Positions 1 through 64,000 of a stretch of 64,000 nt of DNA are shown here, in pieces (positions within the stretch are counted from its first letter, which is position 1; every line of letters starts with the position of its first letter). This stretch comes from Eledone cirrhosa (Eukaryota). The notes under the pieces were generated by a model, which was not told the origin of the DNA, searched no databases, and saw only the letters and a list, made by a program, of their open reading frames with translations. Location of the stretch: contig OZ024740.1 of the NCBI GenBank assembly GCA_964016885.1, forward strand, positions 346,580,001 through 346,644,000, in the 5' to 3' direction. A program made the translations under genes and the position numbers.

Positions 1-342
1 GTCAGATTTCGAGATGTTTTCAAGGAAACGGGCTTCCAGTTGCAAAGCAAGGCTAACATTCAGGGATGAAGGAGATGATGTATATTCGGCTATATTTGTA
101 CAGCATAGCCCCGCTCGCCTTGGTAGATCTAGATTTGCGTGTCTGGCTACAGCTAACTTCGATGTCGGTGGACATAACCCTATTCTCCTCGGTAGTTCTA
201 GCTTTGTGTGTCTGGCTATAACTAACTTCGGCTTCGCAGTACAAATAACACACAATGACACACAAAAAAAACATTAGGACTGATGTCATCTAATTATTTA
301 TTTGGTAATCTCTTGATTTATTGTCTTAGATGCACAAATGAA

Positions 343-362
343 ACTACTACTACTACTACTAT

Positions 363-397
<35 letters not shown>

Positions 398-410
398 ATA
401 ATAATACTTA
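343..410. repeat. (TAC)n/(TAA)n microsatellite
   Basis: Read directly from the sequence. Confidence 0.95.
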
Positions 411-881
411 TTTTTGCAATCTCATTTTAATCGAACAACACCGTATCGAGGGTGTTTTTTTTTACCGTATCACTCTGAGAATTACGCTAGGTGTGTTTAT
501 TTAAATTTCAAATACATACATGTTATTTCTACGAATAGGCCGACAACAGGGTGATGCGCATCACCGAATCCAAAGAAGTCCATGGTGAAACTTTTGTTGA
601 GCTTAGTGAGATAAAAACAATAGACTGAGATATATACTAGAAAAAATGTGTCTCAGATGATTGATCCAGGGAGCTGCCTGAACAAAGGAAAAACATGTAC
701 GAAACTATTACATTGAAAGACATGTATACCCTTAACGTAATTTGCTGATTCGATAGGGCAGATTATGAGGCGAGATTGGCCATTTAAATTTTTGATAGAA
801 TCTATCCGGTGGTGTTCCGGTCAGATTGCGTCTACACCTCGTGTTGATAGGAGACAAAGGCAGAAACAACACATATCCATA

Positions 882-1072
882 ATTGTTTCTACTGTTGGTA
901 CAAGACCAGCAATTACCTCAGTGCATTACTGGTGCTTTATTTTAGCGACCCTGTACGGATGAAAGGCAAAAATTAACCTAAGCGCGATTTGAACTCAGAC
1001 CGTAATGGTCCGTAGTTCTGTGCTGCAAATCATGGCGTCCGAGCCTCCACCAATACTGCCAATCCACCGCCC
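882..1072 (-). mobile_element. tRNA-derived SINE (octopus-like family), with 10-bp TSD
   Basis: The reverse strand has a Pol III A-box-like TGGCAGTATTGG and B-box GAGTTCAAATC. CATATCCATA flanks it at 872-881 and 1073-1082. Five more copies occur in the window. Confidence 0.88.
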
Positions 1073-1192
1073 CATATCCATATTACGGTGCAGTTTGGTC
1101 GAACAGCGGCACTTATACTTGCAATTCAAATTTCTTAAATAATCCGGCATAGTGTTTTCACAGCAATGTGAAATATAACCAATGATAATAGG

Positions 1193-1292
1193 AAAGAAAA
1201 AGAAGAAGAAGAAGAAGAAGAAGAAGAAGAAGAAGAAGAAGAAGAAGAAGAAGAAGAAGAAGAAGAAGAAGAAGAAGAAGAAGAAGAAGAAG
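1193..1292. repeat. (GAA)n microsatellite
   Basis: Read directly from the sequence; source of the poly-K pseudo-ORF. Confidence 0.97.
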
Positions 1293-1872
1293 GGAAAATC
1301 TCACAAAGAAATGATGATGAAAAATAATAAATATTCAGCGTACGTCACTTTTCAGATGTGCTCGCTCTTTGTTTATTGTCGGTTGCACTGGGACAGTGTA
1401 GATTTCGTGGATATTCGACTCAGCTTCCAACTGTAATCAGTCTCGCTTAGTTGAATAAACGATTACAAGACGTTTGGCGTCAGTAAATGATACCTTTCTC
1501 TCTTTCCTTTACCCTTGCTGTTTATATGTTTTCTACATTATTGTGTTGTTTTATTGTTTGTTTTGTTTCTAAGTGGCTACTATAATCGGTGACACGTTTG
1601 TTTAACTTTAACGGAAGCTCGTCTTCGTATACCGGAAGTAAAAAACGTGATTTCAAGTGGATTGAAAAGTTTGCTGTTGTGGAGAAAATATTTTCATGTG
1701 CTTTGTTAATACAAACAGCGATCTAGCTCTGAAATGATAACCTCCAAAAGATGCAAGATTCTGTGAATTGAATCTGACTAAAAACATGTCATGGAAACGA
1801 AAATTCGTAAATCGCACATTGTACAGTAAAGGGAAATAGAAAAGCCATCAAATGCATTATGTTGGCGAATAT

Positions 1873-1912
<40 letters not shown>

Positions 1913-1913
1913 A

Positions 1914-1947
<34 letters not shown>

Positions 1948-2859
1948 CGCGTGTGTGTGTACAAACATTACATATATATATATTTACACATAAATATATG
2001 TATAAACTCAGTATCGATTCAGTTTGAATCTGGTTAAACCATTGCTCATGAGAATACTCGATACTTGGTTTAGTAGTGTATGGTTATATTATGAAGAGTC
2101 AGGACCCGGACGGTCAAAATCTTGCTATTTCAACAGCTAGTTGCGGACTGGAACTAACTGTGAAATGGCAAGAGCTCAGCCGTCGGTGTCTTGTCTCTTT
2201 ATGATATATGTATATATATGTGGAGAGAGAAAGATAGTGAGAGAGAAATAGAGACGGCGGGTTTCTGTGGTTTGCGTCTTCAAAACTCCACGAACACAAT
2301 GTTGAAGTCCATTATAGAAGAAATATCACTTGTCGGACCTTCCATATGCGGATCTGAAATCAAAACGATGAGGATGCTAAATGAATTCCTTGTGCATGTA
2401 GCAGTATACAGAAAATCGAATTTTAGTCGCTGTTCACACTTATCGAATGCTCCAACAGCTTATGTTTCAGCATTTAAAGCATAATATTATTCTCAATATG
2501 ACATTAGGGATATATATATATATATGGGGGTGGTGCCGGTGGCGTAGTAAGATCTCTATCATGCTATAAATAGTTATTGACGTCGTCGCTAGCTTCTGGG
2601 GGAGCGGTTATGGAGAGAGAAGAGATTGAATTTTATCAGTTTCCCAATCTTTCCTCCCCAGGCTCACCAGAGAACACAGGATTGTTAAAAATAAGGTTTG
2701 GAATTCCATCTGAAGTGGCTGGATTGTTAATATGGAACCAAAATACTGCATTGTCGTCAAACACCTCGAAATATTTGAAATGGAAAAGTTCCGAGTTAAT
2801 TGTGTTAAAAACCCATTATACATACTCCTTCATCACTGAATATACCCCCACTGAAAAAC

Positions 2860-4235
2860 AAGAATTAGTTCAGTGTGCTTCAGGCTGTTGAGTACTTACT
2901 TCGCACAGTCAATGCTTTCAAGCATGCGACGCAGCTCTTTCTTGACACCCTTATCTTTCATACGATCTATATTCAAGCGCTTTGGAATCTTGATACCATT
3001 TGCTCTTGTTTGAGAAATTTTGCTTTGGGGCGCTCCAGACGATGGTCGGCCCAGCACTCTGCCCCACGCAGAACACGCACATGCTTCATATCCTGCACGT
3101 CACGTTTCTTCACAAGAACATAGTCAATCAGATGCCACATTTTCGACACAGGGTCCATCCAAGTTGTCTTGAACTTATCCTTTTGCTGGAACATCGTGTT
3201 TGTAATCATCAAATCCAACTCTACACACATCTGTAGCAAGAGGAAACAATTGTTGTTACATTTCCTTATGCCATGTCTCACAATCCATGCCAACGCGTGT
3301 GTTGAAATCAAGCGCGAAAATGTTATCTGCTGAAGGAATCTTTTTGACAAGTTCATTCAGAGACCTGTAAAAAGAGAGATTCTCGTCTTCATAGGAATTC
3401 ATCGCAGGGGCATATATACACTTAAAATGGTAAGGTAGTGATTGTACATCAAAGGAATTTTCATTGACATGACGCGATCACTGATACAACTTGGAAAATG
3501 TTCAAGTGTCGACACCAGAGACGTTTTCACGGCTTCCCTTTGGAATGCTGCTGCTCTGCTCCTCCAGTAGAACGTGTAGCCACTGGATATCTCTGTGATA
3601 TGACATTCTTCGTGTAGCCTTGTTTCAAATAAGGCAACAATATCCATATTGTATCGTCCCAGCTCTTTGACAATACGAACTGATTTTCTTTCTGGCCGTG
3701 ATTCTGAAGAAACTAAATGTAATAAGGTCCGAATTTTCCAACAACCAATATTCAATATTCATAGGTTTCACCTGCTTATTCTTCTTTGCATTTACAAGAT
3801 GATGACGGAGCCCATACTGCAGTTCCATGGGGAACCTGCCGGACCAAACCATCAGTTCCAGAGCCCCCATTACCATTAATTCGTACATTATAATGGTTCA
3901 TCATTGAATATTGTTTTGCCTTTTTTGGCTACGGCCAGTCACAATGCATCAAATTATTTGTTCAAATCGATCTAGTAATGCCTGTGCCTGAACATTTTTT
4001 TTTAATGAAGAAAAGCCTTGCACAGAACTAATCCTACTATCTGAGTATGGACAGCATGTACCGAAAAGAAGAGCTGGTCAAAATCATCGGGTGCCCTCAA
4101 CACTGCAGGTGTTTATTCGGCGTTTCCGTCTCCTAGAGAAGTGTTGTGACAAAAGGTAAGGGGGCCTCACACTCCCAGCGGGCTACTTGCACGCCTGGAC
4201 AGCAATCCAGGTATTTCCTGTCCTCGCGCACACTT
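2860..4235 (-). mobile_element. Degenerate RTE-clade LINE remnant (5' UTR plus AP-endonuclease region)
   Basis: ORFs 3399-3755 (MNIGCWKIRTL..RPERKS..ELGRYNMDIVALFETRL..GYTFYW) and 2973-3356 (LMITNTMFQ..KTTWMDP.SKMWHLIDYVLV..AECWADHRL) carry RTE/BovB-type APE motifs and are frameshifted. Boundaries are approximate. Confidence 0.85.
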
Positions 4236-4697
4236 GTATATAATAAAAACATAACAAAATGTATATACAAAAGCTCACTCTTATACCTCCGAGGATATAT
4301 AAGTGATGAAAGCTTAAAAGGTTTTAAAAAAGGAAAAAAAATAAATGTTAACAAATTTAAAAACGTATGCAAACATATATATATATATTTGTTTTGCAAG
4401 GTTTTTGGTCAATCAATGATAAACGTTGAGTGCCAAGTAAATTAACTATGGAGATATAAAATATATAGAAGCCAAAACCAACCAAACAGTGAGTGTGTTC
4501 TGTTATTATTCATGGCAATATTATTACAACAATATGACCCTCCCCAAGTATAACAATATATATATATATATATATATTTATACATACATACATACATACA
4601 TACATACATACATACATACATACATACATTTATTCATATCAGATATAGTAAATGAGATAGGTCTGGTATAATAGAGAAAATGTAGAGAAATACATTC

Positions 4698-5372
4698 ATA
4701 TCATAGATTGAGTTAGAAACTCAAAATAGTCTTTTACAATTAAATAGCTCAAGGAAGGGAATCTTTTCGAGCGGTGTAATACAATTGAATATATGAGAGG
4801 GATGAACACCGATACAAGTATACATGTGTTGTTCGAATTGCAAATGACCAAGTTAGCCAGGTTGAAAAAATACTAATTTAAAACAATATGGTTTGCCTAT
4901 CTCGATTTAAAATAATAAATCAATAAAAATAACAAACCTATATTGGGCAACTGCTTTCGATACCCGGACAGATCTAAAATCTGTTTCGCAAGAATTAATA
5001 AGTGAAAACCATCATTCTTGTGCTCTTCTGCGGGTATCCAGGTAATTCGTACCTTTCACTTGAAAAGATCTAAAAATAGCAGCCGGTTTTATGGGACTAA
5101 AGTTAGCTCTACGTATGGAGCTGAGAATATCATAGATTGAGTAAGAAACTCAAAATAGTATTTTACAATTAAATATCTCAAGGAAGGGAATCTTTCCGAG
5201 CCGTGTAATACAATTGAATACATGAGAGGTATGAACACCGATACAATTATATATGTATATTGCAAATTACCAAGTTAGTTAGGTTGAAAAATACTAATTT
5301 AAAACAATATAGTTTGCCTGTCTCGATTTAAAGTAATAAATCAATAAAAATAACAAGCCTATATTGGGCAAC
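4698..5372 (+). repeat. ~250-bp diverged direct repeat (4698-4951 and 5127-5372)
   Basis: Both copies run ATATCATAGATTGAG...TATTGGGCAAC with scattered substitutions. Confidence 0.9.
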
Positions 5373-6167
5373 ATGCATTCAGACATTTTTTCTCTATTTT
5401 CGAATTCTCTCTCCATGTCAGACATAAAACAACAAAAGGAAGGCGACTATTATTTAACTATTATACTAATATACCGGTAACTCGGCACTGACAAGATTCT
5501 CTTAGTGAAAATAAAAATGAACATGGAGTTATTAATTGAATTCATTGATTATGATGAATATTGGGACTTGATAATTAAATCAAGAAACAGTATTCTAATA
5601 AATACATCATCTCTAGTATGATGAAGTTTTTACATATGGATTCTGAAATACATCCTCTAAGAAATGGTGCAAATCATCTTGAATTTACAAGCAAGTGAAT
5701 TTGTAAGTAAAGTACATTGGAAAGGTTGATAAACGTAATTTTACGAATTCTCTATCGTGTGTCAATTACCCCATCATTTACGAATTCTCTATCGCATATC
5801 ATTTACCCCATCATTTAACGAAATATCAGTCAATTATGTTTGGTTATTCTATTTGGTAGAAATAGTAACAAAATAGCTGATAAAAACCCTAAAATTAGGA
5901 AAGCAAAAACTGGGTGATGGAGATGCTCTGATAATAATCGGATTTGTATTTGACCAGATAGCTGATGGGATAAGTATTCATGGAGGTCTATATATAAACA
6001 AAAGCATGAACGTCCGAACCAACTGTTAGTCATACGTTTAAATCATCATTTCTCCTCAACAAAAATTCCTAACAGCTACACTTGGTAGAAAGGGGCCCTA
6101 TAGTATGCAAATGTATGGCATTTATATATGATCTAAAAACACACAGTCCATGCATCGTGTGAAATGA

Positions 6168-6346
6168 ACCAGGCAGTATCGGTAGAGGGTTGGACGCCAT
6201 GCTTTGCAACATAGTGTTACAGTCTTTTACTATCTGAGTTCATATCCCACCGCGGTTAACTTTTCCTTTTATCGTTACGAGGTCTATCAAATAAAGTACC
6301 AGTAATGCAATGGGATAATTGCTGGCCTTGTACCAGAAACAATTAT
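6168..6346 (+). mobile_element. tRNA-derived SINE copy (diverged)
   Basis: GGCAGTATCGGTAGAGGG...GAGTTCATATCCC...GTTAACTTTTCCTTT...AAAGTACCAG matches the other SINE copies in the opposite orientation. Confidence 0.85.
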
Positions 6347-8089
6347 TTAACTTTCTCAAGATGAGAAGAAATTGTTTTGCTTAAGTTAAATCAGGGTGAT
6401 ATCAATGGAGAGGAACAAAAAACCAACACAATAATAGAGAGAGACATACTTCTTAATTTATGAAAGTATTTCGCCCTGAATGATTATTTAATCATTATCC
6501 ATATGTATCGAATGACATATGATGCACAACCAAAATCCAGAAATATCTGACTTCCTCTGTAAAACAAGTGTTCAGCCTCTGCTGGAAGAACTTTGAAGTG
6601 AAATCGATCGAATTTTATATTACTAGCATCTATTTTACTGACATCCGTGTCATCCTTGGCCGAACATATATTTGATGAAATGTGTAATATTATTCAGCAT
6701 TGCATCTCTCTCTCTGACAATTATGATATCTAATGTATATTTCAATTTTTTATAACGCTAGGGTTTGAATAGGGATACATTTGGCAGCTATTTTTGTATG
6801 GAGAAAATCCATGTAGTAGTTTATTTATTTGATTCATATTGCTTTACCTTAAATGAACAGATGCGGTGTATCTGCCATAAGGTTGTGGCTGATCTACGTA
6901 GAACAAACAAATTACAATTAGATATACATTTATTATATAAGGGAATAACGCCTTCCTTGAGTCTATAATATATTTACGAAGTGTCAGCCTCACTATGATT
7001 AGTAGATTTCGTTAGAGTGTTTCAATATCTCAATAGAATGTGTTGCCGGTGTAATTTTTAATCAGAAACTGAAGGAATCAAACTAAATAATTTAAGTCTT
7101 TTATTTCCGGCACCTTAACATTAATATGCGCCTACAACGTCAACTATTGCTATTTCTATTTCAGGCAAACTTTATATTATTATTCATTTACTTCATTGAA
7201 ATATGTGTTGTGTTTTTAACATCATTAAACAATACAATTTTATTTATATTTGTCAACAGAAGTTCAGGAACGGAAGCAATAATTTCGAGGGCCTTTGGAT
7301 AAATACATACGCAAATATTGCAATTTTGAATTCATCAATGAGGCTTATATTCATTCCTTTCAAAACGGAAATATAAGGAATATTTATGAATGAGTCGTGC
7401 CTTGGAGTTTATTGCAGAACTGAGGCAAAGGAAATAGATGAAAGAAATTTAGTAAATGGATTTATTCTTCTTAAACGACAGGAGTTGAAATATTAAAACA
7501 AACAACACTACATAGACCAAACAATAACATCTAAAACCAGCAAAATCATTGATTTTTGTGCATTAGAAGGGGGCTAGGATTGACTTTTAAAAATATTTCT
7601 TTTAATTATTTTAGTCATTGCATACTACACCATATGCGTATTTGTAAACGCGTGCGTGTTTATGTTTGCATGTGCGATTAAATGGGTGTAAGTATGTGTT
7701 TGTAAATTTGTGAGCGCAATATCTCAGTGCACAGATTTAATTAGTATTATCCCTTCGAAATATTTATATTCAAGGGCTATCGATATGAAAAGGAAAACAT
7801 CTAGATATTACAATTATTTTACAATGAATCTGTCGCTATCAAAGAAGAGAAAAATTATATATGTATACGTTATGAAATGTTAAGAATATATAGAAATTGA
7901 GACGACATGTATGAACTAATAATTGTTTGTTTAATTAAACATTACATTCACAACAAAATTAAAAGTTATATGATTACGATATATCGGTGTGAATGTGATG
8001 AATAATGAATATACTTAAAAAGACTTACACAACACGGAGAATAATACAATATAATAAAACGGAATATCGTTTTGTATGTACACCAATAG

Positions 8090-8190
<101 letters not shown>

Positions 8191-8397
8191 TTTAGTATCG
8201 TGAGAGACTAGAGGTATAAAGGGATAAGCGATACATATACTTAGTTGCCATAACATGGTGCATTTGTGCTCAATACTTGTGCCTACAGGGTTAAATATCG
8301 GAAGCGTTAATATTTAGTGGGCGGGAATATAAGTAGAGCGGTTACAAATGAAAGGATTACGAAGGAGAATACAGATTGTTAGAACATATTTATACAA

Positions 8398-8442
8398 AAG
8401 CACCTACGTACGTTTCGCCCGAAAAGGGCTTCTCAAGGGCTT
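8398..8442 (-). ncRNA. Minimal type I hammerhead ribozyme (U3-A8 core variant)
   Basis: Minus strand: AAGCCC-TTGAGAA-GCCC ttttc GGGC-GAAAC GTAC GTA-GGtGCTT. Stems I and II pair, and stem III is palindromic (ACGTACGT). Confidence 0.8.
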
Positions 8443-8764
8443 ACAAATCTAGAGAGTGTTCAATACTGAACTCAGAAGGTGTTTTAAGAAGATAATCACA
8501 TCGAAGTTCATGTTTGATTCAAACAGACATGGTTGTTTGCATCACAGGGCAAGGGAAGTAACTCTGACCGGTGTTTGATAAGTGTCCCTAAATGGCTTAT
8601 CCGTTCCCATGATGATTGTTTTCCATTACTATTTTATGGGTGCCACTTTACTACTGCTAAGTCAGGCCGGATCTAAGCGGCATTGTTGGTGTACAGATGT
8701 TTAGTTATGCACCCTGCCCTCCGGCGTGTTATGATTTGGTGCAGGGAGACCCGGTTTATGGTGT

Positions 8765-9717
8765 TCAGGTATCAACCGGGGTCCACCCATAGAATGACTG
8801 CTGTATTCTGTGTCTGCAGTTTATCACAGATTCTGCTCTGCTGTTGATGAGCTCTAGGGGTGCTCTTACGATATGGTAAAGCTCCGTGAGACAGAGCTGG
8901 CACTTCCTCTTGAAGTTGTAAGGTGTTGCCCTGCTGACAATTTCCCAGTATGTGGAGAAGCTGATGTTGGAGTCGTTCAATGTTTTGATGTAGTTGGCGA
9001 GTGATGTGAAGTAACTTAGCTTCCTGTTTGGAGATGTGTTCGAAATCTAGTTTTGAACGAGCCAGAAATGGCCCTTATATAATGCTTGACGCTATTAGGA
9101 CTAGTTACAGTGCACCTATAAATAAAATTGTCTGTCAGGTAGCTTCCCCTGAGCGGACAGCTTCCCTGGTCTCGACAGTTGCAGTGTCGGCCGCGGTCGC
9201 TGCCTTCTAGTGCCCGAGTAAGACTATTACTATCAGTACCTACGTTATTATCCACACCACCGCCGCTATCTCCGTAGTTAGAACTATTATATCCCATGGC
9301 GCGCGGGGTAGTGCACTTATCACTCCGCGCGCCACAGCGCCTTCTGTTGCCACCTTGGGACCCGTACAGGTCGCCAGCATGCACCCCAGTCTCACCGCCG
9401 TTATGGCAGTTGCGTCTGTTTGAGCTGCCACCAACACTTTCGGGAGCCGCTAGGGAAACATTAAGGCTATTAGAGTTGCTGTCAAGTCTAGACCTATCGC
9501 TGCTATGGTGTCGTGTTTTGGTGAGTTTACTGTAATTAGTTATCCCTATGATGTCTGCTAGATTAGGTGTAGTGGAGAAGGATATTTTAATATTGTTCTT
9601 ATTGAGGATTTTCCTGTACTTATGGTTGGGTGGTAAGTCCTTCTCTAAGGCTTCGAAGAATATTCTACATAAGTCAGGGGCCACACTCCAAGAGCAGAGA
9701 GGATGGAATGGAACCAT
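8765..9717 (-). pseudogene. Frameshifted Penelope RT-thumb/GIY-YIG coding remnant
   Basis: Two ORF pieces with PLE linker cysteines and GIY-YIG-like motifs; the RT core is absent. Confidence 0.8.
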
Positions 9718-10423
9718 AGGACATTACGTTGGCGGTTACGCGTAGCCGTGGGCTTGTTACGGGTCGTGTTGGCTAGGTAACCGTTCTTATTGTTGCTACT
9801 GTACTGCAGCCTACTGCGCATCCCCTTCGCTTTATGCTCGGGTGCACTAGCCTTCCTTGCGTTACGTTAACGTGTAGCTAAACGCAGGTTGGGGGGTGTA
9901 AGTAAAAGGCCATCGCTATTGTTAATCCTATAAGCAGGGAATAATTCTAGTAGGCTACAGCGGCTACCGTTGCCCATATCACGACCCTTATTTTACAGTA
10001 AGAATATAAATATATAAATATGTATGCATATACGCACAAATATACTCATAAACATATATACGTGTATACAAATACGCGCGCACACAGATATATATATGTA
10101 TATACAATGGTTGACTGGCCAGTTTGGCAGTTGGCCAATGGCATGTGGGCCCCAGGAGGCCCACAGTAGCATTGCAGCGGCGACTGTAGTATTTTACTGG
10201 CCAATGCTTAGCCTTCAAAGATATATCTGAAGTCTAAAAGAAAGAGTAATTTTTTTTTTAAATAAATAAAACAAATAGAGCAAAGCAGTTGATCAACCAA
10301 TTCCCCAGGGAATTAATAGAAATCAAAACGTATGATACTGAAAATATTTGGAACCAGTGTTTGTACAATCTGAAGATTGGTGTATTTATTCATGCATGCA
10401 AACATACGTATATACACACATAA

Positions 10424-10483
<60 letters not shown>

Positions 10484-10644
10484 TCTTTAATATATCTCAT
10501 ATAATATAATACAGCCAATTATCCACACAATACAATATAGTTAGCACCCCAAACGTTTAATTGGGAATATACTCCGGTATTTCCTAATGTTTGTTGAGTG
10601 AGTTGGAAATTGGTCGGAGTATCGCTAATAGCTTTCTCCGTTTA

Positions 10645-10679
<35 letters not shown>

Positions 10680-10681
<2 letters not shown>

Positions 10682-11130
10682 ACGTATACATACGTATACA
10701 TACTTACACTTAAGTATCAGCCGTACTAAGAGTGAGAAATGAAATTTCAAATTTCATATTTTCCGTTTATCGTTTTCGGTACGCCCGGCCGACTAACTCA
10801 CTCGATATGCAAATTAGGCTGCTCAGCCGTTAATATGCTTAAGGAAAGTATATACTTTCAAACGTTAAATCGACTGACAGGAAGGTATACAGTGCTGATG
10901 ACAGGTAATAAGCTAGAAACTCATCGTGCCTTTGTCAGTGCTGAACAAAAGGGCAATGATGGTTACCGAACACTGTACAGCTTAATTCGGGCTGTTTGTT
11001 AACAAACAAACCGAACATTATAATAAAGGTTCTGTAACCCCATACGTATATGTATATATGTGTACATGTATGTATTTATATACATACTACTGTACGTCTG
11101 TATACTCATATGTATGTACGCATACATACT
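10680..11130 (+). repeat. Hammerhead-containing repeat unit, copy 1 (retrozyme-like/PLE-derived; cleavage site deleted)
   Basis: Homologous to 12663-13675. CTGATGA (10895)...GAAAC (10916) is present, but AGTA is missing after GAAACT. Confidence 0.75.
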
Positions 11131-11154
11131 TATATATATATATATATATATACT

Positions 11155-11870
11155 TAGGTTAATAGGAGTTAGGTATTGTATACCCGTGTCCCATTAAGGT
11201 ATTGGCAGCATTTGATTATATTTCTTTATCCCGTTTTCTCCCCCTATATTTATAATATTTTTGTTTGAAAAGATCGGTTTTTTTTACATTGTGTTTTCCT
11301 CTCCTAATACTTGCTTATATTTCTTTATATATTCTCTATATATTTTTTATATATATTTTTTATCTTTATTCTTATCTTCACTTTTTCCTCCTTTATATTT
11401 TACCTTATCCTTACTTTTATATCTTATTATAGTGTAATCTTCCCCATACCTTATTACACATTATTAATTATAGATTATTATTATTACTCTTTTTCCATTT
11501 CTAATTACCTCCTCCATTATATATATATTGTATGCCTTTTGTGTGTGTGTAGCCTCTGCACACCCTCTGCACCCTACTATCAACGCCACCCCATCTATGG
11601 CGCAACTAACCACTCGACTCCCGGGAATGAATATGACCACAGCTAGTAAACAAGACCCAAACCCCACTCTCCGGCACCAAAATTAGACGTATCGTCCCCT
11701 GCTTTTGCTCTTTACTCGCTTTACTCTTTGTTCTTGAATGTTTGGTTGGTAGAGTCCATAACACCAATCAAACCCCTTTTATAGCTCTGACGAATCCTAC
11801 GTTTACGTAAGGTAGAAACATTGTAAGCCAAAAAAAATATGTTGATGTTGTAGACGCTCTTGTGTTCTTT
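11155..11870 (+). mobile_element. Probable Penelope pseudo-LTR/3' remnant
   Basis: Non-coding island between (AT)n tracts that ends in a hammerhead motif. The family assignment is an inference. Confidence 0.45.
11783..11829 (+). ncRNA. Minimal hammerhead ribozyme motif
   Basis: GCT-CTGACGA-at CCTACG ttta CGTaAGG ta-GAAAC att GTA-AGC. Confidence 0.65.
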
Positions 11871-11937
<67 letters not shown>

Positions 11938-12029
11938 GCACATACACATGTACTACTGACCAAATTATATTTGGTATCAATCGGTTAAAGATATCTGTCA
12001 AATCAATTAATGATGACGAATGTATATAT

Positions 12030-12119
<90 letters not shown>

Positions 12120-12745
12120 ATATAAATATTGCTTTCTAGGAGATGAAGGGTGCCCCATACATATAGGATGCCATCATTTAATTTTCATAATGAATAAATA
12201 ACATTTTCAAAAAATACATGCGTGGGAACAAAAGAGTGCAATGAAAATTTTGCGGAAAAATATCTTAGCTTCTCCAATAAGAAATATTATGTATTTTGTA
12301 TTACATTCAGAGACTTTCAATGATAACCTTTAGTCTTTCACACTCGGTCAATATATATATATATATATTCCTGAGTCCTGTATTTTCGTTGCTCTAGTGA
12401 TGCGGCTGAACTGCCGACCCCTATATCTGATTTGCTAAGCTGTCTGAACGTAATGTCAGTGGGGTCTTTCCTCATCCGAGTGCTCAAGCTACAGACCGAT
12501 TATGCATATACGCTAGCTTGGCCGTATTCTAAAGCTTCGTCAACTAAAATTTATATTTACTCCTAGAATTAATGATTAACTGATTAATTTAATTAGATGA
12601 TTCTATTGATTGATTAATTGTTTAAGTTTGTTTGATAACTTCTGGTTGAGTGCTTTATTTAATATGCAAATTTGGCTGCTCAGCCGTTAATTTTCATAAG
12701 GAAAGTATATACTTTCGAACGTTCAACCATCTGGCAGAAGGGTAT

Positions 12746-12788
12746 ACGGTTCTGACGAGTGCTAACAAGCTTGAAACTAGTACATCGT
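12746..12788 (+). ncRNA. Minimal hammerhead ribozyme, repeat copy 2
   Basis: ACGGTt-CTGACGA-gtGCT aaca AGCtt-GAAAC TA GTA-CATCGT. Confidence 0.65.
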
Positions 12789-12937
12789 TCCTGTGTCAGT
12801 GTTGAACAAAAAGGTGACGTGGTTGCCTTAACACCGTACGGCATAAATCAGGCTGTCCGTTTGTTTACAAACGAACAAAGCGAACATTATAATAAATGTT
12901 CGCTAAACTGATACGTACGTATATATATGTGTGCCTG

Positions 12938-13154
<217 letters not shown>

Positions 13155-13387
13155 GCTACTGTACGTCTGTATACATATATGTATGTACGTATACATACAT
13201 ACTTACATTTAAGTAAGTGCCGTACTAAGAGTGAGAAATGAAATTTCGTTTCATTCTATTCTATTTATCGTTTTCGGTGCGCCTGGCCGACTGAACTCAC
13301 TCGATATGCAAATTAGGCTGCTCAGCCGTTAATTTTTATAAGGAAAGTATATACTTTCGAACGTTCAAGCATCTGGCAGAATGGTAT

Positions 13388-13430
13388 ACGGTGCTGACGA
13401 TAGCTAACAAGCTTGAAACTAGTACATCGT
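13388..13430 (+). ncRNA. Minimal hammerhead ribozyme, repeat copy 3
   Basis: ACGGTG-CTGACGA-tAGCT aaca AGCTt-GAAAC TA GTA-CATCGT. Stem I is 6 bp, stem III is palindromic (ACTAGT), and the cleavage triplet is GUA. Confidence 0.78.
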
Positions 13431-13583
13431 TCCTGTGTCACTGTTGAACAAAAAGGTGACGTGGTTGCCTTAACACCGTACGGCATAAATCAGGTTGTCC
13501 GTTTGTTTACAAACGAACAAAGCGAACATTATAATAAATGTTCGCTAAACTGATACGTACATATATATATGTGTGCCTGTATG

Positions 13584-13622
<39 letters not shown>

Positions 13623-13671
13623 GCTACTGTACGTCTGTATACATATATGTATGTACGTATACATACATACT

Positions 13672-13724
<53 letters not shown>

Positions 13725-14009
13725 AATCTATGTCCATAGAATCATTTGATAAAATATATACACCATTTCCTCTCCCAATTAGCATAATTAACCACATAAA
13801 AAATCAATTAGACCAGGCTATAAGAATAAAGGCTCCTATGAAGAAATATTTGATAAATAAACGACAGCAGCCTCTTCGCGACCGACCGCAATAGAATATT
13901 TACCCAACATTTCAACAGCATGTAGAAATCGTCTAAATATACCGTCAACCATACACAATTAGGTATAAATTTAAAGTTAGAAGAAATGCGTACACTCTTA
14001 CCGTGATTA

Positions 14010-14108
<99 letters not shown>

Positions 14109-14411
14109 TTAAAATATAGTCTAGATAGATGAGAAACAAACGTGGATGTAGTTTATGGAACACCCAAATGATTTAGAAGTCGACGTCAAGTAGGAGCAAT
14201 ATAATAAAGAAAGACATGAACGACCCCACATCATTTTGTTTAGAACATTTTGAAAGTAGTTTTATAAGTACAAATTAGTATATATATATATATACTAATT
14301 TGTATATATATATATATAACCAAAGATTAATATGGGTCATTGCTTACTCAATGAATATAGTTTTACAATAGAATAAAAGCACTCTACAGTGAAAGATTTC
14401 TGGAGTTATTA

Positions 14412-16715
14412 ATATTATTCAAAATATTAATAAATGAAGACGTTCACATAATCAAAATATATGTTTTATTATATACATTTCGGAGGTTCTGTGTTGTTTT
14501 TACAGTACGTCCTCATCAGATAATATATATGAATTGATGTATGACATACCTCAACTGTCTTGATGGTTCAATTCCAGTATTGGCAGTGATTTATTACAAC
14601 AAATCTCAATATTTATATACACAAATAATAACATGATAAACTTAAATATGATAAAGAAGGCTGGAGAGCGAGATATAAGTATAAGGAGGGGGGTGAATAT
14701 GAGAAAATGTAAGAAGAAATAAATAAACACATACGTACATAAATATTTAAATATTTAAATGCGTAAATATCTGTGTTAGGGAAGAAAAGGAAGAGAGAGT
14801 GAGATAGATAGAAGAGAAGAAAGAAGAAGGGAGAAAAAAGAAGAGAAGATAGAAGAAGGAGAAAGAGAGATAGGAGAGAGAACAGGGAAGACGTAACTGC
14901 AAAAAGGAAAGAATGAAAGAAAGAAAGAAAGAAGAAAGGGACATGATGCGTGACCGTTGTTTTCAAATATTAAGTCAAATAGAAGCGACCAATTAAATAC
15001 CGTGAAATTTTTAATATCTCTTGTATTTGGTTATGTTTAAGCTAATTATACCAAAATTATTATATAATTATACCAAAATTATTATATCAAAATTAAACAA
15101 TACAAAAATATTTTCTATAATAATCAGAAGCATTTTTCAATTAATAAATATATTCAATATTTTATTACAAAATTCAAAAAACAAAAACATTTTTAACTAT
15201 CAAGCAAGTTTACAAACATATTAAATATGTATAAGGATATTTACCACAACTTATTCTCATATCACTATCAGTATATGCATTTTATATAATGTTTAGAATT
15301 ATTATCTGAATTATTCTTTTTACATTATAAACAGTTGTCATTTACTTATATGATTAATAAGTAGTTATATTTACTCTTGAAAGTATTATTATTTCGATTT
15401 TAATTCCGTAACTATATCATAATATCATAATATATGTGTTTCCCTTTAAGGATAAATATTATAAATCATCTTAACATTATTAATCCATTTGGATAGATCG
15501 AACATTATATACAAAGAGTGTAAACAAATGAAGGTAATCCATATGTGATCCATTTATATTAACTAAGTGCTTCGAAAGCCAGAAGATATTTCAAACGGCA
15601 AATTCAGAAAATTCTAGTTATACAATGACCATTCTAAAACCGAACTTAGGATAGTGAGTCACATCATGAGATTAATTTACTATATAAAAAAATTGAATTA
15701 TATATAAAAATTGAATTATATTTAAACGAATTGAATTATATATATAATGTTTTGCCTTACCTTAAATATTGTATATCGCTTTATTTTATAATTATTTATT
15801 AATCATATAAGTAAATGACAACTGTTTATAATGTAAAAAGAATAATTCAGATAATAATTCTAAACATCATATAAAATGCATATAATGATGGTGATATGCG
15901 AATAAGTTGTGGTAAATATCCTTATACATATTTAATATGTGTGTAAACTTGTTTGATAGGTAAAAATGTATTTGATTTTTGAATTTTGTAACAAAATATT
16001 GAATATATTTATTGATTGAACTATGCTTCTGATTATTATAGAAAATATTTTTATATTGTTTATTTTTTATATGATATATTAGTATAATTAGCTCAAACAT
16101 AGCCAAATACAAAAGATATTAAACATGTCACGGTATTTAATTGGTCGCTTCTATTTGACTTAATATTTGAAAACAACGGTCACGCATCATGTCCCTTTCT
16201 TCTTTCTTTCTTTCTTTCATTCTTTCCTTTTTGCAGTTGCGTCTTCCCTGTTCTCTCTCCTATCTCTCACTCTTCTTTTACTACCCTCTCTCCTTTTTTC
16301 TCTCTTCTTCTTTCTTCTCTTCTATCTATTTCTCTCTTTTTCTTCCCTAACAAAGATATTTACGCATTTAAATATTTAAATATTTATGTACGTATGTGTT
16401 TATTTATTTCTTCTTACATTTTCTCATTCTCATCCCCTCCTTATACTTATATCTCGCTCCACATCCTCTTCTTCATCATATTTAAGTTTATTATGTTATT
16501 ATTCGTGTATATAAATATTGAGATTTGTTATAATAAATCACTGCCAATACTGGAATTGACAATCAAGACAGTTGAGGTATGTCATACATCAATTCATATA
16601 TTTTATCTGATGAGACGTACTGAAAAAAAACAGCACAGTACCTCCGAAATATATATAATAAAATATACATTTTGATTATGTGAACGTTTTCATTTATTAA
16701 TATTTTGAATAATAT
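14412..16715. repeat. Long inverted repeat/foldback element: arms ~14412-15369 and ~15787-16715, ~420-bp spacer
   Basis: The arms are reverse complements along their length with scattered substitutions and indels. This shows in the mirrored ORFs MKTTVTHHVPFF at 14613(-) and 16167(+). Confidence 0.9.
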
Positions 16716-16911
16716 ATATATACTTACACATACACACGAACGACTGACCAAATGTTGTTTGGTGCCAATGGGTTAAAGACATCTATCAAATCAATTAGTG
16801 GTGGAGGTGGTGTGTGTTTATATATATATATATAATAAATGTATATATATATATATAATATATATATAATAAATAATGTATATTTATCTATATAATATAT
16901 ATATAATATAT

Positions 16912-16945
<34 letters not shown>

Positions 16946-17043
16946 ATATATATATATATATAATATATATATATATAATATATATATATATAATATATAT
17001 ATATATATATAATATATATATATATATAATATATATATATATA

Positions 17044-17101
<58 letters not shown>

Positions 17102-17174
17102 CATACATATATATATACATACTTACATACACACACACATACACACACACACACCTATATATATGTATATATAT

Positions 17175-17299
17175 ATTGTTTCCGAAGAAGGGCTCTGATT
17201 GAACCTATATATGAGGTATGATAGTATACAGTTATATACCTGCTATAGATCAGACAGTATGTGAATATGATGAAACCTCGGAAACGAACGTAAAACAAT
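17175..17299 (+). ncRNA. Hammerhead-like motif with ~90-nt expanded stem II (U4>C, probably decayed)
   Basis: ATTGTTT-CCGAAGA-[92 nt]-GAAAC gaac GTA-AAACAAT, with a perfect 7-bp stem I. Confidence 0.55.
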
Positions 17300-17382
17300 G
17301 ATATGAATAGGTAAAATAACTTGACTTTGTTATTGCTTTCATTAATAATATATCTAATATCTCACTTCGTATTTAAGGAATA

Positions 17383-17413
<31 letters not shown>

Positions 17414-17418
17414 ATATC

Positions 17419-18630
17419 TTCCGTTTTTTATTTGGGTGAGGAGATCCATCTGCTGTCAACACCCTTCGAAAGGAGAGCTGGGGATGCCGTGGCTAATGAT
17501 GCGTAAACACGCATTAAGGCTACGGCACCTCTACGTATTCCTCACCGGACAACCGGTGTGGGCCTCGTTTGTGAGACGAACCTTTCCCAGACTCGTCTCA
17601 CTCACCGAGCTGCAATCCTGGGTCAAGCAAAGACCGAGAAAACTGGGCGCCTGGCACACTGAGTGTGCCCAGGCGCTCACCGCCCTCTGGCAGGCGGATC
17701 CGGTTATCAGTGGAGACTCCACCGCAACATTCTATAGAGGGCTGGTACGCAGCAGGTGCGACGACGCCCTCGGAGAAGCCCTAGACATGGAGGAGGACGA
17801 ACTGGCCAGCATGTTCGGTAGGACATTCATCCCGGGACCTATGGACAACTTCCAGAAGTCCCTGGCCTGGCAGTGCTACCGAGGGGCTTTACCCGTTCGA
17901 GAAAGGCTCTACAGACACGGGCGCCCGGGTAGAGACCCCGCCAAAAAGATCTGTCCCAGATGCGTGTGCGACGAGGAAACCGTTGCACGCATTGGTACAC
18001 TGCTCGGGCGTAGCCGATCTGTGGGGCTATGTCGAACAACTGCTGTCAAGGGTGGGACCGATCCGGTTGACCACCGAGTCTATTGTAATGATCAAGCCGC
18101 CTCCCCCCTTCAAAGATGAAGCAGAGGCGGTGTTTCTGTGCGTAATAGCCATGGCGAAAGAGGTTGTATGGTGGACGCGTCTGAAAGGACTGAGGTCAGG
18201 CACCTTTCTCTCTGGCCAACAACTGGTCCGTTTCTTCCGATATCATTTCGGAAGAAGGATCAGGATGGAGAGAGAGGTGCTGCACCCCAGTCGTTTTTAT
18301 GAAAGGTGGGTGAAAGTGGCGAGAATGGCCCGTGTGAATGGGCCTTCTCTTTACATGAGCCTGTAGGTAGAAAAGAGGAAGGAACGAGGGAGCACCCCCT
18401 CTCTGTGCTCCTGAGGAAAAGGGTTGCACACTTTTTTCGGGGGTGTGTGCGACCCCCCAAGGCGCCTCCTCTCTATTGAGGATTTTGTTATAAATTTTAT
18501 TTTTTGTTATATCTTATTTTATTTTTATACTTTGTTATTGCCTCCTCCTTATTGAGGACGCCTTTTTGTGTAAACTCCCCCCATTGTACTTGTCCCACTT
18601 TTGATGCCCTAGTGGCAAATAAAAGAAACA
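17419..18630 (+). mobile_element. 5'-truncated Tx1/L1-clade element (family D) in (TATC)n, 19-bp TSD
   Basis: The ORF2 C-terminus (RRSICCQHP, CPRC...ETV.H...C) is homologous to families A-C. The 3' end is GGCAAATAAAAGAAACA. TATCTATCTATATATCTTC occurs at 17403-17421 and 18631-18649. Confidence 0.9.
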
Positions 18631-18643
18631 TATCTATCTATAT

Positions 18644-18799
<156 letters not shown>

Positions 18800-19020
18800 T
18801 ATGTGTGTGTGTGTTTGAGCAGTGAACAATAAAAACAGAAGTCAGTTGTAGGTAAATCGTTAGTTTAAGTTTCTACGATTTGCATGGTAGTTGTTAAGTC
18901 ACTATCGATACCTAGTCCTTTTCATAAACGCTCTATCAGAATAACATTATCAACCCCAATACAACCAGGTAAATGACGGGATATACACACACACACACAC
19001 ACACACACATACACACACAT

Positions 19021-19053
<33 letters not shown>

Positions 19054-19156
19054 AATATACACGGGTGTGTATGATTGGGTATAGAAGATTATATTAATAA
19101 AAGGAATTCCAACTTTGTCTGGATTTACTCGTTTTATTTACAATCCTTTAAAATTA

Positions 19157-19341
19157 TAATTGTTTCTACTTTTGGCACAACGCCAGCAATTCACCAGTGT
19201 ATTACTGGTACTTTATTTTATCGACCCCGTAAGGATGAAAGGCAAAGTTAACCTTGGCGGGATTTGAACTGAGATCATAAAGGGGCGTAACTCTGTGCTG
19301 CAAAGCATAGCGTCCGACCCTCTACCGATACTGCCAATCCA
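19157..19341 (-). mobile_element. tRNA-derived SINE nested in the Penelope LTR
   Basis: Same family as 882-1072. The uninterrupted target is visible at ~53790-53815. Confidence 0.88.
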
Positions 19342-19393
19342 AATGATATTATAATGAAATAGTATGGTAGAATATTAAATGTTAAGTGTTAAT

Positions 19394-19432
19394 TGAACAA
19401 GTACTTTCATGCTTTCGCAATCTTCAGGTTCA
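19394..19432 (-). ncRNA. Minimal hammerhead ribozyme
   Basis: Minus strand: TGAAC-CTGAAGA-tTGC gaaa GCAt-GAAA GTAC TT-GTTCA. Stem III is palindromic (AAGTACTT), and stem II has a GNRA loop. Confidence 0.75.
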
Positions 19433-20130
19433 TATTCTGTGGTGACAATCAAGTTTGCAATGTTCAACTATAATGAGATGGGTAAATGTTGTGCCTTATA
19501 TACAGTGAAAAGCGGCTACAGAATGCTAAGTTTTGTAAACTGTATTTCGACCAATCGGTGTGTATTTTCACTGGATTACTAAAGCTGATTGGTTTAGGTG
19601 TCACGGCTGGTTGAGCATATCTAGCGACTTCTATTTGTCCCTATCCATAGCATCAATTGTTTTGCTATTTTTATAAATAATGAAAATAGCATTTTCTAGG
19701 TTTTTTATAAAAAGTCATCAGTAATCATCACCATCAACATCACTTTTATTATTATTATTGTTGTTGTTGTTGTTGTTGATAGTGGTAGTAGTCGACATGG
19801 TCGTAGGGGTAGCCATAGTTGGAGTAATACCCCTAAGCATTATTATTGTTCATTTAGCTTGGGTTGGAATTTATTAATAAAATTATTTTCTTTAATTTTT
19901 CTCTGGATTTCACTTGTGCTGTGTAATTTGTAGAATGGAAATTTTATAAATATTTTCTGACCACATGTTGCTAGATGGTTACTCAGGGGTATCTGGCGGA
20001 CATTTGGGTCTCTGATTAGCTGTAGGTCCACACGTGCACGTTCCGATAGTGCATTTCCAGTTTGTTTGACCGGCATATAGTTCTTCACAATTCGGACATT
20101 TATGCTGTAATATATATATATATATATATA

Positions 20131-20311
20131 TAATTGTTTCTACTTTTGGCACAAGGCCAGCAATTAACCAGTACATTACTGGTACTTTATTTTATCGACC
20201 CCGTATGGATGAAAGGCAAAGTTAACCTCGGCGGGTTTTGAACTCAGATCATAAAGGGACGTAACTATGGTGGAAAGCATGTCCGACCCTCTACCGATAC
20301 TGCCAATTCAC
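20131..20311 (-). mobile_element. tRNA-derived SINE copy
   Basis: Same family as 882-1072. Confidence 0.88.
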
Positions 20312-20911
20312 TATATTATATTATATCATATCGTTTCAGCAAGGAGAAATATATGTATATGAGAAAGGTATTCCTTCGCTTCTCAGAAAAGTCTATGATT
20401 GATAGATGCGCTTTTATGGTTTAGCGGATGAAACCACATGCAATAGCTTAGATTACATTTTGTTTTTTTAATCTCTGCTAACTACATAGCGGAGGGGATA
20501 TAATTATATCCTAAGATTTTAGCCTCGTAATCAACGGAAGTAATTATCAGCAAATATAATTAAAATAACTACGTACTTATAACCGTACAGAGGATACTTT
20601 TTTAATCATCAAATTAGAATATCTATCTTGATAATGAAGGAAAGTATAAAAGTTTTCTTTTAATGTATTATGAATAAAATATTGAAAACATTAGCGTGTA
20701 TATACATACACCGCACATTCAAACACAATCAACTATATATGGATGTGTGCACATGCAGACACAAACATACACACATGCGCGGTCGAAACCCACGCACACT
20801 CGCAAACACACCACAATGGCGTTTTTATTTGCTTTAGCAGTTATTTCGTATACAGTATGAGTGGAGTTTGACACATGGTACTGATAAATGTTTCTATCTT
20901 ATCTATTGTGT

Positions 20912-20996
<85 letters not shown>

Positions 20997-21052
20997 AAAT
21001 AAGTAAGTTAAATATGTAAAATGTAGCCTCGTTTATTATAAATTACAAATTT

Positions 21053-21111
21053 ACTGCTATATATATATATTTCGGTGATAGCTATTATTGGCTGTGACTT
21101 CTTCAGGCAGT
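21053..21111 (-). ncRNA. Degenerate hammerhead motif with (AT)n stem III
   Basis: Minus strand: ACTGC-CTGAAGA-[26-nt imperfect stem II]-GAAA TATATATAT ATA-GCAGT. Confidence 0.55.
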
Positions 21112-21742
21112 CCGAATTGGTGTGGAAAAAACAGGTACACATGTTGTTGAAGTGTGTTCCACTCTGTCAATACATCGATATGTCCAGCTCCTGGGTGTGT
21201 TGTTAGTCCTCCGAAGAACTGGAATTATATGGCCTAGAACAAACGAATTTCAGCGAAATAGGATACGCCCATAAAGATCTGTATATATATATAAATTAAT
21301 TTAAAATATACCACAACACAATTTAATCGATCCACTCTCATACATGTCACACACACACAACCACACACACACACACATATACACACACACATTTGTGTAT
21401 TTTTCTTACATATATAACTGACCAAACTTGACAAGCAATCTTACATATTCTTGGAAAACAAATAATATTGAAACAGGTCCGTTTCTTTCAACAGGATTGC
21501 ATAAAATCCATTCCTAATGCGTTGTATAGATCAGCTTCCGTTTTGACATTGTATGGTTATTCTCAAGTAATTGAAGATTTTCTACTCCACATATTATTGA
21601 TGCAAGTCTCTACTTGTATGTATGACAATCATAGAAAACAGGCTGCTCGGGTATTTTTTTGTTCTCCCATTTTTTCTTCTTTGAACACGCTGTAATTGTA
21701 ACCCATTTGTGAGTGTATCTCTGTCAGTATGCATATATACTT

Positions 21743-21912
<170 letters not shown>

Positions 21913-22665
21913 ATACGAGATGCATTTACACCACGTTTTATCAATCCGTAGGCAGAAAATATGTCATCGAGCATTCAAGGGTTTCATGATAGATCATAAT
22001 TATGGAGTGGTTTGTAGCGATGAGCTATTTATAGCTACTCAAACCAGGACTCAATTAATCTGATTAGTTGAATTTATATAGCAGAGGCTCAGCTGACAAT
22101 GCGGTATATTTAGACACGTCATAGCACAATGCATGGTAATTTTGGAACATTTGAAATGCAACATATTTCATTTTTAAGAAACATATAATATTAGCCACGT
22201 AATGAAGTGTGAACAAAGAAGTGATGACATGGACTTTATCTTACGTTGCTAGAAAAAATGAATCTGTTCTGTTCACAAAACTTCCTCTTCTACGAATATC
22301 TCATAACCACTATGGAGTAAAGTATATATTAATTAAATCCCACTTTAATTCCATGCATTGTTTTGCAAAGTAGACATAGAAATAGCTTAAATATACCAAT
22401 CTCTCTGTGGACAGAAGATGCGTACTATTCTGAAAATATCCAGAACAATAGAAATATATCATATGCACTTATAAACAAGATAAAATATATAACAGTACAG
22501 TGGAATAATTGTGTGTACGAATATTTGTATACATGTTATCGGGTTTTGTCTTTGTGTACGATTTTGTACCTATGTGTATTTCTGCACGTATATTATACTG
22601 ACTAACCTTTTATTCCGTAAATATACGCACTTATTCGAATCAACATACACTGCTATATACACATA

Positions 22666-22698
<33 letters not shown>

Positions 22699-22699
22699 T

Positions 22700-22759
<60 letters not shown>

Positions 22760-22813
22760 TATACATATATATGTATATTTATACATATATATATATATAT
22801 AAATACTTATATA

Positions 22814-22854
<41 letters not shown>

Positions 22855-22861
22855 TATACAC

Positions 22862-22892
<31 letters not shown>

Positions 22893-23008
22893 AATACATA
22901 TATATTTATAAATACTTATATATATATTATATATATATACACATATATATAAATGCATATATATATAGAAATGCAAATATATATATATAAATGCATATAT
23001 ATATATAA

Positions 23009-23091
<83 letters not shown>

Positions 23092-23110
23092 TTTATATAT
23101 ATATACACAC

Positions 23111-23145
<35 letters not shown>

Positions 23146-23741
23146 TAGAGGGAGATATGTCATACATATATATTTATATAGACATGTGTGTGTTTGTAAT
23201 ATGATTTTGCTTTTTTAAACTTTATATATTTACTCAAACAAAGATTAAAAAAAGAACATAAACGAAAAAGTAAAAAAAAAAAAAAGTGAAATGCTCACCA
23301 GCAAGAAATAATATTTCAACCAGACATGATTTAGAAATATTTGGTTGCAGGAAATGAGAATTTATCTTTAGAAACATGAAATTGGGAAATATGATGAAGA
23401 AATATAAAATGTAAACAGTGCAAGACATAAAAATGCTAACGAAAATATAACACATATTCTTCCATTATATTTTACCTCTTTCATCTCCAATATCATATGA
23501 GTTTTCTAAGATATTTCATATTCCAAGAAAAAACATTCAAAAAAACATTTATTTTCTCTCTTTTCTTTGACTTAAAATTGACGAGAAATCGTATCTATTT
23601 CTTACGCTATCTTTTGATAGATCTATATTCCTATACAGAATTTTTACATAGGATACGCACGTGCTCACACAGATACATACAAACACATACTTGTATGCAC
23701 AGAGAAATCTGTAAGTTTCAAATGATTGCGAACATATATGC

Positions 23742-23823
<82 letters not shown>

Positions 23824-23872
23824 TTTTTGTATATAAAATCAAATATAAATCGCTGTATTTATATGTATTTAC

Positions 23873-23955
<83 letters not shown>

Positions 23956-23998
23956 GGAATACTGTTGGCTTCTTGCTACAATAATTTCTATACTTTTC

Positions 23999-24039
<41 letters not shown>

Positions 24040-24588
24040 TGAGTGTGTTAGTATGTGTGCTTGTGTGTAATGCGCTGACCTGAAAAGAAGGCACGACCCT
24101 GTGGTCATGATAATACCCTATAGGATATATAGTTCTTGGGAAGTGAAAGCCATAAGTATACACGAGGCACTCAAGTCGTGCACCGAAACATTAATTTACT
24201 TATGCAGGGTACAAAAGCGGATGTTGCATCATTTCATCACATAATTCACTTAGGGAAGAGCCAACATTTGATTTTTCCTGAGATGGCAGCATGGGTAGTC
24301 ATATTTATCAACCTAGAACAGGTGTGACTGAACCACTCTAACCGCATTTGAACAGAACAACATCGGAAAGCTGCTATCAGCAGAAAACTGCAGGCAGCGT
24401 TTTGTGGAAGTTGTGTGAGAGAAAGATGAAGAGAAGTCGGAAGCAAAGATACTAAACCACTTATCGTGCTAATGAAAGGGACAACTTTCCGACCAATGAA
24501 GCCGATTAAACAGGGAAGAACAATATCAAGTAAAACACGCAGCAACGATATTGGAGATGAGAAAAAGGAAAGAAAACAAGCGCAAAAT

Positions 24589-24654
24589 AGAAGAAGAAGA
24601 AGAAGAAGAAGAAGAAGAAGAAGAAGAAGAAGAAATAATAATAATAATAATAAT
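24589..24654. repeat. (GAA)n-(AAT)n compound microsatellite, left border of retrotransposon stack 1
   Basis: Read directly from the sequence. Confidence 0.95.
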
Positions 24655-24905
24655 GCTTTCTTTATTAACCACAAGGGTTTACATAAAGTAGACATTAAGC
24701 AGAGTACAGGACAATACAGGACGGTACTAATGGGCATTTCTGCGTGTAAAAAAACAAAAACAGAGGATGTAACAAAAACATAACAAGGAAAATTCCCCAA
24801 TAGGGGAGAGACTTCCGAGGGACGTTTGTGGAGAAAGCCCATTAAAAGGCCACAGTGACCCTGACCACCAGGTCAAGTGCCTTCTCCCAGTTTTCAACCT
24901 TTAAT

Positions 24906-27900
24906 TTACAGACACATACTCAGAGTAGGCCCATTCACTCGGGCCATACTTGCTTCTCTCACCCATCTTTCAACAAAATGCTGCGGGAAGAGAGCATTTC
25001 CCTCTCTACCCTGATTTTCCTTTTCAAATGAAATTTGAAAGAGTTAATCAGGGCATCACCGATGAGGTAAGTGATCGTCTTCAGCCCTTTCAAACGTATC
25101 CACCATACTATCTCTTTCGCCATGGCCACCAGACATATGAAAACTGCCTGCCCTTCCCGGCTAAAGGAGGAGGGCGGGGCAATCCTCAAGATGGATTCAG
25201 CTGATAGCTGGATACGTCCTACAGTTGACAGCAGGTTTTCGACATGAACCCACAAGTCAGCTATGCTCGGACACTGAACGAGTGCGTGCAGGACGGTTTC
25301 ATCGCCCTGCGCGCATCTAGGACATGCCCGGCTGACGGCACCTCCATGCCTGTAGAGTTTATCCCGACTGCCAAAGCTCCTCAGTAGCACTGCCAGGCCA
25401 GGGATATCTGGAAGTTGTCCATAGGCCCCGGCCCGAAATTTCTTCCGAAGAGATTGGCTAGTTGATTTTCGTCGACGCCTAGACTTTCTCCAAGTACGTC
25501 GTCGCTCTTCCCCTCCACTAATCCTCTATAGAACGCCAAGGTGGAGTTTCCAACGATCACATTGCCCGATTGGTCGAGCGCTGTGAGCACCTGAAGACAT
25601 TCCAGTCTCCAAGCGCTCCCTCCTGGTCTTAGCTTGACACATGACTGCAGCTCCGTCAAGGAGACGAGCTGGGGAAAGACGCGTCTAGCAAACGGCGACC
25701 ACACCTGATCACCGTCGAGGAAGAGGTGGAGATGTCGTAGCCTGAGCGCGTGTCTGCGCATCATCAGCCACGGCATGCCCAGCCCCCCGCGTAGCGGGTG
25801 TTGACAGCAGATGGACCGTCTGACCATCGGAGCGCGTTCCTTCCCCAAAAAGCGAAAGAGCAAACGCTCCAGCGCATTCACGCGGGGCTTAGGACAAGCC
25901 ACGACGGTCAGGCGGTAGCAGATGACGGACGCGATGTACGCGTTAGCCACCTCCGCTCGAGCTTTCAGGTATAGCTTCCTCTCCGCAATTTCTGAGTGAG
26001 AGAAGTCGGCCTGCTCGTCACCTCGTTCCTGTTTTTGTACGTCTGGAGGTTCTGACCGAACAAGACCCTAGCAATTTAACCGGTCCGTTGGGGGAGGGGG
26101 GATTAGACCTGCCTCTCCAGATGCCGAGCTGCAGGCCCACTGACCTGGTTGATCATTGCTCCTGTCACCGCTTCGTATTCTCTTAGTGTAGTGCCCATCG
26201 CCTGGATGTGTTTGGCGTTCGAAACCACTACGGTGGCATCGTCCGCATATGCTGACACAGATATTGCGCATCCTAGTTCGCGCAGGATGCCATTCAACGT
26301 CTCCTGTTTATGCAGTAATGGCTCGAGAGTCAATACGTACAAGAGTGACTGGAGGGGACATCCTTGGTGGACCGAGCGCATGATATTGAACGGTTCCGAA
26401 AAGTGACCGTTCACTCTCACCACAGAGCAGATGTCGCTGTGCATGGCAGCGATCCAGCCTCTGAAAACGTGTCCAAAGCCAGCCGCCCTCAGGACTGCCA
26501 CTAGGTAACGATGGTCGACCCTATCGAAAGCTTTCGACTGATCTAAATTGATCAAGGACCCACCCATGCCAGTTTCCCTAGCTACCCTCTCTACGATGTA
26601 TCGCATGAGGTGGAGGTTGTCGTGGATGGATCTGTCGGGAATGGAGCATGTCTGTGCCTCTCCCACCAGACCACCAACGACAAGCGCCAACCTCTTTGCT
26701 AGCACCTTGGCCAAAATCTTGAACTCTGTGTTTAGCAGAGTTATGGGCCTAAAATTATCTATGTTATCCCCCTTGTTCGGATCCTTTCTCAGCAGCGCCA
26801 CGGCTCCTCCGCTCACAGAGCTGGGAATTATTCCGTTCTGTTGCCAGTTGCAGTAGACGTCCGCCAAGAGGCCTCCGAACAAGTTTGGCATATGTACGTA
26901 AAGTTCATAGGGCAGACCATCCGGACCAAGCGATTTACCCTTTGTGCTGCCTGTCATTGCCTCCCATACTTCAGCGGCTGTTATCGGCTTTTCGCAACAC
27001 TCCGCCTCATTGGCCAAGAGCCACGGCAGTCCGGCGAGGTAGACACTAAAGCCCGCCACTGCCCCCGAACAGCTGAGCGATGTGTCGCTGAAAAGCTTCG
27101 CACATTTGCCCGGGATCGAATAGCATGCGCCCGTAGTGGTCCACCAAATACCAGATCGTGACTTTGTTACAATGACGCGCCTCCGCCACTCGGGCCCATT
27201 GAACCGCTTTCGCCCCCTCGTGTCTGAGAGCACGCACCCTAGCTCTGACAACGCAGCCTTCGTGCTTTGCATTGAAGGATTGGTCAAGGGCCAATTGCGC
27301 CGCAAGTACGTCGGTCGCGATGCCTTTGCTTAGCGCCTCGTCTAATTTTCTAACTAGTTCTCCCTCTGCTCTATTTTTCTCTATTGCTAAAGCCTTACTA
27401 AACATAATGGACTCTATTCTAATCGCTCTTTCAGAGCAAACCACCAATTGTTGTTGATGATGGCCGCCGTCAACGCCCGCTTAACTAGTTCGCTAATCCC
27501 GTCTATGTAGGCCTTGCGCGCTGGTAAGGACGCTTTTAACTTCCAGTAGCCGGGTCCTCGTCTATGAAGCCTATCTAAGTCAAGCACACAGATCACGAAT
27601 TTGTGGACCGTGTAGCTGACTATCTTGAATTGTGGTCAGCTTATGCTAGACCTATCTATTTCCCTACAAAATACTCTATCTAGATATGATCTGGATGAAC
27701 CTATCCGATTTGTGCAAGTCCACATTGGCACATTCGAGAAATCCAATCCGTACCTGTCAGGCAGTTTAAAACGCCTGAGCAGGTTGGTGAGGCTCGTGCA
27801 CCCTCCTCCCCTATCCGTTAATCCCACACAGTCCCAGCGTGCATCTTAGATTCCGTTCCAGTCGCACACTAACACTAAAGAGCGGGACGTTCCAAGAAAG

Positions 27901-28329
27901 GTCTCCAGACGCCGGAAGTATCAGGCCACCCTGCTGCTGTTGGGGCATAGACGGCCACCCTGCTGCTGTTGGGGCATAGACGGCCACCCTGCTGCTGTTG
28001 GGGCATAGACGGCCACTAGCCTGTAAGCTTGCCTGTCTACGCTGATCACGTCCAGCACGACCAATTTACCTTCTGGGTCCAGGAAGATGGCCCGTATCGC
28101 GAGATCCAAACCTCTCCGAAAAAGCACAGCAACTCCACCCCCCGATCCAGGACGGCTGGGAGATGCGTACACATCGTAGCCGCGCAAGATCGGTGCGATG
28201 GCCCGTGCTTCGGAGATCCTGGTCTCGCTGATGGCCACTACATCTATGTTTAGTGACCAGAGGTCGTTGAGCAGGTGGCCCTGCTTCCATGACGACCCGA
28301 AGCCACGCGCCGATTCTGAGTAAGGTCAT
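24906..28329 (-). pseudogene. Tx1-A1 ORF2 (APE-RT), multiple frameshifts
   Basis: ORF pieces are collinear with the 788-aa ORF of copy A2. Confidence 0.9.
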
Positions 28330-28364
28330 GTTGAAATGGAGCGGAAAAGATGGGAAAGACGACT

Positions 28365-30317
28365 TACCTTACTTCTCGTAGAGGAAGGACGGTTTCTCCA
28401 TCCTTGTCACTGCTTGTGGCCTGCTCCGGAAGGATGTCCTTATAAATCCTCCTGGAGAGTGTTTGCCGGAAGGCTCCGGAAGTCTTTGGGGAATTTTTGT
28501 TTCAGTGTCGTGTACGTTTTCTGTGTGATGCGCGTGATTTGTATGTGTGGGGGTGGTGTGAACTTTTGGGTTGTTGTGTAGTCTTTTTCTTTGATGCTGG
28601 TGTTGTGTTGGATGTAGTGTAATAATTGGTTGTTTTTCAAATTTAATGCTGTGAAGTGTGTATCGTTTTGGTTGTTTTGTTTTGTTTGCGTTTGTGGTGG
28701 GATTGTTTCTGTTGCGCTTTTTGGTGACTTTTGTGGTGTTGGTGATGGTGGTGTTGGGGTTAATGATGGTGATGGGGTTGGTGTTTGTGGTGATGGGGTT
28801 GGTGATGCTGGTGTGGATGGTGGCATATCTGTCTTAACTTTCTTGTTCGATAATTTATTTGTTTTCCTCTGTATTTTGTTCTTTGAAGGGGAAGGAAGAG
28901 AATTTTTTTTTTTGGTTTCTTTTTTTTCTTCTTTTTTCCTGATACCGTTTCCCACTCCTCGTCGTCACAATCTGTCTCCAGTTGCGATAAGCCGCGGAGT
29001 GGAAAATCCTCCACAGGGGTTGGTTTTGGTTGTGGCGTGGTGGATGGTGTAGGCGCTGGCGCTAGTTCTGGGGCGTTGGGTGGTGGTGGTGTTGGTTTTG
29101 CTACTGTTGCTGGGGTTGTTGCTGTTACAGTTGCTTCTGTTGTTGCTGCTACAGTTGTTGCTGCTATTTCTGCTGCTGGTGGTGTTGATGGTTAAGTCAC
29201 TGGAGTGGGTAAGAGAGGTGGCCTCAACCTTTCAGCATGAGAGCAGAAAGCCCTTAGGTGGGATCCTTCAGCACAAACGACACACCTAGGTCTTCTGCTC
29301 TCGACGATTACGGTGAGGTGGCTGCCGTCAGTGAGGTCTATTACCACTGGGATCTCCTCAATGCTTTTATGGTCCGCTTGGATCAGGAGCTCCATCCCAG
29401 ATCCGGACAAGTTCTCCTGCTTTTCTTTTGCTATTTCTATTATTTTGGTGTTGGCCTCGATGCCGGCGAGGAAGGCGGCCATTAGCCAGGATTGTCGATG
29501 GCCGGTGGAACGTGGGTCACCCTGATCTTCACAGGTCTCTGGCCACAATAGCTTGGGATGAGTGTGAAGTCGTCACTTCTTAATGGGGGCATGGAGTGTT
29601 CTCTGGCCTCCTGTGCTGTTTCAAAGAACACGTCCACGGTTCCATACTTCTGCTCACGTCTGATATGGATTTTTTTTGCCCACACATGACCCAAAGATTT
29701 TTGGATTTGGGACTCAGATGCCCGTTCCACTCGGCGCGATTTTATGTTTATTGTCCGATAAGACACGGTGCATAGGAGACGTTGCTTCATTTTATTAGGT
29801 GGGGGTTTGAGGCTGAACCTGTACCCATCTTTCTTTATCATTCCTTTGGCTTCGTCTAATTCTTCCTGAGTTACCTGGATCGCTTCGCACGTTTTTGCTA
29901 CACTGGCAAAACTCAGGGTAGTTTTCTTAATTTCATTGTTGCTGTTGTTATTATCGTTATTTTTCCTATTGTTAATTTTAGTTTCAGTTGTGGTGGTGGT
30001 GGTGGCGTCAGTGGTGTTCGGTGTGGAAGAGTTCATTTTGGTTGAATTCATTTCGATACCATGAGTTAATTTATTTTTTCTTTTGTTTCTGTTGTCGCTG
30101 TGGTGGTGGTGGTGTGGGGGGGGGGGGTTGTCGCGGTGGTGGCGGCTTTAACACCTGCAGTAATTGGTAATGACGGGAAATGAACGTCTGCCTGAGTCAA
30201 ACTTAAAATATTGCTACTGCTTACAATTCCAGTGTTGGCAAACGTAGCAATATTTACAATGGTGGTGTCGGTGTGAGGTGTTGGATTGTGAGGAAGGAGT
30301 GAATCTGAGTCATCCAT
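28365..30317 (-). pseudogene. Tx1-A1 ORF1 (gag-like, CCHC), frameshifted
   Basis: ORF pieces 30066-30317, 29482-30051, 29192-29548 and 28440-28955. Confidence 0.8.
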
Positions 30318-30535
30318 TATTTTTCAAAGAAAAACATTTTTGATTGATAATTATAAAAATTTTAATTTTGGGCTCAAGGCCCCAATATTTTTGAGTATCC
30401 TTTTCAGAAATCAATGTATGTGCACTCATATACTGTTAACAATAAAAAAAATTTCCATAAATGCGAATTTTAAATAACTGAAAATAACAAACCTTTGCGG
30501 AGCTCACGATGATACGATTTACTACGTAGGTCGCC

Positions 30536-30592
<57 letters not shown>

Positions 30593-30594
<2 letters not shown>

Positions 30595-33500
30595 TTTCTT
30601 TATTGGCCACAAGGGCTGACATCAAGAAAAACATCACAGACGGAACAGGACGGTACGATGTGGGTTTTGTGCGTGTAAATATTTTTATTATTTATATAAG
30701 AAAAGAAAAAAGACATAAAACATATATATATATAAACAATAAAATGAAAATTGAAACAATGAAAAATTCCCCAATATGGGGAAACCTCCGATGGTTACTC
30801 GTGGCGAAAACCACACAAAAGACCACGGGCATCCTGACTACCAGGGCAAGTGCCCTCTCTCAATTTTTCCATCTCTCAAACTATAGACGTATATTCAGAG
30901 TGGTCCCGTTCACTCGGACCATTCTCGCTATATTCACCCACCTTTCAACAACCTTGCTAGAAGGCAGCACTTGCCTCTCCACCCTGATTTTCCTCTGCAA
31001 GTGAAAAATGAAAAAGTTAATCAGGAATTTGCCGAAAAGGAAAGTGTTTGTCTTTAATCCTTTTAACCTTGTCCACTACACAATCTGTTTCGCCATGGCC
31101 ACCAGGCAGATGAAAACCGCCTGCCCTTCCTCCCCAAAGGAAGACTGCGAGACCATCTGCACAATGGACTCAGTCGACAACCGGATCAGTCCCACACGTG
31201 ACAGCAACTGTTCGACATAGCTCCACTAGTAAGCAATGCTCGGGCACCGAACGAGTGCGTGCACAACGGTTTCGTCGCTATGCGCGCATCTCGGACAGGC
31301 TCGGCTGACGGCACTTCCGTGCCTGTAGAGCTTATCTCGAACCGGCAGCGCCCCCCGGTAAGACTGCCAGGCCAGGGATTTTTGGAAGTTATCCATACGC
31401 CCTGGGCTGAAAGTTCTCCGGAAGAGAGCAAGCAGCTGATCTTCTTCGACGCCCAGGATCTCTCCGAGAACGTCGTCGCTCTTCCCCTCCACTAGTCCTC
31501 TATAGAACACCGAGGTGGATGTTCCACCGATATTGGTGCCAAACTGGGAGAGGGCAGTGAGCGCCTGGAGACATTCCAGTTTCCAAGCGCTATCCCTCGG
31601 TCTTTTTCTGAACCATGGCCGCAGTTCCGTCTAGGAGACGAGCTGTGGGAATATATGCCTGGCGAACAGCGACCACACCCGTTCACCATCAAGGAAGCAC
31701 GAGAGATGTCGAAGCCTCAGCGCATCTTTGCGCATCATTAGCCATGGCATGCCCATTCCTCCACGCAACGGGTGTTGACAGAAGATGGATCGTCTGACCA
31801 TGGGAGCGCGCCCCTTCCACAAAAAGCGGAAGAGGAGGCGCTCCATTTTGGTGAGAGTTGGGCTGGAGCAAGGGACGACGGTGAGGCGGTAGCAGATGAC
31901 GGATGCGATGTACGCATTCGCCACTTCCGCCCGGCCTTTCAGGGACAGCTTCCTCTCAGCCCATTTCTGGGTGAGGGAGGCCACCCTGCTCGTCACCTCG
32001 TTCCAGTTTTTCTCCATCTGGAGGTCCGGTCCGAACCAGACCCCGAGCAATTTAACCGGTCCGTCCGTCCAACGCCCCACGACATTGTCGGACGGCATGG
32101 ACTTGCCTCTTCAGGTGCCTAGCTGCAAGCCCACCGAGTTTTCCTGGTTCATCTTTGCTCCTGTCACCGCTTCGTATTCCTTGAGAGCGGTGCCGAGCAT
32201 CTGGACGTGTTTAGTGCTCGACACCACCACGGTTACGTCGTCAGCGTAAGCCGACTCGGATTTCCCGCATCCTAGTTCGCGTGGGACGCCCCTCATTGCC
32301 GCCAGTGTGTGCAGTAACGGCTCGAGAGCCAATACGTACAAGAGGGACGAGAGGGGTCAACCCTGGCGGACTGAGCGCATGATGCTGAACGGCTGCGACA
32401 GGTGACCGTTCACCCTCACAACTGAGCAGATGTCGCTGTACATTGCTACGATCCAACGCCTGAAAACAGGCCCGAAACCGGCTGCCTCGAGGATTGTCGC
32501 CAGGTACCGATGGTCAACCCTATCGAATGCTTTGGATTGATCCAAGTTGCTCAGGGCGCCACCCTTGCCAGGTTCCTTAACCACCCTTTCTATCATGTAT
32601 CGCATGAGGTGGAGGTTGTCGCGTATGAATCTGTCCGGGATGGCGCTTATCTGCGCCTCTCCCACCAGACCCTTGTTGACAAGCCCCAACATCGTTGCTA
32701 ACACCTTGGCCACAATCTTGAACTCTGCGTCTAGCAGAGTTATGGGCCTGAAAGTATCAATAACATCCCCCTTGTTCGGGTCTTTTCTCAGCAGCGCCAC
32801 TGCTCCCCGGCTCACAAAAATGGGTATGCTCCCGTTCTGCTGCCAGTTGCAGTAGACATCTGCCAAGAGGTCACCGAACAAGTCTGGCATAAATGCATAA
32901 AGCTCGTAATACAGACCATCTAAACCTGACGATTTACCTCTTGTGCAGTTAGCCATCGCTTCCCGTATTTCACCGGCTGTTATTGGCTTTTCGCAACACT
33001 GCGCTGCGGTCGTCGACAGCCGAGGCAGTCCGTAGAGTTATAACTGAAGTCCATGCCCCGATCCGGGCCGCCGCCGCTCCCGAACAGTTCAGCAATGTGT
33101 TGCTGAAAAGCTTCACACATCCGCTCGATTTCGAGCATCACGCACTCATTTTGGGCAGGCAAAGACCGAATTGTGGCTTTATTGTCACGTCGCGCCTATG
33201 CCACCCGGGCCCATTGGACGGCTTTTGTCCCCTTGTGTTTCAGAGCACGCTCTCTTGCTCTGAAAACGCAGCCTTCATGTTTTGCGTTTAAGAATTGGTC
33301 GCCGCAAGCACGTCGGTTGCAATGCTTGTCCTAAATGCCTCTTCTAGCTTTCTGACTAGCTCTCCCTCTACTCTATTTTCCTCCATCACTACTCCTTTGC
33401 TAAACCTAATCGACTCTACTTTAATTGCCCTTTTCAGGGCGAAACACCACCTGTTGTTGACGACCGCTCCCATCAACGCCCGCTTAACTAATACGTTAAT

Positions 33501-36448
33501 CCGGTCTCTGTAGGACATGCCCTCCGGGAAAGACGCGTTCAGCTTCCAGTAACCAGGCCCTTGTCTATGAAGTCTGTCTATGTCGATCTCACAGATCACA
33601 AATTTGTGGTCTGTGTAGTCGACTATTTTAAATTGTGGACAACTTATACTAGCCTTATCTAGTTCCCTGCAGAATACTCTATCTAGATACGATGTGGATG
33701 ACCCGATAAGGTTTGTCCATGTCCACATTGGCACATTCGGGTGATCCAGTCGATACCTGTCAGACAGTTCAAAACGGCTGAGCAGGTTGGTGTGGCTCAT
33801 GCACCCTCCTCCCCTATCCACTAGCGCCACACGATCCCATTGTGCATCCAAGATACCGTTCCAGTCGCCCACTAACAATAAAGAGCGGGACGTTCCAAGA
33901 AAGGTCTCTAGACGTCTGAAGAAATCTGGCCGTCCTGCCCCTGTTGGGGCGTAGACGGCTACTAGCCTGAAAGCATTGCCTTCTCTGTCGGTCACGTCCA
34001 GCACCACCGACTTACCTTCTGGCCCGTATCGCGAGATCCAAGCCTCTCCGAAAAAGGACGGCAACCCCTCCCCCCGATCCAGGACGGCTGGGAGATGCGT
34101 ATACATCGTAGCCGCCGAAGATCGGTGCGAAGGCCCGTGCCTCGGAGATTCTTTTTTCACTGATGGCCACCACATCTATGTTTAGTGACCTGAGGTCATT
34201 GAGCAGGTGACCCAGCATCCAAGATGACCCCAGGCCACGTGCATTTATACTGCCTATTCTTAGTACAGCCATGTTGGATGAGAAACGGGGTAAATGAGAA
34301 AGGGTCACTTACCTTGTTCGTGTGGTGAAGGGACAGTAGAACCGTCCCTTTCGCTGGTCATGGGTGTTTCCAAGAGGATGTCAGTGTATATCCTTTTGGT
34401 AACCGTCCCTCTGAAGTCTCCAACTGCGTTGGGGAATTTTTGTTTTAAAGGTTTGTATTGTTCTATTGAGATTTTGATGATGCTAATGTTTGTCGGGAGA
34501 GTTCTTGGTGTTGGTGGGGTGTAGTAGTTTTTTTCCGTGATGTCTGTATGCTGCTGTATATATTTTATGAGTTCTTTTTTGCTATGTTTATGGCCATGTA
34601 CTTTTTTGTGGGAGGGGTGATTTTGTTGCCGTTTTCTTCTTGTTGCTGTTTGGTGTGTGTGTCTTGTTGTGTTTGCGTTGTTGGTGTTTGTGGTGGTGTT
34701 GCTGCAAGTTTCCTTGCTGCCTTTACCCCTCTTTGTATGCCTTCGCTTTTGGAGGGTGATTCTAAGGGTTTTTCCTTTTTTCTTTTTTGTGGCAGACTGT
34801 TTGCCACGTCACTCCCGCCTCAAACCCCATGTCGGATTCTGTGGCGTCTGGGAGGGGTATGTGCTCCACGGCTGTTGGTGGTGGTAGTGGAGCCATCTTC
34901 GGCAATGTTGTTGCTGGTGTAGCTATTTCAAATGTAGCTATTGGTGTTGCCGCTACTGATGATGCTGCTTTAGTTATCCGTGGCTTTGGTACGGGTGCTA
35001 CGGACGTTGCCCTAATACTCACCGTGGAAGGGGCTTCTTCGTTTGTTGCCTGTTCTGCTCTTGGTAGCAGCGGACCAGGTATTAGAAGGAGAGGGGCCCT
35101 CTTCGGTGTCTTCTGCGGGCAAAAGGCCCTGAGGGGACCTTTCGACCCACAGAGATAACATTTTGGCCGTCTTCCTTCTACACTTACAGGGAGTTGGAGT
35201 CCTTCCTCAAAGTCTATGATATCGGGGATAGCCTCGATACATTCCTGGTCAGTTTGTATAAGCATTTGCATGCCTATACCTGAACAGTTCTCACTCCCTA
35301 TTTTTTCTACTTGCAGCATGGTTGCCCTGTTCTCAATTCCAGCAAGGACAGACGCGGCCAGCCAAGGTATGGGCACGTCGGATGGGACCTGGGTCACTGT
35401 GACCCTCACAATTTTCTGCCCGCAATAGGAGGGCACCAAGACTAACTCCTCACTCTTTAGGGTTTCCAAAGAGTGAGACCTTGCTTCCTGGGGGGTGGCG
35501 AAATGTACGTCTACTGCGGCGTAATTTCTACCTCGGATGATGTGGGTTTTGCGTGCCCAGACGCACCCCAAGGCCTTTGGGATTTGAGCCTCCGTGGCTC
35601 TCTCCACTCGATGTGAGATTTTGCTTACGGTGCGGTAAGTCACCGTCCGTAGCTGCTGGTCCTTGAAAAATCGGGTGGAGGTTTTAGGGAAACTCTATTT
35701 GCGCTTCTTGTCACCATGGCCCTTGCGACTGCCATCTCCACCTCTGTGACTAACACTGTCTCGATATATCGGGCCACACCTGCAAAAGAAGTGGTTCTTT
35801 TTTCAGCAGCACCACTATTGCTGCCGCTACTGGTCTTACTGGTGGTGCTGAGGTCGCTATTACAGGTATCGGTGTCATTGTTGTTCTTTTCGCTGGTACA
35901 GTTGTTGGTGTTGTTTTCGTTGATACTCTTGCTGCTGTTACTGTTATTGTGGTTGTTGTTATTATTGTTGTTTTTGTTGATACTGTTCCTACTATTATTG
36001 TTGTTGTGGCTGTTGTTATTGTCATTGTTATTGTCGTTCTCGACCTTACCGCTGTTATTTTTGTTATTGTCGTTCTCCACTTTACCGCTGTTAATTGTGG
36101 TGTTGTTGTTGGTGATGTTGTTGGTGTTATTGTTGGTGTTGTTTGTGTTAGAAATATTTGGTAATTTTAAATCTGTAACAATCTTTTTTTCCTTTGTAAT
36201 ATTTTCGTTTATATTTACCTCCGCTGGAACGCTGTCTTGTTGACATGCTGATAAAGTCTCCCTCTCTCTGTGTTTTCTGACCCGTAAAGGGGTGCCGTAT
36301 TATTTACTAGTGAACCCCTGTATTAGGTCTATCACTTCTTCTAAACTTTTATCAAATTTAAAACTTGAATAAAAGGTTTAGAACGGTTGAAAAAGAGGTA
36401 AAACGTTGAAAAAGACTGGAGGAGATAAGAAGCGTGGCTTCACAAACC
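30593..36448 (-). mobile_element. Full-length Tx1/L1-clade element, family B copy 1 (decayed)
   Basis: ORF1 has an Asn-rich N-terminus and CYLCGSKGPLRAFC. ORF2 survives as APE/RT fragments. The 5' UTR differs from family A, and (AAT)n flanks both sides. Confidence 0.95.
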
Positions 36449-36805
36449 AATAATATTAATAATAATAATATTATTAATAATAATAATAATAATAATAATG
36501 TTTTCTTTATTAACCACAAGGGTTCACATAAAGTAGACATTAAGGACAGTACAGGACAATACAGGACGGTACAAATGGGCATTTCTGCGTGTAAAAAAAC
36601 AGAGGTTGAAATAAAATAACAAAGAAAAATTCCCCAATAGGGGGGAGACTTCCAAGGGACATTTGTGGAGAAAGCCCATTAAAAGACCACAGTGGCCCTG
36701 ACCACCAGGGCAAGTGCCCTCTCCCAGTTTTCCACCTTTAATTTACAGACACATACTCAGAGAAGGCCCATTCATTCGGGCCATACTTGCTTCTCTCACC
36801 CATCT

Positions 36806-39172
36806 TTAAACAAAATGCTGGGAAGAGAGCACTTCCCTCTCTACCCTGATTTTCCTTTTCAAATGAAATTTGAAAAAGTTAATCAGGGCATCACCGAAGA
36901 GGTAAGTGCTCGTCTTCAGCCCTTTCAAACGTGTCCACCATACTATCTCTTTCGCCATGGCCACCAGACAGATAAAAACTGCCTGCCCTTCCAGGCTAAA
37001 GGAAGGAGGCGGGGCAATCCTCACGATGGACTCAGCTGATAGCTGGATAGGTCCTACACGTGACAGCAGGTGTTCGACATAAACCCACAAGTCAGCAATG
37101 CTCGGACACTGGACGAGCGCGTGCAGGACGGTTTCGTCGCCCTGCGCGCATCTCGGACATGCCCGGCTGACGGCACCTCCATGCCTGTAGTGTTTATCCC
37201 GAACTGGCAAAGCTCCTTGGTAGCACTGCCAGGCCAGGGATTTCTGGAAGTTGTCCATAGGCCCCGGCCCGAAAGTCCTTCCGAAGAGATTGGCTAGTTG
37301 ATTTTCGTCGACGCCTAGAGTTTCTCCAAGTACGTCGTCGCTCTTCCCCTCCACTAATCCCCTATAGAACGCCAAGGTGGAGTTTCCACCGATCACATTG
37401 CCCGATTGGTCGAGGGCTGTGAGCACCTGAAGACATTCCAGTCTCCAAGCGCTCCCTCTCGGTCTTCGCTTGACCCAGGACTGCAGCTCCGTCAAGGAGA
37501 CGAGCTGGGGGAAAACGTGTCTTGCAAACGGCGACCACACCTGATCACCGTCGAGGAAGAGGTGGAGATGTCGTAGCCTGAGCGCGTGTCTGCGCATCAT
37601 CAGCCACGGCATGCCCAGCCCTCCACGTAGCGGGTGTTGACAGCAGATGGACCGCCTGACCATCGGAGCCCGTCCCTTCCACAAGAAGCGAAAGAGCAAA
37701 CGCTCCAACGCAGTCAGGCGGGGCTTAGGACAAGGTACGACGGTCAGGCGGTAGTAGATGACGGATGCGATGTACGCATTCGCCACCTCTGCTCGACCTT
37801 TCAGGGATAGCTTCCTCTCGGCCCATTTCTGGGTGAGAGAAGCCACCCTGCTCGTCACCTCGTCCCAGTTTTTGTCCGTCTGGAGGTCTGGACCGAACCA
37901 GACCCCTAGCAATTTAACCGGTCCGTCCGTCCAGCGCCCGACGACGCTGTTGGACGGCATGGACCTGCCTCTCCAGGTGCCGAGCTGCAGGCCCACTGAC
38001 TTTTCCTGGTTGATCATTGCTCCTGTCACCGCTTCGTATTCTCTTAGTGTAGTGCCCATCGCCTCGATGTGTTTGGCGTTCGACACCACTACGGTGACAT
38101 CGTCGGCATATGCTGACACGGATCTTCCGCATCCTAGTTCGCGCGGGACCCCCCTCAACGTCTCCAGTTTGTGCAGTAATGGCTCGAGAGTCAATACGTA
38201 CAATAGGGACGAGAGGGTACATCCTTGGCGGACCGAGCGCATGATGTTGAACGGTTCAGAAAGGTGACCGTTCACTCTCACTACAGAGCAGATGTCGCTG
38301 TGCATGGCAGCGATCCAGCCTCTGAAGACGGGCCCAAAGCCAGCCGCCCTCAGGACTGCCGCTAGGTAACGATGGTCGACCCTATCGAAGGCTTTCGACT
38401 GATCTAAATTGATCAAAGACCCACCCGTGCCAGGTTCCCTTGCTACCCTCTCTACGATGTATCGCATGAAGTGGAGGTTGTCGTGGATGGATCTGTCGGG
38501 AATGGCGCATGTCTGTGCCTCTCCCACCAGACCACCAACGACAAGCGCCAACCTCCTTGCTAGCACCTTGGCCAAAATCTTGAACTCTGTGTTTAGCAGA
38601 GTTATGGGCCTAAACTTATCTATGTTATCCCCCTTGTTCGGATCCTTTCTCAGCAGCGCCACCGCTCCTCGGCTCACAGAGCTGGGAATTCTCCCGTTCT
38701 GTTGCCAGTTGCAGTAGACGTCCGCCAAGAGGCCTCCGAACAAGTTTGGTATTTGTACGTAAAGTTCATAGGGCAGACCATCCAAACCAAGCGATTTACC
38801 CCTTGTGCAACTAGTCATTGCATCCCGTACTTCAGCGGTTGTTATCGGCTTTTCGCAACACTCCGCCTCAGTGGCCGAAAGCCGCGGCAGTCCGTCGAGG
38901 TAGACACTAAAGTCCATCCCTCGATCCGGCCCGCCACTGCCCCCGAACAGTTGAGCGAAGTGTCGCTGAAAAGCTTCACACATTTGCCCGGGATCGAGTA
39001 GCATGCGCCCGTCGTGGTCCACCAAAGACCGGATCGTGGCTTTGTTGCCACGACGCGCCTCCGCCACTCGGGCCCATTGAACGGCTTTCGTCCCCTCGTG
39101 TCTGAGAGCACGCACCCTAGCTCTGACAACGCAGCCTTCGTGCTTTGCATTGAAGAATTGGTCAAGGGCCAA
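36806..39172 (-). CDS. Tx1-A2 ORF2, RT plus C-terminal zinc-finger portion (APE part split off by frameshifts; true start ~40153)
   Basis: 788 aa with RPITLLN, DQSKAFDRVDH, RQGC.LS, YADD and CPRC..ETVLHALVQC. Confidence 0.9.
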   Translation of the reverse strand: MALDQFFNAKHEGCVVRARVRALRHEGTKAVQWARVAEARRGNKATIRSLVDHDGRMLLDPGQMCEAFQRHFAQLFGGSGGPDRGMDFSVYLDGLPRLSATEAECCEKPITTAEVRDAMTSCTRGKSLGLDGLPYELYVQIPNLFGGLLADVYCNWQQNGRIPSSVSRGAVALLRKDPNKGDNIDKFRPITLLNTEFKILAKVLARRLALVVGGLVGEAQTCAIPDRSIHDNLHFMRYIVERVAREPGTGGSLINLDQSKAFDRVDHRYLAAVLRAAGFGPVFRGWIAAMHSDICSVVRVNGHLSEPFNIMRSVRQGCTLSSLLYVLTLEPLLHKLETLRGVPRELGCGRSVSAYADDVTVVVSNAKHIEAMGTTLREYEAVTGAMINQEKSVGLQLGTWRGRSMPSNSVVGRWTDGPVKLLGVWFGPDLQTDKNWDEVTSRVASLTQKWAERKLSLKGRAEVANAYIASVIYYRLTVVPCPKPRLTALERLLFRFLWKGRAPMVRRSICCQHPLRGGLGMPWLMMRRHALRLRHLHLFLDGDQVWSPFARHVFPQLVSLTELQSWVKRRPRGSAWRLECLQVLTALDQSGNVIGGNSTLAFYRGLVEGKSDDVLGETLGVDENQLANLFGRTFGPGPMDNFQKSLAWQCYQGALPVRDKHYRHGGAVSRACPRCAQGDETVLHALVQCPSIADLWVYVEHLLSRVGPIQLSAESIVRIAPPPSFSLEGQAVFICLVAMAKEIVWWTRLKGLKTSTYLFGDALINFFKFHLKRKIRVEREVLSSQHFV

Positions 39173-40673
39173 TTTCGCCGCAAGTACGTCGGTCGCGATG
39201 CCTTTGCTAAGCGCCTCATCTAATTTTTTAACTAATTATCCCTCTGCTCTATTTGTCTCTATTGCTAAAGTCTTACTAAACCTAATGGACTCTATTCTAA
39301 TTGCTCTTTTCAGAGCAAACCACCACTTGTTGTTGACGATGACCCCCGTCAACGCCCGCTTAACTAGTTCGCTAATCCGGTCTCTCTCTGTAGGCCTTGC
39401 GCGCTGGTAAGGACGCGTTTAGCTTCCAGTTGCCGGGTCCTCGTCTATGAAGCCTATCTAAGTCAAGCACAAAGATCACGAATTTGTGGTCCGTGTAGCT
39501 GACTATCTTGAATTGTGGACAGCCTATGCTAGACCTATCTATTTCCCTACAAAATACTCTATCTAGATATGATCTGGATGACCCGATGCGATTTGTCCAA
39601 GTCCACATTGGTACATTCGGGAAATCCATTCGGTACCTGTCAGACAGTTCAAAACGTCTGAGCAGGTTGGTGAGACTCTTGCACCCTCCTTCCCTATCCA
39701 CTAATTCCACACAATCCCAGCGTGCATCTAAGATCCTGTTCCAGTCGCCCACTAACACTAAAGAGCGGGACGTTCCAAGAAAGGGCTCCAGACGCCGGAA
39801 GAAATCAGGCCGCCCTGCTCCTGTCGGGGCATAGACGGCCACTAACCTGAAAGCTTGCCCGTCTCCGCTGGTCACGTCCAGCACCACCAACTTACCTTCT
39901 GGGTCCAGGAAGATGGCCCGTATGGCAAGATCCAAACCTCTCCGAAAAAGCACAGCAACTCCTCCCCCGATCCCGGACGGCTGGGAGATGCGTACACATC
40001 GTAGCCGCCGAAGATCGGTGCGAAAGCCTGTGCTTCGGAGATTCTGGTCTCGCTGGTGGCCACTACATCTATGTTTAGTGACCTGAGGTGGCCCTGCTTC
40101 CATGACGACCCCAAGCCACGCACATTTATGCTGCCTATTCTGAGTGAGGTCATGTTGAAAAGGAGTAGAAAAGATGGGAAAGACCACTTACCTTACTTGT
40201 CGTAGGGGAAGGACGGTTTTTCCATCCTTTTCACTGCTTGTGGCCTCCTCAGGAAGGATGTCCTTATAAATCCTCCTGGAGAGTGCTTGTCGGAAGTCTC
40301 CGATGTCTTTGGGGAATTTTTGTTTTAGTGTCATGTACGTTTTCTGTGTGATGCGAGTGATTTGTATGTGTGGAGGTGGTGTGAAATTTTGGAGTTGTTG
40401 TGTAGTCTTTTTCTGTGATGCTGGTGTTGTGTTGGATGTAGTGTAATAATTGCTTGTTGTTCAAATTTAATGCTGTGTAGTGTGTATCGTTTTGGTTGTT
40501 TTGTTTTGTTTGCGTTTGTTGTGGGTTTGTTTCTGTTTCGCATATTGGTGACTTTTGTGGTGTAGGTGATGGTGGTGTTGGGGTTAATGATGGTGATGGT
40601 GTTAGTGTTTGGGTTGATGGGGTTGGTGATGCTGGTGTGGATGGTGGCATATCTGTCCTAACTTTTTTGTTTC

Positions 40674-41636
40674 TTAGTTTATTTGTTTCCCTCTGTATTT
40701 TGTTTTTGGAGGGGGAAGGAAGAGAATTTTTTCTTTTTTGGTTTCTTTTTTTTTTCCGGATATCGTTTCCCACTCCTCGTCGTCACAATCTGTCTCCAGT
40801 TGTGATAGGCCGGGGAGTGGAAAATCCTCCACAGGCGTTAGTTTTGGTTGTGGCGTGGTGGATGGTGTAGGCGCTGGTGCTAGTTCTGAAGCGATGGGTG
40901 GTGGTGGTGTTGGTTTTGCTGGTGGTGGTGGTGGTGTTGGTTTTGCTACTGTTGCTGGGGTTGTTGCTGTTATAGTTGCTTCTGTTGTTGCTGCTACAGT
41001 TGTTGCTGCCATCTCAGCTACTGGTGGTGTTGATGGTTGTGTCACTGGGGTGGGTAGGAGAGGTGGCCTCAACCTTTTAGCCTGAGGGCAGAAAGCTCTT
41101 AGGTGGGTTCCTTCACCACAAACGACACACCTAGGTCTTCTGCCCTCGACAATTACCGTGAGGTGGCTGCCGTCAGTGAGGTCTATTACCTCTGGGATCT
41201 CCTCAATGCTTTTTTGGTCCGCTTGGATCAGGAGCTCCATCCCAGATCCGGACCAGTTCTCCTGCTTTTCTTTTGCTATTGCTATTATTTTTGTGTTGGC
41301 TTCGATGCCGGCGAGGACGGCCGCTATTAGCCAGGGAATTTCGATGGCCGTTAGAACGTGGGTCACCCTGATCTTTACGAGTCTCTGGCCACAATAGCTT
41401 GGGACGAGTGTGAAGTCGTCACTTCTTAATGGGGCCATGGAGTGTTCTCTAGCCTCCTCTGGTGTTTCAAAGAACACGTCCACGGTTCCATACTTTTGCC
41501 CACGTCTGATGTGGGTTTTTCTTGCCCACACATGTCCCAAAGCTTTTTGGATTTGGGACTCGGATGCCCGTTCCACTCGGCGCGATTTTACATTTATTGT
41601 TCGATACGACACGGAGCATAGGCTCCGATGCTCCAT
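40674..41636 (-). CDS. Tx1-A2 ORF1 core (CCHC zinc knuckle, Pro/Thr-rich), frameshifted at both ends
   Basis: 320 aa with a CX2CX4HX4C motif. Confidence 0.8.
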   Translation of the reverse strand: MEHRSLCSVSYRTINVKSRRVERASESQIQKALGHVWARKTHIRRGQKYGTVDVFFETPEEAREHSMAPLRSDDFTLVPSYCGQRLVKIRVTHVLTAIEIPWLIAAVLAGIEANTKIIAIAKEKQENWSGSGMELLIQADQKSIEEIPEVIDLTDGSHLTVIVEGRRPRCVVCGEGTHLRAFCPQAKRLRPPLLPTPVTQPSTPPVAEMAATTVAATTEATITATTPATVAKPTPPPPPAKPTPPPPIASELAPAPTPSTTPQPKLTPVEDFPLPGLSQLETDCDDEEWETISGKKKETKKEKILFLPPPKTKYRGKQIN

Positions 41637-42385
41637 TTTATTAGGTGGGGGGTGAGGCTGACCCTGTACCCATCTTTCTTTACCATTTGTTTGGCATATT
41701 CTAAATCCTCCTGAGTTACCGTAAATGCTTCGAATAGTTTTGCTACTCTGGCGAAACTGAGGGTGGTTTTTATAATGTTGTTGTTGTTGCTATCGTTATT
41801 TGTGTTAATATTAATTTTAGTTTCAGTTGTGGTGGTGGTGATGTCAGTCGTCTTTGGTGGGGAAGAGTCCATTTTGCTTGATTTCATTTCGACATCACGA
41901 GTTAATTTATTTTTTCTTCTTTTGTTTCTGTTGTCGCGGTGGTGGTGGGGTGCTGGTTGTCGCGGTGGTGGTGGTGGTGGAGGCTTTAACACCTGCAGTC
42001 ATTGGTAATGGCGGGAAATGAATGTATGCCTGAGACAAATTTAAAATATTGCTACTGCTTATACTTTTTGTAGTGTTGGCAAACGTAGTTACATTTACAA
42101 TGGTGGTGTCGGTGTGAGGTGTTATAATTTGTGAGGAAGGCTTTCAGCTGCTTGGTGCAGAGGTGAATTAGTCATTTTTTTCTCAAAGAAATTTTTTGAT
42201 AATAATAAAAGTTTAAATTTTGGGCACAAGGCCCCAATCATTTTGGGTGTCTTTTTCGGAAAACAATGTATGTGCGCTTATATATGGTTAACAATAAACA
42301 TTTTCCATAAATGGCAATTTTTAACAAACGGAAATAACAAACCTTTGCGGAGCTCACGATGATACGATTTACTACGTAGGTCGCC

Positions 42386-42433
<48 letters not shown>

Positions 42434-42436
<3 letters not shown>

Positions 42437-43530
42437 GATAGGAAGACTAGGAAGCTATTGACTATCTACAACATGTTCCACAAGAGGAGTGATGTCGATA
42501 GACTCTACCTAAGGAGATCTGAGGGTGGAAGAGGTCTTATCAGCATAGAGGACTGTGTTCAGATGGAGAAAAACAACCTATACAAATACGTGACCTATAG
42601 TAAGGAGCCAATGCTCAGAGCTGTACTGAAGGAGGGGACAGTAGGCCAGGGGATACCCAAGGAGGAAATAACATCAAGGAGGAAGAGCAGCCTTAAGGGA
42701 AAATCCCTTCATAGTACCTTCTTTGAGAAAACTGAATTTAGAGATCCACAGACATGGAACTGGTTGAGAAGAGGAGACCTCAAAAGGGCTACAGAAGGAA
42801 TGCTAATGGCTGCGCAGGAGCAGGCCCTCAAAACGAAGTGGTTGAAGCACCATATCTACAAGGAGGAGGCTAGCCCACTGTGCAGGATCTGTGGAGAGAG
42901 AGAGGAGACTGTGGCTCACATTGTGTCCGAGTGTAAACACCTAGTCCAGACCCACTATAAGGGCTGGAGACACGATGTGATGGGCAGGGTGATCCACTGG
43001 CACCTGTGCAAAGTAAACAATCTACCACATTCTGAGAAATGGTATGAGCATAGGCCAGAGGCGGTGATGGAGAACAGTCAGGTGAAGGTGCTGTGGGATT
43101 TTAGGATACAGACGGACAAAAAACTGGAACACAATAGACCTGACCTGGTGGTTGTGGACAAAGAAAAAAGATCGTGCCTGATTGTGGATGTGGCCTGCCC
43201 GTTCGACACGAGAGTGCAAGAGAAGGAGAGGGAGAAAATTAACCGATACCAGGACCTAAATTGGGAGGTGAAAAGGATTTGGAACTGCCATGAAGTCAAA
43301 GTGATCCCGATTGTCATAGGCGCACTGGGGACTATCTCCAAAGGTTTCCAGGGATGGTTAAAGAAAATCGGCCCCTTCACGCTTTTTGGAACGCTTCAAA
43401 AGGCATGCTTGCTTGGAACGGCAAGAACCCTCCGATACGTCCTGAATATCTGAGGCTGCAGGTAGTGGCTTGATATTCAATCCAACGGACTTTCCAGTTA
43501 ACCAACATCAATGACTGAGATTCAAGGAAT
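42434..43530 (+). mobile_element. 5'-truncated R4/Dong-type RLE retrotransposon (family 1)
   Basis: The 339-aa ORF is nearly identical to 47023-48042. It has CCHC, RHD and RPD..D..K nuclease motifs and is flanked by (AAT)n. Confidence 0.95.
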
Positions 43531-43539
43531 AACAATAAC

Positions 43540-43592
<53 letters not shown>

Positions 43593-44650
43593 GGGAAGAA
43601 GACGCACGAGGTGACGGAGGTCATGAAATCGCTCCCGTAAGTTTTGAATTTTTAACATATTTAAATTATTTGTGAAATAACAACTCTTAGTACAAATGCT
43701 ACGTAAAGCACCCGGCTTGAGCCCCAAAAAATTCGGACCCAAAATATATTGTTATAAGGCTCAAATATTCAAATATTCAACTTTGTATTGTACACTGTAT
43801 ATCCAAAAAAAAAAATGGCTATAAATGGAAGAAGAAGAACCCCCCCCCCCCTCCTCTCCTCTGGCTACACTATATAGGACAGCTAAACTCACCAACACCA
43901 GAAACTAGATACACCGCCCACCCCATCATCTGTGTACACTAAACACAACAGCATTTTCACCTTCACCGCCACCGCTCACTACGGCCATCATTACCACCAC
44001 TATCCCATCACCGCCGCCACCACCCCCTGACTCCTTCACTGCTGCTGCCACCGCTACAGCACCAGCACTACAGTAATACGGTCGCATCACCGCCACCACT
44101 GCCTCGGTATCGACATCACCGCCACCACTGTCTCAGTATCGCCAACGCCGCTAGTCTCTGCTGGCTACCACTTCCACATTATAGAATTCCTACTACTAAC
44201 AAAGAGGAAGGCATCAAAATATATAGATAGACTCAAAAGAAAAAAGAAAAAACAAACAACAAAAGCAGCACAGCAACAACAGTAAAAAACGAGAAAAACA
44301 GAGAAAAACAAAAACAAAAAAAGAAACCCCCAAAACGTAAAGAAAATAAGAATGAAGAGAGAAGCAGGCGGACGGACAGAGAAGAGGGGGGAAAAACTAA
44401 AACTTAAAAAACAAAAACTAAGTCAGACATTCGAATACTACATTACAATGAAACTTATGCTTATTCATTTTTGGGGCCCTTTCTGCCCGTGTGTTTGTTT
44501 GTTTATGTGTGTCCGTATACAGCGTGGTGATAATGCCACACAAGGGCCAAGTGGGATGGCGGATCCACAGATGGCTATGTAAACATACATTCGCCAATCC
44601 TCGATAAGAGTGTTTAAATATCGAACATAAACAGTTCGAATAACGGTGAA

Positions 44651-45976
44651 ATGGAGACTAGAACGTCATGTGACAGACTCTCACCCAACAGGTGCCCCCT
44701 GGCTCAGCAGCAGGAACCTGACTGTCAACGAAATACTGCTGATGTTGGAGGAAGAAGAAGAAGGAAAGGGGCCAGAACCAACTGGACGAACGAATTGAAT
44801 AGAACTGTTATGCAATGCTACCTGAAAAGTAACCCCAAGGAGAGGGGCTACAGGAGACGGATGCATAACATCTGGAACGAGATTGGTTTATTTAAATTAG
44901 ATGAACAAAAATTGGCCGGGCAGGCTCGGGTAATAAGAACTAATGGGTGGATAAGCGAGCTGGAACTGGAGGAACTGAGCAGAGAGAATGGCTTGGAGAT
45001 GGCGGGTGTAGTATGCCAGACAAGCGAGCCGGCGGGAAATGAAGGTGAGGAGGTCCTGAGAGCGGAGGAACCACCCGAAGCAGACAATGATCTGAATACT
45101 GAGATAAATAATACCTGGAACAGAGATACGGCCACTGAGGAGATGAATGCTGACGGGCTAGGACAAGATTCGGTTGACATCCTAAATTTAGTGGTAGATG
45201 AGTTGAACAATGATAGTGGGAGACCTATGAACCTAAGATTTGTAGACAGGAAAAAGTTAAAAGAAACAACAGCTAAGGTAAACAAAGTCATCCCATACCT
45301 TGAGGCGAGGAGTCTTCACCAGTGCAACAATATCCTCAAAGCAACAGCAAATACGGTGAGGAAACTACTTGGTATAAAAGCGAGAGGAAACAACAGACAA
45401 GAAAGAGCAGAGCCGTGGTGGAAGAAGCGACTGAGTGGGCAAATCGGGGAAATGAGAAATGACATAGGAAAGCTTGAGTCACTACTGAATGGGACACTAA
45501 AAAACATAGGCACTAAAAATAGACTGGAAATAAAATACAAAACTAGGAGTAAAAAGCTAAATATTATCATAGAGGAATTGAAGCAACACATTGTAGCAAA
45601 GAATGCCAAAATCAGGCGATACGAGAACAGAGTCAGTCAGTATAAACAGAACCGCATGTTCGACAACAACCAGAAGATGCTGTTTGGACAGCTTGAGGGG
45701 AAAGAAAGAGGCACCGACTTGATCCCTGGGGCGGAACAAGCTAAAACATTCTGGAGAGGAATATGGGAGCAGGATGTTAGACACAATGCCCAGGCAGGGT
45801 GGATTGAGACAGTACAGAGGGAGATCGCTGAGCAGGCACAGCAACAGACTGATTTGAGTATCACAGTTGAAACTCTTAAGGGGCAAGCCAAAAAACTAAC
45901 CAACTGGAAATCACCAGGCCCAGATGGTGTGCAGGGGTATTGGATTAAACATTTAACATCCCTCCACCCAAGCTGA
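44651..45976 (+). CDS. Dong/R4 ORF, N-terminal part (Myb-like DNA-binding region to RT start)
   Basis: [48 protein letters not shown]. Confidence 0.88.
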
Positions 45977-45981
45977 CGGCC

Positions 45982-48042
45982 ATGTTCAATGACTGCTTGG
46001 TGTCGGGTGAGGTGCCAGAGTGGTTGACAAAAGGTACCACAGTTCTGATAATGAAAGACCGAATCAAGGGTAATGATGTTACCAACTATAGACCTATCAC
46101 ATGTCTGCCCGTAATGTGGAAACTGTTGACGAGCATTGTGTCTGAGGAAATCTACCATCACCTCCACACAAACAACTTGTTGGCGGACGAACAGAAAGGA
46201 TGCCGAAAGAAGTCACGTGGTACAAAGGACCAGTTGCTTATTGATAAGATGGTAATGGGGAATTGCAGGAGGAGACACACTGATCTTGCCATGGGATGGA
46301 TAGACTACAGAAAGGCATTTGACATGGTGCCTCATTCCTGGATCACCAAAAGCCTGGAGATCTTCAGGGTGGCAGATAACATCAGACAGTTGCTGGGCAG
46401 GAGTATGGGGTCCTGGGAGACAGAGTTGACATCAACTGGAGTATCCTTGGGAAGCGTGAAGATCAAGAGAGGTATCTTCCAGGGAGATAGCCTGTCCCCT
46501 CTGTTGTTTGTCCTTGCCCTGATGCCCTTGACCATTATGCTGCGAAAAGTGAGAGCAGGATACAAGTTGGGAAGGGGAGAGCTTACCATCAATCACCTCC
46601 TCTTCATGGACGATCTTAAGCTCTTCGGGAAAAGTGAGAAGGAGTTGGATGTGCTTGTTGACACTGTCCGTATTTTCAGCAGTGATATATGTATGCAGTT
46701 TGGTATTGGTAAATGTGGAGTCATTGTGATGAGGAGGGGTAGGTTGAGCAGAAGTAACGGGATCCAGATACCAACAGGTGAGATGATAAAGGAAATTGAC
46801 TCTGAGGAAGGATACAAGTATTTGGGCGTTCTGGAGGCTGATGGCATAAAGAACAAAAAAATGAAGGAATTGTTAAGAACTGAATACATTCGGAGAGTAA
46901 GGAGCGTATTGAAGTCACATCTGAACAGCAGAAATGCCATAAGCGCAGTAAATTCCCGAGCTGTGTCTATTATTAGGTACAGTGCGGGAATTCTGAGATG
47001 GAATGTTGCTGAACAAAAAGAAATGGATAGGAAGACTAGGAAGCTATTGACTATCTACAACATGTTCCACAAGAGGAGTGATGTCGATAGACTCTACCTA
47101 AGGAGATCTGAGGGTGGAAGAGGTCTTATCAGCATAGAGGACTGTGTTCAGATGGAGAAAAACAACCTATACAAATACGTGACCTATAGTAAGGAGCCAA
47201 TGCTCAGAGCTGTACTGAAGGATGGGACAGTAGGCCAGGGGATACCCAAGGAGGAAATAACATCAAGGAGGAAGAGCAGCCTTAAGGGAAAATCCCTTCA
47301 TAGTACCTTCTTTGAGAAAACTGAATTTAGAGATCCACAGACATGGAACTGGTTGAGAAGAGGAGACCTCAAAAAGGCTACAGAAGGAATGCTAATGGCT
47401 GCGCAGGAGCAGGCCCTCAAAACGAAGTGGTTGAAGCACCATATCTACAAGGAGGAGGCTAGCCCACTGTGCAGGATCTGTGGAGAGAGAGAGGAGACTG
47501 TGGCTCACATTGTGTCCGAGTGTAAACACCTAGCCCAGACCCACTATAAGGGCTGGAGACACGATGTGATGGGCAGGGTGATCCACTGGCACCTGTGCAA
47601 AGTAAACAATCTACCACATTCTGAGAAATGGTATGAGCATAGGCCAGAGGCGGTGATGGAGAACAGTCAGGTGAAGGTGCTGTGGGATTTTAGGATACAG
47701 ACGGACAAAAAACTGGAACACAATAGACCTGACCTGGTGGTTGTGGACAAAGAAAAAAGATCGTGCCTGATTGTGGATGTGGCCTGCCCGTTCGACACGA
47801 GAGTGCAAGAGAAGGAGAGGGAGAAAATTAACCGATACCAGGACCTAAAGTGGGAGGTGAAAAGGATTTGGAACTGCCATGAAGTCAAAGTGATCCCGAT
47901 TGTCATAGGCGCACTGGGGACTATCTCCAAAGGTTTCCAGGGATGGTTAAAGAAAATCGGCCCCTTCACGCTTTTTGGAACGCTTCAAAAGGCATGCTTG
48001 CTTGGAACGGCAAGAACCCTCCGATACGTCCTGAATATCTGA
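45982..48042 (+). CDS. Dong/R4 ORF, RT plus CCHC plus restriction-like endonuclease
   Basis: 686 aa with [25 protein letters not shown] and [24 protein letters not shown]. Confidence 0.93.
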
Positions 48043-48120
48043 GGCTGCAGGTAGTGGCTTGATATTCAATCCAACGGACTTTCCAGTTAACCAACATCAA
48101 TGACTGAGATTCAAGGAATA

Positions 48121-48122
48121 AC

Positions 48123-48191
<69 letters not shown>

Positions 48192-48197
48192 AAGAAG
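48121..48197. repeat. (AAT)n-(GAA)n compound microsatellite, right border of stack 1
   Basis: Read directly from the sequence. Confidence 0.95.
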
Positions 48198-49772
48198 GCA
48201 TTGAACATAGGAGAGTGAAAATATCATTTGCGTATACACGACAATCTATACACTGGGAAGTCATTGAAATCATTAAAAAAAAACCTCTTTCAAGCTATCA
48301 AGAATTTCCGTGTCAATAACAAGGCGTGTACAGACATTGAAACAAAATCCATCAGAAAAAGCAGCGCCGGACAAGATGCATGTTACATTTACGGTGCTCT
48401 GAGGAGAACTAAGCCACAGTATGATTGATGGACTAGGAAATGTACAATATAAGTTGGACCCATGAAGCACCAACTACACTATAGTATTCTAGAACACTAC
48501 GACAGAGCTGTGTTCAAATACATGACAAGTGTGGGGAGGAGTCCTCGCAACGAAAATACATCCATAACACATAGACGTCGTAAACACTCGAATTGTGGAA
48601 GCGCTTTCATTTCGGAACGAAAACCTACATAATATAGTGGGGTTGATTGGAATTCGAAAAAGCAAGTTTACTCATTATCCGTTCCTTAAGAGGTTTTAGA
48701 TTCAGAAATGGAAACTCACTATATATCTGATGTAGGATTCTAAATTCGGAAGCGCTCACAAATAAACACTACTATTAATCCAGTAAAGAGGCTCTTAGAC
48801 AGTAGTTTCACTATTTCAGATAATTTTTAATCATTTTTGTTTTTACCTAACCTATCTTTTATTGCCTTTTCCTCTCTCCCGTCCCTCATAAACCCACCTG
48901 AACCACACCGCATACCTCCAGTTAATCATTATTGTTCTAGGTTCCCTACACCAAATGAAGAATAAATTGAGAAATATATACCGTTTTAAGTAAGTATTAG
49001 CTCGTTTAACTTCGATCAATTATATTACATTTGAATTCCTTTCGACTTTTTCCCTATCTCTAATATTTCAGCGTTTTATAATATTGTCCATAATATTAAA
49101 TGGTATATAATAATTTAAAAAATAAGATGCGCATACAATGTTTATATAGATAGATTGTTTACAATACAAACGAACAGCACTTGATTCGCACAAAAATAAC
49201 TTGGAGAATTTTAAAAGATATAACTACGTTTTCAGACGTAATAATTATTATATAAACAGTCTTAGCAATACCTGTTTGCACCTTGAGTCGATGTTTAAAG
49301 TTTCCTTAAATTTGTGTTGGATATATTGCTTTTCATATATTGCTATATGCCGAGTTGTAGTTTTTTTTTATGTGTGGTTGTCTGTATAAATAGATATAAA
49401 CAACGGCGCCTTCGTTTTGTATGCATTTAGCAGATTACTATCGACTGCAAGAATGTTTTCAACGTCTTAGTTTAAGGTTGCCTTCTGAATGCTAACAGCG
49501 ACGTTATTGCGAAACCGAACTTCTGAACAGCACTGCCTTATCACTGAATTCTTTCCTGGCAACAGTGAAAATGTAACATGATTTACATCTAATTCATAGT
49601 CAATAATAATAAAGCATTATATATGACTAACGATTTTACTAAAGTGAAAATAAAAAGTGAATGTGAATCTTTTGCACGTTCCTTCAATCTGCTAGATATA
49701 GCTGCCTCATTCCATCAAATCCCAACTTACCTGTATAAAGAAAATGACGGAGACATCTTCCGTATATTTCTT

Positions 49773-49908
<136 letters not shown>

Positions 49909-52403
49909 AGCATAATTAGTATTACTTTGAAGTATCCTGCAAATAAACAACAGTAACTAGAAATTTAACGTGCTAAAAATATGCGTCACCAGTGAATTTA
50001 ATGTGCGGCTGCTTGCTAACAATATCGTTTAACAATGAAACATTCTAAATGCCGCAATACAATTTTAATCATTTAAAAACACGCAATACTTGTCAAATTT
50101 ACTTCATATATTTCGTTTATTATTTTGTGTCAAAATATTCATCGCTTTCTCTGCGAATTGGACAGATACATGCATACGCACATATATACATAAATGCATA
50201 TATACACAGAAACATATATACATGCATACACACATAAATTTCTTGTATATATGTTTTATATAAAATAAACTTTTGTAGTTTTACTTGATAGCATTCGATG
50301 CTTGAATTTTGGATGAAATGGGGAAATGCATGTGTCATATTTCAAGAAAATATTCTAATCTTCAAGTCAATAAGAATGAAAGAACATGAGATTATTGACG
50401 TATATTAAATATAGTACATGAAGTCAAGTTATTGCTATTGAGCCTGAGGTTAAGCCTGATCCTGCGGATCTACAGTCAACAATACTGCAGCCGTGAACAT
50501 TGTATTTTTTTGAGAGCTTATAGCAATGCATTATCCAATGTTTCTTTCATTTGTGTTATTTATAGTGTATGTTTTCGGAAGATTTAACTTATACATCTGG
50601 AAGTCGAGCTACCATACTGATGCTCCTTCATTGGATCATGAAGTTATTATTGTAATAACAGAAGAATTAAATTGTCGGTGGAAATGACTGACAGTAATTA
50701 TTTTGGAACCTTACCCCTTGACATGAAATCCCGTCGCACTCAATTTTAACTTTTATCATTCCGTGTGAATAGATAAAATTCCAATGGGGTTGAACGGCAA
50801 TGTCGAAAGATTATCAGATTAAATATTTTGCGATATTTGCTCCTGCTCTTTACATATTACTCCAAATCCTTGGATAATGGTCTTCGATCGGAGTCCGGTT
50901 TAACACAATGAATTGTCCCTTGGATGAATTAATTTCTACACACTCATTGTGAGCTCTCAAATCAGGTCTCACCATCGACGACAATTTTGTTCCTGTCTCT
51001 CACTGCCACCTCATCTCTTGAGAAGAATCGTGGGTAGTGTTCTACCTCCTTATTAAGCGATGAAAATAGTATTACGTCAGTCTAGATAGAGCAAACGTAA
51101 GTTCTAATAACTTCAAAGATTAGCCACCTTAGCCTTTCAATTTAGATATTACATATCATACTCTTTCTATATAGCGTTAATACTTCCCGTCAATAGTGTG
51201 TGATTTCACCTTGTTAGCGCATTACGTATCCTATCAGAGAATTAATCAAATTTAACCCATAAATTGGATTTGATAGTCACTAATTAAGTTTTAGATTGTA
51301 ATATAGTATGACAATATAATAGTGTAGTGACAGACATATTTGTGTATAAATATATTAGTTTAAATATGAACATGTACATGATACTTTTTTTTAACATACT
51401 GATAATATTTTACAAAATCCTAGTTGGTTTATTATGTCTTTTCAATGTTAGGCATTTATATTGTGCATTTATATTCAACAAAACATTCGACCAACATTCG
51501 AACACGGAAATATTCACTATTACCCAAGCAAAATTTGCTGTCGTTGAATATCAGGTTAACTTTTAATTTAGAGATAAATCTTTGCAGGATATGTTAACAC
51601 GTTTTGTTCAGATTCTTATAATTTTATATATAAACAATTAACTAAAACAAAGTGGTGCACTAACACTTTAAATGATAAATATTCGTTGAATAAGAAATCA
51701 ATTCTAATATGTTGAATATTCTTTGATTTTAGTTTTGATAACATTTTAAACAAGAATATCATTTGTGTATTAAGAGTAGTGGTAGTGAATGAAGCTATGC
51801 AGGTGGCTTATAGAAACGAAATAATGTAAATTGTTACACTATCCACTGGAAGTATCTGTCAAAGGTTCTAAAATAACATCTTATAAACGATAAGATGCAT
51901 TGGATATGGTAGTCGTAAATATGCATGGCCACAAAAAGAATGGTCACAGCTACAATAGAGCCCTAATCTACAGTAACACCAACATCTACTGAATGTTACC
52001 CACCGTACATTTCACCGATGTTCTGTTCCTATGATCAAAACAATATGTGTACAGAATAAGGTAGAATTGGGTTAACAGTTAGCAATATATGAATTGTATA
52101 TATATATGTATATATATATATATATCTTATTAATTCACGATGAAAGAATATTCAATCTCCGCTGTAGTGTACATCATGTATTTGCTGAATACTATCAGAT
52201 TCATGACGTCACCATCGTATTTGGATCACTTGATCACAATTACATAAACATTTTTAATTACTCCCCTTTATTAATTCTTATTCTTTGCAATAAATAATAT
52301 CCTCTTTTTTACTATCACTAATCATTTTGTTTTCATGTTGTTCTTCTCTCACCAGACATGGAAATACGCTTTTCACCATATCACATGACGACGTGTTCAG
52401 TTC

Positions 52404-52790
52404 ATAAATATTAATAATTGTTTCTATAATTGGCACAAGGCCAGCAATTCCCAGTACATTACTGGTACTTTATTTTATCGACCCCGTAAGGATGAAAGGC
52501 AAAGTTAACCTCGGTGGGATTTGAACTCAGAAGGGCAAGGGTCGTAACTCTATGCGTCAAAGCAAGGCGTCCGACCCTCTACCGATACTGACATTTCACC
52601 TATAAATATTAATAATTGTTTCCACTTTTGGCACAAGGCCAGCAATTACTCAGTGCATTACTGGTACTTTATTTTATCGACCCCGTAAGGATGAAAGGCA
52701 AAGTAAACCTCGGCGTCATTTGAACTCAGAATGGCAAGGACCGTAACTCTATGCGTCAAATGATGCGTCCGACCTATAAATGTTAATAAT
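52404..52790 (-). mobile_element. Two tandem tRNA-derived SINE copies with triplicated target sequence
   Basis: Copies lie at ~52419-52600 and ~52617-52774. ATAAAT(A/G)TTAATAAT occurs at 52404, 52602 and 52776. Confidence 0.88.
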
Positions 52791-53673
52791 GTTTTGAAAT
52801 TATAGACAGAATTTCGCCACTTCATAATATATATGAAGAATTCATATATTTATTGATATGTTTCTTTTTCAAAGAACTAATTATCTCCTGGAATGTAGAA
52901 GTTGAAGAAATGATTTGCATATATTGTTTTCGGGCATAAATTGATTCTTTAAGTGAATCAGATAATAACAGCCATTTACAAATTACACATTGTGTTCTTT
53001 CGGAATTCTCAAATGAATTATTTGCAATAGAAAGTTTTCGCGTTTACAATGTGACAACAAAAACGATAATACAGTAACATGTTGATGGTTGCAATTACCA
53101 ACGGCATGATAAATATATTTCCTTCGTGATTTAAAATCTTCAGATCGATAACTAAGTCACTTAGATATCGTCTATATGTATGTTTTCAGCTATGGTCTCG
53201 ACCATATTATTGGCAAGTGATGCGACTATATGAATAATTATTATTAGATGTCTTCAAGTGTTGATCGAGTTACGATATGTGGAGCTCACTTACAATTACA
53301 TTGATGAGCAATTTGTATGTAGAACCTTCTAAGAATAAATATCATTTTAAAAGATCAAGATGGATCTATATAAATAATGCCAAATTTATATCTAACACCA
53401 TATTCTGTACTATCACTGCCAAATATTTGATCCATTTTTTCTCGGCGTTAAGAAAACAACGAAGCAGCAAGCCAAGAAAACAGCCACCACGTCGTCATTC
53501 TACCTGCTAAAAATAGCAGTGAAATGTCTCTGAAATGGTAAGACATAAGGTAATCCAAGCAACATTTAGTATCTAATGCTGCGGTTTGTATCATTTATAT
53601 AGATCGTTGAGAGGTTCATTTTATCTATATCACTGCAAATCGAACAAAATATGATCGGCACATCCCTGGTCGG

Positions 53674-53744
<71 letters not shown>

Positions 53745-53856
53745 TAAGAGGAATTCCAACTTTGTCTGATTTACTCGTTTTATTTACAATCCTTTAAAAT
53801 ATATAATGGTATTATAATGAAATAGTATGATAGAATATTAAATTCGAAGTGTTAAT

Positions 53857-53895
53857 TGAACAAGTACTTTCATGCTTTCGCAATCTTCAGGTTCA
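53857..53895 (-). ncRNA. Minimal hammerhead (left palindrome arm)
   Basis: Same motif as 19394-19432. Confidence 0.72.
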
Positions 53896-53968
53896 TAATA
53901 TGTGGTGACAGTCAAGTTTGCAATTTTCAACTGTTGAAAATTGCAAACTCGACTGTCACCACATATTA

Positions 53969-54007
53969 TGAACCTGAAGATTGCGAAAGCATGAAAGTAC
54001 TTGTTCA
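53969..54007 (+). ncRNA. Minimal hammerhead (right palindrome arm)
   Basis: TGAAC-CTGAAGA-tTGCgaaaGCAt-GAAAGTACTT-GTTCA. Confidence 0.72.
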
Positions 54008-55957
54008 ATTAACACTTCGAATTTAATATTCTATCATACTATTTCATTATAATACCATTATATATTTTAAAGGATTGTAAATAAAACGAGTAAATCAGAC
54101 AAAGTTGGAATTCCTCTTATTAATATAATCTTCTATACACAATCATACATACCCGTGTATATTTACCTATCTATATCTCTCTCTCTCGCTCTCTCTCTCT
54201 CTTTCTCTCTCTCTCTATATATATATATATGTATGGATGTATGCATGTATGTACTTATGTTTATGTGTGCACGCCTGTACCTGTGTGTGTGTACATGCAC
54301 ACCGTTTGTGGGATCATGTCGTATATATTTCACCGGCAGTGGGAGGTTGCCAAAATCTCACATTTTCGTGTTTAAAATTTATTCTGAATTTATTTTGCAT
54401 GTACTGCTTGCTTGGTATGAGTAGCAGTAGCACTAACATAACATGGTTCATAATAATGGTGTAAATGGAAATATATATAATATATTTCTCTGTATAATAA
54501 ATATACATACATCTCACTATGACTTGATTTATATGTGATCATGTCACAGCTATCTCCGTATCCATGTGAGAACGCGAGACTGTAGTGTTTCAGGATTTTT
54601 ATCCGTCATCAATGGCATTTACTCGGAACTTAGAATACGAGTAAGGAATCGAATCGACTTATCACATGCAAAATTTGTAGAAAACGATATATTAATCATT
54701 TAGTAAACCAATCCAACGTTTTGAAGGAATACCATGTACAATGTAAATAAATAATAACGGCTGGGTATCCATGATGGGAAATTAAAAGGCATTTCATTCG
54801 TCTTACACGTGTTGCTACATGAATAAAATTAAAGATAGAAATTGTGAAAATAAACTCATTCAATCTGAGATAAGAATATATGTTACTAAGAATGTATATT
54901 GTCAATAAATATTAATTTCAACCAATACTTTATCTTCAGAAATTTCATTAGAGATAGAAATTATGTAAAATTATAAAGTGTCAGAAAAAACATCCAAACC
55001 TATAGTAATTTAAATGAAATATTTTTGATCTATTCTTGATCCGACTAAAGTTATCTCTGACGTGGCTGAAAAATCATCATTGAATTTTCAGCCTTATTTA
55101 TTCTGTCTCGCATTGATGTGTCGTCTGCCCAATATGTTTTAAGAACAAAAACTAGTGTTTGATATATTCGGTCACTATTTCTTTTATATCGACCAGCCCG
55201 GTAATCGGCTCACTGATAGACATTGGTCGCCAAAATATTGCTGGCTCTTACTCAGTGTAATGATATTTCCTTACCTCTAATTTATACAATAGATTAACAT
55301 ATATTCTTAACTTCAATCTCAAATTAATTTGATAGGTTATACGTTTATCGAACTACTGAAATACGTGAGTTGCACGTAGCGTTATTTATGTAACGCCATA
55401 GAATCGTAAATTCATAAATATGAACATTGCTAAAATTGAACACAGTTAATGAATGGATATAAACTACCATATATATATATATAGTATCGTATTCCTGTTT
55501 TTCTTTGGGTTGTAACGTTTTTTAAAATATTTACTTCTGCGTCTAAAGCTTGATCTTTCTCAATTTCAGATTTTTCTCAGATCCCGTATACGGGTGAAAG
55601 CAGCGATTATTTGCTTAAACTTTAATCTGTACATATAATATATATATATATTTATATGAATATATATATATATATATATATATTTATATGTGTGTGTGTG
55701 TGTGTATGTGTGTGTGTGGGGGGTGGGGTGGGGGTGCGCGTGTGTGTGTATGTGTGTTTAAACAGCTTTTGAAAACTTTAGAGGCCTATAAACTTATTCT
55801 AAATTATATTCTACCTCATTATAAATCGAGACACAATCCCAGTCGTGCAAAAGAAACTAAAGTTAGTAAACAATCAACTAGTTAACTGCAACAGTGGGCG
55901 GACATTCAATCAAAAGTGCATCAACTTACAAACATGATAAATAAATAAATAAATATG

Positions 55958-56006
<49 letters not shown>

Positions 56007-56845
56007 TACATAATACACACAGAATACATACATAATACATACATACATATATGTTAGCATAAGTTTCACTATATGCGCTTCTGTTACAGAGTGTTTATTT
56101 AAAAGATATGTTTTCATGTGTGTACAAACGTGCCCGGCGTGTGTATAATACTGAACATACATAAACATACCGGTTATGAAAATTCATGTGCACATTTATT
56201 TATATGTGTGTTTTGATAATAGTATTTACATTCCCAGCACGAAAGAAGTGTCATAGGTTCTGTGCGAAGAAGATCAATAGTTCTTAACCGTTTTCTATCA
56301 CACATAGCTATATGTGGTACCCTAATCTTATAACTCTTTCTGGAATACGGCCAGTTGTGCTAATGTCAAGAAATAGGAGTCCATTGTAGGTCTACTGAAT
56401 CTTCGCATGTCAGCCAATTGATCCAACGTAATTTCAGAACAACCTTAAGATAATGGGAAGTTGCCAAATGTACTGCCGATACAAGCCAACAGGAGAAATC
56501 TGTTTTCAGAAAGCCTGAAGTTTTCTAATTTTAATATGTTGCCAAGATGTTTTATCCCTCACCAAGAGTCAACTTGAAATTGTACAAGGAGTAAACAAAA
56601 CTTATTTGAATTTGCAATTTTCCATTGTTGGCCATTTTTATGTTATTTTTTTCTTCTATATTATCACATTCATATTTTTTGAACGCTTATATTTCAAATA
56701 CTGGATGGCATTGACAACAATGCTAACAACAAAATAGAAGACGTCAATATGAAAAATGCTGCTACTGTTGTTTTTGATGCCGGTGGGTGGTGGTGGTGAG
56801 GATAATAATAATAATAACAATAATAATAATAATAATAATAATAAT

Positions 56846-56923
56846 GATTTCTTTATTGACCAGAAGGGCTGACATCAAGAAAAACATTACAGACGGCACA
56901 GGATGGTACAGAACGGTACGAGG
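56846..56923 (-). mobile_element. 78-bp 3'-terminal stub of a Tx1 element (family B-like) in (AAT)n
   Basis: GATTTCTTTATTGACCAGAAGGGCTGACATCAAGAAAAAC.. matches 30593 and 58025, with (AAT)n on both sides. Confidence 0.85.
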
Positions 56924-56984
<61 letters not shown>

Positions 56985-56986
<2 letters not shown>

Positions 56987-57995
56987 TTTCAGAAGTCCCA
57001 TTTACTGCTGAAATAGAAAACACAGAAAAAGCAAAGCAGGTAAACGTAACTGCAAAGAAAGAACTGCTACAGAAACTGGCTAAGAAATGGCAAGAAAAGC
57101 CTCTGTATGGAAAATACCCAGAACGAGCTAACAATCCTGATGTTGACAAAACTTTAACCCATCAGTGGTTGGCATCCTCTGGACTGAAATCCGAGACTGA
57201 AAGACTGATTATATCAGCACAAGATCAGTGTCTGCTAACAAAAAATTACCAAGCCAACATAATATAAAATGGATGAAGCCCATTATGCCGTGTATGTAAA
57301 AAAACAACCAGAGACCATTGATCATATAATTTCAATGTGCAGTCCTATAGCTCCAACCGAATACCTAAACAGGCACGACAAAGCTGCACAATACATACAT
57401 TGGATAATGTGCAAGCATTTTGACCTGCCCCATCAAAAGAATTGGTGGGAGCATCAACCACCTCCCAAACTTGAAAAAGATCACATCTCAATCTTGTGGA
57501 ATTTACCATCCAAACAGACTGAAAAATAGATGGAAATAGACCTGATATAATACTGAAGGACTTTAAAAAGAGTGTATGCCTGCTAATTGATATGTCCGTT
57601 CCAATAGACAAGAATGTATCTATAAAACATTTGAAAAATTGGGCAAGTATAAGGACCTGGAGATAGAAATTGGAAAAATGTGGAAATTGAGAACTAAAAC
57701 AATACCAGTGGTTGTAGGCGCTCTAGGAATGATACCTAAGGGGTCTAATGATTACTTATCGCAAATCCCAGGAAACCCGCGTATTTGAGAAATACAAAGG
57801 ATAGTACTAATGGGAATTACCCATATACTAAGGAAGATTCTGTCAATATAAGTACATCACAAGTCTAAACACCTAAAGATGTATGTGTGTGTATGTATGT
57901 TCTTTCTTGAACACGGCGGACCATGTTGTCTCTTGAGGTCACTGGTTGTGACTTGGTGATAACTCGTATGAACATAAAGCAAGATAAATGCAGCT
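56985..57995 (+). mobile_element. 5'-truncated, decayed R4/Dong-type element (family 2)
   Basis: Translated fragments: WQEKPLYGKY, SAQDQ, CRVCKKQPETIDHIISMC, RHD, RPDIILKD, IDMSVP, IPVVVGALG. It ends in (AAT)n. Confidence 0.88.
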
Positions 57996-58024
<29 letters not shown>

Positions 58025-58026
<2 letters not shown>

Positions 58027-61000
58027 TTTATTTATTGGCCACAAAGGCTGACATCAAGAAAAACATCACAGACGGAACAGGACGGTACGATGTGGGTTTT
58101 GTGCGTCTAAATATTTTTATTATTCATATAAGAAAAAAAAAAGATATAAAACATATATATATATAAACAATAAAATGAAAATTGAAACAATGAAAAATTC
58201 CCCAATATGGGGAAACCTCCGATGGTTACTCGTGGCGAAAACCACACAAACGACCACGGGCATCCTGACTACCAGGGCAAGCGCTCTCTCTCAATTTTTC
58301 CATCTCTCAAACTATAGACGTATATTCAGAGTGGTCCCGTTCACTCGGACCATTCTCGCTACATTCACCCACCTTTCAACAAACTTGCTAGAAAGCAGCA
58401 CTTGCCTCTCCACCCTGATTTTCCTCTTCAAGTGAAACTTGAAAAAGTTAATTAAGGATTCGCCGAAGAGGAAAGTGTTTGTCTTTAATCCCTTTAACCT
58501 TGTCCACCACACAATCTCTTTCGCTATGGCCACCAGGCAGATGAAAACCGCCTGCCCTTCCTCCTCAAAGGAAGACGGCGAGACCATCTGCACAATGGAC
58601 TCAGTCGACAACCGGATCAGTCCCACACGTGGGAGCAACTGTTCGACATAGCTCCACAAGTCAGCAATGCTCGGGCACTGAACGAATGCGTGCACAACGG
58701 TTTCGTCGCTATGCGCGCATCTCGGACAGGCTCGGCTGACGGCACTTCCGTGCCTGTAGAGCTTATCTCGAACCGGCAGCGCTCCCCGGTAACACTGCCA
58801 GGCCAGGGATTATTGGAAGTTATCCATAGGCCCTGGGCCTATGGATAACTTCCAATAGGCCCAGTTCTCCGGAAGAGAGCAAGCAGCTGATCTTCTTCGA
58901 CGCCCAGGATCTCTACGAGAACGTCGTCGCTCTTCCCCTCCACTAGTCCTCTATAGAACGCCGAGGTGGATGTTCCACCGATACTGGTGCCAAACTGGGA
59001 GAGGGCAGTGAGAGCCTGGAGACATTCCAGTTTCCATAGCTATCCCTCGGCCTGTTTCTGACCCAGGACTGCGGCTACGTCAAGGAGACGAGCTGTCGGA
59101 AAATGTTCCTGGCGAACAGCGACCACACCCGTTCACCACCAAGGAAGCACCAGAGATGTCGCAGCCTCAGCGCATGTTTGCGCATCATCAGCCATGGCAT
59201 GCCCAGTCCTCCACGCAACGGGTGTTGACAGCAGATGGATCGTCTGACCATGGGAGCGCGTCCCTTCCTCAAAAATCGGAAGAGGAGGCGCTCCATTTTG
59301 GTGAGAGTAGGGCTGGAGCAAGGGGCGACGGTGAGGCGGTAGCAGATGACGGATGCGTTGTACGCATTCGCCACTTCCGCCCGGCCTTTCAGGGACACCT
59401 TCCTCTCAGCCCATTTCTGGGTGAGGGAGGCCACCCTGCTCGTCACCTCGTTCCAGTTTTTCTCTATCTGGAGGTCCGTTCCTAACCAGACCCCAAGCAA
59501 TTTAACCGGTCCGTCCGTCAAACGCCCCACGACGCTGTCGGACGGCATGGACTTGCCTCTCCACGTGCCTAGCTGCAAGCCCACCGACTTTTCCTGGTTT
59601 ATCATTGCTGCTGTCACCGCTTCGTATTCCTTGAGAGCGGTGCCGAGCATCGGGCCGTGCCTGGTGCTCGACACCACCACGGTGACGTCGTCAGCGTAAG
59701 CCGACTCGGATTTCCCGCATTCTAGTTCGCGTGGGACGCCCCTCATCGCCTCGAGGATTGCCGCCAGGTACCGATGGTCGACCCTATCGAATGCTTTGGA
59801 TTGATCCAAATTTATCAGGGCCCCACCCTTGCCTGGTTCCTTAACCACCCTCTCTATCATGTATCGCATGAGGTGGAGGTTGTCGTGTATGGATCTGTCC
59901 GGAATGGCGCATGTATGCGCCACTCCCACCAGACCCTTGGCGACAAGCGCCAACCTCGTTGCTAACAACTTGGCCAAAATCCTGAACTCTGCGTTTAGCA
60001 GGGTTATGGGCCTGAAATTATCAATAACATCCCCCTTGTTCGTGTCTTTTCTCAGCAGCGCCACTGCTCCCCGGCTCACAAATCTGGGAATACTCCCCTT
60101 CTGCTGCCAGTTGCAGTAGACGTCTGCCAAGAGGTCACCGAAAAAGTCTGGCATAAATTCATAAAGCTCGTAGTGCAGACCATCTAAACCTGGCGATTTA
60201 CGTCTTATGCAGTTAGCCATCGCTTCCCGTATTTCACCGGCTGTTATTGGCTTTTAGCAACACTGTGCTGCTGTCGTGGAGAGCCGAGGCAGTCCGTCGA
60301 GGTATGCACTGAAGTCCATTCCCCGATGCGGGCCGCCGCCGCTCCCGAACAGTTCAGCAAAGTGCTGCTGAAAAGCTTCACACATCCGCTCGTGTTAGAG
60401 CATCACGCACTCGTTTTGGTCAGGCAAAGACCGAATTGTGGCTTTGTTACCACGTCGCGCCTCTGTCATCCGGGCCCCTTGGACAGCTTTTATCCCCTCT
60501 TGTTTCAGAGCACGCACTCTAGCTCTGACAACGCAGCCTTCGTGTTTTGCGTTGAAGAATTGGTCGAGTGCCAATCTCGCCGCAAGCACGTCGGTTGCGA
60601 TGCCTATCCTAAATGCCTCTTCTAGCTTTCTGACTAGCTCTCCCTCTACTCTATTTTCCTCCATCACTACTCCTTTGCTAAACCTAATCGACTCTACTTT
60701 AATTGCCCTTTTCAGGGCGAACCACCACCCGTTGTTGATGACCGCTCCCGTCAACGCCCGCTTAACTAATACGCTAATCCGGTCTCTGTAGGCCTTGCGC
60801 GCCGGGAAAGACGCGTTCAGCTTCCAGTAACCAGGCCCTTGTCTATGAAGTCTGTCTAAGTCGATCTCACAGATCACAAAGTTGTTGTCTGTGTAGTCGA
60901 CTATTTTAAATTGTGGACAACTTATACTAGCCTTATCTAGTTCCCTGCAGAATACCCTATCTCGATACGATGTGGTTGACCCGATGCGGTTTGTCCATGT

Positions 61001-63294
61001 CCACATTGGCACATTCGGGTGATCCAGTCGATACCTGTCAGACAGTTCAAAACCTTTGAGCAGGTTCGTTAGCCTCTTGCACCCTCCTCCCCTATCCATT
61101 AGCCCCACACAATCCCAGCGTGCATCCAAGATACCGTTCCAGTCGCCCACTAACAATAAAGAGCGGGACGTTCCAAGAAAGGTCTCTAGACGTCTGACGA
61201 AATCTGGCCGTCCTGCCCCTGTTGGGGCGTAGACGGCTACTAGCCTGAAAGCATTGCCTTCGCTCTCGGTCACGTCCAACACCAAAGACTTACCTTCTGT
61301 GTCCAGGAAGATGGCCCGTATTGCGAGATCCAAGCCTCTCCGAAAAAGGACGGCAACCCCTCGCCCCGATTCTGGACGACTGGGAGATGCGTATACATCG
61401 TAGCCACCGAAGATCGGTGCGAAGGCCTGTGCCTCGGAGATTCTTGTTTCACTGATGGCCACCACATCTATGTTTAGTGACCTGAGGTCATTGAGCAGGT
61501 GACCCTGCTTCCAAGATGACCCCTGGCCACGTGCATTTATACCGCCTATTCTGAGTACAGCTATGTTGGATGAGAAACGGGGCAAATGAGAAAGGGTCAC
61601 TTACCTTGTTCGTGTGGTGAAGGGACAGTAGAACCGTCCCTTTCGCTGGTCATGGGTGTTTCCAAGAGGATGTCAGTGTATATCCTTTTGGTAACCTTCC
61701 CTCTGAATCCTCCAACTGCGTTGGGGAATTTTTGTTTTAAAGGTTTGTATTGTTCTATTGAGATTTCGATGATGCTTATGTTTGTCGGGAGAGTTCTTGG
61801 TGTTGGTGGGGTGTAGTAGTTTTTTTCCGTGATGTCTGTGTGCTGCTGTATATATTTTATGAGTTCTTTTTTGCTATGTTTATAGCTGTGTACTTTTTTG
61901 TGGGAGGGGTGATTTGGTTGCCGTTTTCTTCTTGTTGCTGTTTGGTGTGTGTGTCTTGTTGTGTTTGCGTTGTTGGTGTTTGTGGTGGTGTTGCTGCAAG
62001 TTTCCTTGCTGCCTTTACCCCTCTTTGTATGCCTTCGCTTTTGGAGGGTGAATGTAAGTTTTTTTTTTCTTTTTTGTTTTTTGCCAGCCAAGGTATGGGC
62101 ACGTCGGGTGGGACCTGGTTTATTTTGACCCTCACAATATTCTGCCCGCAGTAGGAGGGCACCAAGACTAACTCCTCACTCTTTAGGGTTTCCAAAGAGT
62201 GAGACTTTGCTTCCTGGGGGGTGGCGAAAAGTACGTCTACTGTGGCGTAATTTCTACCTCGGATGATGTGGGTTTTGCGTGCCCAGACCCACTCCATGGC
62301 CTTTTGGATTTGAGCCTCCGTGGCTCTCTCCACTCGATGTGAGATTTTGCTTACGGTGCGGTAAGTCACCGTCCGTAGCTGCTGGTCCTTGAAAAATCGG
62401 GTGGAGGTTTTAGGGAAACTCTATTTGCGCTTCTTGTCACCATGGCCCTTGCGACTGCCATCTCCACCTCTGTGACTAACACTGTCTCGATATATCGGGC
62501 AACACCTGCAAAAGAAGTGGTCCCTTTTTCAGCAGCACCACTATTGCTGCCGCTACTGGTCTTACTGGTAGTGCTGAGGTCGCTATTACAGGTATCGGTG
62601 TCATTGTTGTTCTTTTCGCTGGTACAGTTGTTGGTGTTGTTTTCGTTGATACTGTTGCTGCTGTTACTGTTATTGTGGCTGTTGTTATTATTGTTGTTTT
62701 TGTTGATACTGTTCCTACTATTATTGTTGTTGTGGCTGTTGTTATTGTCATTGTTATTGTCGTTCTCGACCTTACCGCTGTTATTTTTGTTATTGTCGTT
62801 CTCGACCTCACCGCTGTTATATTTGTTATTGTCGTTCTCCACTTTACCGCTGTTATTTTTGGTGTTGTTGGTGATGTTGTTGGTGTTATTGTTGGTGTTA
62901 TTTGTGTTAGAAATATTTGGTAATTTTAAATCTGTAACAATCTTTTTTTTCTTTGTAATATTTTCGTTTATATTTACCTCCGCTGGAACGCTGTCTTGTT
63001 GACATGCTGATAAAGTCTCCCTCTCTCTGTGTTGTCTGACAGCGCTCTCTATCTTTTTTGTGTTATCCATGTTGAAATTTTTCAAAAAATATATTTTTAC
63101 ACAAATACGAATACGAATAAGAATACGACACCCCGTAAAGGGGTGCCGTATTATTTACTAGTGAACCCCTGTATAAGGTGGGTCACTTCTTCTAAATTTT
63201 ATCAAATTTAAAACTTGAATAAAAGGTTTAGAACGGTTGAAAAAGAGGTAAAACGTTGAAAAAGACTGGAGGCGATAAGAGGCGTGGCTTCACC
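58025..63294 (-). mobile_element. Tx1 family B copy 2, both termini present, two internal deletions
   Basis: Collinear with 30593-36448. It has a 401-aa APE ORF, a 381-aa RT ORF lacking the QG motif and an ORF1 lacking CCHC. Confidence 0.95.
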
Positions 63295-63298
63295 AACA

Positions 63299-63375
<77 letters not shown>

Positions 63376-63377
<2 letters not shown>

Positions 63378-64000
63378 CTTCATTTATTGGCCAGAAGGGC
63401 CGACATATAGGGGACAATACAAAAGACCCTGGACAGTGGGGTTTTACAGAAAATTCGAGTAAACAATATGAATAACAATAACAAAGTAACAATAACAAAG
63501 TAACAATAAAGTAACAAGAAAATTAAAACAAGAAAAAATTCTCCAATAAGGGGGATGGCCACCTAGGATTCGCTCAGGTACCCCACCAGTCCTGAACGAC
63601 CCGACGCTTCGAGAGCACCCTGGAAGGTCACCCCTCTGCTCCTCAAATTTACCTACCTACAGCCGCATGTCCAGAGTAGACCTACGCACACGGGCCATTC
63701 TCGCCACATTCGCCACCTCTCAGCAATGTACTGGTGGGCAGCACTTCTCTCTCCAACCTCACCTTCCTTTCCAAGTGAAACTTGAAAAAGTTGATGAGGG
63801 ATTGGCCGAAGATAAAAGTGTCTGTCTTCAGTCCTTTCAACCTCGTCCACCATACAACCTCTTTCGCTACTAACACCAGACAGAGGAAAATTGCCTGCCC
63901 TTCCTGGCCAAAAGAAGGCGGCGTGTCGATCTTCACTATGGACACAGCCGATAGCCGGATCCGTTCTACACGCGACAACAGCTGTTCAACATAACTCCAC
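63376..64000 (-). mobile_element. 3' part of a Tx1 element, family C (runs off the window)
   Basis: The ORF2 C-terminus AKEVVWWTRLKGLKT is homologous to A/B, but the 3' UTR is distinct. AATAAA is followed by (ATT)n. Confidence 0.9.

Follow-up and report, generated by a model that had tools for sequence, protein, structure and literature searches.

Four groups of retrotransposons come closest to the elements described here. Dong elements of the R4 clade (Dong of Bombyx mori, DongAg and the snail element DongBg) are RLE-type and occupy TAA repeats (PMC3812793, extract), and Octopus vulgaris has abundant Dong-R4 families with recent activity (PMC13282606). Microsatellites are also the targets of APE-type elements of the Tx1 clade, namely Kibi in (TC)n, Koshi in (TTC)n, and the crocodilian Tx1 elements in (TTCC/TTTC)n (PMC4494074, extract). 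The use of one repeat by two families in opposite orientations is known from TRAS and SART in the (TTAGG)n telomeric repeats of the silkworm (PMC7265360, extract), and the parallel evolution of one target from the APE element Keno (Tx1 clade) and the RLE element Utopia in the U2 snRNA genes (PMC4640811, extract). TAA-targeting Dong, microsatellite-targeting Tx1 and the sharing of a target between APE and RLE elements have each been published, and the initial annotation overstated the novelty of the last, for which Keno and Utopia provide the precedent.

Results

The stack and its elements

The window (the whole analysed stretch of 64,000 nucleotides of Eledone cirrhosa) contains at 24,590-48,196 a stack of five elements, Tx1-like A(-), B(-) and A(-), followed by a Dong stub(+) and a Dong(+), with (AAT)7-19 tracts between them and borders of (GAA)15 on the left and (GAA)11 on the right:

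24590..24634, plus strand: (GAA)15 left border, with the rare-order GAA-to-AAT junction
24634..24654, plus strand: (AAT)7 tract, on the 3' tail side of A1
24655..30535, minus strand: A1, Tx1-like family A, full length 5,881 nt, decayed
30536..30592, plus strand: (AAT)19 tract, from the A1 5' end to the B1 3' end
30593..36448, minus strand: B1, Tx1-like family B, full length 5,856 nt, decayed
36449..36499, plus strand: (AAT)~17 tract with an interruption
36500..42386, minus strand: A2, Tx1-like family A, 5,887 nt
42388..42435, plus strand: (AAT)16 tract, head to head between the 5' ends of A2 and the Dong stub
42436..43539, plus strand: Dong stub, Dong-like, 5'-truncated, 1.1 kb
43540..43590, plus strand: (AAT)17 tract, from the Dong stub to Dong
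43591..48122, plus strand: Dong, Dong-like RLE element, full length 4,532 nt
48123..48196, plus strand: right border, (AAT)13 then (GAA)11, with the common-order AAT-to-AAG junction

Re-examination bore out the element order and coordinates as first described, together with the statement that no element interrupts another: A1 and A2 align end to end (92.5% identity), and the stub and Dong align over 1,098 nt (99.6% identity, four differences). Families A and B are about 80% identical and differ in their 5' regions. No paralogous empty site was found, both flanks of the stack being single copy in the genome. Nor did an empty allele emerge from four public runs compared with 47,700-49,700, where contigs ended on reaching the repeat and RAD runs lacked coverage of the flank; two of the runs, X1 and X2, are one sample, which may be the assembly's own.

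The minus-strand elements encode APE, RT and zf-RVT domains (Pfam Exo_endo_phos, RVT_1 and zf-RVT), the architecture of an L1-group ORF2. All nine PDB matches of the APE are forms of the L1 endonuclease, and the top Atlas cluster for the Tx1-like element is L1-ORF2-like. Elements of the Tx1 clade possess a separate ORF1 carrying a gag-like CCHC knuckle; the ORF1 frame of A2 includes a C-x2-C-x4-H-x4-C knuckle, and the counterpart in B1 has a proline at the His position. A2 has one frame change and two stops, and A1 has 12 stops and one frame change relative to an unbroken relative. The coding parts of A2 are:

40674-41789, minus strand: ORF1 piece with the CCHC knuckle
39372-40187, minus strand: APE
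36806-39235, minus strand: RT/zf-RVT

In the Dong-like element, the coding region is split near 45949-45976 into frames of 452 aa and 697 aa, and the RT is followed by a C-terminal region with CCHC and a PD..D endonuclease, which is the R4-type architecture. In PDB this protein matches R2 proteins best, a second and weak stretch of similarity covering the PD..D region, and no APE family is listed for its relatives of ~1,140 aa. The names Tx1-like for the minus-strand and Dong-like for the plus-strand families are provisional, being given by architecture and not by a tree; named references of these clades were absent among the relatives retrieved. The Tx1 label is indirectly supported, because L1-Tx1 is the sole L1-group class among the recently active LINEs of O. 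vulgaris (PMC13282606, Table 1). Folding of the 3' ends revealed no strong conserved stem-loop (z -1.6 to 0), and Rfam matches were absent from the window, L126 and L236. A first metagenome scan found no relatives. A second returned 73 loci whose best segments are 21-49% identical; an ATT/AAT run of at least 5 units occurs in none of them, and they are too distant to be informative on the lineage.

The repeat as a target

A rival view is that the repeat is only a 3' tail, or that the stack arose by misassembly or by the passive accumulation of random insertions, and tracts in head-to-tail arrangement cannot by themselves tell a tail from a target. Were the repeat a mere tail, most 5' flanks would lie outside it. 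Among the matches listed, however, (ATT)n adjoins the 5' end in 100 of 100 copies of family A (1,662 exact 21-mer matches) and in 100 of 100 of family B (of 197; two with an interrupted tract), where a Tx1 family is regarded as microsatellite-specific once a single type of repeat accounts for >20% of its flanks (PMC4494074, extract). The Dong-like family inserts in TAA repeats, as Dong/R4 elements do: (AAT)n adjoins 89 of 100 5' ends scored by eye among the matches listed (of 1,126), and six of the remaining 11 have (AAG)n beside the element. For the copies of top identity, the 5' end is tract-flanked in 29/29 (A), 29/29 (B) and 27/29 (Dong). By chance, 0.4% (ATT) and 0.1% (AAT) of positions score as tract-flanked in the 32.9 kb that remain of the window when the stacks are set aside. 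The 3' ends also run into the repeat, in 60/60 Tx1-like and 30/30 Dong copies, with poly(A) at no sampled junction; the Dong-like 3' end has 4,094 exact matches genome-wide, and a DNA similarity search started from it gave no hits, probably owing to the high frequency of its words.

Tract lies on both sides of the copies, as first proposed, and this holds for truncated Dong copies too, which have a 5' tract in 11 of 13 cases in a position-based sample and in 53 of the 62 loci collected in all, the latter sample being biased toward stacks. The tract at 42388-42435, flanked by two 5' ends, is the 3' tail of neither neighbour, and tract-bearing head-to-head junctions of this kind are common, since 11 of 29 family A 5' ends face a Dong-type element. 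Furthermore, the polarity of the elements is fixed, they are diverged rather than duplicated, and the outer flanks are both unique. The (AAT)n repeat is a target and not merely a 3' tail; the tail, artefact and pile-up explanations are largely refuted, and we regard them as highly improbable.

Truncated copies of the Tx1-like elements carry the tract at the 5' end in 11/21 cases for family A (11/18 without three that are not truncations), in 4/12 for family B (4/8 without four full-length copies split by indels), and in 5/8 in the samples taken by 3' end. A 5' tract is present in no more than about 55-60% of the truncated Tx1-like copies, which counts against strict targeting. This proportion favours a reading in which the endonuclease only prefers ATTA-like steps, the tract specificity derives mainly from pairing of the (AUU)n tail, and full-length RNAs bear a read-through 5' (AUU)n leader that inflates the figure of 100%; RNA-DNA pairing of such a kind has been proposed for SART1/R1 (PMC7265360, extract). 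The exact register of the family A 5' junction (97/100 among the matches listed) and the AATAAA a few bases ahead of the tail, so that cleavage would fall inside the repeat, point in the same direction. So does a SINE with a 3' end resembling the Tx1-like end, of which only 9 of 56 copies have tract at either end, ATTA sites being used by the rest; ARAGORN found no tRNA in it. However, the partner element of the SINE is putative, and relaxed targeting combined with a leader predicts that unique sequence is duplicated outside the tracts, which was seen at none of 28 loci (full-length A/B, both ends, by eye). We consider this explanation unlikely.

Duplications are seen at L235, where an interrupted 19-nt tract lies on both sides of a B copy, and at L099, with 28 nt around a truncated A. 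The SINE with the Tx1-like 3' end has 13-21 nt duplications at 18 of 38 non-repeat sites, 17 of the 18 starting with ATTA. At the other paired loci, the interruption near the 5' junction is absent from the 3' side; such unrepeated interruptions fit later mutation and lend no support to duplication.

Compound tracts and empty sites

The borders were initially described as mirroring each other. GAA does lie on both sides, but the two junction types are not equally common, the GAA-to-AAT order occurring 61 times genome-wide versus 1,503 for AAT-to-AAG. Among 40 inspected GAA-to-AAT junctions, 17 are element-free GAA/AAT/GAA sandwiches and four are mirrored stacks filled with elements, which close within 8.3 kb. 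The postulated GAA/AAT/GAA empty site has analogues elsewhere in the genome. We rejected the out-of-register left junction as a diagnostic insertion scar, since 5 of the 17 element-free sandwiches have one too.

Stacks and strand polarity

A second, longer stack begins in the same window, with its elements also separated by (AAT)n tracts:

56804..64000, mixed strands: second stack, running at least 20 kb past the window end
56846..56925, minus strand: 3' stub of family B
56983..57997, plus strand: family X, a second Dong-type family
58025..63303, minus strand: B2, family B
from 63376, minus strand: family C

Stacking is frequent (95 of 176 sampled element ends touch another family member), and the uniqueness first attributed to the stack was overstated, stacks being ordinary in this genome. 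Among the 30 S(AAT)8 tracts that come first on C1, 22 adjoin a family of the window, in a sample biased by the search pattern and with several tracts from one stack. An order rule that would place all Tx1-like elements on the left and all Dong elements on the right was ruled out by common tail-to-tail Tx1/Dong junctions (16 of 30 family A 3' ends).

What is constant is the strand: the repeat reads as ATT along APE-type elements and as AAT along RLE-type ones in 93 of 95 neighbour junctions, some possibly counted from both sides, and in 54 of 54 cross-class ones. The initial proposal that APE-type and RLE-type lineages share one (AAT)n niche holds genome-wide, and the strict strand partition of the repeat between them is new here.

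From left to right (A1, B1, A2, stub, Dong), the nearest collected copy is 93.9%, 94.9%, 99.0%, 99.7% and 99.9% identical, a ranking of ages biased by the choice of queries, since A2, B1 and Dong but not A1 served to retrieve the copies. Copies of different ages adjoin each other in the stack. The stub and the full Dong could stem from a single event, by a template jump of the RT or local tandem duplication, making four events instead of five. Their near-identity and head-to-tail arrangement favour this, as do the Dong-type copies of the same direction that precede 10 of 29 Dong 5' ends and the tandem copies with identical truncation at L226. On the other hand, the two differ at four sites, and a single event leaves unexplained A1, B1 and A2 (80-92.5%) and the head-to-head tract. 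We regard it as a possible but rather doubtful origin for this pair.

Discussion

Our preferred interpretation is that Tx1-like and Dong-like families both occupy (AAT)n tracts, probably by nicking opposite strands and by pairing of their RNA ends. The opposite reading of the two classes is likely to arise because the APE and RLE endonucleases nick opposite strands of the repeat; repeat-bearing RNA ends would then pair with the nicked strand and prime copying. A second nick ~13-21 nt away would duplicate part of the tract, with the RNA tail adding units and slippage lengthening the tracts. One target would thus become two, and the site would go on gathering elements: stacks likely build up because every insertion supplies the next one with new repeat at either end. 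The stack in question may be the outcome of successive insertions into a GAA/AAT/GAA tract, with A1 and B1, on the left, as the oldest elements and A2, the stub and Dong, on the right, as the youngest.

It is tempting to go further, to a scenario to which we would give an even chance. An undescribed ATT-specific radiation of Tx1-like LINEs (A, B, C and further families) and the Dong-like LINEs would split the microsatellite by strand, make and occupy most long (AAT)n tracts of the 3-Gb genome, and build self-renewing stacks of tens of kb. The abundant Tx1-tailed SINE would ride the same machinery and report the ATTA nick, and Dong tails in GAA tracts would explain why compound microsatellites show a 25- to 50-fold bias in their order.

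The (ATT)n repeat is an added target for APE-type site-specific LINEs; a search confined to the literature found no ATT-targeting Tx1 family. The respective roles of endonuclease and RNA pairing in microsatellite targeting have been termed "not well understood" (PMC3812793, extract). They become directly testable here, since a single trinucleotide repeat provides a natural comparison of two enzymes and two strands at thousands of junctions. It also suggests a candidate mechanism for TE hotspots in octopus-type genomes, for which the current annotation gives no cause; the words 'target' and 'nested' are absent from the main text of PMC13282606. Users of AAT microsatellite markers in such genomes should be warned that the flanks are mostly transposon.

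Compared with Dong, there are thousands of copies here, the tracts are common to APE-type families, and (AAG)n sometimes adjoins. TRAS and SART are both APE elements of the R1 clade and lie in telomeric regions only, whereas here the elements belong to different endonuclease classes and their targets are scattered across the genome. Kibi, Koshi and the crocodilian Tx1 elements, compared by target and not by kinship, differ from the present Tx1-like families, which target (ATT)n in an invertebrate host and have an RLE family in the same tract. Finally, the U2 target of Keno and Utopia is a site in a functional multicopy gene, while the target shared here is a dispersed microsatellite that is left on both sides of the insertion.

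Composition of the main stack

Re-analysis of the window, which spans 346580001-346644000 of contig C1, recovered the order of the initial annotation, with the same elements, strands and tracts:

Main stack (24590-48196), left to right
Left border: (GAA)15 then (AAT)7
A1: minus strand, family A, 5,881 nt
Tract A1/B1: (AAT)19
B1: minus strand, family B, 5,856 nt
Tract B1/A2: (AAT)~17, interrupted
A2: minus strand, family A, 5,887 nt
Tract A2/Dong stub: (AAT)16
Dong stub: plus strand, 1.1 kb, 5'-truncated
Tract Dong stub/Dong: (AAT)17
Dong: plus strand, 4,532 nt
Right border: (AAT)13 then (GAA)11

In the minus-strand elements, a CCHC ORF1 accompanies APE, RT and zf-RVT domains; the plus-strand element combines RT, CCHC and an R2-like PD..D region. 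The putative assignment to the Tx1 and Dong clades follows this architecture. All four long copies (A1, B1, A2, Dong) contain frame breaks or stops. The only species named among the protein matches is Argonauta hians (69% and 59%), one further match being labelled a bacterial MAG; these matches suggest a cephalopod host. Pairwise identity is 92.5% for A1/A2, about 80% for A/B and 99.6% for the Dong stub and Dong, so the stack as a whole is not one tandem duplication.

Elsewhere in the window, an older Tx1-like fragment (17435-18370, plus strand, about 71% identical to A2) lies between tracts of (TA)n type rather than (ATT)n, and the long inverted repeats at 14412-16715 (~960 nt at 91%) and 53737-54127 (a 391-nt palindrome at 99%) are probably non-autonomous DNA elements. 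On a metagenome contig (L236, 1-130), a distant two-ORF APE element follows a sequence that we take to resemble the start of U1 snRNA; Rfam gave no match for L236 at the gathering score.

The (AAT)n tract as a target

Genome-wide exact-motif searches of this 3.0 Gb assembly, in which the first 100 matches by position were examined for each 5'-end motif, bear out the proposal that the repeat is a target and not merely a 3' tail. (ATT)n adjoins 100/100 5' ends of family A (of 1,662) and 100/100 of family B (of 197, two tracts being interrupted), and at least three repeat units lie within 25 nt of 89/100 Dong-type 5' ends (of 1,126), where flanks were judged by eye and the motif is common to a sister family. 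Six of the 11 Dong-type ends without a tract have (AAG)n adjoining the element.

A 5' leader is impossible in truncated copies. Of 4,094 Dong 3' ends, the first 30 include 13 from copies truncated within 1.5 kb, with (AAT)n directly upstream in 11, beyond a short duplication in one and absent in one. In a set of 349 loci, biased toward stacks, a 5' tract accompanies 53/62 truncated Dong, 11/21 A and 4/12 B copies, or 11/18 A and 4/8 B once three A rows and four B rows without a genuine truncation are set aside. Since the 5' flanks, truncated Dong copies included, are far above the background of tract-flanked positions (0.1-0.4%), the (AAT)n tract is a real target. The frequency in truncated Tx1-like copies is well under the 100% of full-length ones, a shortfall to which later deletions, relaxed insertion and a 5' leader could each contribute.

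Strand polarity and stacking

The tract is read as ATT by APE-type elements and as AAT by RLE-type elements. One of the five window families (A, B, C, Dong and a second Dong-type family) lies within 130 nt of 95/176 sampled element ends; cross-class neighbours are oppositely oriented in 54/54 cases and same-class neighbours share orientation in 39/41, some junctions possibly being scored from both sides. Of the first 30 S(AAT)8 tracts on the same contig (19,301 genome-wide), 22 adjoin a window family, the pattern itself favouring tract/element junctions. The landing pad shared by an APE-type and an RLE-type lineage, as initially proposed, thus holds genome-wide as a target common to both classes and partitioned by strand with fixed opposite polarity. 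The sorted order of the main stack is not a general rule, because head-to-head and tail-to-tail junctions both occur among the sampled ends.

A longer second stack contains the second Dong-type family and further Tx1-like families; within it the tract itself flips, (AAT)4(ATT)8, and the next element flips likewise:

Second stack: 56804-64000, from 56,804 to the window end, and adjoining loci L181-L182, running on for at least 20 kb after the window ends

Recurrent 5' ends at six other loci (L106, L124, L162, L095, L131, L205) represent at least two more ATT-flanked families absent from the main stack.

Borders and the empty site

The outer flanks of the main stack are single copy on both sides. 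Genome-wide, the order (AAG)5-(AAT)5 has 61 matches vs 1,503 for (AAT)5-(AAG)5 (28 vs 1,454 for in-register junctions only). Among 40 of the 61 rare junctions, the window's own left out, 17 are element-free GAA/AAT/GAA sandwiches, six run into a Tx1-like 3' end, seven into a Dong 5' end, and in four a mirrored stack filled with elements closes within 8.3 kb. Because such sandwiches and mirrored stacks occur elsewhere, the single (GAA)n(AAT)n(GAA)n empty site postulated in the initial annotation is well supported by analogy.

Among the first 30 junctions of the common AAT-AAG order, a Dong-type 3' end comes before 13 and a Dong-type 5' end after eight, which suggests that the order bias may arise from Dong tails deposited in GAA tracts or from slippage at Dong 5' junctions. 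Dong 5' junctions are sloppy: the element's first bases are partly repeated and (AAG)k runs occur. In several Dong copies, 330 nt of the 5' region is duplicated internally.

A possible insertion mechanism

All sampled 3' ends (60/60 Tx1-like, 30/30 Dong) enter the repeat directly, without poly(A). Under target-primed reverse transcription, an established copying mode, the priming strand would be AAT for Tx1-like elements and ATT for Dong, with likely pairing of the RNA tail to the target, as proposed for SART1 and R1 (PMC7265360). Target-site duplications are difficult to recognise inside a repeat. One B copy (L235) has an identical interrupted 19-nt tract on both sides and one truncated A copy (L099) a 28-nt duplication; in other interrupted tracts near the examined copies, the interruption is not duplicated on the opposite side. 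With a duplication and the added tail, a single tract would become two. From left to right, identity to the nearest copy increases (A1 93.9, B1 94.9, A2 99.0, stub 99.7, Dong 99.9%, the sampling favouring A2, B1 and Dong), consistent with serial insertion.

A SINE of ~187 nt (56 copies: L126 and 55 others), whose centre we take to resemble the Meta domain, ends in 25 nt resembling Tx1-like ends and has 13-21 nt duplications at 18/38 non-repeat sites, 17/18 starting with ATTA. It may be mobilised by a Tx1-like enzyme, in which case the ATTA-starting duplications would be the nick signature of that enzyme.

Comparison with known systems

The claim of novelty divides. No ATT-targeting Tx1 family was found in the accessible, largely non-subscription literature, although Fig. 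3 or the supplements of PMC4494074 could list an ATT target; sharing of a target by APE and RLE lineages, however, is precedented. The accessible text of octopus annotations counts Dong-R4 and L1-Tx1 families without giving target sites (PMC13282606, PMC8967140, PMC9115989), and 'Tx1' does not occur in that of PMC4824008. ATT-targeting APE families and dispersed self-renewing stacks appear to be undescribed, but precedent exists for each separate ingredient. Among listed targets (Dong TAA, Kibi TC, Koshi TTC; PMC3812793), that of Dong is like the (AAT)n of our Dong-type elements, and crocodilian Tx1 families target TTCC/TTTC (PMC4494074). Keno (APE) and Utopia (RLE) target one site in parallel (PMC4640811), as the Tx1-like and Dong-like lineages do here, and TRAS and SART occupy one repeat in opposite orientations (PMC7265360), again as these two lineages do.
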